Part shown: piece after piece, positions 1-64,000 of the stretch
Numbering within the stretch: position 1 is the stretch's first letter
How the letters are laid out: each line of letters starts with the position of its first letter
NCBI GenBank assembly: GCA_965649265.1
Contig: CBFGKC010000007.1
Span: 32,001-96,000, forward strand
Direction: 5' to 3'
Length of the DNA stretch: 64,000 nucleotides
DNA from: a candidate division WOR-3 bacterium
GTDB taxonomy: Bacteria; Hydrothermota; Tepidihabitantia; B3-TA06
Made by a program: the position numbers and the translations under genes
Notes under the pieces: generated by a model
Database searches by the model: none
The model's input: only the letters and a program-made list of their open reading frames with translations
Told to the model about the DNA's origin: nothing

Positions 1-942
1 TCCATATCCTGTTAGATTTTCCGCGTAAACCACCTTGCCCTTGTTTATGGCTTTCACGGTCTGCCCCCCGGAACAATCTATGTCTACACCGTCGTTTCGG
101 GTTTTTGTGTTATATCTCGGATGCACGTTGATTCCATAGCTCGAAATGATCTTGTGACCGGAAACGGGCCAGGGAAGGGTCCCCCTCCCCTTCTCAATGA
201 CGGTTCCTTGTGGCTTGCGATCGGGTGAGGTGGAGCTTTGCTGATCCATTGTCGAAAGCAGTTTTTCGAGCTGTCGTCTGCGTTCTTCGAGTTCCTTGAC
301 AAGCTTTTCCTTCGATTCCTTTGAACCTTGTATCTCATTGAGCCTGCCCTCCTTGCTGCGCCTTGCGGAAACAAGGGAGTCCTCAGCAGATTTCTTTTCG
401 CCAAGAAGCGCTGAAAGCTCGTTACTGTAAGAAACCAATGTCGATTTCCTCGAATCCAACTCGTCCTTGGTCGCAAGTAATCTCTCAAACAGTCGCTCCT
501 CAGCTCTTGCCGCATACCGTGTGAAATAGATTCTATCATAAACCTCAGCCGCCGAGCGTGCGCCAAAAATAAGTTCCAGATCGTAATACTGACCGCGTTT
601 GTAAATGGATAAAAGGCGCTTTTTCAGATTATCCTTGCTCCCTTCTATCTCTCTTTCAAGACGAGATACCTCCACTTCAAGGGAATCTATCTCCTTTTGT
701 GTTGCCCTTGCCGAGCTTTCAAGTTCGCTTATCAGCCGACGCGAAAGGGTAACCTGCTCATTCAAAAGATCAATCTCCACCTTGACGTTCTTTTCCTGGC
801 TCTGAAGCGTGGTTATCTCTTTTTTTACTGCGGTAAGTCTTGACCGAATATTATCGAGTTCTTTCTGTCTGTCGGCCTTCGACTGAGGCATTACAAGAAA
901 TGGGAAGAGTAAAATGAGGGTCCAGATGAAAAACCGTTTCAC
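1..942 (-). CDS. envC: Murein hydrolase activator EnvC (coiled coil + M23 domain), truncated by window edge
   Basis: Not in the ORF track; translated by hand from a GTG overlapping the ftsX stop: MKRFFIWTLILLFPFLV signal, long coiled coil, then LPWPVSG..YG..HP..NDGVDI..GKVVYAENLTGYG; directly downstream of ftsE-ftsX. Confidence 0.88.
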   Translation of the reverse strand, partial: MKRFFIWTLILLFPFLVMPQSKADRQKELDNIRSRLTAVKKEITTLQSQEKNVKVEIDLLNEQVTLSRRLISELESSARATQKEIDSLEVEVSRLEREIEGSKDNLKKRLLSIYKRGQYYDLELIFGARSAAEVYDRIYFTRYAARAEERLFERLLATKDELDSRKSTLVSYSNELSALLGEKKSAEDSLVSARRSKEGRLNEIQGSKESKEKLVKELEERRRQLEKLLSTMDQQSSTSPDRKPQGTVIEKGRGTLPWPVSGHKIISSYGINVHPRYNTKTRNDGVDIDCSGGQTVKAINKGKVVYAENLTGYG

Positions 943-1796
943 GAACGTTTCAATTTAAATGCGTCAATCGCCAATCCCGATCCGAGCCAGCCGAAAAGCA
1001 CACCTAATCCACCGAGGATCGCGGCAAGCTGCCACGCCGGGAACTCGACTCCCAAAGGAAGTCTGGATACAAGTACGTGCATGACGAAAACGATTGCGTA
1101 TGAAATTGCACCTCCGAATAATCCCTCAAGAATACCCTCTATGACATAAGGAGCCCGCAGGGTTCGAGGAGATACACCCATAAGCCAGTAGATGTCTATT
1201 ACCCTGCGTCTGTCGAGAATGGCAAACCTTGTGGCAAGCATTGTCACAAGAATCCCCGAGAACCCCACGAGAAGAAGAACAAAGAAATCTGCTCCCAGTA
1301 TTGCATAAAGGAAATTGTTGAGCCTTGACAAAAGATATCTGTCAATCCACACCTCCTCCACCCCTTTAAAAAGATTCAGTTTCTGCTCAAGAGCATCGAG
1401 CTTTGCACGCGAACGGTATTCAGGGGTAAGTTTCAGGCGTATGGAGGGAGGAAGTGGATTTGAATCGAGAATCTCAAGAAGCCTTGCATCTTTGCCCAAT
1501 TCACGTTTGAATTCTGAAAGCGCTTCTTCGCTCGACACGGAAGAACCTGACGCAACTCCTTCAATTGTGGATAGCTCAGTCAGCAACTCAGCAGGTTTCG
1601 CATCATTTGCAAGAAACAAGACGACTTCGAGCCTTTCTTCGACTGCCTTTTTGAAATCAATGATGTAAAAGGTTCCGAGCGCGAATACTCCAACGATGGA
1701 AAGAACCACGGCAAAAATCGCGGCTGCAGCAAAGGATATCCTTCTGCCTTTGAAAAAAAGAGTTGAACCTTCCTTAAGTACAAACCCGGGATTCAC
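939..1796 (-). CDS. ftsX: Cell division permease FtsX
   Basis: 4-TM ABC permease, NPLPPS motif, PYVIEG; coupled to ftsE. Confidence 0.9.
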   Translation of the reverse strand: MNPGFVLKEGSTLFFKGRRISFAAAAIFAVVLSIVGVFALGTFYIIDFKKAVEERLEVVLFLANDAKPAELLTELSTIEGVASGSSVSSEEALSEFKRELGKDARLLEILDSNPLPPSIRLKLTPEYRSRAKLDALEQKLNLFKGVEEVWIDRYLLSRLNNFLYAILGADFFVLLLVGFSGILVTMLATRFAILDRRRVIDIYWLMGVSPRTLRAPYVIEGILEGLFGGAISYAIVFVMHVLVSRLPLGVEFPAWQLAAILGGLGVLFGWLGSGLAIDAFKLKRS

Positions 1797-2443
1797 GCGA
1801 GCCCCTCTTTAGAAAGAGCGAGCACTCTTCCGGGAAGAAAGTTCAAGACCTCATGTACGTGGCTTGCCGCAAGTATCGTCATCCCTTTATGATTAACTTC
1901 GCCGAGAAGCTTGAGCATCTCACGCTCCTCCCTTTCATCCAGAGCCGAGAATGGCTCATCCATTATCAAGATATCTGGTTCCTTGGCTAGCGCTCGCGCA
2001 AGAGCAATCTTTTGTCGCTGGCCGACGGACAGTTCATATGGACAACGATATCTTGAATCAAGCATTCCAACATGCCCCAGCCATTGTTCGGCCCTGAGGA
2101 GCGAATCTTTTCTCGAAAAACCAAGAGCCCTTAATATTAAAGCGATGTTATCGAGTGCCGGGCGGTCGTCAAAAAGACGTATATCCTGAAAAACCAACCC
2201 TAGTCTCTGCCTCAAGTTTGAAAGGCCTTTTTCTTTGAGTTTATGGACGTCCTCATCGAAAACGTGAACCTTGCCCTCCGTAGGCTTCTCCGCCCCCCAT
2301 ATAATTCTGAGAAGAACGCTCTTACCTATTCCGGTCGCGCCTATTATCCAGACCCATTCACCTTTTTGAACGGTAAGATTCAAATTTCCCAACACGACTT
2401 GATCCGGTGGAAATAGTTTTGTTAAGCCTTCAACCTTTATCAT
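1793..2443 (-). CDS. ftsE: Cell division ABC ATPase FtsE
   Basis: Walker A GATGIGKS, GLVFQDIRL, signature LSVGQRQK, Walker B ILIMDE; next to ftsX. Confidence 0.88.
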   Translation of the reverse strand: MIKVEGLTKLFPPDQVVLGNLNLTVQKGEWVWIIGATGIGKSVLLRIIWGAEKPTEGKVHVFDEDVHKLKEKGLSNLRQRLGLVFQDIRLFDDRPALDNIALILRALGFSRKDSLLRAEQWLGHVGMLDSRYRCPYELSVGQRQKIALARALAKEPDILIMDEPFSALDEREEREMLKLLGEVNHKGMTILAASHVHEVLNFLPGRVLALSKEGLA

Positions 2444-2459
2444 ATCAGTGCCACATCCT

Positions 2460-3419
2460 TTAGCCTTTACTCAAGTGTTCCCTGATTTTTGCGGCAACAC
2501 CTTGCGGAGTAAAGCCGAAGTAATCCACAAGATCGTTACATGAGCCCGATTCTCCGAATCTGTCCATTACACCAATCTTCAAAAGCCTCGCGGGAATTTT
2601 TTCGGACAAGAGCGAAGCAACGGCGTCGCCCAGTCCGCCTATAACGGAATGTTCCTCGGCCGTTACAATGAAGCCATTTTTCGATGCCGCTTGCAGCACC
2701 GGTTCCTCATCCAGCGGCTTGACCGTATGCATGTCAATGACACCGAGGTATATTCCTTCTTCGTCGAGTAATCGTGAAGCCTCAAGAGCAGGCCAAACGA
2801 GGGAGCCCGTAGCGACTATTGTTCCCATTGTCCCTTCGCGGAGAACTTTGGCCTTACCGATCTGAAAGGTCTCCCCCTCCTTGTAAATGCGCGGAAGATT
2901 GGGTCTCGTGAGTCTCATGTACGTGAGACCTTTATGATCGGCAAGTGTCATTACGAGCGCATACGTGGCAATGTCGTCCGCAGGTGCAATAACGGTTGTT
3001 CTGGGTATTATTCTCAAAAGCGCCATGTCTTCTATCGCCTGGTGCGATGCGCCGTCCTCACCAACCGTTATCCCGGAGTGAGTGGCAACGATGTTCATGG
3101 TAACGCCGGAATACGCGGCGGAGTTGCGAACCTGTTCCCAAGGCTTTCCCACGGCAAACATCGCAAAGGTCGAAACGAAAACGAGCTTACCTGTAGTGGC
3201 CAGACCGACGCCGGTATCTATCATGTCGGCCTCTGCAATCCCCATGTTAAAGAAGCGATCCGGGAAAGCCTTGCGGAATCTTGCCGTTTGCGTCGAAGAG
3301 GAAAGATCCGCATCAAGAACCACAAGATCCTTACGCTTTCTTCCAAGTTCCAGAAGCGCGTCGGAGTACGCCTTGCGAAGAGAGAACTTCTCTACCGTTC
3401 CAGTTCCGCCAGAGCCCAT
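2460..3419 (-). CDS. Transketolase, C-terminal subunit
   Basis: DADLSSST, GIAEADM, GEDGASHQ, EEHSVIGGLG motifs. Confidence 0.93.
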   Translation of the reverse strand: MGSGGTGTVEKFSLRKAYSDALLELGRKRKDLVVLDADLSSSTQTARFRKAFPDRFFNMGIAEADMIDTGVGLATTGKLVFVSTFAMFAVGKPWEQVRNSAAYSGVTMNIVATHSGITVGEDGASHQAIEDMALLRIIPRTTVIAPADDIATYALVMTLADHKGLTYMRLTRPNLPRIYKEGETFQIGKAKVLREGTMGTIVATGSLVWPALEASRLLDEEGIYLGVIDMHTVKPLDEEPVLQAASKNGFIVTAEEHSVIGGLGDAVASLLSEKIPARLLKIGVMDRFGESGSCNDLVDYFGFTPQGVAAKIREHLSKG

Positions 3420-4246
3420 TTCAACTCCTCTTCGGTAGGAGCTCTACCGTGAAATTCAAGATTGTTTTCCATGAACGAAACACCCTTTCCTTTAACCGTC
3501 CTGGCGATTATTGCCGTGGGGCAGCATCTCTCCTCGGATGCGAACCTGAATGCCGAAAGCAGCTGGCTGAAGTCGTGCCCGTCTATCACGAGAACCTGCC
3601 AGCCGAATGCCCTGAATTTTTCGTCGATTGGATCGATATTCATTATTTCTGAGGTCGATCCGTCGATCTGCAGACCGTTCTTGTCCACGATGGCCGTGAG
3701 ATTGGAAAGTTTGTAATGCGAAGCACTCATCGCTGCTTCCCATATCTGGCCTTCCTGGCATTCGCCGTCGCCCATCAACGCGTAAACGCGAGAGGCGAAA
3801 CCGTCGATCCTTAACCCAAGGGCCATGCCGTTAGCAAGCGAAAGTCCGTGCCCGAGAGAACCGGTGCATATCTCTATCCCAGGAGTATTAAAGCACGGAT
3901 GTCCCTGAAGGGGAGAGCCAAGCTGGCGAAGGTTTCCAAGATATTCCTTAGGAAAGTATCCGCAATCCGCAAGAACCGCATAAAGAGCAGGTGCACCGTG
4001 CCCTTTGGAAAGCACGAAGCGATCCCTCTCCGGCCATGAGGGTTCCGCAGGACGATGTTTCATCACATGATAGTAAAGAACGGTAAGAATATCTATTGCG
4101 GAAAGTGAACCACCCGTGTGTCCTGACTGGGCTTTTGCCAGCATCTTAAGGATATCCATGCGCAGCTTTCTGGATTTCGATTTGAGTTCCTCGATGAGTT
4201 CAGCGGGTGGCATATCGTGTGGGAAGTTTAAAGAGTTTTCGTTCAT
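3392..4246 (-). CDS. Transketolase, N-terminal (TPP-binding) subunit
   Basis: SGHTGGSLS, DRFVLSKGH, GSLGHG, GDGE TPP motif. Confidence 0.93.
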   Translation of the reverse strand: MNENSLNFPHDMPPAELIEELKSKSRKLRMDILKMLAKAQSGHTGGSLSAIDILTVLYYHVMKHRPAEPSWPERDRFVLSKGHGAPALYAVLADCGYFPKEYLGNLRQLGSPLQGHPCFNTPGIEICTGSLGHGLSLANGMALGLRIDGFASRVYALMGDGECQEGQIWEAAMSASHYKLSNLTAIVDKNGLQIDGSTSEIMNIDPIDEKFRAFGWQVLVIDGHDFSQLLSAFRFASEERCCPTAIIARTVKGKGVSFMENNLEFHGRAPTEEELKWALAELER

Positions 4247-5158
4247 CTAGTTCCTCACAAGCCTTTCGGCCATTCTGATTGCTGCAATAAGACTTGAAGG
4301 GTCAGCCTTGTCCTTGCCTGCTATGTCGAATGCGGTGCCGTGGAGGGGCGAGGTCCGGACGAAAGGCAGCCCCCACGTTATGTTTACCCCCTCCCCCCTC
4401 GCCAAGAGCTTTGCCGCGACCATACCCTGATCGTGATACTGGCAGAGAAAGCCGTCCACATCTTCCATGTGCAAGTGCATTGTATCGGCTGGAAAGGGTC
4501 CGTCGGCATCAATTCCTTCCTCCCTTGCCTTGGCGATCGCGTCCGCAATCAACCCGTCCTCACCCCTTGAAAACTCGGCTGCATGAGGATTGAGAGCAAG
4601 TACCGCGATCCGTGCGGGCCTTGAGTGGAACTTCGAAAGAAAGTCTTCGTAGAGCCTGAGCTTCGACAATACAATATCTGTGCTTATTGTTTCGGAAACG
4701 GTAGCAAGCGGTTGATGCGTTGTCACGAAAGCAAACGAAGCGTAGGGCGAATGCGCAATCATCAACACTTTCTCTACGCCTGAAGCCTCTGCTAAAAACT
4801 CTGTGTGTCCCGTAAATGACGGATGCGAAAATTGAACAGCTCGTTTGTTAATGGGGCTTGTAACCAGAGCGTCAATTACTCCCTCCGTGATCAATTTGAC
4901 GCCGTGTTCGAGGGCGGTTATTGCCGCTTCGCCTGACGAGCGCTGCACCTTGCCGAACTCGAACTCAAAGTTGCCTGTATCTACAACTCTCGGTAATGTG
5001 AAATTTCGGGACAGCATCATCTGCGTTGCCCTAAGAATACTCAAGGGCCCGATGATTGTCAAGCCGTTAAGCTCCCGGGGCATCTTTTCCAAAGCCTTGA
5101 TGACAATCTCAGGACCTATACCTGCCACATCGCCGAGGGTTATCCCTATACGCGCCAC
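4247..5158 (-). CDS. pdxA: 4-hydroxythreonine-4-phosphate dehydrogenase PdxA family
   Basis: GDVAGIGPE, GHTEFL, NPHA, GPFPAD, YHDQG, RTSPLHGTAFDIAG. Confidence 0.92.
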   Translation of the reverse strand: MARIGITLGDVAGIGPEIVIKALEKMPRELNGLTIIGPLSILRATQMMLSRNFTLPRVVDTGNFEFEFGKVQRSSGEAAITALEHGVKLITEGVIDALVTSPINKRAVQFSHPSFTGHTEFLAEASGVEKVLMIAHSPYASFAFVTTHQPLATVSETISTDIVLSKLRLYEDFLSKFHSRPARIAVLALNPHAAEFSRGEDGLIADAIAKAREEGIDADGPFPADTMHLHMEDVDGFLCQYHDQGMVAAKLLARGEGVNITWGLPFVRTSPLHGTAFDIAGKDKADPSSLIAAIRMAERLVRN

Positions 5159-5198
5159 GCCTGTATTTTATTCAATTTGGGAAAAAGGGCAAGCCCAG

Positions 5199-5226
5199 TT
5201 GACGTAACTAGTTCCACGTTTATAAT
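5199..5226 (+). promoter_or_regulatory. Sigma70-type promoter of ogt (leaderless type)
   Basis: TTGACG-N16-TATAAT, ATG at 5230/5233, no Shine-Dalgarno (SD). Confidence 0.7.
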
Positions 5227-5229
5227 AAA

Positions 5230-5697
5230 ATGATGAGAAGTTACTATTACGATGCGAAATTATTCCAGGTAGAGGTGAAATGGGAAGTGGACAAAGCCGT
5301 GAGTATCGATATTAACCCTTCTAAACCAGCCAGTTCTTATGATACTCCTCCCGGAGAGGTGAGAAAATTCTTTGAAGATTTGAAGGCATATGTCAATGGT
5401 CACAAAGTCGAATTCACCTTGCCGTTGGACTGGTCAAGACTGTCAGATTTTGCGGAAAAGGTTTCAAGAAAACTTTCCCAGACCCGACCCGGCGAAGTAC
5501 TCTCTTACGGTGAACTTGCGAAGAGAGTTGAAAACGAAAAGGCATCACGCGCGGTCGGTAGGGTAATGGCCTCAAATCCTTTTCCGATTGTCATCCCCTG
5601 TCATCGAGTTGTTGGAAGGAACGGGGCCCTGACAGGCTACGGCCCTGGTCTGGAATTAAAGAAACTCCTCTTGAACCTGGAGAGAAGAAGCCGATGA
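5230..5697 (+). CDS. ogt: Methylated-DNA--protein-cysteine methyltransferase
   Basis: SYGELA, RAVG, active-site IPCHRV motif; start may be 5233. Confidence 0.93.
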   Translation: MMRSYYYDAKLFQVEVKWEVDKAVSIDINPSKPASSYDTPPGEVRKFFEDLKAYVNGHKVEFTLPLDWSRLSDFAEKVSRKLSQTRPGEVLSYGELAKRVENEKASRAVGRVMASNPFPIVIPCHRVVGRNGALTGYGPGLELKKLLLNLERRSR

Positions 5698-5873
5698 ATC
5701 ACCAGGCTGATGCTCCACAAAAAGGCATATTGAAGAAAACCACCTTTGCTATAGTTTCCTTATCCCTATTGCTTTTGTCAATCCTGGCTTTACGAATAGC
5801 GGACACGGTTCTATACATCCATCTCGGAGTTCTCCTGAAAGCCATAGTGAAACTATGGCCGATCTCTGGTTGA
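5694..5873 (+). CDS. Small putative membrane protein (59 aa)
   Basis: ATGA overlap with the ogt stop; hydrophobic FAIVSLSLLLLSILAL; below the ORF-track cutoff. Confidence 0.45.
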   Translation: MNHQADAPQKGILKKTTFAIVSLSLLLLSILALRIADTVLYIHLGVLLKAIVKLWPISG

Positions 5874-5933
5874 CGTTACTTATCAATCACCCGTCAAATA
5901 ATGTAGCGAATTCATAATCCAAGGAGGTTTCTT

Positions 5934-6596
5934 ATGAAAAGAATCTTTCTAGGGTTCCTAATACTGTTAGGAATCGGTCTCTCCGGATGTGCTTCCCCTA
6001 AAACCATTAAAAACCGTACATGTTTAGAAAAGTCGACCGTAATTGTTATCAAAAGCGACGGTGACAGTGTGCTGTATAACGGAGACCTCGTCAAGGGCGA
6101 TACCTGCCTTGCAATGTTACTTACCCCCCTCCCCCATGACCTTGCATCGCTTACCATGATTGACGGATGTAACGGTATCTTCTTTCTTAAAGGCGGGCTC
6201 GATTCAGCAACCCGCAAGTATACTATAATTATCCAGGGCGACACAATAGTCATACCGGAAACCGACAGTCTCCGTAAAAGTATACTTGAGAATGGAAGGA
6301 TCATCGTTGGTAACGACACTATATTACTTTCCAGCCCTCTTATTTCAGGAGACAAAGATCTTCCAAAGTGCATAATAGAAGGAGATAAGTACGTAATAGG
6401 GAAAGACACGTTTTATATGCCTAAGTGCGAGAATGGCGTGATCATAATGAACGGAGACACGATCAAGATCGACGAATTAGAGCTCAAGAACAAAGGCCAT
6501 ATAAAGATCATACGGATTATTGAAAACGACTCATACAAAGTCAAGGTTGAACAAAACGTTCAGGGATCAACCGATCCTCAAAAAGAGGAACTATAG
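5934..6596 (+). CDS. Hypothetical lipoprotein with GD(S/T) beta-hairpin-like repeats
   Basis: AAGGAGG SD, lipobox LSGC, repeated GDT/NDT/KDT segments. Confidence 0.75.
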   Translation: MKRIFLGFLILLGIGLSGCASPKTIKNRTCLEKSTVIVIKSDGDSVLYNGDLVKGDTCLAMLLTPLPHDLASLTMIDGCNGIFFLKGGLDSATRKYTIIIQGDTIVIPETDSLRKSILENGRIIVGNDTILLSSPLISGDKDLPKCIIEGDKYVIGKDTFYMPKCENGVIIMNGDTIKIDELELKNKGHIKIIRIIENDSYKVKVEQNVQGSTDPQKEEL

Positions 6597-6615
6597 AACT
6601 CCGACCTTAGCAACC

Positions 6616-6645
6616 AAAAGCTGGTCACAATGACCGGCTTTTTTT
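6616..6645 (+). terminator. Intrinsic terminator
   Basis: AAAAGCTGGTCA-CAA-TGACCGGCTTTTTTT. Confidence 0.75.
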
Positions 6646-6697
6646 CTTGACAGGTTTAATTTGGTGAGTAAACTTTTTCAAAACCAAAGGAGGCACT

Positions 6698-7057
6698 ATG
6701 AAAAAACTCTTATTTCTCTTGATAGCAGGCCTGGGACTAGCCGGAATAGCTTGCTCGAGTGCGAAATACGCGGTCGTAAAAATCACGAATCCCGACAACC
6801 AACCTGTTGCCTTTACTGGATACTACAAAAGCGATATGGTTGACAGCTCCGGAGTTAACGGGACTACACCTGCGACTTATGAAGTCGAAGTTAATCCTGA
6901 CGGTGACCATGTGTACGTTGGTTTCACTAAATCTACTATTACCGACACCGAAAACGAACTCAAGGTCGAGCTTTACTATAGAGGCGACCTGAAGGAAGCA
7001 AAGACCGTCACGATTCCTCTTATTGACTGGGCATTTGTAGATGCCGAGATACCGTGA
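6698..7057 (+). CDS. Hypothetical lipoprotein
   Basis: AAAGGAGG SD, lipobox GIAC. Confidence 0.75.
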   Translation: MKKLLFLLIAGLGLAGIACSSAKYAVVKITNPDNQPVAFTGYYKSDMVDSSGVNGTTPATYEVEVNPDGDHVYVGFTKSTITDTENELKVELYYRGDLKEAKTVTIPLIDWAFVDAEIP

Positions 7058-7092
7058 ACGATAATAGAATAGAGTTCTAAGTTAAATACTAC

Positions 7093-7128
7093 TTATTCCC
7101 TCTTCCGGCAAGCCGGAAGAGGGAATAA
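7093..7128. terminator. Long perfect hairpin / terminator
   Basis: TTATTCCCTCTTCCGGC-AA-GCCGGAAGAGGGAATAA. Confidence 0.75.
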
Positions 7129-7182
7129 TCTTTTATACGGGCTGTATTTAGTGTTATAATATAAACCTTCAAGGAGGATGTA

Positions 7183-8097
7183 ATGAAGAGATTGTTACCC
7201 CTTGTTTTGATCCTTGCGACTCTGGTCGGCACCTTCGGCTGCAAGGGCAAAACCCAAAAACAAGTCAACGAAGTAACCAGCGGACAAAGAAGCGACGAAC
7301 GCTACTATTCGTACGGAGGAACCGCCGAGGAGGCAAAACCTGTGGCCGCTAGCCGCGGAGAAATATCGGATATAAATCGAACGGTCATCGGAACAAGCGA
7401 AGTATCTGACCTCAAATTGCCTGTAAGCAGAATGGTTATCAAAACAGGAAGCCTGGGTATAAGGGTCAAAGACGTTGACAAAGCATATTCACAGGCCTTG
7501 ATGCTCGTCGAAGCTAAAGGCGGATACGTGCAGAGCGGCACGCTTTCGGAGTCAGGGGGAGCCAGGGCTGATTTAACCATAAAGGTTAATCCAGAAGGTT
7601 TCATCTCGCTTGTCTCAGCGCTAGAGGAACTTGGAACCGTCGAAAACAAGACCATCTCGGGACAGGATGTAACAGAGGAGTATTACGATCTTGCCGCGGA
7701 ACTCGAGACGCAACTCGAAATGAAGACTCGCTTTTTTGAACTTCTCAAACAAGCAAGAAATGTTGACGAAGCTATCACGGTCGAACAGCAGCTTGAACGC
7801 ATAGGCTACAACGTTAACCGGATAAAAGGGCGAATGAAGTATCTCGAGACAATGGTCGGCGAATCGACCATCACCCTCTCCCTCTACAGCCAGGCCAAGG
7901 CTGTATCAGAACCCTTCTTCAACTGGAACCAGGTCGGGCACGGCTTCGTAGTTGCGGGGCAGGTTCTTGTATCAATATTCGTAGGAATCCTTTACGCCTT
8001 GGTGGTAATCATCCCTCTTGGAGGTATCGCTTATCTGATTTTCCTGCTCATAAGAGGCATCGTTCGAAAGCAGAAGGCCAAAAAGGCAAAAGGTTGA
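7183..8097 (+). CDS. DUF4349 domain lipoprotein with C-terminal TM helix
   Basis: Lipobox FGC, RMVIKTGSL, GGYVQS, QDVTEEYYDL, C-terminal hydrophobic helix. Confidence 0.85.
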   Translation: MKRLLPLVLILATLVGTFGCKGKTQKQVNEVTSGQRSDERYYSYGGTAEEAKPVAASRGEISDINRTVIGTSEVSDLKLPVSRMVIKTGSLGIRVKDVDKAYSQALMLVEAKGGYVQSGTLSESGGARADLTIKVNPEGFISLVSALEELGTVENKTISGQDVTEEYYDLAAELETQLEMKTRFFELLKQARNVDEAITVEQQLERIGYNVNRIKGRMKYLETMVGESTITLSLYSQAKAVSEPFFNWNQVGHGFVVAGQVLVSIFVGILYALVVIIPLGGIAYLIFLLIRGIVRKQKAKKAKG

Positions 8098-8125
8098 TTA
8101 GGCTATAAGTCAAGGATTATTAAAT

Positions 8126-8183
8126 GAAGGCTCCCGGCAATCCGGGAGCCTTTCTTTAAAAAAGAGGCCGGTATCCCGGCCTC
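8126..8183. terminator. Two hairpins between convergent genes
   Basis: AAGGCTCCCGG..CCGGGAGCCTT and GAGGCCGG..CCGGCCTC. Confidence 0.7.
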
Positions 8184-8200
8184 AATAATCTTTCTTGGGA

Positions 8201-8821
8201 TTATTCCTTTCCGTTGAAAGGAGGGTACTTGTCGGTCATGTAGCCCATGTAGGCGCCGACGCGAAGCATCCAGCGGTTGTAGTTCACTACAAAGTTGAAC
8301 ATACCCTGTGGATACTTGCCCGTAAAAAGGATTGCCCACCACGCGATGAAGCTGACGAAGCCTACCGCTATCGCGAGGAACATGAGGATGAAATAATGAG
8401 GCAACGCGCAATAGAATGCGCCGAAGAAAAGTCTGAGGATAAGGATACCGCGGGAAAGCTTCTCGGGATAGTCTATATTGTAGTGGACAGTGTCGCCTTC
8501 AACCTCTTTGGAAGAGAAGGGCGGATATTTGTCGGTCATGTAGCCCATATAGGCCATAACCCGCTGCATCCAGCGCTGATAGCCCACCACAAAATTGAAC
8601 ATGCCCTGAGGATATTTGCCTGTGAAAAGGATTGCCCACCACGCGATGAAGCTAATAAACCCTACGGCTATGCCAAGAATACCCAAAATGAGAAAGTGGG
8701 GTATTCCTACGTAGAGCCAGCCGAAGAATAGCCTCAGGATTAGAACCCCGCGCGATAGCTTCTCCGGGTAGTCTATATTGAAGTGAAGGGGATACTCAGT
8801 GTTACTCAAAGTAACCTCCAT
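8201..8821 (-). CDS. DUF4389 membrane protein (two tandem domains)
   Basis: Two ~100-aa repeats containing AILFTGKYP..TDKYPPF; 300-bp DNA period. Confidence 0.9.
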   Translation of the reverse strand: MEVTLSNTEYPLHFNIDYPEKLSRGVLILRLFFGWLYVGIPHFLILGILGIAVGFISFIAWWAILFTGKYPQGMFNFVVGYQRWMQRVMAYMGYMTDKYPPFSSKEVEGDTVHYNIDYPEKLSRGILILRLFFGAFYCALPHYFILMFLAIAVGFVSFIAWWAILFTGKYPQGMFNFVVNYNRWMLRVGAYMGYMTDKYPPFNGKE

Positions 8822-8974
8822 TTGGTTTAGCTGTTAAGGTTATTTTATCGGAAATAAGACATCTGTCAATAATCCCTCCCCAAGATTTAAATATCATATT
8901 ATCTATGGGTGATGCGAAGATTTCTGCAACTTGTGATTCCATACAGGATCTACCTGACTAAATCAAATTTAAAT

Positions 8975-9217
8975 TTAAAGGATTCCTCCCCCAAGAAACA
9001 ACCGAATCACCGCCATAATAATTACTAGAATCGAGATAATGAATCCAGCAATGGCCACTCCTGACTTTTTCTTCTGAACTATGGGAACGATTCCGAATAC
9101 GAGTCCAAGTACTCCCAGAACCAAGGCGATCCAGTTTAGCATACCCAATAAAGGGACAAGCCCTATAACGGCAAGCAAAAGCGCCAAGATAGAGAGAATC
9201 AAACTCGCAATACCCAT
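8975..9217 (-). CDS. Small 3-TM membrane protein
   Basis: AAGGAGG SD; MGIASLILSI..LG..FGI..AIAG pattern (DUF4190-like). Confidence 0.75.
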   Translation of the reverse strand: MGIASLILSILALLLAVIGLVPLLGMLNWIALVLGVLGLVFGIVPIVQKKKSGVAIAGFIISILVIIMAVIRLFLGGGIL

Positions 9218-9406
9218 TATTCCTCCTTGTAGTCGTTATTTTTCGTTCTATCGTACTCGCAAAAAGAAGACACGACTTGATTTATCCGCCGGATTATAGG
9301 AAAAGGGAATAGTGTTGTCAACTATTTTAAGCATTTGCGCATAAAGATTTTATAGTCTCCACCATCATCAAGAATCCCACCCTTCCCCCTTCACCCGTGA
9401 GACCTT

Positions 9407-11095
9407 TCAGACGAAGGTTCCCAGAAATGGATCGTAATCCTTACGGTGCTTCTTTAAGAGTTCGGGGTTGCGGTACTCAGGGATTAGGATTGGAGCATGA
9501 GAAGTCTCAGGGATGCCTGCCTGCTCGAGTTCCTTGCGGAAAGCACGAACGTGATCAAGGTGAAGCTTGGCCGGAGGTCGAACAAGAAGCGCTTTGGCTC
9601 GCTCAACGGCTGCAATTCCGGAGCGGCGTCCAAAAACGTTATAGTCGAGTACCGAGTTACCCATGAGGCGGTTGCGTCCGTGGAGCCCGCCTGTAACTTC
9701 GCCCGCCGCATAAAGACCGGCGATGGTTGATTCGGTCTTTGCATTAATCTCAATACCGCCGTTCTGATAATGAAGGGTCGGATATACAAGCATGGGCTCG
9801 GAGTTGATGTCTATGCCGAAACGCTTGTACTGACGCATCATGGCTGGGAGCAAGGCTTCGATAGCTCCCGGACCATTCAGCAAGTTGACGATGGGAGAAT
9901 CGAGCCAGACACCGGCCTTGCCGGTGGGAGTTTCGACACCAAAGCAGCGCTCGGTGGCCTCTCGGATGAATGCGGATGCTTCCACGTCTCGGGGTTCGAG
10001 CGGGAAAACGAATAACTCACCCTCGCTGTTCACGGGTTGACCGCCCAGGCCGCGAACCTTCTCAGTAATAAGGAAACCAAGTATCTGCTCGGGGTATACC
10101 GCACCGGTGGGATGGTACTGGACCGAATCCATGTAAAGGAGCTTTGCACCGGCGTGATAGGCCATCACGAGTCCGTCGGCAGTCGCACCGTAGTGATTGG
10201 TAGTAGCGAATCCTTTAATGTGAAGTCGGCCGTAACCGCCGGTGGACATGATGACCGCTCGTGCACGCACGACCTGGTATTCCTCGGTCTCCATGTTGTA
10301 GAGAAGCGCTCCGGCGGCCTCGCCCTTCTCATCCAGAAGGAGTTCGACGGCAGGCGAGTATTCGACTATCGTGATTTTATCGGGATGGTTCTTGACCTCA
10401 TCACGAAGAACGCGCTGAATCTCTGCGCCTGTGTAGTCCCTGCATGAAAGCATCCGGCAGCGAGATGTTCCCCCGCCTGATTCGGATTTGAGTCTACCGT
10501 CATGTTCCTTGTCCCACATAACGCCGAGTTCTTCGAGATAAGAGGCGATCATTGGGCCATCCATGGTAAGAACTTCTGCCAGTTCCGGCTTATTGTCGAA
10601 ATGTCCGCCGCCAAGGACATCGAGATAGTGAATGGCAGGGTTGTCGTGTGGATTCACCGCGGCCTGCATACCGCCCTGCGACATCATGGAGTTGGAGTCG
10701 CCGACACGAAGCTTTGTAACGAGCACAGACCTCAGCCCTGCGTTTGCGACCTGTATGGCCGCCATGCACCCTCCCCCTCCTGCGCCGATGATTAAAACAT
10801 CGGTGTCGTAATCGGGGTTTGAAAGATCGAACGCGTCGGGATTGATACGCGGATAGGATTCGAGGAGATCTACTACCCTGGAGGTCATCTGCTCGCTTTT
10901 GTTTGGACCGATGCGTATGGGCTTGCGTGCATCTGTCGCGTAGTCGGGATGAAACTTTGAAAGAACTTCATCGCGCTCGGCAAGAGTCATTGCCTTGACT
11001 ACCTCGCGGCCAGCTTTGGCTTTTTCAAGCCTTGCCTGCCGTGTCGCCTTGACCTTTTCGAGCGAGGGACGCATGTACTCAGGATATCCGCTCAT
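9407..11095 (-). CDS. Fumarate reductase/succinate dehydrogenase-family flavoprotein (soluble)
   Basis: GAGGGG FAD motif, QYHPTG, ITEKVRG, EPRDV, HYQNGG, HGRNRLMGNS. Confidence 0.88.
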   Translation of the reverse strand: MSGYPEYMRPSLEKVKATRQARLEKAKAGREVVKAMTLAERDEVLSKFHPDYATDARKPIRIGPNKSEQMTSRVVDLLESYPRINPDAFDLSNPDYDTDVLIIGAGGGGCMAAIQVANAGLRSVLVTKLRVGDSNSMMSQGGMQAAVNPHDNPAIHYLDVLGGGHFDNKPELAEVLTMDGPMIASYLEELGVMWDKEHDGRLKSESGGGTSRCRMLSCRDYTGAEIQRVLRDEVKNHPDKITIVEYSPAVELLLDEKGEAAGALLYNMETEEYQVVRARAVIMSTGGYGRLHIKGFATTNHYGATADGLVMAYHAGAKLLYMDSVQYHPTGAVYPEQILGFLITEKVRGLGGQPVNSEGELFVFPLEPRDVEASAFIREATERCFGVETPTGKAGVWLDSPIVNLLNGPGAIEALLPAMMRQYKRFGIDINSEPMLVYPTLHYQNGGIEINAKTESTIAGLYAAGEVTGGLHGRNRLMGNSVLDYNVFGRRSGIAAVERAKALLVRPPAKLHLDHVRAFRKELEQAGIPETSHAPILIPEYRNPELLKKHRKDYDPFLGTFV

Positions 11096-11103
11096 CAGTC
11101 CTC

Positions 11104-11862
11104 CTAGAAAACCTTGAAGTCAAGGTCGCGCGCCGAGTAGCGCTTTTTTAGTTCTTCTCGTGACATATTCTTCATCTCATCAATCTCTTTCTGGAATTTC
11201 CCTTCCTTGAGTTCTGCGAGACGGTCCTCCAGATGCCGGGACCGTGGTAAAAGATAACGCCCCGTAAGCCTGCGCGCGAGAAGCGCGATGTTGTACTGAA
11301 CCATCTCGGCAGGGCAGCGCACGGCGCAGAGCCCGCACATGATGCAGTCGAAAGAAAGGTCTGCGGCCCGTGCAAGATCGCCGCGCTTGACGGCCTGGAT
11401 GTACTCCATGACCTCTATCTCCTGCGGACACGCCTTGGTACAGGTATTGCAGGCGACGCAGCGAAAGACCTCTGGGTAGTAGCGCTGGATGGACGTGATA
11501 TCGGGCTTAAGCTTCGCGATGTCGTAGACGGCCTTGACCGCAGGCGAGAAAGGTATCTGCACGAGATACATATTCGGCTGAACTACGGTCTGACACCCAA
11601 GACCTGTCTTGAGCTTGTAGTCACCCTCAAGGCGATAGATAGTGGCGCATGCGCCGCAAAAACCCTCGCGGCAGCCGATGGCCTTCTTGAACTGGAATCC
11701 AACATATTCCATCGCGGTGACGATGGTCATTGAAGAGGGCACAAAGAACCTCTTCCCGTAGATGTATACGGGGATTAAATCATCCTTTGGTTTATCGTCG
11801 GGACAGGATGGACCCTGTACCTGAACGTTCTCTTTCTTCACATCTTTTGCTTTCTTAGCCAT
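11104..11862 (-). CDS. Fe-S protein, SdhB/FrdB-like (2Fe-2S + 2x4Fe-4S)
   Basis: CREGFCGAC..C, CVACNTCTKACP, CIMCGLCAVRCP; start placed at the ATG after TTGACT-N16-TATCAT. Confidence 0.85.
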   Translation of the reverse strand: MAKKAKDVKKENVQVQGPSCPDDKPKDDLIPVYIYGKRFFVPSSMTIVTAMEYVGFQFKKAIGCREGFCGACATIYRLEGDYKLKTGLGCQTVVQPNMYLVQIPFSPAVKAVYDIAKLKPDITSIQRYYPEVFRCVACNTCTKACPQEIEVMEYIQAVKRGDLARAADLSFDCIMCGLCAVRCPAEMVQYNIALLARRLTGRYLLPRSRHLEDRLAELKEGKFQKEIDEMKNMSREELKKRYSARDLDFKVF

Positions 11863-12173
11863 AGCTGTAATGATAAGCTGCACCTAAGGAAAGTCAAGAT
11901 ATAGTGATATATGATGAAGAGAGCCCCTTCTCTTATATAATCAGGATGTTCAACAGAACAAAAGAAACTGTAAACGGATCTTATAATTCTAAACGCCAGA
12001 GAGTCGATCCCGGGATTTATCACCAAACACAAATGGTGACAAATAACAAATCAAAGATAGACAAACCTATAGTCCTTGCTGGGAAAGTGATTCGAAACTA
12101 GGTCCTGCTAAATTTAAATATTTATTAGCTCTTTAGTTATGGGATTTCCAAAAGGGAACAATGTATTATTAAT

Positions 12174-12551
12174 CTATCCTTCTTTCCCTTCCTTTAGCCA
12201 GGAAAGGGCTTCATCTTCGGTTTTGAAAAACCTTGAGATATCGCCCTTACCGGCAACCGATATTCCTATCTTCGCTATCATCCTTGTCATTGGTCTTACA
12301 CCAATAACCGCAATTTTTTCGTAACTTGCATCTGAGGCGAGATCTCTTAGCGCCTGTCTTGCGTCCTTATCGAGAATACCGTCCACGGTTTTTTGTTCGG
12401 AAAGATCACCTAGAAGGTAACGATGAGGTTTGCCCTCCAGATTGATTTTTATCTCAGGTATAATTGTTTCGATGTCATTCTTGGTCAGGGTTCGCAAGAC
12501 CTGTACATAGAGTACTCCGTGCTTCTCATTGAACCATAACTTGTAGTTCAT
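12174..12551 (-). CDS. STAS/SEC14 (SpoIIAA-like) domain protein
   Basis: LLGDLS, KIAVIG, RFFKTEDEALSWL pattern. Confidence 0.8.
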   Translation of the reverse strand: MNYKLWFNEKHGVLYVQVLRTLTKNDIETIIPEIKINLEGKPHRYLLGDLSEQKTVDGILDKDARQALRDLASDASYEKIAVIGVRPMTRMIAKIGISVAGKGDISRFFKTEDEALSWLKEGKEG

Positions 12552-12813
12552 TATCTCCAGCCTTTCAGCCCTCGAATGTTGTATTTACCTGCGCCTCCAC
12601 CCTTGTTTCTGAAAGGAGCTTCCATATCCTGTTCTAAAGCACGATATTTTACTTTGGTTTTTAGGGTTGTCAAGAATGGTTTTTATTGTTTTTTTCTGAA
12701 CTTGGATTTGACCGGCAATCCGAGAAAAGAAATGGGCATCTTTTGAGAGAAGCCTGGGAAATTCTGGTAAGAGCTGAAAAGTAGGAGAAAGAATCAGGAA
12801 TAAAAAGAGGACT

Positions 12814-12910
12814 AGCGCCGGAGGCGCATGAGCAGAATCTTAAGAGATTCTGCTATCTTATTATTTCTGATTCAGGACAGCGCCGGAGGCGCATGAGCAG
12901 AGCTCTCATG
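12814..12910. repeat. Two copies of the AGCGCCGGAGGCGCATGAGCAGA palindromic unit
   Basis: 23-nt direct repeat at about 12814 and 12879; GCGCC-GGA-GGCGC hairpin. Confidence 0.8.
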
Positions 12911-13010
12911 ACTTCTCCGACCTAATACATCAGATACACTGTTCTCAACTTAGTTTGGCTATTAAGTAGGATTAACTCGATAGAAGGTTTTTAGTAGAAC
13001 AGGGAAAAAC

Positions 13011-14210
13011 TCAAGGGGTTAGCCTGGCAAAGCGCAGTTTGCCGACCTTGAGCACGGATGGTTCTGACAGATTGAGGACGTGGTCGAGACTCGTGATTTT
13101 TGCACCGTCAAGGCTTACCGCGCCCTGTTCTACAAGGCGCCGCGCCTCGGACTTAGAAGAAGCCAGATTGTTCGCGACGATTATATCGATAAGTCTTGTG
13201 CCATGGGAGACTTTGATAGCGGGCATATCCTCGGGTATCCCCTTTTCGGAAAACACCTTGCGGAACGATTCATCGGCTTCTTGAGCAGCTTGCATTGAGT
13301 GGTATATGGCAACGACCGCGCGAGCCATCTCCGCTTTCACGTCACGAGGATTTTCGCCCGATGCAAGACGGCTGCGCACCTCGGTGAGTTTAGTCTCGTC
13401 TGTGAGCGCGGCAAGAAGGAAGTATTGCTCGATCAGATTATCGGGAATGGACATGAGCTTTCCGAACATGTCGGAGGGGGAATCCTCTATTCCGACGTAG
13501 TTGTTATAGGACTTTGACATTTTTGCCCCACCCGACAAACCTTCAAGCAAAGGCATCATCATAATTATTTGCGAAGGCATGCCGAATTCACGTTCGAGGT
13601 CACGCCCCACAAGGAGATTGAGCCGCTGATCATAGCCTCCGAGTTCGACGTCAGCCTTAACCGCAACAGAGTCGTAGCCCTGAAAGACGGGATAGAGAAG
13701 CTCGTGCATGAAAACAGGGTCCCCCGCTTCCAATCGTTTTTGGAAATCCTCACGCTGCATAATCTGTGCAACCGTGTACTTGCCGAGGAGCTTGATCACT
13801 CCGGACGCACCAAGCGGCTCACTCCATTCGGAGTTGTAGCGAATCTCGGTACGTGAAGGATCGAGTATACGGTAAAGCTGTTTCTCGAAGCGCTTGATGT
13901 TATTTTGGACCTCCTCATGCGTGAGTTGAGGTCTCGTCTTTGAACGACCTGACGGATCACCTATCATGGCGGTGAAATCTCCGACTATAAGAACTGCGGT
14001 GTGCCCCTCATCCTGGAAATCGCGAAGTTTGCGCAAAGGCACGGCGAATCCGAGGTGGATGTCAGGTCCGGTGGGATCAATACCAAGTTTGACTCGAAGA
14101 GGTCTCTTTTCCTTTTCTGCCAGAAGAAGACGCTCTTTTAACTCCTCCTCAGAAAGGCACTCCTGTACCCCGCGCATCAGTCTGGAGAGAATTTTCGACA
14201 AATCCGCCAT
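13011..14210 (-). CDS. tyrS: Tyrosine--tRNA ligase
   Basis: GIDPTGPDIHLG, KMSKS, C-terminal S4 domain. Confidence 0.97.
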   Translation of the reverse strand: MADLSKILSRLMRGVQECLSEEELKERLLLAEKEKRPLRVKLGIDPTGPDIHLGFAVPLRKLRDFQDEGHTAVLIVGDFTAMIGDPSGRSKTRPQLTHEEVQNNIKRFEKQLYRILDPSRTEIRYNSEWSEPLGASGVIKLLGKYTVAQIMQREDFQKRLEAGDPVFMHELLYPVFQGYDSVAVKADVELGGYDQRLNLLVGRDLEREFGMPSQIIMMMPLLEGLSGGAKMSKSYNNYVGIEDSPSDMFGKLMSIPDNLIEQYFLLAALTDETKLTEVRSRLASGENPRDVKAEMARAVVAIYHSMQAAQEADESFRKVFSEKGIPEDMPAIKVSHGTRLIDIIVANNLASSKSEARRLVEQGAVSLDGAKITSLDHVLNLSEPSVLKVGKLRFARLTP

Positions 14211-14211
14211 A

Positions 14212-14691
14212 TCAGAGTCTGAAATCCCCGAAATCCTCAGGGTCTGTACCGCGAAGTTGATCCTTCAAATCCTCAAGCTTTGAGTGATCGTCTTCGGATA
14301 TTTCCTTTCCCTGCGTATTCATCAGATCATCGTCGACAAAAATAGGTGCCCTCATGTGGACGGCTATTGCCACCGAGTCAGACGGTCGGGCGTCGACCGA
14401 GATCATTTCATCGTTGCGTGAGAGCAGGAGAGTCGCGTAGTACGTGTTATCCCTGAGTTTCGTAATAATCACGCGCTCTACCTTTGCTCCAAGGACTTCC
14501 ACAATGCGTTTTATCACGTCAAGCGTCAGAGGTCTTTCAAAAGGTTCCCTGCGAACCGCGTACGTTATCGCAGAAGCCTCTACCGGACCAACCCATATAG
14601 GCAGCACTCTCGAGCCGTCTCTCTCTTTGAGGAGCAGCACCGGCGTATTGTTGAGATCCAGAGATATCCCCTGCACCTCCACCTCTATCAC
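14212..14691 (-). CDS. Bifunctional nuclease family (DUF151)
   Basis: LPIWVG..EA, RPLT, DARPSDSVA motifs. Confidence 0.9.
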   Translation of the reverse strand: MIEVEVQGISLDLNNTPVLLLKERDGSRVLPIWVGPVEASAITYAVRREPFERPLTLDVIKRIVEVLGAKVERVIITKLRDNTYYATLLLSRNDEMISVDARPSDSVAIAVHMRAPIFVDDDLMNTQGKEISEDDHSKLEDLKDQLRGTDPEDFGDFRL

Positions 14692-15282
14692 TTATTCCCC
14701 CTCTGGCTTGGGCTCCGTAGATTCAGGATTATCCTCTGGAGTTCCGTCTACCTCAGTCGAATCTCCGCCATCTGTCGACGTTGAATCTGAGGAGGACTCG
14801 GAGGAAGGGGAGGAGGGTTCTGAGGAGGAGGGCTGCTCGCCTTCGGGTACAATCCAGACCTTGACTGTGGCAATAACGTCACCGAAGATACGTATCGCAA
14901 CGTCGTGAGCGCCAGCTTCCTTCAGAGGGTGATCCATCACCACCTGGTGGTGGTCAAAATAGAGTCCCTTCTCACGGAAAGCGACAGATATCTCCTTTGC
15001 CGTTATGGAACCGTAGGACTTTCCAGTTTCACCGAAAGCAAGGGTAAGCTTGATGTGCTCGCCATCCAGTTTGGCTCTAAGCTCTTCGGCCGAGGATCTC
15101 TGTTTCTCCATTCTTGCCCGGGTCTGACGCATAACTTCAGTAAAGTGTCGTTTGTTGGATTCGGAAGCAAGAAGTGCAAGATTTCTCGGAAAAAGAAAAT
15201 TGCGGGCATACCCGTCTTTGACCTTTACTACGTCACCGCGCTTGCCCAGTTTAATTACGTCCTGAGTCAAAATAACTTCCAT
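14692..15282 (-). CDS. rplI: 50S ribosomal protein L9 with Ser/Pro/acidic C-terminal tail
   Basis: MEVILTQDV..LGKRGDVVKVKDGYARNFL. Confidence 0.96.
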   Translation of the reverse strand: MEVILTQDVIKLGKRGDVVKVKDGYARNFLFPRNLALLASESNKRHFTEVMRQTRARMEKQRSSAEELRAKLDGEHIKLTLAFGETGKSYGSITAKEISVAFREKGLYFDHHQVVMDHPLKEAGAHDVAIRIFGDVIATVKVWIVPEGEQPSSSEPSSPSSESSSDSTSTDGGDSTEVDGTPEDNPESTEPKPEGE

Positions 15283-15291
15283 AAGTACTCC

Positions 15292-15501
15292 CTAGCGCTC
15301 GACGTACGGCAGGATTCCAAGATTGCGCGCCTGCTTGATTGCGTTGGTCAGCTTTCGCTGATGCCGGGCGCATAAACCGGTCGTGCGGCGGCTTACTATC
15401 TTACCTTTTTCGGTAAGAAAGCCCATAAGGAAATTCGCGAATGGCGAAATACTTTCGTCATGTTCCGCACAGAAACGGCATTCCTTACGTCTTCTCATCA
15501 T
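15292..15501 (-). CDS. rpsR: 30S ribosomal protein S18
   Basis: CRFC, GKIVSRRTTG, HQR..AIKQAR..LPY. Confidence 0.95.
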   Translation of the reverse strand: MMRRRKECRFCAEHDESISPFANFLMGFLTEKGKIVSRRTTGLCARHQRKLTNAIKQARNLGILPYVER

Positions 15502-15557
15502 ACTATTTTAGCTCCTTTTTCGCGTAAACTATTAGTTTACGTTTATTTGCTTTAATG

Positions 15558-15983
15558 TCAACTCTCGAAGGGATCTTCATAATCGCCGGCCATACCCGGG
15601 CCCTCTTCTGGAGCTTGGCCCTGGCCTGCTCCAGGCATGCTTTCAAGGAACTGCAGTCTCTTTGAGAGTATCTCTACAACATAGCGCCGTCCCCCATCCT
15701 GGGCTTCGTACGATCGCGACCGGAGCGAGCCTTCAAGAAGAACCGCGGAACCCTTGCGGAGTCTTTCTCCGGCCAGCTCGGCCATACGGTCCCAGACGAC
15801 AACGTTGAAGAAGTCCGATTCTTTCTTGAACTCGCCAGAATCACGATCTCTGTAAAAGCGTGAACAGGCTATGCGAAACGAACAGACGGCGGTACCTTTG
15901 GGTGTATAGCGCAGCTCAGGATCAGCCACAAGCCGGCCCGAGATAAGCACCATGTTTAAATTCGGCAACCGCAAGTCTGACAT
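15558..15983 (-). CDS. ssb: Single-stranded DNA-binding protein
   Basis: LN.V..GRLVADPELRYT, acidic DPF tail. Confidence 0.95.
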   Translation of the reverse strand: MSDLRLPNLNMVLISGRLVADPELRYTPKGTAVCSFRIACSRFYRDRDSGEFKKESDFFNVVVWDRMAELAGERLRKGSAVLLEGSLRSRSYEAQDGGRRYVVEILSKRLQFLESMPGAGQGQAPEEGPGMAGDYEDPFES

Positions 15984-15985
15984 GA

Positions 15986-16297
15986 TTAACCTTCTTGCGG
16001 TATCTCTTTGCCCGTTTCCGCCGAAAGATACATCTGCCTCAGCATTCTTTCATCGTGACGTATCTCACTGCGAAGCATCGCCACAGCTTTTGAATCGGCT
16101 TCGAAAGCCACTCTCCAAAAGCGGGCCCTGGGGCGTTTCTTGATGGAATGTGCTAAATCGCGCACATCGTTTTCGACTTCCTGGATATTTTCAGCCTTGG
16201 CTTCCTTAAGGAGTTTGCGGAATGTCTCGCGAAAATCCTCAGTCGCCTTCTCTTCAATATCCGGGTCAAGTATCAATACTGCCTGGTAACGTTTCAA
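15986..16297 (-). CDS. rpsF: 30S ribosomal protein S6
   Basis: TTG start after GGAGG; KRYQAVLILDP..LAHSIKK..LRQM; rpsF-ssb-rpsR synteny. Confidence 0.88.
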   Translation of the reverse strand: MKRYQAVLILDPDIEEKATEDFRETFRKLLKEAKAENIQEVENDVRDLAHSIKKRPRARFWRVAFEADSKAVAMLRSEIRHDERMLRQMYLSAETGKEIPQEG

Positions 16298-16305
16298 CGT
16301 TCCTC

Positions 16306-17337
16306 CTATCTGAATTTGATTAACAGAACGTCTCCGTTCTGAACTGTATAATCTTTTCCTTTTATTTTGAGCCTGCCTGATGCGGACGCATCGTGCCACG
16401 AGCCGATCTCCAAAAGCTCTTCGGCAGACATAACCTCCGCCTTGACAAAACCACTTGCAATATCAGAGTGAATCTTTTCCGCCGCCTCGATTGCCTTTGA
16501 ACCACTGGTAAGGGTCCAGGCCCTGACCTCCGTACCCTTTATTGTGTAAAACCGGATGAGCCCAAGTTTATTGAGGGCCTCATCCAGTAAACCCTCAGGA
16601 CCGGCTTGGGCAAGACCTGCTTGCCTACGAAGCTCCTCTCTTTCTCTTGAAGAAAATTCCGAAAGCCCTTCCTCCAGTTTGACGGAAAGCCTGTAGGCGT
16701 CCTCCAACGAAACGGGAGCATTCTCTTCGGGAAGATTGAGCACATCCATTCTGGGTCTTGGGATAAGAAGACCCATGGATTTGAGAATGTCGTGTTCATC
16801 CGGTTTGTATGAGCCGTTAAGGCTGTAAGCTCCCTTCGAGATTCTATCCCGGTAGCGTTCAAGAAGTTCCATTTCGTTACGCGCTTCAACTCGTTTGCTG
16901 TCGTAATGAAGCCTTCGTTCCACTATCTCGAGATCGGCAAGGGCGAGTTCTGCAAGTACCACTTCCCTGTCACGCAAGGGGTCTATCGTTTCGAATACAT
17001 GCGGAGCATCGTCATCCTTGAACCCTCTGATAACGTGAAAGATGAGATCCACGTCGCGGATATGACCGAGAAATTTGTTTCCGAGCCCCTCCCCCTTGTG
17101 AGCATCCTTAATGAGCCCGGCAATGTCTATGATCTCTATGAGGGCATGAGTAAGCTTTTCTGGCTTGAGGAGTGCACCAAGCCGTTCAAGCGTCGGGTCA
17201 GGCAAAACTGCCATTCCATGGTTGGCATCTATCGTCGTAAATGGGTATGATTCAACAACAGCTGTCGACGACGTCGTAAGGTAATTGAACAGTGACGACT
17301 TACCTACGTTAGGAAGTCCAACAATGCCTATTCTCAT
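16306..17337 (-). CDS. ychF: Ribosome-binding ATPase YchF
   Basis: GIVGLPNVGKS, YPFTTI, DIAGL..GEGLGNKFL, TGS-like C-terminus. Confidence 0.95.
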   Translation of the reverse strand: MRIGIVGLPNVGKSSLFNYLTTSSTAVVESYPFTTIDANHGMAVLPDPTLERLGALLKPEKLTHALIEIIDIAGLIKDAHKGEGLGNKFLGHIRDVDLIFHVIRGFKDDDAPHVFETIDPLRDREVVLAELALADLEIVERRLHYDSKRVEARNEMELLERYRDRISKGAYSLNGSYKPDEHDILKSMGLLIPRPRMDVLNLPEENAPVSLEDAYRLSVKLEEGLSEFSSREREELRRQAGLAQAGPEGLLDEALNKLGLIRFYTIKGTEVRAWTLTSGSKAIEAAEKIHSDIASGFVKAEVMSAEELLEIGSWHDASASGRLKIKGKDYTVQNGDVLLIKFR

Positions 17338-17339
17338 CT

Positions 17340-17906
17340 TTAGTCGAGTCCCGTGTCTCTTGAGGCGTTTATCTCGTTCATAGCCATTTGGACCCCTTCG
17401 TTGATTGTAAGGAGAACCGCGTCACCGGAACGTTCGACGAGAAACGGAAGATTCTTCATCTCGTCCCTGGAAAAAGGTGCCAGGACGTAATCGGAAAGAT
17501 CTGTACCGGCCGGTCTTGGACCGATTCCTATGCGCAGACGAGCAAACTCCTCGGTGTCGAGATAGTCTATGATGGAGGCAAGCCCGTTGTGCCCGCCGTC
17601 GCCACCCTTGGTCCTCAATCGAAGCGTACCGAAAGGCAAGTCCACATCGTCGACCACGACAAAGAAATCGTCCCTGTGCCTTTTCAAGTAATCTCTTACT
17701 ACGACGCCTGAAAGATTCATGTACGAGAGCGGCTTGACCAGAACGAAATCGTGCCCCTTGCTCGAACCCTTCGCCGCCAGGGCCTGCCCTGAGGCGCGGA
17801 ATTTCAACTTGAGCTTAAGGGCTACCGAATCGAGCACCATAAATCCCATGTTGTGCCTCGAGAAGAGATACTGGGAACCAGGGTTTCCAAGACCAAAAAC
17901 TATCAC
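17340..17906 (-). CDS. pth: Peptidyl-tRNA hydrolase
   Basis: GLGNPG, RHNMGF, YMNLSG, GGHNGL. Confidence 0.96.
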   Translation of the reverse strand: MIVFGLGNPGSQYLFSRHNMGFMVLDSVALKLKLKFRASGQALAAKGSSKGHDFVLVKPLSYMNLSGVVVRDYLKRHRDDFFVVVDDVDLPFGTLRLRTKGGDGGHNGLASIIDYLDTEEFARLRIGIGPRPAGTDLSDYVLAPFSRDEMKNLPFLVERSGDAVLLTINEGVQMAMNEINASRDTGLD

Positions 17907-18550
17907 TCCTCCTTTTTTTCCTCCGCTGCTTCGGCCTCGGCACCTTCGCCGGCTTCACCCTCAACTGGAGCTGCGGTCTCAATGACCTTCTCCTTACGCG
18001 GTGTGACAACGGCTACAATGATGCTTTCCGGAGAACTCTGAACTTCAACCCCCTCCTGGAAGGTAAGATCACGCACCCTGATTGCGTCGCCGACGTTCAT
18101 ATTAGTGATATCGAGTTCCATGTGAAGGGGAAGCTTATTGAGTGGACCTTTGACGTCAACTTCGTAGCGCACGTGTTCAAGGATACCGCCCATTTTAAGA
18201 CCCGCTGGCGTGCCGTGAATAAGGATAGGCACGCTTACGTGCAATATCTCGCCGGGGTGTATCTTCTGGAAATCAACGTTGAGAAACTTTTCAGTCAACG
18301 GATGACGCTGTATTTCCTTTATGGCTGCGTTGAATTTGGTTCCATCCTTGGATTCGAGTTCGGTAATCAGGAGTTTGCCGCGCAGTTTAGCTATGACGTT
18401 GCGAAACTCCTCTTCCTCTATCGTTATCGAAAAGGATTCCTCTCCATGTCCGTAGACGACTGCGGGAATCTTCCCAGATGCGCGTAATTTACGGGTTACC
18501 GACTTTCCCGTACCTTCACGCAGAGCATAGGTAATTAAGTTCTTTGACAT
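17903..18550 (-). CDS. rplY: 50S ribosomal protein L25/CTC
   Basis: GK...KLR..GKIPAVVYG, QRHP, VDF. Confidence 0.95.
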   Translation of the reverse strand: MSKNLITYALREGTGKSVTRKLRASGKIPAVVYGHGEESFSITIEEEEFRNVIAKLRGKLLITELESKDGTKFNAAIKEIQRHPLTEKFLNVDFQKIHPGEILHVSVPILIHGTPAGLKMGGILEHVRYEVDVKGPLNKLPLHMELDITNMNVGDAIRVRDLTFQEGVEVQSSPESIIVAVVTPRKEKVIETAAPVEGEAGEGAEAEAAEEKKEE

Positions 18551-18577
18551 TTTTCTCCTTCGATTTCTCTAAAAGAC

Positions 18578-19519
18578 TTAAACAAACAATGCGCTTACCG
18601 ATTCACCGTTGTGAATCCTGCGAATGGCTTCCGCAAGCAAACCGGCCACGGAAAGCAGTTTGAACTTTTCGCCCGTTAAACGTTCGTTGAGCGGCAGCGA
18701 ATCGGTAACGACTACTTCCTTTATTGAAGAGGTCGAAAGTTTTTCGATCGCCTCTCCGGCAAACACACCGTGGGTAGCGGCAACCCTTACTTCTTTTGCC
18801 CCGCGTTTGAGTAAAAGACCCGTCGACTCAAGAAGTGTAGTACCTGTGCTTACAATGTCGTCGAATAAAAGACACGTCTTTCCTTCAACATCACCGACGA
18901 GGTTCAGGGCCTCAGGTCGGTCCTTCTCCTCCCTTCGTTTGTCGACGATGGCCATGGGCAACCCGCCAAGCCTGCGGGCATAGCCCCGAGCCCTTCTTGC
19001 GCCTCCGGCATCAGGGGCAACGACGACGTATGAGGAGAGATCACGCTTCTTGAAGAACTCCGCAAAGACAGGCGTCGCGTAAAGATGATCCACCGGGATT
19101 GAAAAAAAACCCTGTATTTGCTCCGCGTGAAGCTCGAGTGCAAGAACCCTGTTCGCGCCGGCCTTCATTATGAGATCGGCCACAAGCTTGGCCGTTATAG
19201 GAACACGCGGCTCATCTTTCTTGTCCTGTCTGGCGTAACCGTAATAAGGTATGACTGCCGTAATCCTCGAGGCAGACGCTCTCATGGCTGCGTCAAGCAT
19301 TAAAAGAAGTTCCATGAGGTTATCGGAAGGAGGCTGAGTGGACTGAATGATAAATACATCCACCCCGCGTACGTTCTCTTCAATCTTGACGCGTATCTCT
19401 CCATCCTTGAAACGGTCTACCGTTGCATGCCCGAGATCGATTTCCATCTCGTCACATATCGCTCTGGCAAGGTGTGGAACCGAGTTTCCACAAAATACCT
19501 TCATTTCATCTCTTATCAC
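18578..19519 (-). CDS. prs: Ribose-phosphate pyrophosphokinase
   Basis: FKDGE, PYYGYARQD, APDAGG, DDIVSTG; start moved to the GTG after AAAGGAG because the longer ORF runs through the tRNA. Confidence 0.95.
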   Translation of the reverse strand: MIRDEMKVFCGNSVPHLARAICDEMEIDLGHATVDRFKDGEIRVKIEENVRGVDVFIIQSTQPPSDNLMELLLMLDAAMRASASRITAVIPYYGYARQDKKDEPRVPITAKLVADLIMKAGANRVLALELHAEQIQGFFSIPVDHLYATPVFAEFFKKRDLSSYVVVAPDAGGARRARGYARRLGGLPMAIVDKRREEKDRPEALNLVGDVEGKTCLLFDDIVSTGTTLLESTGLLLKRGAKEVRVAATHGVFAGEAIEKLSTSSIKEVVVTDSLPLNERLTGEKFKLLSVAGLLAEAIRRIHNGESVSALFV

Positions 19520-19536
19520 GATTCTCCTTTTAAGAG

Positions 19537-19607
19537 CTGGGGCGCAGGGATTCGAACCCCGATAATGGGAACCAAAATCCCATGTCCTGCCATTAGACGA
19601 CGCCCCA
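19537..19607 (-). tRNA. tRNA-Gln(TTG), CCA not encoded
   Basis: TGGGGCG..GTCTAATGGCAGGAC-ATGGGATTTTGGTTCCCAT..GGTTCGAATCC..CGCCCCA cloverleaf; ispE-tRNAGln-prs synteny. Confidence 0.95.
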
Positions 19608-20438
19608 TCTTTCAAGCGTACTCACTCTAACCAAACGTCCCTCATAAGCCTCAGGAAGTACTATGTTCCTTTCTGGTGGAACTGCCGCGAAAAGAGCCGA
19701 GCCGCTTCCTGAAAGCCCGGCAAACCAAGCATCCTCTTTAAGGAAACACTCAATTATTTTTGAAAGCTCCGGATGTTTTTTGTATACTACGTCCTCAAAT
19801 GAGTTATGTAGCCAGAGCCTGGCTTCCTTGTATTGTCGCTCAAGTAGTGCCTTAAGCAGAAGTTTACACGCTTCTTCGCCGTTTGTCAACCGCTCAAGAT
19901 TCTTGTAAGCCCACGGAGTCGAGATTCCAAAGCCCGGTAAATAAAGAAAAAGATCCAATGGAGAAACCTCTATGGGAAAAAGCTCATCACCGCGGCCAAG
20001 GGCCAAAGATGGTTTCGGTGAAAGAAAAAAGGGACAATCCATGCCTATTTCAAGAGCAAGTGAACGTAATTCGTCGACCGTAAGATGTGTAGAAAATAAT
20101 TTATTCAATCCCAGAAGTGTTGCAGCCGCATCAGATGACCCTCCTCCCAGACCGTGCCCCACAGGGATCTGTTTCTCAAGCTTTATGATCACTCCGGAAC
20201 GAACACCTGTATAGGTAAAATAAAGATCGGCTGCCTTCCAAACGAGATTGCCTGTATCACGCGGCACGTGCGGTTCGTCGCAAAGAAGCTCTATTCCACT
20301 GGATCTTATGCTGAAGCTAAGTTGATCGAAGAGGCTGACCGGAAAGAAAAGAGAGCGCAGATCGTGATACCCGTCCGCCCTTAAACGTTCTACCCAGAGA
20401 CCGATATTGATCTTAGCAGGTGTTTTTAATGTAAGCAC
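19593..20438 (-). CDS. ispE: 4-diphosphocytidyl-2-C-methyl-D-erythritol kinase
   Basis: PAKINIGL, DGYH, IPVGHGLGGGSSDAA, SGSGS. Confidence 0.95.
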   Translation of the reverse strand: MLTLKTPAKINIGLWVERLRADGYHDLRSLFFPVSLFDQLSFSIRSSGIELLCDEPHVPRDTGNLVWKAADLYFTYTGVRSGVIIKLEKQIPVGHGLGGGSSDAAATLLGLNKLFSTHLTVDELRSLALEIGMDCPFFLSPKPSLALGRGDELFPIEVSPLDLFLYLPGFGISTPWAYKNLERLTNGEEACKLLLKALLERQYKEARLWLHNSFEDVVYKKHPELSKIIECFLKEDAWFAGLSGSGSALFAAVPPERNIVLPEAYEGRLVRVSTLERWGVV

Positions 20439-21255
20439 TCAACGCCTCCTGCCACGAACGCAGAGGTTTACCTGAAAGCTTTTCATATCTCGAGCACGAA
20501 AGAACAGACTGCCTTGGTCGCACCGCTACGAAACCTATATCCTCCGACGTGGCTTTTTGAGGAACAATATCTTCCCCGAGCAAACGAATGATCTCCCGAC
20601 CCATCTCATACCTGGTACACGAGCCGCTGTTCGAAAGATGGAATACACTTTTTTCGCGTGAAAAGGCGATAAGATCAATAGCCGCTAGCAGATCGGGAAT
20701 ATAAGAAGGTGAACCCACGTGATCGGTGGCGAGTTTAAGAGTAATTTCACCTCTTACTCCCTTTTTCACGAAAGTGACGAAATCGCCAGGTGCGCCGAAA
20801 AGCCACGATACCCTTATAATTACGTGATTTGAGAGACGCGTTTCAACAACCTTTTCGCCTTCAAGTTTGGTCCTGCCGTAAGTGCTGATAGGAGAAGGTT
20901 CGTCCAACTCCGAGTACGGACTTTGCTTACGTCCATCGAATACATAATCGGTGCTGAAGTAGATAAACCTCGAATCCAACTCACCGGCTAGAGAGACTAA
21001 GTTACGAGTTGCCTCCACGTTATCTTGCCACGCCTTCTCTGGCTCCAGTTCGCATCTGTCAACATTAGTCATTGCGGCAGGATGACAGATAATCTCCGGT
21101 TTAAAATTGTCTACAATCCTTTTTAATTTGACCTTATCAAGGAGGTCTACTTCCTCACGTGATATACCCAGGGTATTGCAGCCCTTTGAGGATAAGAATC
21201 CAAAAAGGGCGCCGCCCAACCTGCCCCCCGCTCCGGTCACCAAAACTCTAATCAT
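20413..21255 (-). CDS. rfbD: dTDP-4-dehydrorhamnose reductase
   Basis: GAGGRLG, TNVDRCE, STDYVFDG, YGRTKL.GE. Confidence 0.92.
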   Translation of the reverse strand: MIRVLVTGAGGRLGGALFGFLSSKGCNTLGISREEVDLLDKVKLKRIVDNFKPEIICHPAAMTNVDRCELEPEKAWQDNVEATRNLVSLAGELDSRFIYFSTDYVFDGRKQSPYSELDEPSPISTYGRTKLEGEKVVETRLSNHVIIRVSWLFGAPGDFVTFVKKGVRGEITLKLATDHVGSPSYIPDLLAAIDLIAFSREKSVFHLSNSGSCTRYEMGREIIRLLGEDIVPQKATSEDIGFVAVRPRQSVLSCSRYEKLSGKPLRSWQEALSAYIKNTC

Positions 21256-21342
21256 AACTGAAGTCTAACATTAAAACATCTTGTGTCAAGAATCCCTACT
21301 AGAGGACTTGACAAAACAATCCATACCGTTATAATAAGAATT

Positions 21343-21744
21343 GTGAACAGGTTGAATACTACTGTACGTTATGCTGTGAGGGCTACTCTGGCGCTCGCTG
21401 ATAATGACGAGAAACCTTTATCAATAAAAGCTATATCCGAGATGGAAGGGCTTTCCGTAAAATATCTTGAACAGCTTTTCCTGAAGCTGCGCAAGGCCGG
21501 GCTCGTACGCAGCCTGAGGGGCATGCATGGCGGATACTTCCTGGCCAGACCCGCAGAAAAAATCAGCCTCGGTGACATAATAAAAGCCGTTCAGAACGAA
21601 GGAGTTTTCGTTTCACCATGCACACGTCGTAAGGGCCACTGCGAGCGTCAGAAAGAATGCAGGGCCAGAAATTACTGGTGCAAACTCCAGGACATCCTGG
21701 ACGATTTTTTCAACAACACCTCGCTTTCATCATTGCAGGGATGA
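21343..21744 (+). CDS. Rrf2 family transcriptional regulator
   Basis: RYAVRA, YLEQLF..L..AGLV.S.RG..GGY.LA, three C-terminal Cys; GTG 7 nt after TTGACA-N16-TATAAT. Confidence 0.9.
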   Translation: MNRLNTTVRYAVRATLALADNDEKPLSIKAISEMEGLSVKYLEQLFLKLRKAGLVRSLRGMHGGYFLARPAEKISLGDIIKAVQNEGVFVSPCTRRKGHCERQKECRARNYWCKLQDILDDFFNNTSLSSLQG

Positions 21745-22061
21745 GCTTTCTGGAAGTGCAGACCAGCTTTAAACTTGCAGAGGATGCAAAAAGAATTTCA
21801 CGCAAAATCGTTGAAGAACACCTCGCCGCATGCGCTAACGTTGTGCGTGGAGATTCTATCTACCACTGGAAAGGTGAGTTAGAAGAAGAGGAAGAGGTAT
21901 TCGTCTACTTCAAGACCGACGAAAAACATTACAAGGCTTTGGAGGCAAGGCTAAAGGAACTTCACCCATATGAGGTTCCAATGATCGTCGCCTTGCCGAT
22001 CAAGGATGGCCTAAGTCACTATTTAAGTTGGATTAGAGAGAACCTTTCGAAGGAGAAATAA
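21741..22061 (+). CDS. cutA: Divalent-cation tolerance protein CutA
   Basis: LAACAN, SIYHWKG, HPYEVP, YLSW. Confidence 0.92.
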   Translation: MSFLEVQTSFKLAEDAKRISRKIVEEHLAACANVVRGDSIYHWKGELEEEEEVFVYFKTDEKHYKALEARLKELHPYEVPMIVALPIKDGLSHYLSWIRENLSKEK

Positions 22062-22366
22062 TGGTCACAAAGCTGCAGGTAAGGGAAGCGTTAAAAAAAG
22101 TTATCGATCCTGAAATCGGGCTCAACATCGTAGACCTCGGGCTCATTTACGACGTTCAGGTCGAAGATGACGTAGCTCACGTCCGTATGACACTTACAGT
22201 GCCGGGCTGCCCACTGAGCGGTATGCTCACGAGTCAGGCCGAAAAGGTCGTGAGCGAAATTGAAGGCATAAAGGGCGTAAAAATTGAACTTACGTGGGAT
22301 CCGCCATGGAATCCCCAGATGATGTCCGACGACGCCAAGCGCAAGCTCGGCTGGGGCGGGCAGTAA
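22061..22366 (+). CDS. Metal-sulfur cluster assembly factor (DUF59/SufT)
   Basis: VIDPEIGLNIVDLGLIY, TLTVPGCP, WDPPW. Confidence 0.92.
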   Translation: MVTKLQVREALKKVIDPEIGLNIVDLGLIYDVQVEDDVAHVRMTLTVPGCPLSGMLTSQAEKVVSEIEGIKGVKIELTWDPPWNPQMMSDDAKRKLGWGGQ

Positions 22367-22418
22367 TCGCATAAGTTTTAGCTAAACAATTAGTTAAGAG
22401 TAAAACGACTCCGGTTTT

Positions 22419-22456
22419 GGGGTCCCCGTAAGAGCGCGCAGCGATCTTGTGGGGTG
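22419..22456 (+). repeat. GGGGTCCCC..TGGGGT hairpin repeat, copy 1
   Basis: CCCCG-TAAGA-G-CGC-GCA-GCG-A-TCTTG-TGGGG; related copies at 24620, 58619, 61476, 63791. Confidence 0.75.
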
Positions 22457-22593
22457 TAAAATTAAGTAGGACAAAAGATGGTCAAAAGATGGACAAAACG
22501 GCAAATTTGCCCTCCAAAATGACTGAAATTCAGGGCAGATTTCAAAGCGCCGCCATGAGCGGCGGTAGGTTTTCTGGGGGGTAAAACCGAAAT

Positions 22594-22633
22594 TGTCTTT
22601 GCGAGAGTCGCTGCTAGCGACCGAAGCAATCGC
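22594..22633 (+). repeat. Left half of a TGTCwTTGCGAG..GACCGAAGCAATCGC REP-like element
   Basis: Inverted partner at 24159-24235. Confidence 0.8.
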
Positions 22634-22642
22634 CTAAATCCT

Positions 22643-24100
22643 TTATGGAAGCTTTTCCTTGATGGCTGAGATTATTCTGTTTCCATCTTCTTCATTCAGA
22701 CTTGTTTTACACCATTCTTCCGCAAGTATTTCCCAAACGGCTTGTTTACTCTTCACAATTTTATTTCCTAAAGATTCTGTCCATTTGTGATGATTTGGTT
22801 GGAGTATACATTCATCGAGATCTTGGAATAAAGTTCCAGCCCCTATACCAAAACGTTCATTAAGAGATGACCAATTCTGCTGTTTTAAGCTCTCAAAAAC
22901 AACCCTCTCTGGAGCTTTATTGCCAGGCAAAGAAACTAACCCTTCATGAGGTGTATCACCATCAGTGATTGCCATTGAATTGTAAGGCAATCTGTTTTTT
23001 GAAGCTAACTCACCCATGGTGTTAACTACATTCGCCCCACCAATAGGCACGATGTCTATCCTTGGGAGCAAGGTTTGTCCTTGTTCGTTGTTTGCGAGAA
23101 TCGCTCTCAGAAGAATTTTTGATTCTAAATCTTCCACAAAAACATGTAACTCTGGATAGGTTGCTGAGTCTAATCTGCTTAACGCGAATTCAGAACTTGC
23201 CCCGTATACTATATTCATCTTGTCTTTACCTGGTTCTCTTCCTGGCAAAAGTAGAACTTTAGCTTCCTCAGGCAATTCTTCGAAAACATAAGAGCTATGT
23301 GTGGAAATAATGAATTGAACTTTATTTATTCTGCTGAACCAAAGCAGAAATTGAACAAGTCGCCTTTGTGCCTTAGGGTGTAAGGAAGCTTCAAGTTCGT
23401 CAATAATAACAAGAGAAGTAGGTGGAATAAGTTGAAGGCTTCGTATTAGATCTAAAGTCGAATCTTCGCCTGCACCTTGATGGAACTGCGAGATTTCGCC
23501 GAACCCCCTCGTGAGTAAACCTACTTCCTTTTTTTTGTCTAAATCTGTGGTCGCGAATCGTGCATTCAAATACTCCCGTCCTAATATACTTGAAAGTCGC
23601 TTTCTGAACTCAGGTAATATTTCTGTCGTTGAGGTTTCCTTAGACGCATAGTAAGCTATTTTCGGATAACCTACAGTTGCATCAAGCGGTAACGTACGGG
23701 CAACATCGAAAAAAAATACCGCGCGTTTGACTCGGCTTTCCGGAAATGCCCAACGCTCAGTATGTTTTTTTATTTCAAAGCTCCTTACATCCTGACCTTG
23801 ACGGACCCGATATTCCAAAGACAATTTTGAAATGTCATCCCATTGTGTTTTGATGAAAAATTTCGCTGGATAAAATGTTTTCCGTGATTTTTCATCTTGT
23901 TCATAAGCACATGCGGCTACTTTTAGTAATGTACTTTTGCCAGTTCCATTTTCACCAACAATTGCCGTAACGGGAAAGCGGAAATTAACAGTTTCACCTA
24001 ACCATCCTCTTAACCCATTTATTGATATTGATTCAAGAAACTTCGGCCACTGGCCTGCTAAGTGTTGTTTGTGTATCTTGTCTATTTCTTCGTAATCCAT
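22643..24100 (-). CDS. OLD-like ATP-dependent nuclease (ABC-type ATPase + TOPRIM-like domain), putative defence gene
   Basis: Walker A GENGTGKS, signature GAGE, Walker B IIDELEASLHP, STHS H-loop, VFVED and ITDGD acidic motifs; AT-rich; AGGAGGT SD at the ATG 24100. Confidence 0.8.
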   Translation of the reverse strand: MDYEEIDKIHKQHLAGQWPKFLESISINGLRGWLGETVNFRFPVTAIVGENGTGKSTLLKVAACAYEQDEKSRKTFYPAKFFIKTQWDDISKLSLEYRVRQGQDVRSFEIKKHTERWAFPESRVKRAVFFFDVARTLPLDATVGYPKIAYYASKETSTTEILPEFRKRLSSILGREYLNARFATTDLDKKKEVGLLTRGFGEISQFHQGAGEDSTLDLIRSLQLIPPTSLVIIDELEASLHPKAQRRLVQFLLWFSRINKVQFIISTHSSYVFEELPEEAKVLLLPGREPGKDKMNIVYGASSEFALSRLDSATYPELHVFVEDLESKILLRAILANNEQGQTLLPRIDIVPIGGANVVNTMGELASKNRLPYNSMAITDGDTPHEGLVSLPGNKAPERVVFESLKQQNWSSLNERFGIGAGTLFQDLDECILQPNHHKWTESLGNKIVKSKQAVWEILAEEWCKTSLNEEDGNRIISAIKEKLP

Positions 24101-24122
24101 CAGATACCTCCTATAAGAATGA

Positions 24123-24150
24123 ATCATAAGCCTTTTATTAGGAATGTCAA
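24123..24150 (-). promoter_or_regulatory. Promoter of the OLD-like gene
   Basis: TTGACA-N16-TATGAT on the minus strand. Confidence 0.7.
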
Positions 24151-24158
24151 TGGTATTT

Positions 24159-24235
24159 GCGATTGCTTCGGTCACTCGGCGCTCTTGCGGAAGGTACTTC
24201 CGCCCATGCGCCCCTGGCGCTCCCTCGCAATGACA
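24159..24235 (-). repeat. Right half of the REP-like element, with a nested insert
   Basis: Reverse complement TGTCATTGCGAGG-GAGCGCC..GAGCGCC-GAGTGACCGAAGCAATCGC. Confidence 0.8.
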
Positions 24236-24242
24236 GTAAAGG

Positions 24243-24685
24243 TCCCCCTCCCTAGTGGAGGGGGAAGGGGGCGGGGAGCAAGTTAGCGACCAAGGGGTCG
24301 CATTGGTCGAACTCACGTTCGACAGATAGCTGCAGAATCTGAGGGAGCGCCCCCCGGGGGGCCAACAAGCTCTCAGCAATTTTGTTAGAGATCTCTTTTG
24401 CCCCGCCTCCCTTATGAAGGGAGGTGACCGGAGGTCGGAGGGATCTTCGATTTCTGATCCCCCTCCCCCATCGAGGGGGAGGAATCCCTCACCTCTAACT
24501 CCTCTCCCGAAGGGCGAGGAGAACTATATACCCTCCTCCGCTCCGGGATGAGGATGTGTTACGGGACCTCTCCCATCGGGAGAGGGTGACGATCTAGAAG
24601 ATCGTCGGGTGAGGGCAGCGGGGTCCCCAAGCGGGCGCTTTGCGATCGCCTGGAGTGGTCTCTGAGGGTGGCTGAGGAGGGCTTT
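24243..24685. repeat. Cluster of GC-rich palindromes (CCCTCTCCC..GGGAGAGGG type and others)
   Basis: CCCCTCC..GGAGGGG, CCTCCCTT..AAGGGAGG, CCTCCCCC..GGGGGAGG, CCTCTCCC-ATC-GGGAGAGG, plus a GGGGTCCCC copy at 24620. Confidence 0.75.
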
Positions 24686-24730
24686 ATCTTGACTTTTAGC
24701 GAGAGATGAATATAGTTAAGAATGTCAATC

Positions 24731-24806
24731 GGGCGATTAGCTCAGCTTTGGTTAGAGTACTTGCTTGACATGCAAGGGGTCAAAGGTTCGAATCCTTTAT
24801 CGCCCA
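24731..24806 (+). tRNA. tRNA-Val(GAC), CCA not encoded
   Basis: GGGCGATTAGCTCAG..CTTGC-TTGACAT-GCAAG..GGTTCGAATCC..ATCGCCCA; TTGACT/TATAGT promoter upstream. Confidence 0.95.
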
Positions 24807-24830
24807 TTATGAGAAAACGGGGAAGGCTAA

Positions 24831-25532
24831 GTGCCTGAAGAAAAGCGACTCCTGAAGCAGCTACAATCTTCGGATACAAAATTACACGAATTACAAACCC
24901 AGCACGACGCAATTCCAAAAAAAATCAAAGCCCTTGAAGCGGAGATCGAAGCGCTCCGTCACGGAATTGAGGAGTTGAAGGCCTCGCGCATAACCGCGCA
25001 AAAGGAGCTCAAAACGGCTGAGCTAAACCTGGGCACGCAGGAGGAGGCGGTGGGCAAGTACAACTCCCAGCTCTTCAGCGCAAGGACGAACGAGGAGTAC
25101 AAGGCCTTTCTCAAGGAAATCGAGACCGCGGAGAAGAACAAGAAGGCGTTTGAGGACAAGATAATCGAGTGGATGGAGACCATCGAGCGCATTGACAAGG
25201 AGATTGTCGCGAAAGAGGCCGAACTCAAGAGCGAGGAGGCCGTCAAGCGTATCGAGATTGAGTCGGAAAAGGCGAAAGGGGCAGGGCTCGAGCAGGAGAT
25301 AAAAGAGGAGAAGGAAAAGAGGGGGAATTTCCGCAAAGCGGTTCCTGCGAACATCCTGGCCATATACGACCGGATTCAAAAGAACAAGGGCGTGCTTGCC
25401 GCCGCGCTCATACTCGAGGGCAACCGGTGCTCAGGCTGCTTCAACCTTGTGCCCGCCCAGAAGGCAATAGAGGCCGAGCACTCGAGCGAACTCTCCTTCT
25501 GCGAATACTGCGGCAGAATCCTTATTAAATAA
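24831..25532 (+). CDS. Coiled-coil, C4 zinc-ribbon protein (DUF164/CT398-like)
   Basis: Long coiled coil, CSGC..CEYCGRIL. Confidence 0.9.
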   Translation: MPEEKRLLKQLQSSDTKLHELQTQHDAIPKKIKALEAEIEALRHGIEELKASRITAQKELKTAELNLGTQEEAVGKYNSQLFSARTNEEYKAFLKEIETAEKNKKAFEDKIIEWMETIERIDKEIVAKEAELKSEEAVKRIEIESEKAKGAGLEQEIKEEKEKRGNFRKAVPANILAIYDRIQKNKGVLAAALILEGNRCSGCFNLVPAQKAIEAEHSSELSFCEYCGRILIK

Positions 25533-25567
25533 CCACCGATGATCTGCGGGAACGCGGAGAACAAAAA

Positions 25568-25996
25568 GTGACGGTTCAAAAGAAAATTTTTCCTGACGAC
25601 GCTGACACTGCCCAGGCCTGGATAGACGGCGCCTCCAGCGGTAACCCCGGCCCTGCGGGCGCGGGCGGGATCATCAAGAGGGAAGGAAAGGTCGTGGGAA
25701 GCTTCAGCGTGTTTCTTGGCGAGCAAACCAACAACTTTGCCGAATACTCTGCGCTCATACTCGTTCTCGAAAAGGCGGAAGAGCTCGGAATCCGTTCTCT
25801 GGAGGTGCGCACGGACTCGGAGCTTCTCTTCAGGCAGATGACCGGCCGCTACAAGGTTCGCAACCCGGGGATACTCGAATTGTACGAGAAGGCGATTTCG
25901 ATAAAGAGGAAATTCAAAATGGTGCGCATACTGCACGTTCCGCGCGAGGAGAACAAGGAAGCCGACAAGCTCGCGCGCGCCGCTCGCGGAGGATGA
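25568..25996 (+). CDS. rnhA: Ribonuclease HI family
   Basis: DGASSGNPG, TNNFAEY, TDSEL, REENKEAD. Confidence 0.9.
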   Translation: MTVQKKIFPDDADTAQAWIDGASSGNPGPAGAGGIIKREGKVVGSFSVFLGEQTNNFAEYSALILVLEKAEELGIRSLEVRTDSELLFRQMTGRYKVRNPGILELYEKAISIKRKFKMVRILHVPREENKEADKLARAARGG

Positions 25997-25999
25997 GAG

Positions 26000-26860
26000 T
26001 TGAGCGCGTTCGCGCGCCTTATCCCCTACCTCTCGCTGGTTGAACGGGCGCTGCCCGGCAGAGTGGTTGACCATGCGGCAAAGGATCTGGGAAGGATGCT
26101 GTCAAAAATTCAAAGGAGCAGGCGGCTGGCAGCCCGCAAGAACGCGCGGATGCTGGGACTGCACGATGTTGAAGGGATCGCGGAGCGCACGATATTCAAC
26201 TGGACGCTTTCGCTCTCCGATCAATTGAAGTCTTTGTGGATGGCCAGGGAGCGGCTCCTGGGGATGGTGCAGGACCACGCGAGCGCGAACCTGAACAATG
26301 CCCTTGTCGAGGGCCGCGGAGTCGTGCTCGTGACCGCCCATCTCGGGAATTACGAGCTGGCAGGCTCCTGGCTTGCGGCACTCGGCTTCCCGGTACATGC
26401 GGTGGTCGAGGAGATCGGGGGCGGCCACAGCAATGAAATGGAAAGGATCCGCAGGAGGTTCGGCATGGGGATAATATTGGAAAGTGACGTGGACGGGATG
26501 CTCAATGTTCTCCGCAAAGGCGGGATTCTGGTTCTGCTCGCCGACAGAGCCCTGGGCAGGGGCGGCATGACGATGCGTTTCGGCGAAGGATGGAGGAGGA
26601 TACCTGCGGGTCCTGCGCTGCTTTCCTTAAGAACCGGCGCGGTGGTTCAGACAGGCTACTTCGTAATGACTGGGAAAACCGGATATTACAGGTGTGTCAT
26701 AAATCCCCACTTCGAAATCCCGACCAGGGGAAGTCTCAGGGAAAAAATGCTTGCCTTGACCGAAGGAGTCGTGGAAGAGTTGGTGAGGGCGGTTACCCTT
26801 TATCCCGACCAGTGGTTCGCGTTCCAGGATGAGTGGGAAAAACTTGACGAAACGCGGTAG
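26000..26860 (+). CDS. Lipid A-type lysophospholipid acyltransferase family
   Basis: HLGNYE, LADR, FG, YPDQW motifs. Confidence 0.85.
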   Translation: MSAFARLIPYLSLVERALPGRVVDHAAKDLGRMLSKIQRSRRLAARKNARMLGLHDVEGIAERTIFNWTLSLSDQLKSLWMARERLLGMVQDHASANLNNALVEGRGVVLVTAHLGNYELAGSWLAALGFPVHAVVEEIGGGHSNEMERIRRRFGMGIILESDVDGMLNVLRKGGILVLLADRALGRGGMTMRFGEGWRRIPAGPALLSLRTGAVVQTGYFVMTGKTGYYRCVINPHFEIPTRGSLREKMLALTEGVVEELVRAVTLYPDQWFAFQDEWEKLDETR

Positions 26861-26878
26861 TTGAGTATGCTAACGCCG

Positions 26879-27511
26879 ATGAAGAAAGCGCGTCTCGCAA
26901 TACTGGCCTCGGGCAGAGGCTCCAATGCGGCATCCATCATCGAGAAAACTAAGGATGAGGACTTCAGTGCCGAGGTCGTGCTGCTCGTGTCGGATAAAAG
27001 GGATGCACCGGTATTGGAAAAAGCGAGGGCGCTGGGAGTGAATGCAATCTATCTCGACCCGGGCCCCAAAAAAACCTTTTTGCTTCCTGAATTCGAGCAG
27101 CGCTGGGTTGACGTATTAAAGGAACATGATGTGGATTACGTGCTTCTGGCCGGTTTCATGCGGGTGTTGAAAAAGACATTTCTGGATGCATTCAAGGGGC
27201 GCGTCGTCAACATTCACCCCTCTCTTCTGCCCGCGTTTCCTGGGCTTGCTGCGCAGCGGCAGGCACTCGATTACGGGGTGAAGTACTCGGGCGCGACCGT
27301 GCATTTCGTGGACGACACGCTGGACGCGGGTCCCATAATTCTTCAGGAACCGGTCATGGTTCTGGACACGGATACGCCGGAAACGCTCGAGGCGCGAATA
27401 TTGGAAACGGAGCACCGCATTTATCCCGAAGCGGTAAAACTCCTTGTAGAGCAGCGATTAAAAATTGAAGGACGCAGAGTTCAAGTCCTGAAGGAGGAGC
27501 ATGGCGGATAA
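26879..27511 (+). CDS. purN: Phosphoribosylglycinamide formyltransferase
   Basis: SGRGSN, LAGFMR, NIHPSLLP, DAGPII; ATG 7 nt after TTGACG-N16-TATGCT. Confidence 0.95.
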   Translation: MKKARLAILASGRGSNAASIIEKTKDEDFSAEVVLLVSDKRDAPVLEKARALGVNAIYLDPGPKKTFLLPEFEQRWVDVLKEHDVDYVLLAGFMRVLKKTFLDAFKGRVVNIHPSLLPAFPGLAAQRQALDYGVKYSGATVHFVDDTLDAGPIILQEPVMVLDTDTPETLEARILETEHRIYPEAVKLLVEQRLKIEGRRVQVLKEEHGG

Positions 27512-28529
27512 GCTCAATGTGGCCGTGATCGGCTGCGGCTCCCGCGCCCAGACCGCGCACCTGCCTTATTTAAAGAAAAACGAGAAAGTTGTCCTTCGCG
27601 CGCTTTGCGATCCCGACGAGGCCAAGCTTGTCGGCCTCGGCGACCGCTATCGCCCGGAGAAGATCACTACAGACTACAACGAGATTCTCAACGATTCCGA
27701 AATCGATGCCGTCGTTATCTCGACGCCCAACTACCTGCATCATCCGATGGCCATGGCCGGGCTGGACTACGGCAAGCATGTTCTCGTGGAACTGCCTATG
27801 GCGCTCGACGAATCGAAGGCAAAGGAACTCATCTCTCATTCCAGGGCGAAGAAAAAGGTGCTGGCGGTCGCTCACACCGAGCACTTCAGACCGGACGCCA
27901 TATTGATGAGGCAGCTTGTGGAACGCAAGGAAATAGGCCAGGTAACATATGCCAAAACAGGCTGGCTGCGCTCGGCGCAGAAGTGGAATCTCGTCGGCTG
28001 GCGCCGCGACAAGCTTTCATCGGGCGGAGGCGCGTTCTTCACGCTCGGCGTCCCGCTGATTGACCTCGCGCTCTTCATACTCGGAGACCGTGAGCCGGTA
28101 ACGATATCGGGCATGGCCTTCAAGAGGGACGCGGAGATGGAAGTTGAAGATTCCGCCGTAGCCCAGATGCGGTTTTCGGATAACACGATCCTTACAATCG
28201 AGGTAAGCTGGATTCTTCACGAACAGCGCGACGTCCTGTACTTAAACATCTACGGCACAAGGGGCGCGGCGCTTCTTACGCCTTTCGAGATACACAAGGA
28301 GATGTTCAACCGTCTCGTCAACGTTGCCCCGGCGGTCAACAAGAAAGGCTCCTACCAGTCCTCATACCAGGCCCAGACCAACGCGTTCGTGTCGGCATCC
28401 CTGAAGAACACGAAATATCCCATCCCCCTGGAGGACGCACTGCTTTTGAACAAGCTTACGGACGCCTTTTACCGCTCCGTCAAGGAACAAAGGGAAGTAT
28501 CATTAAGCACAGGCTCGAAGAAACGCTAG
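27501..28529 (+). CDS. Gfo/Idh/MocA oxidoreductase
   Basis: VIGCG, STPNYLH, GKHVLVELP, GGG. Confidence 0.9.
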   Translation: MADKLNVAVIGCGSRAQTAHLPYLKKNEKVVLRALCDPDEAKLVGLGDRYRPEKITTDYNEILNDSEIDAVVISTPNYLHHPMAMAGLDYGKHVLVELPMALDESKAKELISHSRAKKKVLAVAHTEHFRPDAILMRQLVERKEIGQVTYAKTGWLRSAQKWNLVGWRRDKLSSGGGAFFTLGVPLIDLALFILGDREPVTISGMAFKRDAEMEVEDSAVAQMRFSDNTILTIEVSWILHEQRDVLYLNIYGTRGAALLTPFEIHKEMFNRLVNVAPAVNKKGSYQSSYQAQTNAFVSASLKNTKYPIPLEDALLLNKLTDAFYRSVKEQREVSLSTGSKKR

Positions 28530-30079
28530 GCCGCTTCAGCTGGCTCCTGGCACTTCTCTCAGGATTCCTTCTATCATTTTCTTTTGCCCCTTACCCGACG
28601 AGGTTCATCGCATTTGTGGCCTTCATCGGTCTTTTCTGGATTATTGAAAAAAAACCCAAAGCCTTTCTCCACGGCTGGCTCTTCGGTGTAGGCCTTGCCG
28701 CAGGCCAGATGTGGTGGATCATGTCGCAGACATTTCCCCTGAGGCCGTTCATAAGATTTCTGTTGATTGCGGGAGTGATTCTGCTCGTCGGCTTTCTGGG
28801 GCTCTTCCAGGGGCTCGCAGCCTCGATTATCAAGAGAACCGGACTCTGGACGGCTCCCCTTGTGTGGCCCGCCGTCGAGATGCTGCGGGAGCTTACCGAT
28901 CTTGCCTTTCCGTGGGAACTGCTCGGCTACAGCGTTACACCCTGGCCCATACTCACTCAAACGGCGTCTATCTGGGGGGTGTACGGACTTGGTTCAATAA
29001 TAATCCTCGTCAATCTCGGCATATACAAAATAATCACGAACTGGAAGGACCGCGTTCCGAGGACGCGCTGGGCTCTCGTTCTTGCAGGAACGCTTCTTTT
29101 CGTAGTCGGGTTCGGCGCGATAAGACTCGCGACCGCGCGGAAAACTCCGGAGATCAAGGTGGCGCTTCTGCAGCCTAATGTCCCGACAGTAATCAAGGGC
29201 TCGCTTGCCGAACGCGACTCGCTCGTCGGCGCGATGCTCGAGATGACCAGGGAGGCCGCTCGCAAGAAGCCGGACTTGATTCTTTATCCTGAAACCTCTA
29301 CCCTCGCCGATATCACGAGAAAAGGCAAATACACGGACGCCTACCTGCAGCTTGCGGACAGCATTGATATTCCTGTCGCGACCGGTATCTTCTACTGGGT
29401 TCAGCAAGGCCAGCGAATGCGTTTCGCCAACGCCGCCACGGTGATTGATTCGAGTGGAAGGATCGGGGACGTTTACATAAAGATAAGGCTCGCGCCGTTC
29501 GGCGAGACCATACCGTTCGAGAACCTGCTGCCGTTTCTTGCAAAGATCGACGTTCAGGGCGGACACCATTACAGGGGGAGGGAGTATGTCGTCTACAAAG
29601 ACGCGCCCGTGCCGATTTCATTCCTCATATGCTACGAATCCATATTTCCACTGCTCACGCGAAATTTCGTTCACAAGGGAGCAAAGATGCTCTGCAACGT
29701 GACCAACGACGTCTGGTTCGGAGAGATGCAGGGTCCCAAACAGCACGCGGAGATGGCTCCGATGCGCGCGGTCGAGAACGGCGTCCCTCTGATAAGGGCC
29801 GCGAACAACGGGATATCGATGATCGTTGACCCCTACGGCCGAGTATTGAAAGAAAGTCCGCTGATGGTCAAGACTATCGTGGAAGGCGATGTGCCGACTG
29901 CCATAGGCCCGACGATCTTCACGCAAGCCGGATTTCTTTACCCTTACCTTGCCGCCGCGTTCGTGATAGCGATGCTCGTCACTAGGTTAGTTTCAAAAGG
30001 TGGGCGGCCCAGGCAATCAACTGGGACAGAACAAGGTTCCCCTCGACAATCGTCTCGAAAAAAACATCCGAGTAGTTAG
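28502..30079 (+). CDS. lnt: Apolipoprotein N-acyltransferase (start uncertain, probably non-canonical)
   Basis: FPW.LLGY, QPN, YPET, KIRLAPFGE, ICYE, NDVWFG, RAVE, RAANNG; in-frame LALLSG..FAP upstream of the GTG at 28616. Confidence 0.9.
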   Translation: MKHRLEETLGRFSWLLALLSGFLLSFSFAPYPTRFIAFVAFIGLFWIIEKKPKAFLHGWLFGVGLAAGQMWWIMSQTFPLRPFIRFLLIAGVILLVGFLGLFQGLAASIIKRTGLWTAPLVWPAVEMLRELTDLAFPWELLGYSVTPWPILTQTASIWGVYGLGSIIILVNLGIYKIITNWKDRVPRTRWALVLAGTLLFVVGFGAIRLATARKTPEIKVALLQPNVPTVIKGSLAERDSLVGAMLEMTREAARKKPDLILYPETSTLADITRKGKYTDAYLQLADSIDIPVATGIFYWVQQGQRMRFANAATVIDSSGRIGDVYIKIRLAPFGETIPFENLLPFLAKIDVQGGHHYRGREYVVYKDAPVPISFLICYESIFPLLTRNFVHKGAKMLCNVTNDVWFGEMQGPKQHAEMAPMRAVENGVPLIRAANNGISMIVDPYGRVLKESPLMVKTIVEGDVPTAIGPTIFTQAGFLYPYLAAAFVIAMLVTRLVSKGGRPRQSTGTEQGSPRQSSRKKHPSS

Positions 30080-31721
30080 ACTCGCTGCGGGTGAGCCAGA
30101 GGGTGACGAAAGCGTAAGCGAGATTTACAAGAAGCAGGAGTGCCAGCGCGGAAGACCATCTGAGCACGAAGGCCGCGACCAGCATGAGGGCGGCAATGAA
30201 AAGAATCAAGGCGCCAAGCCTTCGCGTTTTGCTTTCACCTATAAGAACCGGTATCGTCTCGCGGCCCACCATGCGGTCACCCTGAACGTCGCGAATGCTG
30301 TAAACAAGGGAACGCGTAAAGGCGAGACTGAAAACAAAAAAAGCGGAAACGCCAGTCGCGAGAGTAAAGCCCGTACCGCTGGCCGGCACGACGAGAACGG
30401 CGATGATGACAGTCCAGGCCATACCGAGGAACATATCCTTGGAACCCGGGATATCCATGAGCCTTCTCGCGGATTCCTTGCCCAGCTTGAAGAGTTCCAT
30501 CCTGTAGATGAGCCCAAGAAGCGACATTGCCAGTATGAAGATGAACGTCAAAGGCCCGAGGAAATATGACAAGACCAGAGACGATGCCGTACCGGTGATT
30601 CCCAGGGTAAGGAGCAACCTTCTGAAACGGTCGTAGAAATCGACCCTCGCGGGATAGTTGATCTCGGTCACGAAACGATCGGTAAAGTGATTCAAGAGAT
30701 GCATCCCGAAGATGTAGGCGGCGACTATGATCTGGAACGAAAGGCTGGGTTCTATTCCCTGAAGTCTCGATGCGGCGTAGAGAAGCTGAGCGGCTGCGAA
30801 GGCAACAAGGATATTGCTGCGCACGATAAACCGCCAGAATTCGAGCAGCATGGTGCGGACGCTGAACCTGCTCCCCGACGAACGTTCAAGGGAATGAAGA
30901 ATACGTCTTATCATCCACGACGGCGTCGATGCTCCAGCCGCGACACCGACGGTGTTGTAGCCCTTGAGTTTCTCAACCGGGAGATCCGCCTCAGTCTCAA
31001 CCTGGATGGCGGGGACATGCTCCTCAGCGGCTATCTCGACCAGCCTTCTGGTATTGGCGCTTTGAAATCCACCAACAACGATAAGTGCCTGGACCTCCTT
31101 CGCGAGTCTGCGAACCTCAAGCTGGCGTTCGTCCGTGGCCTCGCATATCGTTTCGTAAATCTCTGCATCGGGACGAAGCCTCTGGAGTTCGGCGGAAAGC
31201 GCTCTCCACAGGACAAGATTCTGCGTGGTCTGGGCCATGAAGTAAATCTTCTGGCTTCGAGGGATTTTCTCCAGGACCGCCCTCAGCCCCTCTGCGTCCT
31301 TGATAATACTTGCTTTTCCGCCGGCGTGAGCGGCTATCGCTTTTACCTCGGAATGTTCGGCGTCGCCGAACAATACGACTCGCGCACCTTCTTTTTCCGC
31401 CCGCCCGGCAAGCTGCTGGACGCGGGCTACTTTCGGACAAGTTGCATCTATTACCCGGAAGTTCCTCTTCTCGAGTTCAGCTTTTATCTCCGGTTTTACG
31501 CCGTGTGAACGGATTATTACCGAAGCACCGTCAGGTATCGCGTCCATGCTTCCGGCTACGCGTACACCCCTTTGTTTGAGTATTTCGAGAACCTGGGGGT
31601 TGTGAATCAATTCGCCGAGCGTGAAAAGATTGTCGCTGTGGAGTGCCGCCTCAAAGGCGAGATTGACCGCACGCCGAACCCCGTAGCAAAAGCCTGAGAT
31701 TCGCGCGAGCTTTATTCTCAC
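29982..31721 (-). CDS. ispH: IspH fused to a UbiA-like membrane prenyltransferase domain
   Basis: GFCYGV, HNP, SHG, DATCP, HSEV, QTT, TICEAT..RQ, SANT, GASTP; then multi-TM domain with NHFTD and RDVQGD; GTG overlaps the purF stop. Confidence 0.9.
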   Translation of the reverse strand: MRIKLARISGFCYGVRRAVNLAFEAALHSDNLFTLGELIHNPQVLEILKQRGVRVAGSMDAIPDGASVIIRSHGVKPEIKAELEKRNFRVIDATCPKVARVQQLAGRAEKEGARVVLFGDAEHSEVKAIAAHAGGKASIIKDAEGLRAVLEKIPRSQKIYFMAQTTQNLVLWRALSAELQRLRPDAEIYETICEATDERQLEVRRLAKEVQALIVVGGFQSANTRRLVEIAAEEHVPAIQVETEADLPVEKLKGYNTVGVAAGASTPSWMIRRILHSLERSSGSRFSVRTMLLEFWRFIVRSNILVAFAAAQLLYAASRLQGIEPSLSFQIIVAAYIFGMHLLNHFTDRFVTEINYPARVDFYDRFRRLLLTLGITGTASSLVLSYFLGPLTFIFILAMSLLGLIYRMELFKLGKESARRLMDIPGSKDMFLGMAWTVIIAVLVVPASGTGFTLATGVSAFFVFSLAFTRSLVYSIRDVQGDRMVGRETIPVLIGESKTRRLGALILFIAALMLVAAFVLRWSSALALLLLVNLAYAFVTLWLTRSESNYSDVFFETIVEGNLVLSQLIAWAAHLLKLT

Positions 31722-33216
31722 GTTTTGGAAGAAGAGGAAGACGGTGATGAAGGCGAGGGGGACGAAGATGACGAGGAGGGCGAGGAGGGCGGCCTGGCTG
31801 AATTCCTTTCGGCGGCAATTTGATGGAGATCGTTTTCGGAAACTGGTGTCGGATAATCTCCCGAGAAACATGCAGTGCAGAATTTCATATCGCGCTCTCC
31901 CCTGACCGCATTGACCATGTCGTCGTAGTTCTGGTAAATCAATCTATCCGCGCCTATAAGACGTTCAATATCCTTTTCAGAATGATCCTTGGCAATGAAT
32001 TCTTCCTTTGTGGCCATATCGATTCCGTAAACGCACGGGAAGCGGAGGGGTGAGCCGTAAATGGCGTAGTAGACCTCCCGGGGCCCGGCCTGTCTCGTCA
32101 GCTTGATGAGTTCGAGCGCCGTGTTCCCGCGGACTATGGTGTCATCTACGAGCAGGACGCGTTTTCCTTCGAGTTCGGTCCTCACCGGATTGAACTTCTG
32201 GCGTACGGACGAGCGCCTTTCGGACTGGGTAGGCATTATGAAAGTTCTCTGAATGTATCTGTTGCGTATGAGGCCTTCGCTGAGTTTCCATCCGCTCGCC
32301 TGTGCTAGAGCCATTGCTGCCGGACGAGCGGTATCGGGGACGGCGGAAACCACATCGGGCTCTATGCCGGAATCCATGCATTTGCGGGCAAGCACCTCGC
32401 CAAGACGTCTTCTGGCCTCAAGAACGCCTATGCCGTCGAGAACGGAGTCCGGTCGGGCAAAGTAGACCCATTCGAATATGCAAGGTCTGTGCGAGCTCTC
32501 TTCTATTTTTCGTCTGGTGATCGTGCCGTCGCGGCCGACGTGAACGGCCTCGCCCGGCTCCACGTCGCCTTCGCTCTGGAAGCCCAGGAAATCGAAGGTC
32601 ACGGTTTCGGATGCGAAGATGATCGATCTGTTTCTGCGGCCCATGACGAGAGGCCTTATCCCGTATGGATTGCGGAAAGCGAGCAGGCTTCCGTCGCCCA
32701 TCATTGCGATGACCGAATAGGCTCCGTGAACCCTTTTAAAAACGCCCTTGACCGCATCAAACAGGTTTTCGACGCTGAAGCTATCCACGTCCTGGTGGAC
32801 AAGCTCGTCGGCAAAGACATTCAGGATGGCCTCGACGTCGCTCGTGGAATTGAGCTTTCTGCGGTGCACTCTTTCGAGCTCTTCCTTGAGGGTGAAGAAA
32901 TTAGTGACGTTCCCGTTGTGAACCATCGCGATGCCGTAGGGATAGTTTACGTAAAAGGGCTGAGCGTCCTCGGGAGAACCGCGGCCGATGGTCGGGTACC
33001 TGGTCTGGCCTATTCCAACCCTGCCGCGGAGCCTTTCAAGATTCTTCCTTTTGAAAATGGATTGTACAAGCCCTATGCCTTTCTTGAGATGAAGTATTCC
33101 GTCAAAAGTGGCTATACCGGCGGCGTCCTGCCCCCTGTGTTGCAGCGTGAGAAGCCCTTCGTATAGGTCGTAGCCCACTTCCCTGTCGTCGCTTAAGATA
33201 CCTACAACGCCGCACA

Positions 33217-33217
<1 letters not shown>
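31718..33217 (-). CDS. purF: Amidophosphoribosyltransferase
   Basis: MCGVVG, QHRGQDAAG, HNGN, CIFEWVYFARPDS, VDDTIVRG. Confidence 0.96.
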
Positions 33218-34823
<1,606 letters not shown>

Positions 34824-36149
34824 TTACGCGTTACCTGAAATCTCTTCGTATTCCTTCCTGCGTTCCGGATAAAGCGGGAAGCTCTCGCAAAGCTCTCCGA
34901 CCTTTGCCTTCACGCGGGGATACACGTTTTCGTCGTCGATATTGGATATGAGTTCGTCTATGAGCGCAGCGATGACGGTCATCTCCTGCTCCTTCATTCC
35001 GCGTGAAGTAAGCGCCGGAGTGCCCAGGCGAATGCCTGAGGCGACGAATGGTTTCTCCGGGTCGTAGGGAATGGTGTTACGATTGCACGTTATGCCGACG
35101 CGTTCGAGTCTTGACTCGGCCTTGCGCCCTGTCACTTTCTTCGGTCGCAGATCCACGAGCATGAGGTGGGTATCCGTGCCGCCGGTGACCATGCGGAACC
35201 CATGCTTGGTTAACTCTTCCGCGAGTTTCTTCGCATTGGCGACAACCTGCTTCTGGTAGGTTACGAAATCGGGGGACGCCGCCTCCTTGAGCGCAACGGC
35301 TTTTGCCGCGATAACGTGCTCGAGGGGTCCGCCCTGCATACCGGGGAAGCTCGTCTTGTCAACAGTCTGGGCGTGCTCCTTCTTGCAGAGTATCATGGCA
35401 CCCCTCGGACCACGCAGGGTCTTGTGAGTTGTAGTGGTCACGATATCGGAGTAAGGGACAGGTGAAATGTGGAGCTTTGCCGCAACCAAACCTGCTATGT
35501 GCGCCATGTCGGATACGAGGCTGGCGCCCACCGCGTCTGCGACCTCGCGGAACTTGTCGAAGTGCATGGTGCGTGGATATGCGGACGCGCCGGCTACGAT
35601 GATCCTCGGCTTTACCTCCCTGGCGAGCTTGAGAAGAACGTCAAAGCTTATCTGCTCGGTGTCCTGTTCCACCTGGTACTGGACTACCTTGAAGAAACGA
35701 CCCGAGAAGTTTATCGGGTGCCCGTGCGAGAGGTGCCCGCCGTGGGAGAGGTTGAGCCCTAAAAGCGTGTCGCCCGGATTGCCCAGGGCGAAATAGGCGG
35801 TCATGTTGGCTGTGGTGCCGGAGTGAGCTTGCACGTTCGCGTGATCGGCTCCGAAGAGCTTCTTGGCCCGTTCAATCGCGATGCGCTCGGATTCGTCCAC
35901 AAACTGGCAGCCTCCGTAGTAGCGGCCGTACCTGGTGTAATCCATTTCACCCGTATCCTTATCCCACTGGTAAGGATACCCTTCGGCATACTTGTTAGTG
36001 AGAACCGAACCCAAAGCCGCTATCACGGCCTCCGACACGAAATTCTCCGACGCAATCAACTCAAGCCCCGCATGCTCTCTCTGGGTCTCCTTCCGGATGG
36101 CTCCAAAGATCTCAGGATCTGTATTGTACAATTCCTTAGAGTACATCAT
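34824..36149 (-). CDS. glyA: Serine hydroxymethyltransferase
   Basis: [34 protein letters not shown]. Confidence 0.98.
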
Positions 36150-36364
36150 TCCTCCATTTTCTCAGGTATCGAGGGATATTCGCAACAAACGTCAAAATTC
36201 TCAAAAGACGTCCCGGGAGACAAGAAAGAAACGAGACGACTATTAACCATTGAACTCATTCTGCCTCCATAAATTGAACTTTAATTTTAGTCCCATTGCG
36301 ACGTAAGTCAAGGTTAGCGAACGCTTAAGTTGACAAACCGCCTTACTTTTTTTAAAATCTTTCG

Positions 36365-37672
36365 ATGTTTACAATAAATATGGTTTCCATTCTTTTTTTG
36401 ATGAGTCCGTGGACTTCTATTCACCAGTTTGAGTCGAGAGAACACCCTTACAAAAAACCCGAGATTCATCTTATCACCGAGACCCGCGCGCCCGAACTGA
36501 CGCACACCGTTTACGGCTTCCTGCCCCACTGGCGCGGTTCAGGGACATGGGATCTCAAGCTCGACCTTATTTCGCATCTGGCATGGTTCGGCGTTGAGCT
36601 TGACTCCACCGGCGAAATAGGGGAGCCGAACGGTTGGCCTGCGGACTGGTTGTGGCTCAAGGAGCACGTTCAGGCCTCCGGTGTCAGATTCGATCTTGCC
36701 GTCACGTGCTTCGACTGGAGCGGAAAGAAAGTTCATACGCTTCTTTCGGACACCCTTGCCAGGACAAAAGGGATCAATACGATTCTTTCGGAAAGCCGGG
36801 AATGCAACGGCGTCAACATCGATTTCGAGCGGCCCTCACTCGACGACCGCGATGCTTTTGCGACCTTCGTAGAGGAACTCGCCGATTCGCTGCATTCAAG
36901 GGGAATGACGCTCTCAGTGGACATGACGGCCGTCAACTGGGGCGAACGTTTCGACGTGGCAAGGATAGCGAAGGCCGCCGACTACATCTTCATAATGGGC
37001 TACGATTTTCATTACCCCGGCAGCCCTGAGGCCGGACCCGTCTCCCCTCTCGACGGCGAGACCTACTGCGTGATGGAATCGGTGGACTATTTCGTGGAGA
37101 AATCGGAAGGGCACCCTGACCGTCTCATTCTTGGCGTCCCTTACTACGGCTACGACTGGCCGGTTACAGACACCGTGCCCTACGCAAAAACCAAGGGTCA
37201 GGGCACGGCATACATTTACTCGACGACGGCAACCAGGGCAGAGCAGTACGGCCGCCACTGGCACGAGGAGACCTCCTCCCCCTGGTATCACTATGGAACG
37301 ACGGGCAGCTTGCGTGAATGCTGGTACGCGGATACGGCGAGCCTTGCGCTCGAGTACCGGCTTGCAAGGGAGAAAGACTTCGCAGGCATCGGCATCTGGG
37401 CGCTTACATATGATAACGGCAGGCAGGAGCTGTGGGATTTATTGCGAAGATGTTTCACCACGGGCGTAGTGACAGAAAAGCCGCATTTCAAGGGCGAGGA
37501 ACTGCTAATTCAGCCAGGCCTCGTGAGCAAGTCCGCCGTTAAGACGTTTCTCAAGGCAAATCCGGACGTGCTCATGTACGACGCCTCTGGTCAAAAACTG
37601 GACTCTCCCGTGCGCGGGGTCCTGTTCCTGCGAGCGGGCTCGAGAACGATCAAAGTCGTAGTCACAGGTTGA
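36365..37672 (+). CDS. GH18 glycoside hydrolase with T9SS-like C-terminal signal
   Basis: GVNIDFE, IMGYD, LGVPYYG, GIGIWAL; tail YDASGQ..GVLF..KVVV. Confidence 0.85.
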   Translation: MFTINMVSILFLMSPWTSIHQFESREHPYKKPEIHLITETRAPELTHTVYGFLPHWRGSGTWDLKLDLISHLAWFGVELDSTGEIGEPNGWPADWLWLKEHVQASGVRFDLAVTCFDWSGKKVHTLLSDTLARTKGINTILSESRECNGVNIDFERPSLDDRDAFATFVEELADSLHSRGMTLSVDMTAVNWGERFDVARIAKAADYIFIMGYDFHYPGSPEAGPVSPLDGETYCVMESVDYFVEKSEGHPDRLILGVPYYGYDWPVTDTVPYAKTKGQGTAYIYSTTATRAEQYGRHWHEETSSPWYHYGTTGSLRECWYADTASLALEYRLAREKDFAGIGIWALTYDNGRQELWDLLRRCFTTGVVTEKPHFKGEELLIQPGLVSKSAVKTFLKANPDVLMYDASGQKLDSPVRGVLFLRAGSRTIKVVVTG

Positions 37673-37776
37673 TTCACGCCACCGGAATATGAGCCCGACC
37701 CTGATCGTCTGAATCTACCGCTGCCGGATAGATAAGCATCTCCAGTGTCAACTTTATGCCGTTCCAGACGATATTG

Positions 37777-38412
37777 TCATTGCAGCCGAGCCATAAATTT
37801 CCTGACCGCGTCACCGGGTCTTGCCGAACCGAAGATGGCGGAAATGACCGCCGCGCCGTGGCAGCCTGCGGCCATGATTTCAGGCACTCTCTCGGGTGTA
37901 ATCCCGCCGATTCCGTATACCGGGACACTGGAGAGCGAGACGAGCCGCTTGAACCTTTCTAGATCGATGTTTGCTTTTGATTTCGTGGTCGATGGGTAAG
38001 GGCTCAGGATACCGACGTAGGAAACGTGCTCGGGAAGCAGCTTGAGGAGCTGTTTTTCGTCACCCGTGCAAGAGATGCCGATGACGGCATCGGGGCCGAG
38101 CAACTCGCGCGCGAAGACCGCGGTCGGGTCTTCGGCACCCAGGTGGACGCCGTCCGCGCCAATATCGAGGGCCAACTGCGGCGAATCGTTGACTATGAGG
38201 ATTGCGCCGTATCTGGATGTGAGCGTGCGGACTTTTCTACCCAGGTCGAGCTGTTCCCCAGACGGCGTCGTCTTGAAGCGAAGCTGCAGGAGCCTTACCC
38301 CTGCTTCAAGCACCTGTTCGACGAGAGAGATAAGAAGGTGATTGGGTACGACCTGCTCGTCCGTTATCGCGTAGAGCCGCGGAAGGGTTGCAAACGATTG
38401 GGGCGGATGCAT
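37777..38412 (-). CDS. thiE: Thiamine-phosphate synthase
   Basis: LYAITD, QLRFK, VND, DGVHLG, TTK, IGGI. Confidence 0.93.
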   Translation of the reverse strand: MHPPQSFATLPRLYAITDEQVVPNHLLISLVEQVLEAGVRLLQLRFKTTPSGEQLDLGRKVRTLTSRYGAILIVNDSPQLALDIGADGVHLGAEDPTAVFARELLGPDAVIGISCTGDEKQLLKLLPEHVSYVGILSPYPSTTKSKANIDLERFKRLVSLSSVPVYGIGGITPERVPEIMAAGCHGAAVISAIFGSARPGDAVRKFMARLQ

Positions 38413-39474
38413 CTACCCTTTCATTGCCCTGTCGAACGCGGACCAGAACGGATCGACGCGCGGGTGATCGAGCGTTTCGCGCTTTCCCGAACGGATTGAT
38501 TTGATACCTTCGGATGCGGGAAGGAAGCGACCGATTGCGGTTATCGATGTGTTGCGGTCCTGCATATGTGAAACGAAAGCGTCCCAGTGCTCGGGCCTGA
38601 CTGCGAGTATGAGGGTGCCCTCGCTTATGGATATCTCAGGCTGCATTCCGAACATCTCGCAGATGGCTCGGATCTCCGGGTACACGACTATCTTGTCGTA
38701 TTCGAGTTCGAGGCCCACACCCGACGCCTCGGCCATCTCCATTGCGGCGCCAACCACTCCGCATTCGGTGGCGTCGTGCATGGCCCGGACTCCCCTGTCG
38801 CGCACGCCGAAGCGCGCGGCCGCCAGTGCGTCGTCCACCGTGCTCATAGAATTGAAAATCTCCCAGCCCTTCTTTGCGACCTCCTCGCCGAGCTTGTCCT
38901 TGATCTTGTCGGGGAACAGGCGGGCGAATATGCCCACGGCTTCGACGGCGGCACTCTTGGTCATGACAAGAATGTCGCCAGGTCTTGCCATCTGGGGGGT
39001 TACGTAGGAATCCTCGTCGCCCACGGCGATAAAGGTAGCACCACCGACCATGGGGTAATCGGTGCCGGTGTAGCGAGCGGTGTGTCCGCCTATGACTGCA
39101 GCGCCGTATTTCTTCGATTCGCGGTCGAACACCTTCCAGACCTTTTCGAACTCTTCCTCGGTTATGCTCATAGGGAGATTGAAATCTACGACCACGTAGG
39201 CCACGGGCAGGCCGGAGGTGGTGACGTCGGACGCGAGAATGTGCCACGCGAACCAGGCGGCCTCCTCCCAGCCGTACGGAGGAACGATGTATATTGGGTC
39301 GGTTGTGACGGCCATGACCTTGCCTGGGGCGCTCTGGACTATCGAGATGTCTACCCCATGGTGGGGGCCGACAAGAACCTCAGGCCGGGCTGCGCCCAGG
39401 GAGGGGTAAATGACCGATTTGAAGAACTCCGGCGAAATCTTGCCTATATCCGGAAACTTGACGTCTTTATTCAC
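38413..39474 (-). CDS. AIR synthase-related (PurM/HypE/ThiL superfamily) protein
   Basis: GVD, TTDP, SDV, IGGHT, MHDATECG, SEG motifs. Confidence 0.85.
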   Translation of the reverse strand: MNKDVKFPDIGKISPEFFKSVIYPSLGAARPEVLVGPHHGVDISIVQSAPGKVMAVTTDPIYIVPPYGWEEAAWFAWHILASDVTTSGLPVAYVVVDFNLPMSITEEEFEKVWKVFDRESKKYGAAVIGGHTARYTGTDYPMVGGATFIAVGDEDSYVTPQMARPGDILVMTKSAAVEAVGIFARLFPDKIKDKLGEEVAKKGWEIFNSMSTVDDALAAARFGVRDRGVRAMHDATECGVVGAAMEMAEASGVGLELEYDKIVVYPEIRAICEMFGMQPEISISEGTLILAVRPEHWDAFVSHMQDRNTSITAIGRFLPASEGIKSIRSGKRETLDHPRVDPFWSAFDRAMKG

Positions 39475-39590
39475 TCTTCCTCCTTGCGGAATTTGATTGT
39501 AACGTTCGGAAAGTTATTATACTCCCCTCCCTTTCTTTGTCAAAAGATCCCTTTTTAAAGAGCATTATTCCAAGGTTCAAGGTCTTATTC

Positions 39591-39625
39591 AAAAAAAGAG
39601 GGCACTACTTGTGCCCTCTTTTTTG
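39591..39625. terminator. Intrinsic terminator after the paralog array
   Basis: AAAAAAAGAGGGCAC-TACTT-GTGCCCTCTTTTTT. Confidence 0.8.
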
Positions 39626-39636
39626 AAATTACGGAT

Positions 39637-41055
39637 TTATTTCAGGATAGTTCTCGCTGAAGCGAAGGAATTGCCCGAGACAAGACGGAAGAAGTACACG
39701 CCGCTCGTGGCACGCTCACCGGAATCGGTGGTGCCGTTCCAGGAAACCTGGAACTCGCCCGCGGCGCTCGTTCCCGATACAAGGGTTTTTACGAGCGAAC
39801 CCGAGGCATCGTAGATCCGCAAGGATACTGCGCCCGATACGGGGACAAAGTAGCTGACTGTCGCGTTGGTTGAAAGGATGGGCTCAACAGTAAGGAAGGA
39901 AAGAGGTGTTACGGGGGAGGGCGAGGAGGGTGAGGAGGGTTCTTCAACGCCGGCATAAAGAGCTTCATTGCTCCTCGCGTGGTAGATCTCGGAATCGCCG
40001 TCCGAATTGTTGTAGAAGACTATGTGTCCGATACCTGATGCGTCGCAGGTAAAGAAACGTCCCAGCATTACATAATCATCGAAGCCGTTGTCGGTCACGC
40101 GGCCTGTGCCCCATATGCCTGCGGCATTCGTGGCGTAGAATATCTCCGCGTCACCCGGCTCCACGGCCAGATATGCGATGTGCACCTTGCCCGAAGGATC
40201 GACATAAATAGTCGGGTTGACGTTATGATAAGAGGTACTCGTAACCTTGCTTTCCTGCCAGGTCCCAGTCACGTCATTGGCGTAGTATATCTGGTTAAAA
40301 CTGCCGTCGCTCTTGGCAAAGGTCACATGGGCCTTGTCGTTTCCATCCAGGACGATGAAGGGATAAGAATTCGCGCCAGTGGAACCCGCAACAGGCACAG
40401 GTGAAGTCCATATGCCGGCCGTTTTGTACGTGTAATGAATATGCGAACCGTTTCTGTACACTATACGCGGGTTGCCTGTCTTGTCGAGTGCAAACCAGGG
40501 AAAGACATCGTCGGAGGCGTTATCCGTGACCTGCTCCGATATCCATGAACCTGAGACGTTGTTGGCGTAGAATATTTCCACGTCGCCACCGATATTTTTT
40601 TGATACACTACGTGCGCAAAACCGCTTTGGTCGAGCGCGATAACCGGCCGGTCGTCATCGTTAGCGTCATCTGTGATGCGGGTGGTGGTCCAGGTAGTGC
40701 CGCTGCCGTAACAGTAAGAAACCTCGTTATCCGGGACGTCTTCCCAGTAGTGGGCTAAATAGGCCGTCTGTTCGTTGTACTTGACTGCAATGTCATAACC
40801 CACATCGCCATATGTGTTATCCGTAACCCTGTTAGAGGTCCAAGGACCCGAAAAGTTGTTGGCTACGAATATCTCACGATCAGGGTCAGAGTTGCAATAT
40901 ACCACCAGCAGACCCGATTGTACCGCGGCTATGAAAGGATAGTCATCCATCTCAGTGTTATCCGTGACCTTGTCTATGGTCCACGTTGCACCAATGGACG
41001 GCGTAGCAAGACCGATCATTAACGCAAGAACCGCTACTACGACGTACTTGCTCAT
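39637..41055 (-). CDS. Secreted 7-repeat beta-propeller + FlgD-Ig/T9SS-like CTD, paralog 1
   Basis: Signal peptide, seven W..VTDN..P..LD..H..EI.YA repeats, YDASGSLVKTL..WNG..SGVYF. Confidence 0.88.
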   Translation of the reverse strand: MSKYVVVAVLALMIGLATPSIGATWTIDKVTDNTEMDDYPFIAAVQSGLLVVYCNSDPDREIFVANNFSGPWTSNRVTDNTYGDVGYDIAVKYNEQTAYLAHYWEDVPDNEVSYCYGSGTTWTTTRITDDANDDDRPVIALDQSGFAHVVYQKNIGGDVEIFYANNVSGSWISEQVTDNASDDVFPWFALDKTGNPRIVYRNGSHIHYTYKTAGIWTSPVPVAGSTGANSYPFIVLDGNDKAHVTFAKSDGSFNQIYYANDVTGTWQESKVTSTSYHNVNPTIYVDPSGKVHIAYLAVEPGDAEIFYATNAAGIWGTGRVTDNGFDDYVMLGRFFTCDASGIGHIVFYNNSDGDSEIYHARSNEALYAGVEEPSSPSSPSPVTPLSFLTVEPILSTNATVSYFVPVSGAVSLRIYDASGSLVKTLVSGTSAAGEFQVSWNGTTDSGERATSGVYFFRLVSGNSFASARTILK

Positions 41056-41175
41056 TTGTCGCTCCTTTTTTGGATTAACCATACTTGTTTTGTTTGCTTT
41101 GAAATCCTGCAACTTAGCTGCACTAACTATAAGGTCATTTTACTTGTTGTCAAGAATTCTTATTACTATTAACTT

Positions 41176-41203
41176 TAAAAGGGGGCATCACATGGATGCC
41201 CCC
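41176..41203 (-). terminator. Terminator between paralogs 2 and 1
   Basis: GGGGGCATC..GATGCCCCC with a T-run on the minus strand. Confidence 0.7.
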
Positions 41204-41223
41204 GAAGGAAATGCGTCCGAATC

Positions 41224-42669
41224 CTATCTAAGGATTGTCTTTGCCGACACGACACCGGCAGGCGTTACGAGACGGATAAAGTACACTCCGTTCGTGACCT
41301 TTGAGCCTGAATCTGCAAAACCATTCCAGGCGATGCTGTAGCAGCCTGAGCTGAGAGTTCCATCAACAAGAGTTTTTACGAGCGAACCCGAGGCATCGTA
41401 GACCCGCAGGGATACTGCGCCAGATGAAGGGATTGAGTAGCTGACGATCGAGTTGGAGAAAAGGACCGATTCGACTGTTATTGAAGGGGAGGAGAGGGGT
41501 GTTACGGGGGAGGGCGAGGAGGGCGAGGGGGGCGAGGGGGGCTCTTCGACGCCGGCAAAGAGGTGTTCGTTGCTGTATGCGTGGTAAATCTCGTTGTCAC
41601 CGTCCGAGCTGTTCCAGAAAAAGATATGGCCGACACCCGAAGCATCGCAAACGAAGTAACGCCCCATCACCCCGCCGTCATTGTAACCGTTATCGGTCAC
41701 TCGGCCGGTACTCCATATGCCTGCAACGTTGTTCGCGTAGAACATCTCCAAATCGCCCGGTTCCGCGGCAACATAGGCGATATGAGCTTTGGCCGAAGGA
41801 TCAACCCAGATGGTCGGAAAGCCATTGTCATAGCTCGAGGTCGTCACCTTGCTCTCCTGCCAGGTACCCGTCACATCGTTGGCGTAGTATATCTGATTGT
41901 GGACCCCGTCGCTCTTTGCATACGTGACATGCGCCTTATCGTTTCCATCCAGGACGATGAAAGGGAATGAATTCGCGTTAAACCCGCCCGCCACCGGCAC
42001 CGGGGTAGTCCAGATGCCGGCCGTCTTGTAGGTGAAAAAAAGCTGTATGCCGTTGGGTCCATCGTTCACGTAGACTACCCTGGGGTTGCCTTGTTTGTCC
42101 AGCGCAAACCATGGTACTACATCATTAGTGTTGTTGTCCGTGACCTGTTCGGATACCCATGAACCCGTGACGTTGTTGGCGTAGAATATCTCCCAGTCTG
42201 CGCCTATCAATTTCTGATAGATCACATGCACGAACCCTGAATTATCCAGCGCTATGGAGGGCCATGCATCGTCGGCAGCGTCATCGGTGATGCGGGAGAT
42301 GTTCCAGCTTGAACCCGAACCGGTGCAATAGGATATCTCCTGATCGGGTGCGTCCACCCACCAGACCGGGATATGGGCTGTTTGTTCGTTATATCTTGCC
42401 GCGATATCGAAACCCAGATCACTATAAGTATTATCGGTAACCCTGTTTGAGGTCCACGTACCCGAAAAGTTGTTGGCTACAAAGACTTCGTTGTCGGCAT
42501 CGTAAAGTGTATATACCACGATCAGACTCGACTGGACCGCGGCCACAAAGGGATTAACATCCGATTCCGTATTGTCTGTGACTTTTTCAATTGTCCATGT
42601 GACCGCAAGCGATGGGTAAGCCAGGCCGGAAATCAGGAATATGGCGCTTACTAAGAGGCACTTACGCAT
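41224..42669 (-). CDS. Secreted beta-propeller + CTD, paralog 2
   Basis: Same architecture; start MRKCLL after AAAGGAG. Confidence 0.88.
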   Translation of the reverse strand: MRKCLLVSAIFLISGLAYPSLAVTWTIEKVTDNTESDVNPFVAAVQSSLIVVYTLYDADNEVFVANNFSGTWTSNRVTDNTYSDLGFDIAARYNEQTAHIPVWWVDAPDQEISYCTGSGSSWNISRITDDAADDAWPSIALDNSGFVHVIYQKLIGADWEIFYANNVTGSWVSEQVTDNNTNDVVPWFALDKQGNPRVVYVNDGPNGIQLFFTYKTAGIWTTPVPVAGGFNANSFPFIVLDGNDKAHVTYAKSDGVHNQIYYANDVTGTWQESKVTTSSYDNGFPTIWVDPSAKAHIAYVAAEPGDLEMFYANNVAGIWSTGRVTDNGYNDGGVMGRYFVCDASGVGHIFFWNSSDGDNEIYHAYSNEHLFAGVEEPPSPPSPSSPSPVTPLSSPSITVESVLFSNSIVSYSIPSSGAVSLRVYDASGSLVKTLVDGTLSSGCYSIAWNGFADSGSKVTNGVYFIRLVTPAGVVSAKTILR

Positions 42670-42695
42670 GTTACTTCTCCTTTTTGTATTCAGGC

Positions 42696-44096
42696 TTATT
42701 TCAAAATCGTTCTGGCCGATGCCGAACCTGAACCTGTCACAAGGCGGAAGAAGTAAACGCCGCCTGTCGCTTTGGTTCCTGAATCGGTGATGCCGTTCCA
42801 CGAAACACTGAACTCACCGACAGCGCTAGTGCCCGCAACGAGGGTACGAACGAGCGAACCGGAGGCGTCGTAAACCTTCAGGGAAACGGTGCCGGACACG
42901 GGAACGGTATAGAAAACACTCGCATTTGCGGAGATGATGGAAGCGACTTTCAAGAGGGAGGGGGTGGAAGGCGAGGAGGGCTCGTTTATGCCGGTATGTA
43001 ATGGTTCGTTGCTGTAGGCGTGATAGATCTCATGATCACCATCGGAGTTGTTCCAGAAGAAGATATGACCTACCCGATTGGCATCAATTGTGAAGTAGCG
43101 ACCTACCACTGCCCAGTCGTCTACGGAGTTATCGGTCACTCGGCCTGTACTCCATACCCCGGCAACGTTATTTGCGTAAAAAATCTCCGCATCTCCGGGC
43201 TCTAGAGCCACGTATGCGATATGGGCCTTGGCATAAGGATCAACGAAGATAGTCGGATAGATGTTGCTATAAGTCGTAGTCGTCACCTTGCTCTCCTGCC
43301 AGGTACCTATCACGTTATTGGCATAGTATATCTGATTGAAGCTTCCGTCGTCCTTGGCATAGGTTACATGGGCCTTATCATTTCTGTCGAGGACGATGAA
43401 GGGAAAAGAGTTAGTACCGAATCCGCCGGCGACAGGCACGGCCGTAGTCCAGATACCCGCCGTCTTGTAGGTGTAGAGAAGCTGCCCACCTGTCACGTAA
43501 ACCACATGAGGGTTTCCCAGCTTATCAAGCGCAAACCAGGGAACAATGTCATCAACGGCGTTATCGGTTACCTGTTCTGAAATCCATGAACCGGCCACGT
43601 TATTGGCGTAAAATATCTCTATGTCACCACCGACGTTCTTCTGATAGACCATATGCGTAAACCCGGCTTTATCGAGTGCAATCGAGGGCCAGGCATCGTT
43701 ATCAGCATCATCGGTGACGCGTATGTCGTTCCATGTCGTTCCGGAACCGGTGCAGCATGATATCTCCTGATCGGGCGTATCCTGCCACCAATGGGCGAGA
43801 TGGGCGGTCTGCTCATCATACTTTGCCGCAATGTCGAGTCCGATATCGCTTATCGTATTGTCCGTAACTCTGTTCGAGGTCCATGAACCCGAAAAATTGT
43901 TGGCGAAAAAGATTTCATTGTCAGGGTCTCCGTGAGTGTAGACCACAAAAAGACCTGAGGAAACCGCGGTCACAAACGAAAACGCATCCGGTTCCGTGTT
44001 ATCGGTCACTTTCTCTATTGTCCATGTGGCGCCGAAAGAAGGGATGAATAAGCCACTAGCCAGCATCAAAATTGCTATTACCTGGTATTTGTGCAT
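42696..44096 (-). CDS. Secreted beta-propeller + CTD, paralog 3
   Basis: Same architecture, 466 aa. Confidence 0.88.
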   Translation of the reverse strand: MHKYQVIAILMLASGLFIPSFGATWTIEKVTDNTEPDAFSFVTAVSSGLFVVYTHGDPDNEIFFANNFSGSWTSNRVTDNTISDIGLDIAAKYDEQTAHLAHWWQDTPDQEISCCTGSGTTWNDIRVTDDADNDAWPSIALDKAGFTHMVYQKNVGGDIEIFYANNVAGSWISEQVTDNAVDDIVPWFALDKLGNPHVVYVTGGQLLYTYKTAGIWTTAVPVAGGFGTNSFPFIVLDRNDKAHVTYAKDDGSFNQIYYANNVIGTWQESKVTTTTYSNIYPTIFVDPYAKAHIAYVALEPGDAEIFYANNVAGVWSTGRVTDNSVDDWAVVGRYFTIDANRVGHIFFWNNSDGDHEIYHAYSNEPLHTGINEPSSPSTPSLLKVASIISANASVFYTVPVSGTVSLKVYDASGSLVRTLVAGTSAVGEFSVSWNGITDSGTKATGGVYFFRLVTGSGSASARTILK

Positions 44097-44142
44097 ATTA
44101 CTACTCCTTTTTAGAGTTTGTTCTCATAGTTTCATATCGAAA

Positions 44143-44175
44143 CTGAAGAGGGAATCAAGGGATTCCCTCTTCAGT
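44143..44175. terminator. Hairpin between paralogs 4 and 3
   Basis: ACTGAAGAGGGAATC-AAGG-GATTCCCTCTTCAGT. Confidence 0.7.
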
Positions 44176-44188
44176 CAAAATCATTGCC

Positions 44189-45589
44189 TTAATTCAAAAT
44201 CGCTTTTGCTGATATGGCCGCCGATTTCGTCTCCAGACGGAAGAAATACACGCCGCTGGTGGCGCGTGCGCCTGCATCGGTCAGACCGTTCCAGCTTGCA
44301 CTGAACTCGCCCGGAGCGCTGTTACCGGAAACCAGGGTCTTGACAAGCGAACCTGCCGCGTCGTAGATACGCAGGGAGACGTTGCCTGCTTCAGGAACGG
44401 TGTAGCTGACAGCGGCAGCACCGGCAAGAATGGGTGCGACGGTAATTGAGGCGGGAGCAGAGGTGGTTTTGAACTCCTCAACGCCGGCATAGAGGGGTTC
44501 ATTGCTTTTCGCGTGGTAGATCTCGTTGTCGCCGTCGGAGTTGTTCCAGAAAAACACGTGTCCGATACGATTGGCGTCGCAGGTAAAGTAGCGGCCCAAA
44601 ATCCCGCCGTCGTTGAAACCGTTATCTGTTACACGGCCTGTGCTCCATATCCCTGCGGCATTAGTGGCATAAAACATTTCCCAGTCACCAGGTTCGACGG
44701 CAACATAGGCAATATGCGCCTTGGCCGAAGGATCCACAAAGATGGTCGGGAAAAGGTTGTCATAGGATGTGGTCGTGACCTTGCTTTCCTGCCAGGTTCC
44801 GGTCACGTTGTTGGCGTAATAAACCTGATTGAAGCTTCCATCGCTCCTGGCATAGGTGATATGGGCTTTGTCGTTGTTGTCGAGAACGATGAACGGCAGT
44901 GAGTTGACTCCTCCCCCGATCGTGATAGGCTCGGGCTCGGACCATACGCCTGCGCTCTTCTTTGTATAACCTATGGTTGTACCTCTTACTAAGACTATGT
45001 GAGGATTACCAGTTTTATCGAGAGCAAACCAGGGAGCAACATCATCCACTCCATTATCGGTAACCTGTTCGACCAACCAGGAACCTGAAACGTTGTTGGC
45101 GTAGAATATCTCCCAGTCGCCGCCGATATTTTTCTGAAAAACAACATGCACGAATCCGTTATTATCAAGAGCAATAGAAGGCCAAGCATCATTGTCTGCG
45201 TCGTCGGTGATTCGCGAGACGTTCCAGGAGGTCCCTGAACCCTTGCAATAGGATATCTCCTGATCGGGTACGTCCTGCCACCAGATAGGGATTTGGGCCG
45301 TCTGTTCGTTGTACTTTGCGGCTATGTCGAGGCCGATATCGGAATAAGTATTATCGGTAACCCTGTTGGATACCCATGAACCGGAGAAGTTGTTGGCGAC
45401 AAAAACCTCATTGTCCGCATCGTTGTGGGTATAGACCACCATCAGACCCGATTGCACGGCGGCTACAAACGGATTTATATCCGACTCCGTATTGTCGGTC
45501 ACCTTCTCTACAGTCCACGTTGCCGCGATTGACGGCTGTACGAATGCCGCCATCACGAGCGTTATTATTATCACTGCATACTTACGCAT
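44189..45589 (-). CDS. Secreted beta-propeller + CTD, paralog 4
   Basis: Same architecture, 466 aa. Confidence 0.88.
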   Translation of the reverse strand: MRKYAVIIITLVMAAFVQPSIAATWTVEKVTDNTESDINPFVAAVQSGLMVVYTHNDADNEVFVANNFSGSWVSNRVTDNTYSDIGLDIAAKYNEQTAQIPIWWQDVPDQEISYCKGSGTSWNVSRITDDADNDAWPSIALDNNGFVHVVFQKNIGGDWEIFYANNVSGSWLVEQVTDNGVDDVAPWFALDKTGNPHIVLVRGTTIGYTKKSAGVWSEPEPITIGGGVNSLPFIVLDNNDKAHITYARSDGSFNQVYYANNVTGTWQESKVTTTSYDNLFPTIFVDPSAKAHIAYVAVEPGDWEMFYATNAAGIWSTGRVTDNGFNDGGILGRYFTCDANRIGHVFFWNNSDGDNEIYHAKSNEPLYAGVEEFKTTSAPASITVAPILAGAAAVSYTVPEAGNVSLRIYDAAGSLVKTLVSGNSAPGEFSASWNGLTDAGARATSGVYFFRLETKSAAISAKAILN

Positions 45590-45610
45590 GTTCCTGCTCC
45601 TTTTTGGGTT

Positions 45611-47011
45611 TTACTTCAATATTGTCTTTGCGGACACAGTGGTCGTGCCCGTTGTAAGGCTCATGAAATAGACTCCTCCGGCAGCTTTGCAGCCTGCATC
45701 GGTCATGCCGTCCCAGTTCACGTAAAACTCGCCCGCACTGCAAATCCCGCTGACAAGAGTCCTTACGAGCGAACCTGAAGCGTCGTATACCTTGAGGGAT
45801 AAGTTTGCGGAAACCGGAACGGTGTAAGAAACGATCGAGTTGCCGGAGACGATAGGCGCAACTTTGATAGAAGGGGTGAAGGTGGAGGACGCAAACTCCT
45901 CGACTCCTGCATACAACGGTTCGTTGCTGTAGGCATGGTATACTTCCGCATCGCCGTCCGATGCATTAATGAAAACCATGTGACCTGTACCCTGAGCGTC
46001 ACTTACAAAGTAACGACCCAACCTGACAGCGTCGTCCGTACCGTTGTCGGTAACGCGGCCCGTCGTCCAGATACCTGCGGCATTCGTTGCGTAGAACATC
46101 TCTAAATCACCCGGCTCCGAGGCTTCATAGGCAATATGGGCTTTTGAATAAGGATCCACAAAGATGGTCGGAAAGGCGTTATCGTAGCTCGTGTTCGTTA
46201 CCTTGCTCTCCTGCCAGGAACCTGTAACGTTGTTGGCGTAGTATACCTGGATGAAACTTCCGTCGCTTTTTGCGAATGCGACGTGAGCGTTATCGTCCTT
46301 ATCAAGAACAACGAACGGAAATGTGCTAATACCCATTCCGGAGGCCACAGGCTCGGGCGACATCCAGATGCCTGCCGACTTCCTGGTATAAAAAAGCCCC
46401 GTGCCGCTTAAGTAGACAATATGAGGATTGCCGGCCTTATCGAGCGCAAACCAGGGAAGAAGGTCGTTCACAGCGTTATCGGTAACCTGCTCGGATATCC
46501 ACGAACCGGTCACGTTGTTGGCGTAGAAAATCTCACCGTCGCCGCCGATATTTTTCTGGTATACCATGTGCACGTGTCCGGAATTGTCGAGCGCGATAAC
46601 TGGTCTTTGGTCATCGTTGCCGTCGTCGGTTACTCTCTCCGTACTCCAGCTCGTCGATGAACCCTTGTAATAGGATATCTCGTCATCAGGTGTATCATGC
46701 CAGTAAACGGCTATATGCGCCGTCTGCTCGTTGTACTTCGCGGCTATATCGTATCCGAAATCGTCGCGCGTATTGTCCGTAACCCTGTTAGAGGTCCACG
46801 AACCCGAAAAGTTGTTGGCAACAAAAACCTCATCATCCGGGTCGCGATTGGTATACGCAATCAAGAGTCCCGACTGAACAGAGGCAATGAATGGATAGAC
46901 GTCTATCTCAGTGTTATCGGTAACTTTTTCAATAGTCCATGTAGCACTTGTCATGGGGACAACAAATATGACCGAAAGTATGAAAGCGGAAAGCACCACG
47001 TGCTTGTTCAT
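45611..47011 (-). CDS. Secreted beta-propeller + CTD, paralog 5
   Basis: Same architecture, 466 aa; AGGAGG SD. Confidence 0.88.
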   Translation of the reverse strand: MNKHVVLSAFILSVIFVVPMTSATWTIEKVTDNTEIDVYPFIASVQSGLLIAYTNRDPDDEVFVANNFSGSWTSNRVTDNTRDDFGYDIAAKYNEQTAHIAVYWHDTPDDEISYYKGSSTSWSTERVTDDGNDDQRPVIALDNSGHVHMVYQKNIGGDGEIFYANNVTGSWISEQVTDNAVNDLLPWFALDKAGNPHIVYLSGTGLFYTRKSAGIWMSPEPVASGMGISTFPFVVLDKDDNAHVAFAKSDGSFIQVYYANNVTGSWQESKVTNTSYDNAFPTIFVDPYSKAHIAYEASEPGDLEMFYATNAAGIWTTGRVTDNGTDDAVRLGRYFVSDAQGTGHMVFINASDGDAEVYHAYSNEPLYAGVEEFASSTFTPSIKVAPIVSGNSIVSYTVPVSANLSLKVYDASGSLVRTLVSGICSAGEFYVNWDGMTDAGCKAAGGVYFMSLTTGTTTVSAKTILK

Positions 47012-47233
47012 TAGTCTTCCTCCTACGGTTTAAGATTTCATCACTTGTTTTCTTTCTCAAGCCTCCGTCAGAGTGGAGAAAACGCCTCCTCTTAGATGCC
47101 GCGCCCGACGCTTCTCCGAAGCATAACTGGTTGCGAATCTTAAGCGGTAATCTGTAACTGTTATTAGTTTAAAGATATTCTTAGTTTTGTCAAGAGAAGG
47201 TTTATGGGATTGAGAATGCGTCGCTTCTGCGGA

Positions 47234-48016
47234 TTATCTGAGGTGATTCAGAATGGGCATCCCCTCTCCGGCGTATACGATATCGGCGAGTTTGCGATCG
47301 ATATAGGCCTCGGCGGAGGCGACGGCATCAACAAGTGACGATCCTCTGGCTAGATAGGCTGTGATTGCCGCGGAAAGAGCGCATCCCGAGCCGTGGACGT
47401 TCTTGAAGCCACGTCTGGGTTTCACGAACCTGCGAGCGTCCGTCTTGGTAAGGAAGAGGTCGACAACCTGATCTTCCATAAGGTGACCGCCCTTGATAAG
47501 AACCCCTTTTGCGCCCATTTCCATGAGCTTGCGGGCAGCCCCCTCAAACATACTGCTCTGTGTAATCGAGGAGCCTGTGAGCGCCTGAAGCTCGGGGACG
47601 TTCGGGGTAATTATCGCGGAGGACGGAATGATCTGGGTTTTGTAAAATTCGATGTCCTGCGAATCCGCGAGCAGGAAACCGGTGCCCGAGGCGAATATGG
47701 GATCGACCACCACTGGAAAGGATACGCGATTGAGGAAAAGGGCGACCTGGCTCAGGCACTCTTTTGTCAGAAGCCCCGTCTTTGCGGCCTGAGGGCTTCT
47801 GTCTTCGAGGAGGCAGCTTATCTGTTCGGCAACAAGCACGCCGTCAAGATTGAACGAACGTCGCATGCCGAAGGTGGACTGAACCGTAATAGCGGTAACG
47901 CATGAAAAACCGTGCACTCCGAGTTCCGTGAAGACCTTCAGATCCTCCTGGATGCCGGCACCGCCCGAGGGGTCCGAGCCGGCGATAGTGAGAGCGATTG
48001 GAACCTTAGCGTTCAT
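47234..48016 (-). CDS. thiD: Hydroxymethylpyrimidine/phosphomethylpyrimidine kinase
   Basis: LTIAGSDPSGGAGIQ, VVDP, TPNVPE, KGGH, HGSGC. Confidence 0.93.
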   Translation of the reverse strand: MNAKVPIALTIAGSDPSGGAGIQEDLKVFTELGVHGFSCVTAITVQSTFGMRRSFNLDGVLVAEQISCLLEDRSPQAAKTGLLTKECLSQVALFLNRVSFPVVVDPIFASGTGFLLADSQDIEFYKTQIIPSSAIITPNVPELQALTGSSITQSSMFEGAARKLMEMGAKGVLIKGGHLMEDQVVDLFLTKTDARRFVKPRRGFKNVHGSGCALSAAITAYLARGSSLVDAVASAEAYIDRKLADIVYAGEGMPILNHLR

Positions 48017-49853
48017 CGATCGGAATGTATCCTTTCTGCTTGCCTTTGTTGAAGGCAAACCCCGGATTATGTTTATGGCAAGCCAGACATCTCCTGGCTT
48101 CGTCGGTATCGTCACCCTTTTTCAAACCGCACAGCGTTTCTTTTGAGAGTTCTAGCTTCTTGTAGGAGGTTTGCTCCTGAATTCTCGCTTTAAAGGCCGG
48201 ATTCTTTACCGTCCATGCGGCGCCGGGCAACTTCTCGATTTCGGACTCGGGATCGAACTCTCCGAGACGTTCAAAGAAAGACCCCAGGAACCTGGGTCGA
48301 AGGAAGTAGTCTATGGATCGGGCGGCGGCGAGACCGTCACCTGAAGCTTCGACGACGGTGGAGGGTCCGCGAACCGCATCCCCGCCTGCAAAAATCCTGC
48401 GCCTCTTGATTCTCTGATGACGGTTGATTTCCAGTCTACCGTCTACATCGACGGGAAGGTCGAGCCTGTTAAGGAACTCGATATCCGGCTCCTGACCGAC
48501 GGCGACGATGACGGCCTTGACCTCCTCATCCCACTCATCGCCCGGGGACGCAACGAGTGCTGAGCCTCTTCCCTTTTCACGATCGCTCAAGGTCATGTGG
48601 GTAAACCTGATCTTCTGGACGTGCTTCTTGCCGGAGAACTTGAGAGGGGCTGCAAGGAAATGAAACTTGATACCTTCCTTCTCGGCCTCCTCTATTTCCA
48701 ATTTGTAGGCGGGCATGTTCGCCCGCATGCGGCGGTAGAAGACAGTCACTTTTTCCGCACCCATTCTTAATGCGACTCTTGCAGAATCGACGGCGGTATT
48801 CCCTCCCCCAAGGACGGCAACGTGTCCGGACAAGGATTTGACCTTGCCCACGCACACGTTTCTGAGAAATGTGAGACCGGGGATCACGCCCTCAAGGTCC
48901 TCTCCCTCTATGAAAAGTGGCCTTGGTTTTGAAGCGCCCAGGGCCAGGTAAACGGCGCCGTAGGAGCGCTCGAGTTCGTCTAGTGAGATGTCCTTGCCGA
49001 GCGTCCTGTTCGTGAGGATAGTGATCGAGGGGTTCGAGGAAAGGATGTAGTCAATATCGGACTGAACAACCTCACCCGGAAGCCTGAAACACGGGATGAT
49101 ATCGCGGAGGATTCCGCCGGGCTTTGGTTCCGCTTCGAAGATATCGACCTTGTAACCACGTTGAGCGAGGAAGTGCGCGCAGGAGAGTCCTGACGGTCCC
49201 GCGCCGACAACGGCAACCTTCCGTTTAGAATTAATGGTGGAGTGGTCCGAAGGAGAATTCTTTTCGGAAGGGGGAGGGGAAGGGAGCTTGTGTGTTACGG
49301 GTGTTACGGGGGAGGAGGGTTGTGTTACGGGTGTTACGGGGGAGGCGGCGCGCTTGAGGGCGCGGATTGCGATTGGTTCCTCGATGCGGGTGCGCGTACA
49401 GACTTCCTCGCAGGGCGCAGGGCATATGCGTCCGAGTACGCCGGCAAGCGGCGCTCGGGAACGGATGAGTTCGAGAGCATCCCCGTGGCGACCGGCGGCA
49501 ACAAGAGCAACGTAACCGGGAACGTTAATTCCTGCAGGGCACGCGGTCTTGCAAGGCGCTTCCTCGAGTCTTGGCCCGCGATAGGCGTCGTAAGCGGTAA
49601 GTATGTAGTAGAAAGCAAAGGTCACCGACCAGACTGGCCACAAGAGCCAGCCCAGATCGGGCCTGAGGCCGTTCATGACAACGGCGAAGGCGACGAATGA
49701 TGCATCAAGCACCAGCGCGGCTATGGCCATGCCTATCCTTCCTCTTACAAAATGACCTATCCCCGGGACTACGAGGGAGACAATGAGTGCCGCCAGTCTT
49801 TTTTTACGTTCCAGTTTGATTTTTTCCCCTAAAAGATTGCCATCAGAACCCAT
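48006..49853 (-). CDS. GltD/SudA-like Fe-S flavoprotein with an N-terminal membrane domain
   Basis: PC..ACPAG, GRICPAPCEEVC, VGAGPSGL, GGGNTAVD, AGGD; N-terminal PGIGH..DAY hydrophobic region. Confidence 0.85.
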   Translation of the reverse strand: MGSDGNLLGEKIKLERKKRLAALIVSLVVPGIGHFVRGRIGMAIAALVLDASFVAFAVVMNGLRPDLGWLLWPVWSVTFAFYYILTAYDAYRGPRLEEAPCKTACPAGINVPGYVALVAAGRHGDALELIRSRAPLAGVLGRICPAPCEEVCTRTRIEEPIAIRALKRAASPVTPVTQPSSPVTPVTHKLPSPPPSEKNSPSDHSTINSKRKVAVVGAGPSGLSCAHFLAQRGYKVDIFEAEPKPGGILRDIIPCFRLPGEVVQSDIDYILSSNPSITILTNRTLGKDISLDELERSYGAVYLALGASKPRPLFIEGEDLEGVIPGLTFLRNVCVGKVKSLSGHVAVLGGGNTAVDSARVALRMGAEKVTVFYRRMRANMPAYKLEIEEAEKEGIKFHFLAAPLKFSGKKHVQKIRFTHMTLSDREKGRGSALVASPGDEWDEEVKAVIVAVGQEPDIEFLNRLDLPVDVDGRLEINRHQRIKRRRIFAGGDAVRGPSTVVEASGDGLAAARSIDYFLRPRFLGSFFERLGEFDPESEIEKLPGAAWTVKNPAFKARIQEQTSYKKLELSKETLCGLKKGDDTDEARRCLACHKHNPGFAFNKGKQKGYIPIDER

Positions 49854-51354
49854 AAGTTAATGCTGCTCCTGCGCTTAAAAAGTTTAATATACCGAGATTT
49901 GGAACCGCGGGATCAACCGCCGCCGCGTAGTCCGTAAATATCGCCGTCGTGGTATTTGCTCGTATGGAAAGATCAAGTTCGATGCCTTTCCAGGCAAAAG
50001 TAGACGATACGCCGAAGAAAAGTGCCGGAATTGAGTACAAGGGAACGTCTTCGATCTTGGTTACGCGGTAGAACAAACCCTGACTGAAGCGAAGAGGAAT
50101 CTTGTAATCGTTACCGAAGACATATCCGAAACCTGTGCCCAGAAAAGCCTCCGAAGTACCCTGGCCCCAGGTTCGCGCAAGTGAAAAGGTCGCATCGATT
50201 ATCCAGTTGCCTGGTGTGCCCTGTATGCCTGCGCGCAGCCCCGTTCTCGGCGGAAGGGTAAGAAGTTCGCTCGATTCACCGCTCGATTCTCTCAGGCTGT
50301 CGTAGCCTAAAACAATTCTCATCTGGCCCTCGATCGTTCTTGAATCCTGGTTTACCTCAAGGTTCTGGGTGTTTATCTCGACAATTCGGGGCAGGCCGCC
50401 CCGGATGCTTCTTCCGTTGCCGACTTCAAGGATCTGAGCGCCCAAGTCCTGGCTCAAGGATGCCCCCCAGCTGAAGTCGTCGCCAGGTTTCTGGATGCCG
50501 AGAACGGCTCCCAGTTCCGTGCCCTTGAGGGAGGTAAGGTAGCGGTTTGCATAGAGTTCGCCCCCCTCGATAACGGCGGAAAGCTGAACACCCACGTCCC
50601 ATTCCTGGGACTCGGAGTACACATTGGCTCCGGTGGGTTTAAGGATCGGCGTCATGGTATCGGTGTAGTCGATGAAACCGTCGTAAGTATTCAACCTGAA
50701 CGAAAGCCCATAGTTTATCCCGTTATCCTGGGTGGCAAGCATGAGATAAAAGGGCGTGGTGCTCATCTTTGTTATGTTTTCGATCGATATGAGTCCTCCA
50801 CCCTTGCCGTAAAGATCTATGAGTATCGGAACGGTCATGGGCTCATCTGCACCCGGAAAATCAACCTCGGTAAGTGTGTCCCGGTACGAATAGGTGGCCG
50901 TAAAATCCAGTTCGCCCCTTGCATCGAGCACACCCGAGAACTTATCTCCCTGGATATACGCAAGGCCGACAACCACGTCACCTATTCGAACGGCAGCCCC
51001 GCCGGAATAAACACCCGACGCTTCTTCGGCGTAGAGAGAGATAGGCACGGCGAATTCGCCAATAAAGGGAAGTTTCGTACTGAGGTCGAGGTCAATGCCG
51101 CCCACTCTACCGAAACCTGCAGAGATGCTTCCGGACGAAGTTTTCACGCTCGCAAGGGCCGCAGGATTCACAAGGGCTCCACGCATACCTGAAGCAGAGC
51201 CGGGATTCATGTACGAGTAATTCATAAGGTAGAGGTAGGGGTCTACATAGTTGTAAATTATAGCGCCTGTAATACCGGCACTCGCGTCAACGTGAAAGAT
51301 GGTATCTCCCCCCCACTGGCTCAAGAGAGCTGTTATTAAAAGCAAATGCCCCAT
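49843..51354 (-). CDS. Putative outer-membrane beta-barrel protein
   Basis: NPAALA motif (FadL/PorV-like), alternating beta strands, C-terminal YGF. Confidence 0.6.
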   Translation of the reverse strand: MGHLLLITALLSQWGGDTIFHVDASAGITGAIIYNYVDPYLYLMNYSYMNPGSASGMRGALVNPAALASVKTSSGSISAGFGRVGGIDLDLSTKLPFIGEFAVPISLYAEEASGVYSGGAAVRIGDVVVGLAYIQGDKFSGVLDARGELDFTATYSYRDTLTEVDFPGADEPMTVPILIDLYGKGGGLISIENITKMSTTPFYLMLATQDNGINYGLSFRLNTYDGFIDYTDTMTPILKPTGANVYSESQEWDVGVQLSAVIEGGELYANRYLTSLKGTELGAVLGIQKPGDDFSWGASLSQDLGAQILEVGNGRSIRGGLPRIVEINTQNLEVNQDSRTIEGQMRIVLGYDSLRESSGESSELLTLPPRTGLRAGIQGTPGNWIIDATFSLARTWGQGTSEAFLGTGFGYVFGNDYKIPLRFSQGLFYRVTKIEDVPLYSIPALFFGVSSTFAWKGIELDLSIRANTTTAIFTDYAAAVDPAVPNLGILNFLSAGAALTYGF

Positions 51355-51384
51355 GTAACTATTATAGCGTCACTCTATCACAAG

Positions 51385-52098
51385 TCAACTGCCTTTCGGC
51401 CTGTATACAACACTGACACCGAAGTTCATCACCTTGAAATTGGTAGGCGAATCGGTGAGGTTTGAATATGTCACACCCCAGTACTGAATCAATTCAGGTC
51501 GAATAAACCAATCTTTAACGCCTACATCCAACGTAATACCCGGACCGCCGTGAATGGTAAAAAATTCCTGTCTGGGTATCGCTTGTTTGGTTTGAAGGCT
51601 GTAGTATGATACTATTCCCTTAAACGAGAGCACCGCCCTCAACCATTTATTGATTTTCCAGCCAAAGCCTAGGGTCGGGTAACCGTCAAGCAGGTAAAAC
51701 GTGTAATTGCCGGGTTGGATGAACTTTGTGTGATGCAGGTAACCTGCACCGAAAGAGCCGGTGAATTCGAACCTCCCCTTCTCAAAGCCCCCCCTTGCAT
51801 CGAGCACAACCGCCAACGGAGACGAGTATTTGATTCCGATTTCCATGTGAGGGAGCACGCCAAGACGGAACAGTAAATCAAGGGTTCGAGTGTCATAACT
51901 GGCCGTATCGTTACTCCACATACAGAAGTTACTCGTTCCGAAGCCTATTTCACCGTTGCCCGGCTTAAGAAGCTCCGTTGAAGCATAGTTGGTATAAGCG
52001 GGAATAGAGTACCAGTCGAAATAAAGCACCTTCCCTTGAGCCCGCAGGGTTACGCTGAACCCCAGAAGGATTAAAGCAAATGCAGCGAATTTTTTCAT
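51385..52098 (-). CDS. Putative outer-membrane beta-barrel protein
   Basis: Signal peptide MKKFAAFAL, amphipathic strands ending FGVSVVY. Confidence 0.6.
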   Translation of the reverse strand: MKKFAAFALILLGFSVTLRAQGKVLYFDWYSIPAYTNYASTELLKPGNGEIGFGTSNFCMWSNDTASYDTRTLDLLFRLGVLPHMEIGIKYSSPLAVVLDARGGFEKGRFEFTGSFGAGYLHHTKFIQPGNYTFYLLDGYPTLGFGWKINKWLRAVLSFKGIVSYYSLQTKQAIPRQEFFTIHGGPGITLDVGVKDWFIRPELIQYWGVTYSNLTDSPTNFKVMNFGVSVVYRPKGS

Positions 52099-52263
52099 AG
52101 AAATCATTTTACCGTTTGTAAAATTCCTGTCAAGAAGCACCACTCCGTTCGGCAAAAAACTTTCCGGTGCGCCGAAACGCCTTTTAACGACTTAATTAGT
52201 TTCATATAATACTTAACTTAGCTTCCCCTCTTGACAACCTGGACAAATGCAGTAAATTATTCA

Positions 52264-53343
52264 ATGCTGTGCAGCAAGTGCGTATTACCTTCCACAACTC
52301 CAGGAATTGAATTTGACGAACATGGTGTATGTAATCATTGTAATAAATTCGTTTCGACCAGCTTCAAAGGAGAGGATGCTCTTCTTGCAGCCATTGATAA
52401 GTTCAGAGGTAATGGCACTTACGACGCCATCGTAACGCTTTCGGGCGGCAGGGACAGCTCATTTACAATTCTCAAGGCCGTAAAGGATTACAAGATGAAG
52501 GTTCTCGCTTTTAATTACCGGAACCCCTTCACACACCCGACAGCTATTCAAAACATCAAACGCATCAAGGAAATACTGGGCATAGAACTCATTCAATTCG
52601 ATCTGCCCGGTGATTTGCACGTCCGCTCCATGCGTCACAATTTGATTTCATGGATGAAAAATCCTTCTCTTGCAATGGTTCCAATAATGTGCGTGGCATG
52701 TAAAGTTATGTGGAAACCTGTACTGAAAATCGCGCATGAACGAGGAATAAAGATGGCCTTTTCAGGTTCAAATCCTTACGAACAAAACAGCTTCAAGCGC
52801 GAACTGCTGGGAATAAGTGCACAGGCATCGACTGCATATTACTATACCGCTTATATCTTCGGAATCATGAAAGAGGTTTTAAAGAACCTGCGATATTTCG
52901 CCCCGGAAGTACTTCCTCCAACAATCCTTGGATATCTGTACTCGGGACCCGAAGCTCCCCTGGTCAAATACTCGGGAAGGAATCTCCAGAAGGTTACTCT
53001 CTTTAATTACATACCGTGGGATGAAGAAACGGTTTTAACGAGGATCAAAAATGAACTCGGTTGGGAATCCCCGATTGATTCAACCACAACCTGGCGTTTC
53101 GATTGCATCGTTGATGACCTCAAGAACTACATTTATCAAGAACTTCTGGGTGTGACCGAAAAGGAGGACTTCTACAGCAATTTGATGCGTGCCGGGCTGA
53201 TTGATCGCAGTGAGGCCTTAAACAGGGTAAGAGTCGAAAGCGAGGTCAATATCGAAAAGGTCAAGGAAGTTTTGGACAAGGTAGGTGTTCAATTTGATGA
53301 TTTTAAACGGGTCCTGGATTCATACAAAAGGAATAGATCATAA
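52264..53343 (+). CDS. N-type ATP pyrophosphatase (WbpG/N-acetyl-sugar amidotransferase-like)
   Basis: CSKC..CNHC, PP-loop SGGRDS, CVAC, ELGW..DC. Confidence 0.8.
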   Translation: MLCSKCVLPSTTPGIEFDEHGVCNHCNKFVSTSFKGEDALLAAIDKFRGNGTYDAIVTLSGGRDSSFTILKAVKDYKMKVLAFNYRNPFTHPTAIQNIKRIKEILGIELIQFDLPGDLHVRSMRHNLISWMKNPSLAMVPIMCVACKVMWKPVLKIAHERGIKMAFSGSNPYEQNSFKRELLGISAQASTAYYYTAYIFGIMKEVLKNLRYFAPEVLPPTILGYLYSGPEAPLVKYSGRNLQKVTLFNYIPWDEETVLTRIKNELGWESPIDSTTTWRFDCIVDDLKNYIYQELLGVTEKEDFYSNLMRAGLIDRSEALNRVRVESEVNIEKVKEVLDKVGVQFDDFKRVLDSYKRNRS

Positions 53344-53616
53344 GACGTTTTAGTCGTCGAGAAAATCAATCTTTAAAATCTTTTCCGTTATAATATGCAC
53401 CTTAAAAAAGTTTAAGTTTTAGTCAGACGAGAATTTCAATATACTGCCGTTCCGGAGATTGAGATTTAGGTAAAATATCTTAGTCGAGTTCAGTTCTGTA
53501 GCTCAAGTAAAGCAAGGGGATTCTTGAAAGATTTCATTTTCTAGAAAAAAATCAGAAAACAAAAGAGCCTCCTCTTCATTCCTGAGGGAGAGGCTCGATA
53601 CTTGGTTTTTTGAGAT

Positions 53617-54972
53617 TTACCTTATCAATACAATCTTGGCTGTTTGTGATTTTGAGCCATTTGTTTTTATAAAGTATACTCCTTCAGGAAAACGTGCACC
53701 CCATTCTATCTGACCGGAAGATGAAGATGTTACAATTTCGTCCACCCTCCTCCCCCCTGCGTCGTAGACTGAGGCTGAAAATCCGTCAGGGCAGTTGGAG
53801 TAGTAAATGACAATCTCCGAACCGATTGAAGAGGCTATCTCTATTTCTGAGGAGGGCTGGTGTGTTGCGGGGGACGAGGAAGACGGCTCGGAGACGCCGA
53901 GCGTGTCGCAGTTGGAGTCGGTTTTAAAAAGCCAAACGTCACGATCTTTTTCTCCTACAACGATGTAGCCGCCGTCTTTTGTCTGAAGAACATCCTTGCC
54001 ATAGCATGTGTATTTTCCTAAATACTTTTTTGTCCAGACCGTATCAAGGCTGTCGTTATCGACACTTTTTACGATCGCCCAGGGGTCCCCGGTAGAGATG
54101 TAACCCCCATCACTCGTAAGGTTAATACGGTACGACCAACCTCCATTCTTAGTTTGCTTGAAATACCCCTGTTCTCCGAATCCAATGCTTCCTTTCGAAA
54201 TCCAGAAAACTGGTCCTTCAAAAACGTCAGGCCATGTGCCTGCCATAACGTAAGAACCCTTGTCTTGGGCTTGCTCTATCCATTGCACATTCCAGGCGGA
54301 TTCGTGTTTCCATTCAAAAATCTCACCAGCTAGCTCCGCGAATAGCATCACATTGTTGTTGCTTACAACTAAGTATAAGGAATCCCTGGTGGCATTTGCA
54401 CAGGAATATGCACCATCATGCTCCTTTACCCACTCAATTTTACCTTTCTCGTCAATTTTGAGAAAGACTATCTTGTTACTGTCCGGGTAGTTAATACCGC
54501 CAATGGCAACATATCCGGAATCAAAAAAGGCCGAACCGACATATCCAGAGGTTTCGTTTACTCCGTCGGTATAGTATAAAGTCGTCCAGAGTGTATCACC
54601 AAGAGAATCGGTCTTAAGAAGCCAGATGCCGAAATAATAAGAAACGAAGGATTTGCTTTCAGCTGCAATTATCCAGCCTCCATCTTCAGTTGGCCCCATC
54701 CAGGAGACGATCTCGGATTTTTCTCGCCCGTAGGTTTTTGTCCACAGGGTATCGCCAAGGGAATCAATTCTCAGGAGCCAGATATCGGTACTCCCATTTC
54801 CGAAAGACGATGTAATGGCTGCGACCACATAGCCGCCATCATTGGTTTCTAATATGCGGAAACCCGCATCTGGATGCTCCCCCCCATACGTACGTGACCA
54901 ACCTGCTTCTGCTTTTGCGGGGTTTAAAGCGATTACGGCGAACCCTAGAAAGAACACAAAGCGTTTCATCAC
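53617..54972 (-). CDS. Secreted repeat (propeller-like) protein with T9SS-like CTD
   Basis: Signal peptide, DGGY..G..WLLKTDS.GDTLW repeats, YDAGGR..GVYF..KIVLIR tail. Confidence 0.82.
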   Translation of the reverse strand: MMKRFVFFLGFAVIALNPAKAEAGWSRTYGGEHPDAGFRILETNDGGYVVAAITSSFGNGSTDIWLLRIDSLGDTLWTKTYGREKSEIVSWMGPTEDGGWIIAAESKSFVSYYFGIWLLKTDSLGDTLWTTLYYTDGVNETSGYVGSAFFDSGYVAIGGINYPDSNKIVFLKIDEKGKIEWVKEHDGAYSCANATRDSLYLVVSNNNVMLFAELAGEIFEWKHESAWNVQWIEQAQDKGSYVMAGTWPDVFEGPVFWISKGSIGFGEQGYFKQTKNGGWSYRINLTSDGGYISTGDPWAIVKSVDNDSLDTVWTKKYLGKYTCYGKDVLQTKDGGYIVVGEKDRDVWLFKTDSNCDTLGVSEPSSSSPATHQPSSEIEIASSIGSEIVIYYSNCPDGFSASVYDAGGRRVDEIVTSSSSGQIEWGARFPEGVYFIKTNGSKSQTAKIVLIR

Positions 54973-55085
54973 TTCCTCCTTTAGTCTGACTCATTCCTCG
55001 TATAAATTTTAGGAAAAATGCAGAGGTTGTCAAGTCGTTTTTTTGCTTTGTGTTGACTTAAGGCGTGTGCTTCATATTATTAAGT

Positions 55086-56132
55086 ATGCAGACAACACGC
55101 GAAGAGCTTCTTGCAAAAATAGAGAAGCGTGAGCTCGAGTCGGTAACACTCGTTCACGGTGAGGAACCGTTCTTTACGGACGAAGTAGTTTCCGCGCTCC
55201 GGGCTGTTTACAAGGATGTATCGGGCTGGGGATTTGAGGTAGTAGACGCTCAGACGCTCGACGCCAGGGGACTTGCGGCATCGGCGGCTACGCTCGCGTT
55301 CGATTCCGGAACAAAAGTGACCGTCGTGCGCTCAGCGTCGCGACTGAGGAAGGATCAGCTTGAGGTTATTGAGAAGATTGCTTCGAGACAGGCAAAGGAG
55401 CGTGCGGTGGTTCTTCTGGCGGACAAGGAGGGTAAGGCCGTGGACGCACTGGTCAAGTGGGCGAAGGAACGCAAGATAATGACTTGTCAGCTTCAATCCC
55501 TCAAACCCGCGGAAATGACCTCCTGGCTGAAGGCCGAATCGACGAAAAGGGGATTCAGCGTGGACGAGGAGACCCAAGGGTTCATGCTCGATCTTTCCTC
55601 CGGAAACCTGCTTGCGATGTCGCAGATACTCGACAAACTCGACCTCTTCAGGGGCGGGAAGACGAAGGTCTATTTCAAGGACGTGGAAGACCTGCTCGCC
55701 GATTCTTTCGAGAAAGGCGTCTACGACTGCGTAAGGGCGGTTTTTGAACGCAACCGCGACAAGGCCGCAAAGGAGATGAAAAGGGTGCTGCGATTCGGCA
55801 CAGGACAGGGGATTACGGAGCTTCTGTACGCGCTCTCGAGAGAGACGTTCACGCTTCTCAAGTACCAGCTCTTAAAGGAGAAGGGGCTTTCAAAGGATGC
55901 CCTGGGAAAGGAGTTGAGGCTCGGCTCAAGGGCGTGGCTCTTGAACAAGGAGTATCCGGAACGCGCCCGCAACTGGCCCAAGGAGAAGCTGGAGAGACTT
56001 TTACACAGGCTGGCCGACGTCGACATCGCGACAAGGATCACGGGAAGGGACGCCGAGGCCATGCTCGAACAGATTGTCATCGGAAATTTGGCACCAACAA
56101 GCGTTGAGGATTTTGATGAAATATTCGTTTAA
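55086..56132 (+). CDS. holA: DNA polymerase III delta subunit
   Basis: HGEEPF, W....RG..V, LDKL.L, D...TG..LE; adjacent to leuS. Confidence 0.85.
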   Translation: MQTTREELLAKIEKRELESVTLVHGEEPFFTDEVVSALRAVYKDVSGWGFEVVDAQTLDARGLAASAATLAFDSGTKVTVVRSASRLRKDQLEVIEKIASRQAKERAVVLLADKEGKAVDALVKWAKERKIMTCQLQSLKPAEMTSWLKAESTKRGFSVDEETQGFMLDLSSGNLLAMSQILDKLDLFRGGKTKVYFKDVEDLLADSFEKGVYDCVRAVFERNRDKAAKEMKRVLRFGTGQGITELLYALSRETFTLLKYQLLKEKGLSKDALGKELRLGSRAWLLNKEYPERARNWPKEKLERLLHRLADVDIATRITGRDAEAMLEQIVIGNLAPTSVEDFDEIFV

Positions 56133-58596
56133 AGAAATAGAGGCCAGGTGGCTCAAACGCTGGCAGGAATGCAAGCTTTACGATACGCCGAGGGAACCGG
56201 GAAAGAAGTTCTACCAGCTCGAGATGTTCGTATACCCTTCGGGGGACATCCACATAGGCCATTTCAGGAATTATACCATAGGCGATTTCGTGTGGCGCTA
56301 CAAAAGGATGCAGGGCTTCGATCTCTTTCACCCCTTCGGATTCGACGCGTTCGGCCTGCCTGCCGAGGAGGCCGCCATCAAACGCGGCATATCGCCGAGA
56401 CAATGGACCGAGGCGAACATTGAAACCTCGACGAGAACGCTCAAGGATCTGGGTCTGAGCTACGACTGGACTACGGAAGTGCGCACCTGCGATCCCGAGT
56501 ATTACAGGTGGACGCAATGGCTTTTCGTAAAACTCTTCGAGAAAGGCCTTGCCTACCGTGCTAAATCGTTCGTAAACTGGTGCCCAAAATGCAAAACGGT
56601 TCTGGCCAACGAACAGGTCGTCGCAGGACAGTGCTGGCGGTGCGATTCGGTGGTGGAGAAGAAAGAACTCGAGCAGTGGTACTTCAAGATTACGGATTAT
56701 GCGCAGAGGTTACTTGACGGCATTGAGAAACTGGATAAGTGGCCGGAGCCCATCCGGATTATGCAGCGCAACTGGATAGGACGCTCAGAGGGCGCCGAGC
56801 TAATATTCGAGCTGAAAGAGCGGCCGGACGTCAAGCTGCCTGTGTTCACGACTAGACCGGACACCGTGTACGGCGTGACATTCATGGCTATCGCGCCCGA
56901 GCACAGGCTTGTCTCGAAGCTGCTGGAGCAGATGCCGAACAAGGAAAAGGTTAAGGCCTACAGGGATAAGGCGCTTGCGAAGTCGGAGATAGAGCGTCTT
57001 GCCGAGGATAGGGAGAAGGACGGCATAGACACAGGGTTGAGGGTCAAAAACCCATTCAGTGGTGACGACGTGCAGCTGTGGGTCGCCGACTACGTCGTGG
57101 CGTCTTATGGAACCGGCATCGTGATGGCCGTTCCCGCTCATGACCAGAGGGATTTCGAGTTCGCAAAAGCATACCACATAACGATAAAGGTGGTGATCCA
57201 GCCCCCTGACCGCAAACTTGTCGTTGGGGATATGACCGGGGCATACGTGGAGCCTGGTGTGATGGTTTCCTCAGGACCCTTCGATGGGACCCCCTCCCCC
57301 GAGGGTATAAAGAAGGTGGCGGAGTATGCGGCTGAGAAGGGCTTGGGAAAGCCGACGGTTTCATACAGATTGAGAGACTGGCTCATCTCCCGCCAGCGCT
57401 ACTGGGGGGCACCCATTCCCATGATCCACTGCCCCAGGTGCGGCATAGTGCCCGTACCCGAAAAGGACCTGCCCGTGCTTCTGCCGGACGAGTCAAAGGT
57501 AGACCTCATACCAAAGGGCCGCTCGCCAATGGAGTCGGTGCCCGAGTTCATGAACACGAAGTGCCCGAAGTGCGGCGCGGACGCGAAACGCGACGCGGAC
57601 ACCATGGATACCTTTGTGGATTCGTCGTGGTATCAGCTGAGATATGTGGATCCGAAAAACGGAAAGGAGATATTTTCGAGGAAGGAAGCGGAAAAATGGC
57701 TGCCGGTCGATTTGTACATCGGCGGTGCCGAGCACGCAACCGGACACCTCATTTACTTCAGGTTCTTCACGATGTTCCTGTACGACCTCGGGGTCTCGCC
57801 CGTCGAAGAGCCCGTGGTAAAGCTCTTCAATCATGGAATGGTTCTCGATTCAAAGGGCGACGTAATGAGCAAATCCAAGGGCAACGCGGTATCACCCAGA
57901 GACCTCATCGAACGCATAGGCGTCGATGCGGCACGAGTTGCCATGTTCTTCTTCGCGCCGCCGGACCGCGAAGTGCTCTGGTCGGAGTCGAACGTGAAAG
58001 GTTCGAGCAGATTTCTGGAGCGCGTTTACGCTGAAGGTATGGCTGCGGCAGAAATAGAGAAAAAATCGATAAATAAGGATGGGAACGAGGGTGAAATCTA
58101 CAAAGCTATCGAGAAGACGGTCAAGCAGGTCACCGAGGATGCGGCCGAGATGAGTTACAACACCGCGGTCGCGCGTATGATGGAGTTCATGAACCTTTAC
58201 TCGAATTCGACGGCAAAGGAGACCCCAACCGCACGGTACGCCATGGAAAAGCTCGTGCTGATACTGGCGCCCTTCGCACCCTTCATTGCAGAGGAGCTGT
58301 GGGAGGCGTTCGGGCATAAGGAAAGCGTCTTCCTCTCCAAATGGCCCGGATACGATAAGACGGCGGTCGTCGAGGAAATGATAACAATCCCGATTCAGGT
58401 CAATGGAAAACTACGAGCGAGAATGGAAGCGGCTAAGGATACACCTGAGCAGACAGTTGTAAAACAATCCGGGTACTTTGTCGAATCTTATCTTGAAGGT
58501 AAAAGCTATAGATACATCTATGTTCCGAACCGATTAATTAATTATATAGTCGGTGAGACCCTACCACCAGATTCTTCTGCCAAGAAAAAAGACTAA
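56116..58596 (+). CDS. leuS: Leucine--tRNA ligase
   Basis: MFVYPSG.IHIGH, DAFGLPAE, FTTRPDT, RDWLISRQRYWG, VMSKS, QVNGKLR. Confidence 0.97.
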   Translation: MKYSFKEIEARWLKRWQECKLYDTPREPGKKFYQLEMFVYPSGDIHIGHFRNYTIGDFVWRYKRMQGFDLFHPFGFDAFGLPAEEAAIKRGISPRQWTEANIETSTRTLKDLGLSYDWTTEVRTCDPEYYRWTQWLFVKLFEKGLAYRAKSFVNWCPKCKTVLANEQVVAGQCWRCDSVVEKKELEQWYFKITDYAQRLLDGIEKLDKWPEPIRIMQRNWIGRSEGAELIFELKERPDVKLPVFTTRPDTVYGVTFMAIAPEHRLVSKLLEQMPNKEKVKAYRDKALAKSEIERLAEDREKDGIDTGLRVKNPFSGDDVQLWVADYVVASYGTGIVMAVPAHDQRDFEFAKAYHITIKVVIQPPDRKLVVGDMTGAYVEPGVMVSSGPFDGTPSPEGIKKVAEYAAEKGLGKPTVSYRLRDWLISRQRYWGAPIPMIHCPRCGIVPVPEKDLPVLLPDESKVDLIPKGRSPMESVPEFMNTKCPKCGADAKRDADTMDTFVDSSWYQLRYVDPKNGKEIFSRKEAEKWLPVDLYIGGAEHATGHLIYFRFFTMFLYDLGVSPVEEPVVKLFNHGMVLDSKGDVMSKSKGNAVSPRDLIERIGVDAARVAMFFFAPPDREVLWSESNVKGSSRFLERVYAEGMAAAEIEKKSINKDGNEGEIYKAIEKTVKQVTEDAAEMSYNTAVARMMEFMNLYSNSTAKETPTARYAMEKLVLILAPFAPFIAEELWEAFGHKESVFLSKWPGYDKTAVVEEMITIPIQVNGKLRARMEAAKDTPEQTVVKQSGYFVESYLEGKSYRYIYVPNRLINYIVGETLPPDSSAKKKD

Positions 58597-58618
58597 CACT
58601 TCAAACTAACTTACTACC

Positions 58619-58656
58619 GGGGTCCCCGAACGAATGCGAAGCAGTCGTTTGGGGTG
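58619..58656 (+). repeat. GGGGTCCCC..TGGGGT hairpin repeat copy
   Basis: CCCCG-AACGA-AT-GC-GAA-GC-AG-TCGTT-TGGGG. Confidence 0.78.
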
Positions 58657-58658
58657 AA

Positions 58659-58742
58659 CTTGAGGCAGTAAAGCAGTACCTTACCGGAAAGCCTAAGAAG
58701 ATTGTTTTTGTACCCGGCAGACTCCTCAACTTTGTCATCTGA
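58659..58742 (+). pseudogene. leuS: Stranded leuS 3' end (fragment)
   Basis: Translates LEAVKQYLTGKPKKIVFVPGRLLNFVI*, a canonical LeuRS C-terminus that aligns with VESYLEGKSYRYIYVPNRLINYIV in the intact gene. Confidence 0.82.
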
Positions 58743-58912
58743 CCCCCGGGATCCCCACATGCATGTGAGGCAGACGTATGCGGAAAATACACTCGCCTTT
58801 GTACCTTGCAACCCGCTCATTAGGCTGCACCGGGACCAAATCAAACAAGAAAGTCAATCTAAGGAGCACGTTTGCGGCTTGACATATTGAAAGTTCAAGC
58901 TAAACTCAAGAC

Positions 58913-59830
58913 ATGAAAAGCATCCTTGCATTTACACTACTTATAGCAGGAGCGCTTACTGCCCTGGAGGTGGGTGAAACCGGTCTGAACCATTTAAGGA
59001 TTCAGCCCTCGGCCCGCAGTCAGGGAATGGGTGGTATCTCGCTTGGGTTGGCGGATAACCCACAAGCGTTCTTTGGAAACCCGGCAGGGCTTTCCCTGAG
59101 GGAAAGTCCCTTATTGACAGCAAACTACATGCCGTATCCAGCAGGCATACACGTCGGTTCCTTCTCGTTCCAGCCCAAAAGCATGGGAGTCTTCCGCTTC
59201 TCTGCCGACGCCTTTTATTTGAATTCGGGAACAATGACACGCACGAGCCCGACGAACGAGGAACTCGGAACCTTTGGATACCAGGTGATAAACCTCGGCG
59301 GAGCCGCGGCATATTCGATAATCGAAAACCTCAGCGTGGGCGGAAACCTCAAGCTCCACCTTGCAACCGCGGACTCCAACATGCAGATTGCCGCGGGAGT
59401 GGACATCGGAGCCATGTACTCGAATCTTGTCCCCGGACTCAATATCGGACTTGTCGTACAGAACGTGGCATATGAAATAAAACCGTTCGTCGAGGAACGC
59501 TCCGCGATGCCGGTAGGAATCGGAGGTGGAATCAGTTATTCCGGATTAAAGAAGCTTTTGGTCGGCTTGGATGTCTCCAAGCCGCTCGACGCGCCCTTGA
59601 TAGTACGTGGCGGCGTTGAGTTCACACCTGTTGAGTTCCTTGCACTGCGTGCCGGGTATTCCTCCGAAGGCTCGGCCTGGAAGACCGGGGCCACTGGTGC
59701 AGACATTCTGGCAGGCTTCTCGCTTGGAATAGGTTTAGGGAACCTGGCCGGCGTCTCGCTCGATTACGCGATCACGCCCGCAATAGACCTGGGGTTGTTT
59801 CATCGAATCTCGCTCGCATACAGCTTCTAG
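58913..59830 (+). CDS. PorV/PorQ family outer-membrane protein
   Basis: L.I.PSARSQGMGG, AFFGNPAGL, D.G..Y, LALRAGY, DYA..LG..HRISL.Y.F. Confidence 0.85.
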   Translation: MKSILAFTLLIAGALTALEVGETGLNHLRIQPSARSQGMGGISLGLADNPQAFFGNPAGLSLRESPLLTANYMPYPAGIHVGSFSFQPKSMGVFRFSADAFYLNSGTMTRTSPTNEELGTFGYQVINLGGAAAYSIIENLSVGGNLKLHLATADSNMQIAAGVDIGAMYSNLVPGLNIGLVVQNVAYEIKPFVEERSAMPVGIGGGISYSGLKKLLVGLDVSKPLDAPLIVRGGVEFTPVEFLALRAGYSSEGSAWKTGATGADILAGFSLGIGLGNLAGVSLDYAITPAIDLGLFHRISLAYSF

Positions 59831-60772
59831 ATGAAGAAAAAATTCATAGAAGACCTCCATCCCGGCGACGACGTGGAGGAGGTCTTCTACGTTCTCGAGA
59901 GGGAGACAAGACGAACCAGGGAAGGCAAGGATTTCGTCGTCTTCCAACTGGCTGACAGATCAGGTTCAATAAAGGCGCTCTTTTTTGAACCCGGCTCAAA
60001 GATGATGCCTCCCAAAGGAACCTACGTAAGGGTCCGGGCAAGGCTTACGGAGTACAACGGCAAGTTGAATTTGAAGATCGACGACCTCTGGCCGGAGAAG
60101 GAGACTAACGTCGACTATTCAGACTTTCTTCCCAAATCATCGAGAGACATTGAAGCCTGCTATAAAAAACTCCAGGACGCCGTGAAAGGACTGAAGGAAC
60201 CTCTTCGGGCGCTGCTTTCCGCACTATACGATAACGCGGCGTTCGCCCGTCAGTACAAGCTTGCGCCTGCAGGTGTAAGAGCCCATCACGCATACATCGG
60301 TGGATTGTGCGTACATACCCACGACATGCTTGCGCTTGCAGAGCTTGTAACGACCAACGACCCTGATGTGGATGCTGATCTCGTCATCGCAGGAGTGCTC
60401 CTTCACGATATAGGAAAAATCAGTGAATACGAATATTCAAAAAGCATCGACAACACGGACGAGGGAAAACTGCTCGGCCACATTGCGATAGGCATCCGGA
60501 TGCTCGAGCGAGAAATTGAAAAAATTCCCGACTTCCCTGAGAAACTCGCATGGAAGCTCCTGCACATAATACTTAGCCACCACGGTCTCAGGGAATATGG
60601 CTCGCCGAAGCCGCCCATGTTCGTCGAAGCGCAAATAGTGCACCAGATAGACAATCTCGACTCCAAGAGGGCCATGTACCGGGAGATCGCCGAAAAGCAC
60701 GATGAAGGCGACTGGAGCGAATACCATCCCTATCTGGAACACGACATCTACCTCGACCGCTCCGGCGAGTGA
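59831..60772 (+). CDS. yhaM: 3'-5' exoribonuclease YhaM family (OB + HD)
   Basis: L.DRSG, APA..HHAYIGGL, LLHDIGK, GHI, SHHG..EYGSP. Confidence 0.9.
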   Translation: MKKKFIEDLHPGDDVEEVFYVLERETRRTREGKDFVVFQLADRSGSIKALFFEPGSKMMPPKGTYVRVRARLTEYNGKLNLKIDDLWPEKETNVDYSDFLPKSSRDIEACYKKLQDAVKGLKEPLRALLSALYDNAAFARQYKLAPAGVRAHHAYIGGLCVHTHDMLALAELVTTNDPDVDADLVIAGVLLHDIGKISEYEYSKSIDNTDEGKLLGHIAIGIRMLEREIEKIPDFPEKLAWKLLHIILSHHGLREYGSPKPPMFVEAQIVHQIDNLDSKRAMYREIAEKHDEGDWSEYHPYLEHDIYLDRSGE

Positions 60773-61413
60773 ATGCCCGGCTCGTTGAATTTTTTAAATG
60801 CAGAGGTATAGACCTCACCGTTGAACAGACCAGGCTTCTGGATGAATATAAGCGTTTGCTTATAGAGTCTTCCGCGAGAACCAATCTCCTCTCATCGGGT
60901 GATCTGGAAAAAATCGAAGAAACCCATTTTGCAGATTCGATTGCCGCAGAATCCTTCATTCCCCACGGCGCACGAGTAGCGGACTGGGGTTCGGGGGCAG
61001 GCCTGCCGGGGATACCGCTCGCGATTACGAAACCCGATATCCACATGACACTAGTGGAATCGAGGCAGGCAAAAGCCGGATTCCTCTTGAAAGCGATAAA
61101 GGAACTCGGACTCGTAAACACGCGGGTCTTTCCCGCTGACGGCGCGACACTCAAGGAGCGTTTCGATATCGTGACCGTCAGGGCAGTAGGAACTATAAAA
61201 AAAATTCTCCCTATTCTTCTAAAAAAACTTGCAGAAGGAGGAGGGTTACTTCTCTATAAAGGACCTGGTCTGGATAAGGAAATAAAAGAAGCTTCTGCGA
61301 TTATTGAACGTTCAGGATTGAGAACACGGATCGAGGAAGTCACGCTGCCATCCGGCAGAACAAGCCGCCACCTCCTCCTCTCCCCCCGTAACACCCCCGT
61401 AACACACCCGTAA
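60769..61413 (+). CDS. rsmG: 16S rRNA m7G527 methyltransferase RsmG
   Basis: NL, HFADS, DWGSGAGLPGIPL, RAV, KG. Confidence 0.92.
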   Translation: MNARLVEFFKCRGIDLTVEQTRLLDEYKRLLIESSARTNLLSSGDLEKIEETHFADSIAAESFIPHGARVADWGSGAGLPGIPLAITKPDIHMTLVESRQAKAGFLLKAIKELGLVNTRVFPADGATLKERFDIVTVRAVGTIKKILPILLKKLAEGGGLLLYKGPGLDKEIKEASAIIERSGLRTRIEEVTLPSGRTSRHLLLSPRNTPVTHP

Positions 61414-61534
61414 CACACCGCCGTAACACACCGCCCACACCTCCATCAATGACACGCCATCAGTACATTCCTCAAGGGGTCCCCGAAAAGGTACGAAGTA
61501 ACTTTTTGGGGTAAATTAGTAACACACCACCTCC
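61385..61534 (+). repeat. ~150-bp composite repeat, copy A
   Basis: 4x CCGTAACAC, unique linker, GGGGTCCCC hairpin; near-identical to 63701-63848. Confidence 0.9.
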
Positions 61535-61838
61535 CTCATTAATTGTGGATGGAAAGATGTTATCAGGAATGTCTCGGTGTGAGACCGGTGTCAAGGTGTT
61601 GCTGAGGAGGGCCCGTAACACACACATCTGCAACCAAGAGATTTTCTCAGTATGTGAAAATGACACCGAGAAGTCTCTGCTAGGTCTCTGAGGGGGCTCT
61701 GAGGGGGGCTCTGAGGAGGGCTCCGTAACACACCATACCTCCCCCCGCCGATTGTAATTTGAATTGGACTTTTCAAATTTCTCGTTTCGCGAAATCGAAA
61801 CATTGGAGACCTCCAGGGAACGAAATACCTTTTATGGT

Positions 61839-61866
61839 AAAAAAAAGGCCGGGGTATCCCGGCCTT
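61839..61866 (-). terminator. Terminator after the PASTA gene
   Basis: AAGGCCGGG..CCCGGCCTT with an A-run on the plus strand. Confidence 0.75.
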
Positions 61867-61886
61867 AATTATCTTTTCTTATGGTC

Positions 61887-62576
61887 TTAGTCGAGAACGC
61901 TCGCGATGTAAACGGTAACTGCCGAACCCTTGGGAACAATGCTGCCCTCTTTGGGGGTCTGGTAGTACAGTGTGCCCTCGTAGTATTCGGTGCTGACGCG
62001 GTAGACGAATTTCGCCTCAAGCCCGGCCTCTTTTATCTTGGCCTCGGCATTCGCTTTGCTCATGCCTGTAACCCTGGGAACCTCGACGGTCTTCACGGGT
62101 TCCGAACCCATGCTTACCTGCACCTTGACGTAGGTGTCTTTGTCAACTTTGGTTCCGGGTGCGGGATCAACTGAGATGACCAGGTCCTTGGCCACCGCAT
62201 CGGAATACACGAACTCCACATTGGAATAAAGCCCTAACTCAGCCAGCTTACGGAGCACGTCGTTGAGGTTCGCATTATCCATGCGTGGAATCTCAACCTT
62301 ATCGGGACCGGTCGAGATCCAAACCTTAACGGTTGAACCGCGCTTGACGTCGGAGAGAGCAAGAGGGTCCTGCTTGCAGATGAGTCCTTCACTTACATCG
62401 TTGGAAGGTATCTTATCCACTACATAGATCAAAAGATTCCTCTTCTCAAGAGACATCTTTGCATTCTCAATCGTCGATTTTGTTAGGTCGGGAATTTCTA
62501 CGTTCCCGATGCATCCTGTTAAGGCAACAGTGAAAACGCCCAGCGCAACAGCCAGAACGATCGCACTCTTCTTCAT
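61887..62576 (-). CDS. PASTA-domain lipoprotein (3 PASTA repeats)
   Basis: Lipobox LTGC, IPDL..QDP..G..V.V..S.G repeats. Confidence 0.88.
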   Translation of the reverse strand: MKKSAIVLAVALGVFTVALTGCIGNVEIPDLTKSTIENAKMSLEKRNLLIYVVDKIPSNDVSEGLICKQDPLALSDVKRGSTVKVWISTGPDKVEIPRMDNANLNDVLRKLAELGLYSNVEFVYSDAVAKDLVISVDPAPGTKVDKDTYVKVQVSMGSEPVKTVEVPRVTGMSKANAEAKIKEAGLEAKFVYRVSTEYYEGTLYYQTPKEGSIVPKGSAVTVYIASVLD

Positions 62577-62745
62577 AAGGTTCCTCCTTTACCTAAGCGG
62601 ATTTTTTCCTTATGTTGTAAATTTTACTCAGTTAATGCTTTAATGTCAAGGGGTTACTTTACCGCAGACTCTTTTTTTCATAATTAATAGAAAACAATAG
62701 AAAGAATCTGCATCTGGAAAAAGTCAGATTGAATTTGGCCTGCTT

Positions 62746-63666
62746 TCAGATGTAGCGAAGCATCTCGTCGAGAGCGTGTTTCGCCTTTGAGGCGATTTCA
62801 GGAGAAACCTCGACCACGTATTGATTCTTTTCGAGGGATGCGAGTACGTGCTCGAGTCTTATCTTCTTCATGTTCTCGCACACCTTTGGCGCGCCCAACG
62901 AGTAGAACTCCTTTTGAGGATTCTCCTTCTTGAGCCGGTAGATTAGACCCTCCTCGGTACCTACTATGAAGCGCTTACGATCGGACACTTTGGCGAGTTT
63001 TACCATGCCGTTCGTGGAGCAAACCTCGTCGGCAAGGTCGACTATTTCAGGATCAATCTCTGGATGGACCATGAGAAGTGCGTCCGGATACCGCTCGCGA
63101 GAAGCTTTTACCTCCTCAACCCTGAATCTGCGGTGAACGGGACAGAACCCTGCCCATGCAATGATGTGTTTTTTGGTATGCCGCTGGACCCATGAAGCGA
63201 GATTGCAGTCGGGTACGAAGATAATCTCATCGGCATCTACTCCCTCCACCACCTTGAGTGCGTTGGAGGACGTGCAGCAGACGTCCACCTCTGCCTTGAC
63301 GTCGGCGTTCGTATTCACGTAGGCGATGACCTTTGCCTTCGGATGTTCTTGTTTGAGCTTACGTAGACCTTCGACGTCAACCATATCGGCCATCGGACAG
63401 CCCGCATCGGGCCGTGGATGAAGAACCGTCTTGGAAGGTGCGAGTATCTTCGCCGTTTCGGCCATGAAACGCACCCCGCAGAAAACGATTACGGATGCAT
63501 CGGTCTCGGCCGACTTACGAGCGAGGTCGAGCGAATCACCCAGAATATCTGCAATCTCCTGAATCTCGGAAAGCTGGTAGTTGTGCACGAGAATGATGGC
63601 GCCCTTCCCCTTTGCAAGCCGCCTGATCTGGGCACTGATCTCTTGAGCGTTCTTTTCGGTAGTCAT
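62746..63666 (-). CDS. nadA: Quinolinate synthase
   Basis: HNYQ, GDSL, FCGV.FMAETAK, GCPMA, YVNT, CPVH, HPE, CENM. Confidence 0.96.
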   Translation of the reverse strand: MTTEKNAQEISAQIRRLAKGKGAIILVHNYQLSEIQEIADILGDSLDLARKSAETDASVIVFCGVRFMAETAKILAPSKTVLHPRPDAGCPMADMVDVEGLRKLKQEHPKAKVIAYVNTNADVKAEVDVCCTSSNALKVVEGVDADEIIFVPDCNLASWVQRHTKKHIIAWAGFCPVHRRFRVEEVKASRERYPDALLMVHPEIDPEIVDLADEVCSTNGMVKLAKVSDRKRFIVGTEEGLIYRLKKENPQKEFYSLGAPKVCENMKKIRLEHVLASLEKNQYVVEVSPEIASKAKHALDEMLRYI

Positions 63667-63700
63667 GACGTAATCATAAAGCCCACAGCATAAGTGTCAA

Positions 63701-63848
63701 CCCGTAACACACCCCGTAACACACCCGTAACACACCCGTAACACACCGCCCACACCTCCATCAATGACACGCCATAAGTACCTTCTTCAAGGGTCCCCGA
63801 AAAGGTACGAAGTAGCTTTTTGGGGTAAATTAGTAACACACCACCTCC
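63701..63848 (+). repeat. ~150-bp composite repeat, copy B
   Basis: Direct repeat of 61385-61534. Confidence 0.9.
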
Positions 63849-63944
63849 TGACGCAAGACCTCCTCCCCCCTCTCCTTCCCCTCCCGATATAACATAATAA
63901 GTTATCCCCATTGACACGACATGTTTTGCATGGTATATTATTCT

Positions 63945-64000
63945 ATGAAGGATAAGGAAAACCGCTTATACGGAGACCTTGCCTGGATTTGGCCCATATG
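63945..64000 (+). CDS. 5' end of a gene truncated by the window edge (possibly a SAM methyltransferase)
   Basis: TTGACA-N17-TATATT, 5 nt, then ATG; MKDKENRLYGDLAWIWPI. Confidence 0.45.
   Translation, partial: MKDKENRLYGDLAWIWPI

What the first reader, a model, noticed from the sequence alone, without database searches (positions are those of the whole stretch)
22594..24235. Self-contained OLD-like defence gene packaged inside a split REP-like palindrome
Seen: TGTCTTTGCGAG..GACCGAAGCAATCGC (22594-22633) ends 9 nt from the stop codon. Its inverted partner GCGATTGCTTCGGTC..CTCGCAATGACA (24159-24235) begins 8 nt beyond the -35 box. Between them lie only a promoter, SD and an AT-rich ATPase-TOPRIM gene. 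There is no transposase or integrase, and the flanks are housekeeping genes. Established: ABC-ATPase/TOPRIM (OLD, GajA-like) proteins are often anti-phage, and REP doublets normally enclose only a short spacer. Inference: a non-autonomous, REP-bracketed single-gene cassette, possibly an undescribed route for trafficking defence genes.
Basis: partly seen in the sequence, partly recalled or inferred. Interest (0 to 1): 0.82.

Follow-up and report, generated by a model that had tools for sequence, protein, structure and literature searches.

The report
Defence gene between inverted REP hairpins
A horizontally acquired anti-phage-type nuclease gene sits in a gene-swapping hot spot bordered by two inverted copies of a repeated DNA hairpin, an arrangement that recurs around other foreign genes in this lineage but is not shown to move as a unit.

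Summary
A 40-nt REP-like hairpin (22594-22633) and a 77-nt long form (24159-24235) lie inverted, 9 nt from the stop and 8 nt from the -35 box of a 485-aa, low-GC gene. The protein is an OLD-type ABC-ATPase/TOPRIM nuclease of the PADLOC HEC-04 family (1e-59). Its best homologs are 62% identical, in other phyla.

The hairpin belongs to a lineage-wide family. It has 36-55 copies here, compensatory changes in its inner stem, and occurs in 9 of 11 family genomes. It is not part of the gene's vehicle: 0 of 80 homolog loci carry it.

The site between the DUF59 gene and tRNA-Val is variable. It is empty in one genus. In the sister species it holds a KAP NTPase between the same two REPs. A roughly 94.5%-identical metagenomic relative has 2180 other letters there.

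In this genome 9 REP pairs enclose 0.5-3 kb (2.6 expected), and 7 of them hold genes of 36-40% GC. All cargos are single-copy, and no target duplication or cognate transposase was found.

A directional 11-nt iteron array also marks the border: low-GC gene ahead in 19 of 40 loci, behind in 0 of 44.

Best reading: a repeat-bordered cassette-exchange hot spot. A REP-bounded mobile unit remains possible but unshown.

The parts
22061..22366 (+). Conserved left flank gene (FeS_assembly_P / DUF59 family, 101 aa)
   Evidence: Pfam PF01883, 1e-23. Syntenic in 8 relatives.
22454..22586 (+). Dispersed repeat X: an iteron block followed by a tail of about 100 nt with two hairpins
   Evidence: 80-94% identical copies at G000 C6:21285, C15:1624, C2:187098, C8:86296 and C25:119. 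A terminator-like hairpin lies at 22548-22564.
22467..22488 (+). Tandem 11-nt iterons (NNGGWCARAAR), pointing towards the cargo
   Evidence: The Logan contig of run X2 is alike up to 22487 and then differs.
22594..22633 (-). Left REP, short form, complete unit; it follows the gene's stop codon by 9 nt
   Evidence: Covariance-model hit of 59.1 bits.
22643..24100 (-). OLD-type ABC-ATPase/TOPRIM gene (485 aa, HEC-04 family), stop codon included
   Evidence: PADLOC HEC-04 9.9e-60. Pfam AAA_21 and AAA_15. Foldseek top hits are OLD nuclease 6p74 and GajA. K55, D234/E235, E323/D324 and D380/D382 are invariant in 24 homologs.
24106..24112 (-). Shine-Dalgarno AGGAGGT
   Evidence: Read from the sequence.
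24123..24150 (-). Sigma-70-like promoter, TTGACA-16-TATGAT
   Evidence: 11 of 12 matches. This is a consensus match only.
24159..24235 (+). Right REP, long form (77 nt), complete unit
   Evidence: Model hit at 24157-24238 of 32 bits. 88% identical to the unit at the same place in G001.
24243..24590 (.). Cluster of G/C-rich palindromes of other repeat families
   Evidence: the repeat finder D1, I2 and I4. Copies occur in relatives.
24731..24806 (+). tRNA-Val(GAC), conserved right flank
   Evidence: ARAGORN. Rfam RF00005, 66 bits.

Best explanation
The gene is an intact, self-promoted, single-gene defence candidate. It is an OLD-type ABC-ATPase fused to a TOPRIM nuclease, of the HEC-04 family, and was acquired horizontally.

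It occupies a variable slot between two conserved features, the DUF59 gene and tRNA-Val. In this slot whole-gene cassettes differ between relatives, as in the 'minimal mobile element' hot spots of Neisseria.

The two inverted hairpins are resident members of a lineage-wide REP/REPIN-like family with no linked transposase. They border the cassette, and so does a directional 11-nt iteron array.

Inferred mechanism: cassettes are gained and swapped by recombination at these shared repeats. The repeats would act as short portable homology, or as fragile palindromes, in DNA taken up from relatives. The REP-gene-REP unit would not transpose by itself.

Shown: the family membership of the gene, the structure of the repeat, the variability of the site, and the genome-wide association of REPs and iterons with low-GC genes. 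Inferred: that the repeats cause the exchange.
For: Gene:
- PADLOC HEC-04 9.9e-60 over residues 6-408.
- AlphaFold model with mean pLDDT 81.8. The best Foldseek hits are OLD nuclease 6p74 (3e-14) and GajA.
- The Walker A lysine, the TOPRIM glutamate and the DxD motif are invariant in 24 homologs.
- Published passages report that HEC-04 defence is lost in K62A and in E319A/D375A/D377A mutants.
- Foreign origin: the best homologs are 61-62% identical, in Nostoc and other phyla. Only 2 of 132 genomes of the class match, G000 and one hit at 33%.

Variable site:
- G003 has about 290 bp between the two flanks and no REP. G006 and G010 have a methyltransferase-like gene and no REP. G004 and the metagenome locus L174 have about 420 bp.
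- G001, of the same genus, has REP(-), then a 478-aa KAP NTPase on the other strand (Pfam 4.5e-30, PADLOC PDC-S20 1e-29), then a long REP(+).
- On the right side, likeness between G000 and G001 resumes exactly at GCGATTGCTTCG.
- The right REP is 88% identical between the two species, while the flanking genes are 72% identical.
- A 59,945-nt contig of run X2 matches both flanks at about 94.5% and has 2180 other letters between 22487 and 24683.

Repeat family:
- 49 exact outer motifs against 5.5 expected.
- 6 of 7 inner-stem pairs show changes on both sides; 0 of 500 shuffles reach the observed covariation score.
- 9 of 11 family genomes hold the pattern, with 0 hits for the reversed control.

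Recurrence:
- 9 consecutive pairs lie 500-3000 nt apart against 2.57 expected (9 or more in 10 of 20,000 shuffles).
- 5 of them are in the -/+ orientation against 0.64 expected (5 or more in 6 of 20,000).
- 7 of the 9 enclose DNA of 36-40% GC.
- G001 has an array REP-/GIY-YIG/REP+ then REP-/HNH/REP+ where G000 has REP-/199-aa ORF/REP+.
- A synteny break between G000 and G001 has both ends at REP-bearing sites.

Iterons: the gene ahead is low-GC in 19 of 40 loci and the gene behind in 0 of 44. In G003, GC ahead is lower than behind at 28 of 35 loci.
Against: No recombination event was observed directly. The causal role of the repeats is inferred from position alone.

In the X2 relative the replaced segment starts at the iterons and ends near the tRNA promoter, not at the REPs.

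The junctions are not uniform. In G000 the cargo abuts the inner ends of a -/+ pair. In G003 the cargos lie between complete -/+ doublets and abut the outer ends. That weakens any site-specific reading and also fits passive accumulation.

Only 14 of 71 low-GC islands have a REP within 700 nt, and 49 of 71 have neither a REP nor an iteron.

The pair test used a distance band chosen after looking at the data, and crude ORF calls rather than a gene caller. Two of the 9 pairs enclose ordinary 55-59% GC genes.

The left REPs of G000 and G001 have different inner stems, so simple vertical descent of both borders is not shown.
Confidence: 0.5

Rival explanations
1. The REP-gene-REP segment is a genuine non-autonomous mobile unit. 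It would be a REPIN whose spacer has been expanded by a cargo gene, or an integron-like cassette with hairpin sites and iteron accessory sites. An enzyme encoded elsewhere would move it, such as a RAYT-like HUH nuclease or a tyrosine recombinase.
For: - Native short-spaced doublets have the same -/+ orientation as the cargo-bearing pairs: 5 of 11 in G000, and 10 of 12 in G003 by my count of the listing.
- The low-GC cargo pairs are 5 in -/+, 2 in +/+ and 0 in +/-.
- The two arms of the C1 pair share a rare inner-stem type.
- In G001 a REP doublet joined to repeat X is near-identical at 9 or more contig ends, which suggests recent spread.
- The left REP differs between G000 and G001 at the same site, so it could have come in with its cargo.
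- In 4 IMG/VR contigs a triple 11-mer of the iteron type lies between the 3' end of an integrase-like ORF (judged by eye from its first residues, not searched) and a tRNA-like 3' end (read by eye, not run through ARAGORN). That is where arm-type integrase sites lie.
Against: - 9 of 9 cargo proteins tested are single-copy in G000.
- 0 of 80 OLD-homolog loci carry the REP.
- Homologs of the 199-aa cargo in G005 and G009, and of the 247-aa cargo in G008, have no REP hit. The KAP homolog in G003 has a REP on one side only.
- No target duplication was seen by eye at 2 pairs.
- The two RAYT genes of G000 are flanked by other palindromes.
- No IS110 transposase was found.
- No tyrosine recombinase reaches the integron-integrase cut-off: the best scores 82 bits against 265.
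- No iteron block lies near the three phage-type integrase genes, comparing the position lists.
Confidence: 0.2
2. The bracket is a by-product. REPs and REPINs are selfish or structural elements that insert and persist in dispensable, AT-rich intergenic DNA around recently acquired genes. New genes therefore end up flanked by them without the repeats taking any part in gene transfer.
For: [quoted passage not shown]
- In G003 complete doublets sit on both sides of low-GC genes, as independent REPIN insertions would.
- The same REP pattern occurs in more than 120 IMG/VR contigs. By eye from the listing, most multi-copy loci hold same-strand pairs.
- In 7 of the 11 G000 cargos I read, a forward-form REP is the REP nearest the cargo's stop codon, 9-250 nt away, like a 3' element of single genes (positions). 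In 2 more (the C1 and C6:93847 cargos) it is the farther arm of a REP doublet. In 2 no forward REP follows the stop.
Against: - The same two REP positions, orientations and form types are kept in G000 and G001 while the cargo between them differs in family and strand. Likeness resumes exactly at the REP edge.
- The right REP is better conserved (88%) than the flanking genes (72%).
- The rearrangement break points coincide with REP sites.
- The orientation bias of cargo-bearing pairs holds.
Confidence: 0.25

Closest known systems
HEC-04 / OLD-family nucleases (P2 Old, class 2 OLD of Thermus and Burkholderia, Gabija GajA)
   Same: An N-terminal ABC ATPase fused to a C-terminal TOPRIM nuclease, encoded as a single gene. 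PADLOC HEC-04 scores 1e-59. Fold matches to 6p74 and GajA cover the whole chain. Catalytic-type residues are conserved.
   Different: No anti-phage test exists for this protein. Pfam reports only the ATPase part. There is no GajB-like or helicase partner next to it. It is 62% identical at most to any protein found.
REP / REPIN elements, and the CGTC-tagged REP superfamily (PMC3337134 and PMC3733652, passages read)
   Same: A short imperfect palindrome, tens of extragenic copies, and inverted doublets with spacers of 27-245 nt. It has no dedicated transposase, as reported for CGTC REPs. Its outer end reads CGTC/TGTC followed by AT.
   Different: The conserved outer stem encloses a second, freely covarying hairpin or a 40-nt insert in the long form. 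In G000 the tag is TGTC in 27, CGTC in 8 and other in 14 of 49 copies. Here doublets enclose whole genes of 0.6-1.5 kb. The REPIN spacers described in the passages I read are tens to about 110 bp.
Minimal mobile elements of Neisseria (definition read in PMC3082526; the original papers were not seen)
   Same: Two conserved flanking features, with different whole-gene cassettes between them in different relatives, and no mobility gene.
   Different: The comparison here is between species and genera plus one metagenomic contig, not many strains. Homologous recombination is not shown. The repeat borders (REPs and iterons) are an added feature. Whether MMEs have such borders I did not check.
Integron gene cassettes and CALINs (recalled, not read here)
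   Same: Mostly single-gene cassettes separated by structured palindromic sites. Arrays occur, such as G001:C62 and G003:C42. Direct repeats lie at one end, like the accessory repeats of attI.
   Different: No integron integrase was found. The REP ends lack the GTTRRRY/RYYYAAC core by eye. The OLD and KAP cassettes carry their own promoter-like sites. Cassettes are scattered over the chromosome rather than gathered in one platform. No attC model could be run.
Core defence hot spots and HGT hot spots (PMC10250203 and PMC5635113, search listing only)
   Same: A defence gene in a variable slot between core genes, beside a tRNA, without a visible mobile element.
   Different: Those descriptions, as far as the listings show, do not name REP or iteron borders.

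Membership tests
OLD family / HEC-04 | N-terminal ABC-type ATPase with Walker A, Walker B and H-loop | tested here: met
   Pfam AAA_21 2.3e-19, AAA_15 1e-18 and SMC_N. G49-T57 including K55, D234/E235 and H268 are invariant in 24 homologs.
OLD family / HEC-04 | C-terminal TOPRIM nuclease with a metal-binding Glu and DxD | tested here: met
   PADLOC ATPase-Toprim_I-B over residues 44-389 and HEC-04 over 6-408. Foldseek whole-chain hits to OLD nuclease 6p74 and GajA. E323/D324 and D380/D382 are invariant. Their mapping onto the published E319/D375/D377 is inferred, not aligned. No Pfam TOPRIM family matched at E 0.01.
OLD family / HEC-04 | Protects against phage | not testable with these tools
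   Only the published HEC-04 representative was assayed (passages).
REP / REPIN | Imperfect palindrome whose pairing is kept by compensatory change | tested here: met
   88.9% of cells are paired. 6 of 7 inner-stem pairs change on both sides. 0 of 500 shuffles reach the score, and slid controls give 32-48% paired.
REP / REPIN | Many dispersed, mostly extragenic copies | tested here: met
   36 model hits and 55 pattern sites in 2.74 Mb. 36 of the 55 midpoints lie outside my crude ORF set.
REP / REPIN | Inverted doublets with a short spacer | tested here: met
   G000 has 5 -/+ and 2 +/- among 11 close pairs. G003 has 10 -/+ among 12 close pairs, by my count.
REP / REPIN | A RAYT gene flanked by the same REP | tested here: not met
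   Both Y1_Tnp genes of G000 are flanked by other palindromes. In G003 a RAYT-like ORF lies between two units of this family in direct orientation, but a GTAG-type palindrome lies directly upstream of it.
Integron | Integron integrase | tested here: not met
   There are 5 tyrosine recombinases. I took two of them, 312 and 309 aa, to be XerD and XerC from length and opening residues and did not scan them. The 3 phage-type ones were scanned and score at most 82 bits on TIGR02249, against a cut-off of 265.
Integron | attC sites with R''/L''/L'/R' architecture | not tested
   No attC model or IntegronFinder was on hand. By eye the REP ends lack GTTRRRY.
Minimal mobile element / HGT hot spot | Conserved flanking genes with different whole-gene cassettes in different relatives | tested here: met
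   OLD in G000, KAP NTPase in G001, a methyltransferase-like gene in G006, G010 and L173, empty in G003, G004 and L174, and 2180 other letters in the X2 contig.
Minimal mobile element / HGT hot spot | Incorporation by homologous recombination | not testable with these tools
   Needs population data or an experiment.
MITE-bounded or composite transposon | Terminal inverted repeats plus a target-site duplication, and several copies of the unit | tested here: not met
   Inverted ends are present. No duplication was seen at the ends of the window pair or the C10 pair (by eye). All 9 cargo proteins tested are single-copy.

The most novel reading that the evidence does not exclude
In this uncultivated lineage, foreign single genes, among them defence genes, would be captured and shuffled by a recombinase-in-trans cassette system. 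Its sites would be REP hairpins on both sides and a directional array of 11-nt iterons on one side. This would be an integron-like or CIME-like mechanism dispersed over dozens of chromosomal slots, and it would give the orphan CGTC/TGTC-tagged REPs a function.
Probability: 0.2. Interest if true: 0.85.

Novelty: new variant of a known kind. Interest (0 to 1): 0.6.

Why it matters
How chromosomal defence genes without any mobile-element gene move between genomes is an open question.

This locus shows three things together. A validated type of single-gene defence system sits in a slot whose content differs between close relatives. The slot is delimited by two kinds of conserved repeats. The same repeats mark the borders of a sizeable share of the low-GC genes: 22 of 71 islands, against about 5 expected by chance.

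If the repeats prove to be the crossover or recognition sites, they would be a practical handle for finding accessory and defence genes in poorly known phyla. They would also give a role to REP families that lack a transposase.

If they are passive, the case is an ordinary hot spot decorated with selfish hairpins.

Tried and rejected
1. GIY-YIG as the REP-associated nuclease. A 95-aa GIY-YIG gene lies between REP arms in G001, and one lies beside a variant REP in G000 C25. However, tblastn with two good queries (a third was mis-framed) found 0 hits in 80 REP-bearing IMG/VR loci, 699 kb in all. The other small GIY-YIG gene of G000 (C3:162098) has no REP adjacent. Idea dropped.

2. Integron. No integrase reaches the cut-off.

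3. IS110 targeting REPs. No IS110 transposase was found in a genome 96% complete.

4. REP as an intrinsic terminator. The scan does not call either REP. Single-copy folds are unremarkable, z about -1.4 to -1.5.

5. Rfam. Only the tRNA matched in 22300-24850.

6. The search for related loci with the single protein found nothing. The alignment query found 80 loci.

7. JGI metagenomes held no member of the G000 genus. The best DUF59 match is 81% identical and has the gene order of the other genus.

8. Sequencing runs. No run held half of the words. The OLD gene (22740-24035) was uncovered in all 4 runs laid. Apart from the bridging X2 contig, I do not count this as evidence.

9. The phrase search for 'flanked by REP' and variants returned mostly unrelated papers because of word-start matching. 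My statement that cargo-bearing REP doublets are not described rests only.

11. Supplements of the papers were not consulted.

12. I did not try to name the organism.
Full report
**What is there**

The window lies at G000:C7:32001-96000 in a 2.74-Mb, 27-contig assembly of about 51% GC.

Between the FeS_assembly_P (DUF59) gene (22061-22366, +) and tRNA-Val (24731-24806, +) lie, in order:
- a dispersed repeat with tandem 11-nt units (22454-22586);
- a 40-nt hairpin element (22594-22633);
- a 485-aa gene on the minus strand (22643-24100), with AGGAGGT at 24106-24112 and a TTGACA-16-TATGAT promoter-like site at 24150-24123;
- a 77-nt long form of the same hairpin element in inverted orientation (24159-24235);
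- a cluster of G/C-rich palindromes (24243-24590).

The inner 15-mer occurs only at these two places in the window, against 0.17 expected. The gene has 38-43% GC and the flanks 47-60%. The neighbours are housekeeping genes.

**The gene**

Pfam sees only the ABC-type ATPase part: AAA_21, AAA_15 and SMC_N. PADLOC's HEC-04 model matches residues 6-408 at 9.9e-60, and the retron-type ATPase-Toprim model matches at 2.7e-21.

Sequence search of the PDB gives only weak ATPase matches, including OLD 6p74 at 1.2e-4. A model built on 24 homologs has mean pLDDT 81.8. Its best whole-chain Foldseek matches are the Thermus OLD nuclease 6p74 (3.4e-14) and Gabija GajA.

K55, D234/E235, H268, E323/D324 and D380/D382 are invariant in the 24-sequence alignment.

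I read passages of the preprint 10.1101/2024.01.29.577857. [quoted passage not shown] Its defence is lost in a Walker A mutant and in a metal-site triple mutant. That my conserved residues are the same positions is an inference.

The family is about 480 aa long and scattered over many phyla. The nearest proteins are 61-62% identical and named from Nostoc, Cylindrospermum and others. In 132 genomes of the host's class, only G000 and one match at 33% identity were found. The gene is therefore a recent import.

**The hairpin element**

The outer motif CTCGCAANGAC occurs 49 times in G000, against 5.5 expected from base composition.

Twenty-four short-form copies share GATTGCTTCG ... CTCGCAATGAC around an inner hairpin whose sequence varies. 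On 21 copies, 6 of 7 inner-stem pairs show changes on both sides, and 0 of 500 shuffles reach the observed covariation score. Slid controls pair in only 32-48% of cells, against 88.9% observed.

A covariance model finds 36, 55 and 62 copies in G000, G001 and G003. The strict pattern occurs in 9 of 11 genomes of the family, with no hit for the reversed control. The element is therefore much wider than this genus.

Close pairs are mostly in the -/+ orientation with spacers of 51-245 nt, as in REPINs: 5 of 11 in G000 and 10 of 12 in G003 by my count.

The two Y1-transposase (RAYT) genes of G000 are flanked by other palindromes. No IS110 transposase was found. None of the three phage-type tyrosine recombinases that I scanned reaches the integron-integrase threshold.

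Passages of PMC3733652 describe CGTC-tagged REPs as lacking a dedicated transposase. They also mention that dimers are undercounted because DNA gets inserted between the partners. This family resembles that class. Here the tag is TGTC in 27, CGTC in 8 and other in 14 of 49 copies.

**Is the bracket carried with the gene?**

No. None of 80 loci that encode homologs in other organisms, 448 kb in all, has a complete element. The REPs belong to the host lineage.

**Is the site variable?**

Yes.
- In G003 the two flanking features are about 290 bp apart, with no REP.
- G004 and the metagenome locus L174 have about 420 bp between them.
- G006, G010 and the metagenome locus L173 carry a methyltransferase-like gene without REPs.
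- In G001, the only other species of the genus held, the slot contains iterons, a REP(-), a 478-aa KAP-family NTPase on the opposite strand, and a long-form REP(+). The NTPase scores 4.5e-30 on Pfam and 1e-29 on PADLOC candidate PDC-S20.
- Alignment shows that on the right side the likeness between the two species begins exactly at GCGATTGCTTCG. On the left it ends just after CGAAGCAATCGCCT.
- The right REP is 88% identical between the two species, while the flanking genes are 72% identical.
- A 59,945-nt contig of run X2 matches 21300-22487 with 66 differences and 24683-25600 with 49 differences. Between these stretches it has 2180 letters that do not match. So a much closer relative also has another content. 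In that comparison the differing stretch starts right after the iteron block and reaches beyond both REPs.

**Does the pattern recur?**

Of 55 catalogued sites, 9 consecutive pairs lie 500-3000 nt apart. Uniform placement predicts 2.57, and 9 or more occurred in 10 of 20,000 shuffles. Five pairs are in the -/+ orientation against 0.64 expected, and 5 or more occurred in 6 of 20,000 shuffles.

Seven of the nine pairs enclose genes or DNA of 36-40% GC. The pseudo-gene mean is 51.8%, and the 5th percentile is 43.4%. The other two pairs enclose ordinary genes of 55-62% GC.

The distance band was chosen after looking at the data, and the genes are my own crude ORF picks.

The cargos are mostly without a family. 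Of 10 scanned:
- Pfam named the KAP NTPase and an HNH protein, both from G001;
- one further weak hit fell below its cut-off;
- 7 had nothing;
- PADLOC matched only the KAP and HNH proteins.

A second set of 9 proteins was scanned: 8 from low-GC genes beside REPs or iteron blocks in G000, and 1 from G001. It gave two DUF2254 membrane proteins, a DUF6932 protein (PADLOC PDC-M63A), an OmdA-domain protein, a GIY-YIG protein and 4 without a family. The cargo is therefore accessory, and only partly defence-like.

At the C3 slot G000 has REP-/199-aa ORF/REP+. G001 has REP-/GIY-YIG/REP+ followed by REP-/HNH/REP+. One REP of this slot is 95.6% identical between the two species.

In G003 the low-GC genes lie between complete doublets, and there are arrays such as iterons, doublet, gene, doublet, doublets, gene.

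A synteny break between G000 and G001 has both ends at REP-bearing intergenic regions.

**Against mobility of the unit**

- All 9 cargo proteins tested are single-copy in G000.
- Homologs of two cargos in other genomes have no REP nearby.
- The KAP homolog in G003 is 53% identical and has one in-frame TGA. It has a REP on one side and iterons on the other.
- I saw no target duplication.

**The iterons**

Tandem units NNGGWCARAAR occur in 51 blocks at 46 loci in G000. The reversed control pattern gives 1 hit.

The gene lying ahead of a block, in the direction as written, is low-GC in 19 of 40 cases. The gene behind is low-GC in 0 of 44 cases. The background is 5.3%.

Of 71 low-GC islands, 17 have an iteron block within 700 nt, 14 have a REP, 22 have either and 9 have both. 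Random gene sets average 2.9 with an iteron block and 2.7 with a REP.

In G003 the pattern has 81 overlapping hits and 0 control hits. Windows of 800 nt average 47.9% GC ahead and 54.9% behind. GC ahead is the lower at 28 of 35 loci, and is below 44% at 9 loci ahead and 0 behind.

The orientation of the iterons does not follow the strand of the cargo gene. By my reading they lie at the 3' end in 11 cases and at the 5' end in 7.

In four IMG/VR contigs a triple unit of this type lies between the 3' end of what looks like an integrase gene and a tRNA-like 3' end, both judged by eye. This is an analogy for arm-type recombinase sites, nothing more.

No iteron block lies near the three phage-type integrases of G000, comparing.

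**Reading**

The best-supported account is a repeat-bordered cassette slot of the minimal-mobile-element kind (definition read in PMC3082526). In G000 it holds a HEC-04/OLD-type defence gene.

Three points suggest that the repeats take part in the exchange:
- both REPs keep their position, orientation and form type while the cargo differs;
- the REP is more conserved than the flanking genes;
- in the closest relative, divergence begins at the edge of the iterons.

Three points argue against a precise, self-contained REP-bounded element:
- the junctions are heterogeneous;
- no unit is repeated;
- no enzyme is linked.

I put the odds as follows:
- 0.5 on repeat-mediated exchange at a hot spot;
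- 0.25 on passive accumulation of REPs around new genes;
- 0.2 on a true trans-mobilised cassette system.

In the papers I could search I found no description of REP doublets that carry whole genes, nor of such iteron borders. Those searches were narrow, and supplements were not seen.

Noticed in passing
window 22467-22488 (+), and 46 loci genome-wide in G000; G003 loci L253-L288: Tandem 11-nt units (NNGGWCARAAR) mark, in one direction only, the border between core DNA and low-GC genes. The gene ahead is low-GC in 19 of 40 loci and the gene behind in 0 of 44. The pattern is reproduced in another genus: GC ahead is lower than behind at 28 of 35 loci. No function is known. They could be binding sites for a recombinase or a host protein.
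   Followed up: partly
window 22454-22586: The iteron block is followed by a conserved tail of about 100 nt with two hairpins, one of them terminator-like (22548-22564). Copies 80-94% identical lie at G000 C6:21285, C15:1624, C2:187098, C8:86296 and C25:119. Several of these sit beside low-GC genes. There is no Rfam match.
   Followed up: partly
G001 contig ends (L143-L149): A near-identical composite occurs at 9 or more contig ends of G001 with the same model score. It consists of REP(-), a spacer, REP(+) of a GTGCTATGAGATTGCC subtype, and then the iteron repeat. This suggests a recently amplified element that breaks the assembly.
   Followed up: partly
G000 C2:185-190 kb and 213-218 kb versus G001:C116, C119 and C123: Gene order differs between the two species of the genus. 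Both break points lie at intergenic regions that carry REPs and low-GC cargo.
   Followed up: partly
G000 C25:1340-1420: Beside a 96-aa GIY-YIG gene lies a REP variant in which the outer stem has changed on both sides, from ATTGC/GCAAT to ATTCT/AGAAT. The family is therefore larger than my motif catalogue.
   Followed up: no
By eye from the listing, loci with several copies mostly hold same-strand pairs. No GIY-YIG homolog was found in the 80 loci kept.
   Followed up: partly
IMG/VR loci L289-L292: A triple GGTCAAAAGTT repeat lies between the stop of a 379-aa ORF that looks like an integrase (by eye) and a tRNA-like 3' end (by eye) in contigs that look like prophage ends.
   Followed up: no
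G003:C12:240119-241025 (L416 1120-2026): A RAYT-like ORF (HUH motif DHLHLL, 147 aa from stop to stop, with no in-frame start and a likely frameshift near the N-terminus) lies between two direct units of this REP family. A GTAG-type palindrome lies directly upstream of it.
   Followed up: partly
window 24243-24590: Several families of G/C-rich palindromes (TCCCCCTCCC...GGGAGGGGGA, CCTCTCCC...GGGAGAGG) fill the space between the right REP and tRNA-Val. They recur in relatives.
   Followed up: no
G003:C41:55421-56260 (L162): A homolog of the G001 KAP NTPase, 53% identical, carries one in-frame TGA. It may be a pseudogene.
   Followed up: no

Follow-up and report, generated by a model that had tools for sequence, protein, structure and literature searches.

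We have identified a short DNA repeat, CCGTAACAC (hereafter T), that recurs in a 64,000-nucleotide stretch of the genome of a candidate division WOR-3 bacterium (hereafter the window) and throughout the remainder of the genome. On balance, T is best explained as the smallest unit of a mosaic repeat family that is non-autonomous, specific to the lineage and organised as beads on a string, with slippage and selection acting on it in addition. Between close relatives, strings at orthologous sites differ by whole beads gained, lost or swapped. New strings arise in intergenic DNA and inside ORFs; within ORFs, only frame-keeping strings are seen, and these avoid the frame that contains a TAA stop. 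The repeat resembles the described NIME, BIME and RPE elements.

Abundance and placement of T

Exact copies of T occur 17 times in the window, as the sequence-only reading had counted, compared to a recomputed expectation of 0.37; a count of 17 was reached in none of 100 shuffles. When one mismatch was allowed, 25 matches were found in the window versus 9.2 expected, and a degenerate copy suspected at 53862 proved to be the one-mismatch variant CCGCAACAC (53862..53870, - strand, inside ORF 53617-54972). The same enrichment, which had been made a condition of the original proposal, was found genome-wide: T, a non-palindromic direct unit of 9 nt, is the most frequent 9-mer of the genome, with 387 copies over 25 of the 27 contigs (naive expectation, ~21), and none of its one-mismatch variants exceeds 50 copies. 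Genes were represented by ORF proxies in place of real gene calls. These proxies make up 88.8% of the genome, and 189 of the 387 copies lie outside of them. The copies form 208 clusters in 2.74 Mb, comprising 116 single copies and 92 multi-copy strings. The two strands are nearly balanced (95 vs 108). TRF detected 994 tandem loci in the genome, mostly of period 9-12 (640) and belonging to several unrelated unit families.

The 11-mer ACCCGTAACAC is present in 25-203 copies in each of 11 family genomes, which represent four genera, and in 0-3 copies in 20 genomes of nine other (sister) families. A companion motif, GCCCTCCTCAG, has 126 copies in this genome, and its counts in the remaining 10 genomes of the family are just 1-16. 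Because T recurs in 11/11 family genomes, in separately deposited MAG records and in public-run contigs aligned to the window, it is not an assembly artefact, a concern that had been raised at the outset. An unrelated phage group carries the same word as T in the form of inverted iterons next to a replication gene.

Within the window, a single T (24556..24564, - strand) abuts the 3' end of a GC-rich hairpin module, in the spacer between an ORF (22643-24379, - strand) and tRNA-Val (24731-24806). A four-T array on the + strand (61386..61429; starts at 61386, 61397, 61408 and 61421; periods of 11, 11 and 13) replaces the end of RsmG (ORF 60769-61413), at whose C-terminus the sequence-only reading had placed it, and covers the last codons and the stop codon; the stop is the TAA of the third unit. 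The array is followed by a hairpin-bearing module (61430..61535, + strand) that ends in a T-like TAGTAACAC and is the first of two copies in the genome. The second (63745..63850, + strand) is 88-98% identical to it and adjoins another four-T array (63702..63744, + strand; starts at 63702, 63714, 63725 and 63736; periods of 12, 11 and 11), in whose place a same-genus relative has one T unit. This latter array abuts a -35-like TTGACA in the leaderless-looking promoter of a NadA-like gene (ORF 62746-63666, - strand). Between the two arrays, single T copies at 61613 and 61723 bound a module of ~100 nt (61613..61731, + strand) that ends in a 12-nt minisatellite of the GCTCTGAGGGGG type, and the contig of a relative aligned to the window skips 61517-61839. 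Several T copies are next to C-rich modules of the GCCCTCCTC / CTGAGGAGGG type, in agreement with the original description. Tandem runs had been called irregular, with periods of 10-13 nt; the irregularity stands, and the range is 9-13 nt in the window and 7 to 16 nt genome-wide, with truncated units also present.

Bead structure and turnover between relatives

Repeat units start with CCGTA and end with ACAC, and T is the empty unit. Loaded units of 54 to ~95 nt bear hairpins; in the 54-nt bead (S) and the ~95-nt bead (L), a GC tetraloop hairpin and further stems are contained within CCGTA...ACAC ends. There are 17 strict S copies of 52-54 nt, all with CCGTA and ACAC ends. The S bead has a CGTA/CGTC tag followed by a stem of 4-5 bp with a 4-nt loop. 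Covariation in the hairpins is sparse, with a single covarying pair found in two subfamilies. Several unrelated modules of 50-110 nt are also bounded by T. Beads of a string are arranged head to tail on one strand, and each ends in ACAC and is preceded by C, mostly AC. Neither a target-site duplication nor a terminal inverted repeat could be defined for the repeat. TA flanks the S body at either end (CCG-TA...TA-ACAC); this would fit an IS630/Tc1-type MITE without being diagnostic of one. Such MITEs carry terminal inverted repeats, duplicate a TA target and are paired with a DDE transposase, whereas the ends of S have no inverted repeat and DDE_3 was not found in this genome. Elements derived from IS200/IS605 have subterminal hairpins and insert 3' of a fixed short word in a replication-biased, single-strand manner by means of a Y1 TnpA. 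The beads have ACAC ends after C, and Y1 genes are present in the genome, yet the bead hairpins abut the ends. T orientation also shows no link to GC skew (20 kb, p = 0.21), a result that tends to speak against the single-strand, replication-coupled insertion mode of IS200/IS605.

Full-length units account for 199 of 248, and ~27 of 248 are 3'-truncated (CCGT, CCGTAC, CCGTAAC or CCGTAACA). Small slippage deletions explain the clean 3'-truncated units, and runs of one same variant unit and higher-order duplications are further signs of slippage. When 16 orthologous loci were compared between two close genomes, four were identical, one had point changes and 11 differed in the number, type or presence of units; flank identity at the compared loci was 92-97%. 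For example, G003 has T,T where G006 has T,S,T, and T where G006 has S,S,T,T, and an array shared by both contains two S beads in one genome only. Several loci differ by one unit between close genomes. At one site within a conserved protein, this genome has a partial unit followed by T,T, and another genus has T,T,T,S,T,T.

Copies of T within genes

The sequence-only reading had noted SPVTP in the linkers of propeller paralogs 1 and 2, absent from paralogs 3-5, and this was verified. T is read in frame in the linker preceding the FlgD_ig domain of paralog 1 (39906..39914, - strand, ORF 39637-41112) and in the linker of paralog 2 (41499..41507, - strand, ORF 41224-42801), and paralogs 3-5 have a gap there. 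Genome-wide, many T copies occur in the linkers of a single multi-gene family of secreted proteins whose C-terminal domains are FlgD_ig. The copies attributed to the interdomain loop of GltD were likewise located between the Fer4_20 and Pyr_redox_2 domains of a GltD-like oxidoreductase (ORF 48006-49853), as an in-frame insert (49266..49343, - strand; bounds approximate, from residue numbers) that is translated as SPVTPVTQPSSPVTPVTHKLPSPPPS. The insert is a 30-nt higher-order duplication, each copy of which has two T at 9-nt spacing and a C-rich filler (T at 49292, 49301, 49322 and 49331, - strand). It is missing from 20/20 database homologues (one of the 21 aligned proteins has it) and from 5/5 family orthologues, and is thus lineage-specific. 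In a 905-aa ORF, an insert of S and two T that adds exactly 72 nt is missing in three relatives, and a 36-nt T array in a TPR-like ORF is present in G006 and not in G003; these are filled and empty orthologous sites of the sort that the original proposal suggested comparing. T also occurs in an E2-type linker, and both S and T beads are translated within ORFs.

Among genic T copies with an alignable relative (n = 12), there were six insertions, one unit expansion and one site occupied in both genomes. Two of the 12 were unchanged in length and are due to substitution or to chance, the expected number of chance copies being ~21. T spacings are a multiple of three in 34/38 cases in ORFs of at least 250 aa compared to 32/78 in intergenic DNA, and none of 83 sense T copies uses the TAA-containing sense frame. 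Genic copies had been thought to lie on the sense strand, which does not hold beyond the window: clusters internal to ORF proxies of at least 150 aa are 39 sense and 23 antisense genome-wide, and antisense in-frame arrays exist that read GVTGVTG. Peptides of the form PVT[P/H/Q] are coded by exactly the T bases in 47/66 cases versus 3.7% expected for GTA-ACA, so that an SPVTP peptide conserved with synonymous variation, which would have spoken against the original proposal, is not what is found. T is repeated as DNA and is not conserved as a peptide.

Known systems and candidate explanations

The earlier statement that no described system behaves in this manner was too strong: parts of the behavior are found in NIME arrays, in BIME/REP mosaics and in Rickettsia RPEs, although none of these matches fully. 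NIMEs are dRS3 repeats flanking RS elements in Neisseria, in which a short conserved repeat punctuates many unrelated modules of 50-150 bp in syntenic arrays with variable repeat number; dRS3 is described as a 20-bp inverted repeat in intergenic arrays and has been suggested to serve as the target of a specific recombinase (PMC1797815). Likewise, T flanks diverse modules in syntenic, number-variable arrays confined to one lineage. T differs from dRS3, as described there, in being a 9-nt non-palindromic direct unit, in forming strings with nothing between units and in lying in frame inside ORFs, and no phage or IS110-type recombinase was found in this genome. RPEs are palindromic elements of ~150 bp that lie in frame in unrelated protein-coding genes and are translated as extra peptide segments (PMC10969869). 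The unrelated GltD-like, 905-aa and TPR-like ORFs similarly carry an in-frame repeat that is missing in orthologues, and the E2-type linker is a further example of a translated repeat; RPEs as described in that source do not form tandem strings, whereas the commonest unit here is 9 nt with variable copy number.

REPs consist of an unpaired GTAG or CGTC tag beside a 20-40-bp palindrome, with stems of 8-9 bp in the CGTC family, and CGTC-tagged REPs also occur without a dedicated transposase (PMC3733652). The present family shares with REPs and BIMEs (PMC3733652, PMC3116915, PMC3337134) abundant short elements with an unpaired tag and a GC-rich hairpin that are mostly extragenic and form mosaics, and the S bead begins with CGTA or CGTC followed by a stem. 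However, relative to the REPs of these sources, the S stem is 4-5 bp, T has no palindrome, and beads are head to tail rather than in the inverted dimers of REPINs. REPIN systems also have a cognate single-copy RAYT gene that lies among the same repeats, and no such partner was apparent for T: this genome has two Y1_Tnp (RAYT-like) genes, each flanked by its own REPs different from T, the RAYTs of G003, G006 and G009 are likewise flanked by other REPs, and Y1_Tnp was not found in G004, although G004 has 46 copies of ACCCGTAACAC.

It is possible, though we consider it unlikely, that T is instead a functional recognition word under selection or molecular drive, such as a DUS/USS-type uptake sequence or an iteron-like site for a family-conserved DNA-binding protein, with strings and hairpin beads being secondary. 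Like DUS/USS (PMC2817400, PMC2346458), T is the most over-represented word of 9-12 nt, is shared by the family, occurs on both strands at near balance and is found in coding DNA where the peptide is tolerated. The sharp drop to one-mismatch variants, the retention of the exact word in all family genomes and not outside (unlike GCCCTCCTCAG), the 116/208 single-copy clusters, the genic copies without length change, the locus differing by substitutions only and the phage iterons fit this explanation as well. So do the one-orientation arrays beside -35-like boxes (TGTCAA lies within 25 nt 5' of 12/208 clusters and TTGACA at none there, with one each on the other side); orthologous promoters, however, work without the T array. 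The ComEC 'Competence' domain occurs in 11/11 family genomes, but is only permissive for the biased uptake of word-bearing DNA that is expected of such sequences, since 10/14 control genomes have it too. Against a recognition word are the low density of T and its behavior as an insertion, as 7 of the 12 genic copies that could be aligned to a relative are insertions or expansions and one more site is occupied in both genomes. In place of hundreds to thousands of dispersed single copies made by point mutation, 92/208 clusters are multi-copy strings linked to hairpin beads, and head-to-tail strings and beads sharing motif halves are absent from described uptake sequences.

Also rather improbable is an ordinary minisatellite without dedicated machinery, in a lineage prone to 9-12-nt repeats: strings would arise through replication slippage and would be dispersed and kept uniform by homologous recombination or gene conversion among them, possibly involving imported DNA. 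Bacterial VNTRs or minisatellites and cyanobacterial STRRs have short head-to-tail units whose number changes between close genomes and whose periods are in frame within genes. T units are also head to tail and differ in copy number between close genomes, and the abundance of TRF loci, variable periods, truncated units, higher-order duplications and one-unit differences are all in keeping with a minisatellite. T differs from VNTRs and STRRs in being one exact unit at >200 loci. A minisatellite leaves unexplained the exact 10-13-nt copies at new unrelated sites (singletons and the 36- and 72-nt inserts), the identity of T alone across four genera when another unit has expanded in one species only, and the constant presence of both T halves with hairpin beads.

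The sequence-only reading had proposed an active process that deposits short templated repeats, which then survive only where they are tolerated. A DNA-level process rather than peptide selection, with genic copies retained where tolerated, is upheld by the codons (47/66), spacings (34/38), loci (11/16) and the lineage-specific GltD-like insert. That reading had also named break-repair patching, which the data neither favor nor oppose. That a reverse transcriptase, telomerase-like enzyme or primase-polymerase adds units by copying a short RNA or DNA template (such as a GUGUUACGG-bearing RNA) is very improbable: irregular strings and some 3'-truncated units followed by restarts would suit it, yet truncated units are a minority, RVT_1 had no match in this genome and Prim-Pol none in 11 family genomes. 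Hairpin beads and other modules also take the place of units, and therefore a short template cannot be the source. A reading in which the genic copies result from selection for a PVTP-type linker peptide and its spread by paralogy, with the intergenic copies unrelated, fits the many copies in FlgD_ig linkers and is refuted by the codon test, which shows no synonymous variation (47/66). The identical bases recur in single-copy housekeeping genes (GltD-like, RsmG, E2-like linker), in antisense frames and outside ORF proxies.

For the mosaic repeat family that we favor, local growth and shrinkage of strings would result from slipped-strand mispairing or from unequal recombination of one bead with another. 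A sequence-specific, trans-acting activity would be needed to seed new sites and to retain one exact 9-11-mer across four genera, and a candidate would recognise the bead junction as a recombinase or a single-strand nuclease/transposase, with T strings as its putative landing pads for hairpin beads. DDE_3, IS110 DEDD and DDE_Tnp_1 were not found in this assembly, which is 96% complete; insertion sequences often fail to assemble. No transposase-like genes flanked by T strings were found. As side effects, genes may acquire Pro/Val/Thr or Gly/Val/Thr linkers and stop codons, and DNA close to promoters may be remodelled. More tentatively, T could be the attachment core of a putative family-conserved DNA-processing enzyme (site-specific recombinase or single-strand nuclease) that adds, removes and exchanges 9-nt and hairpin beads chromosome-wide, ORFs included. 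If so, this family would harbor a form of micro-transposition by which protein linkers, gene ends and DNA near promoters are rewritten continually. NIME-like punctuated arrays would then be known from just two lineages, this one being the first in which they work in frame.

Distribution of T in the window, the genome and the family

A pattern search of the window recovered all 17 exact copies that the sequence-only reading had counted of T, the 9-mer that forms the empty unit, or bead, of a modular repeat. The expectation was 0.37 copies, and none of 100 shuffles reached 17. Seven copies lie on the minus strand (24556 to 49339) and ten on the plus strand (61386 to 63744), with spacings of 9, 11, 12 and 13 nt within runs. 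With one mismatch allowed, 25 matches were found versus 9.2 expected, the variant at 53862 among them. A tandem duplication of 300 nt in the window (8216-8785; two copies, 75% identical) is unrelated to T.

The genome assembly comprises 2.74 Mb in 27 contigs, with the window forming part of one, and a genome-wide k-mer count demonstrated that the enrichment extends beyond the window, to 387 copies on 25 of the 27 contigs. T ranks first among the 9-mers of the genome, as do its extensions among the 11-mers and 14-mers; no one-mismatch variant of T exceeds 50 copies. Of the 208 clusters into which the copies group, 116 are singletons and the other 92 are strings of 2-7 units. A spacing of exactly 9 nt accounts for 53 of the 179, and most others are 10-14 nt. 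The base before T is nearly always C, and ACC often comes after it.

An 11-mer extension of T, ACCCGTAACAC, occurs in 25-203 copies in 11 of 11 family genomes, representing four genera between which proteins are 50-85% identical. In 20 genomes from nine other families of the class, it occurs in 0-3 copies, with 0-4 for a reversed control word. Homologs of the window's proteins carry the names candidate division TA06 or WOR-3. A scan for two T units side by side, with each species represented by one genome, yielded at least 73 loci; among those listed, 37 were titled Candidatus Stahlbacteria and four "uncultured bacterium", the others being scattered single matches. Since T is carried by every family genome and by Candidatus Stahlbacteria records, it is a lineage feature and not the artefact of one assembly that had been considered possible.

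Placement of T in and between genes

Gene positions were approximated by greedy long-ORF proxies, which are not gene calls and cover 88.8% of the genome; 189 of the 387 T copies fall outside them. In the window, the gene contexts previously assigned to T held on checking. Five tandem paralogs with a C-terminal FlgD_ig domain (39637-47011, minus strand; 466-525 aa by ORF proxy, 67-70% identity to the first) differ in that only the first and second have an extra SPVTPLS in their linkers. These paralogs have a repetitive VTDN-rich body in common and are part of a larger secreted family, in whose linkers many genic T copies lie. The GltD-like protein (ORF 48006-49853, minus strand) has four T units between Fer4_20 (residues 90-170) and Pyr_redox_2 (from residue 212). 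The RsmG ORF (60769-61413) enters the first T array and terminates there, with the TAA of the third unit as its stop codon; it is one of 11 ORFs, among 2005 of at least 150 aa, that end in this way within an exact T unit. The copy at 24556 is intergenic and adjoins tRNA-Val.

Within ORFs, the sense frame reading CCG-TAA contains no T copies, and the other two sense frames contain 57 (reading PVT) and 26 (reading RNT). A further 115 copies are in antisense frames, often in ORFs that are short and probably spurious. That T is always on the sense strand of genes is true inside the window but not genome-wide, because ORFs of at least 150 aa contain 23 antisense internal clusters as well as 39 sense ones. 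Spacings are divisible by three in 34 of 38 cases in ORFs of at least 250 aa, in 32 of 78 between ORFs, and in 18 of 49 in short or boundary ORFs.

Peptide selection as the source of T is excluded by a codon test. ORFs of at least 250 aa contain 66 P-V-T-[P/H/Q] peptides, 47 of which are encoded by the exact bases of T, and GTA and ACA are minor codons (joint expectation, 3.7%). The GltD-like insert is present in one of 21 aligned proteins, and all five orthologs in the family have open frames of 595-600 aa versus 615 in this genome; the insert, of 22-26 residues, is ~66 nt long in the DNA, with conserved KRAA on one side and EKN on the other, and is in turn a duplication of 30 nt. A conserved SPVTP peptide with synonymous variation was thus not what we found, so T acts at the DNA level.

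T orientation showed no association with GC skew at 20 or 50 kb. Relative to the direction of transcription, T was in the same orientation in 42 cases and in the opposite one in 27 (10 and 6, respectively, for the hairpin-bearing S bead). Orientation does not strongly follow either. Several facts would fit T being a recognition word, either an uptake sequence or a protein-binding iteron: its rank as the top word, its constancy family-wide, its balanced strands, its many singletons, and a one-sided orientation of T clusters beside -35-like boxes (12 versus 0 and 1).

Bead architecture and turnover between genomes

Inspection of the contexts of all clusters in the genome placed T in a modular system. 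The S bead (52-54 nt, 17 strict copies) starts with CCGTA or CCGTC, ends in TAACAC, and contains a CCCC-tetraloop-GGGG stem followed by a second, weak stem, while the L bead (~95 nt, five strict copies) has an extra hairpin inserted. T usually flanks S and L, and S directly follows S in places. Further T-associated modules are a T-bounded unit of ~90-110 nt that ends in a tail of the CTGAGGAGGGC type, a 106-nt module with two copies in the window, and GC-rich hairpins with T after them; one spacer has five unlike modules set apart by five single T units. Rfam searches at gathering thresholds identified only two tRNAs in the window, and eight repeat-rich genome loci gave no match up to E = 1; no Rfam family was matched by any of these modules. 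Hairpin covariation in sets of 17 and 8 sequences was too small to support structure beyond the GC tetraloop stem.

Other short-period repeats occur alongside T. A companion family of GCCCTCCTCAG and CTGAGGAGGGC units with periods of 9-12 is found, for example, at 61696-61721, 24657-24682 and 39915-39939 of the window, and the complement of the companion unit holds GGAGG, which is Shine-Dalgarno-like. GCCCTCCTCAG has 126 copies in this genome, against 1-16 in each of ten further genomes of the family, and is a species-level expansion. Arrays of the AAAAGTGGGAC / AAAAGATGGAC type, with an 11-nt period, comprise ~45 TRF loci (e.g. L007, 420-450, and L017, 2600-2700), and are possibly bent DNA, because their A-tracts are phased at about one helical turn. 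Strings of at least four T units at 9-nt period (e.g. G000:C11:91779-91814) have GGG every 9 nt on the G-rich strand, with 6-nt gaps; this is a potential G-quadruplex pattern, for which GGGGGG-type arrays would be better candidates.

The suggested comparison of empty and filled sites between orthologs was made with two other family genomes, G003 and G006, which are 86-98% (mostly 92-97%) identical over ~138 kb of fetched syntenic DNA. We compared 16 orthologous T loci with two-sided anchors; clusters that were unanchored in the partial sequence (30 of 41 in one genome, 24 of 40 in the other) were left out. Four loci were identical, one had two substitutions, and 11 had unit differences. The latter consisted of two versus three units of 12 nt, three versus two units, one versus two units, one additional variant unit, a T-carrying duplication of 91 nt, T,T versus T,S,T, T versus S,S,T,T, an array common to both with two S in one only, and presence or absence at three loci. 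One of these three is a 36-nt string through which a TPR-like ORF gains GVTDVTGVTGVT, read in the antisense frame. At one orthologous L bead (G003:C4:182948-183076 and G006:C67:34407-34533), the inner hairpin stems differ and are both perfectly paired between near-identical flanks; this looks like palindrome re-templating and not point mutation.

Similar differences were found in comparisons with this genome. At the same residue of a conserved protein, it has a partial unit,T,T and a relative of another genus has T,T,T,S,T,T; a 905-aa ORF contains S and two T, exactly 72 nt, that three relatives lack. Among 12 ORFs with genic T and an alignable relative in fetched DNA, extra residues fell exactly at T in six and one had more units than its relative; in one the site was occupied in both genomes, length was unchanged in two, and linkers had diverged in two. 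The string upstream of the NadA-like gene (ORF 62746-63666, minus strand), which abuts a -35-like box, has four units here and a single one in a genome of the same genus, and is absent from three other genomes. A related organism's contig from a public DNA run joins 61516 to 61840 with five other letters between, without the 323-nt block 61517-61839 that holds T at 61613 and 61723. Promoter-like TTGACA and TATnnT boxes separated by 16-17 nt lie only ~5-7 nt before ATG at 63660-63705 (minus strand) of the window, L032 (~1440-1500) and L007 (2640-2730), a layout suggestive of leaderless transcription of the NadA-like gene and of other genes in the lineage.

Such insertion behavior and the bead architecture are at odds with T being a word for uptake or protein binding, for which ComEC, the sole supporting gene, is not specific. 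We file T as a kind of mosaic interspersed repeat.

Possible mechanism, related systems and implications

Slippage or unequal exchange between units is the best explanation for local string change, because there are runs of the same variant, higher-order repeats and truncated units that differ by 2-3-nt deletions. The genome is unusually rich in tandem repeats of period 9-12, which make up 640 of the 994 tandem loci found by TRF at a permissive score. Slippage alone leaves unexplained the exact 10-13-nt copies at new sites, the identity of T across four genera when the companion unit is amplified only here, and the two T halves always present on hairpin beads. Because of these three features, we infer that a sequence-specific activity may act at bead junctions. 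The proposed active deposition of short templated repeats is supported in part: a process at the DNA level, with copies persisting only at sites that tolerate them, is retained, but RT-like templating is not, as profile searches found no RVT_1 in this genome and no Prim-Pol in the 11 family genomes.

Searches of this assembly for DDE_3, IS110 DEDD and DDE_Tnp_1 gave no match, and Cas12f1-like_TNB gave one sub-threshold match and no usable candidate. Four genes have T on both sides, none transposase-like. A search for an autonomous partner with S-type ends 0.2-4 kb apart returned few pairs, which, to judge from the one pair that was checked (C8), look like neighboring S beads with ordinary genes in between. 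Two RAYT-like Y1 transposases, a 183 / 184 aa pair, are encoded at L007 (G000:C2:115158-118484, ORF 1339-1890, minus strand) and L008 (G000:C5:113743-117066, ORF 1330-1884, minus strand). The two genes are flanked by different REPs, a GC hairpin with a GTAG tag for the first and a cluster of hairpins of the GCAACAAC type for the second, and the first pairing also occurs in G003, G006 and a third relative, G009; neither gene is tied to T. Y1_Tnp is common in T-less sister families and was not found in one T-bearing family member.

T-type inverted iterons lie beside a Prim-Pol/AAA_25 gene in 11 of 30 viral contigs with the 18-mer (4-14 kb, GC 0.54-0.59; L176 at 3040-3165, L165, L171, L173, L175, L177, L181, L184, L186, L189 and L190). 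The runs, direct and inverted, sit just downstream of this replication gene and near a small terminase gene, and look like an iteron origin. The phage group and the family may have the word in common by coincidence, because none of the 11 family genomes contained a match to the viral Prim-Pol/AAA_25 protein.

The closest architecture to T strings is that of the neisserial NIME, where modules of many families are separated by a short repeat, proposed as the target of a recombinase; the arrays occupy syntenic places, vary between genomes and are described as specific to Neisseria (PMC1797815). Rickettsia palindromic elements (RPEs) come closest to the behavior of T and S inserts in genes (PMC10969869). 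The S bead is similar to tagged REPs, yet lacks the stem and dimer features by which REPs are defined; for CGTC-tagged REPs, too, no transposase is known (PMC3733652). Compared with NIME, RPE and REP, T is 9 nt and non-palindromic, forms tandem strings by itself, is interchangeable with hairpin-loaded units, and is common in frame inside ORFs. Among the papers listed for both 9-mers and for TA06 / WOR-3 repeats in the library searched, no description of the repeat was found.

If this reading is true, an exact 9-11-letter DNA word has been retained at hundreds of sites over a long evolutionary time in an uncultured family, in modular strings that differ between genomes ~5% apart. This would raise the question of which enzyme could recognize so short a site, and whether punctuated mosaic arrays, so far described as a Neisseria peculiarity, occur more widely. 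In practice, T strings break assemblies and lengthen or truncate ORF calls, and they could act as strain markers for the lineage. For the organisms themselves, the strings would bring flexible peptide segments into housekeeping enzymes, give stop codons and adjoin promoters, and would constitute a natural system for how selfish or semi-domesticated micro-repeat DNA makes protein linker variation.
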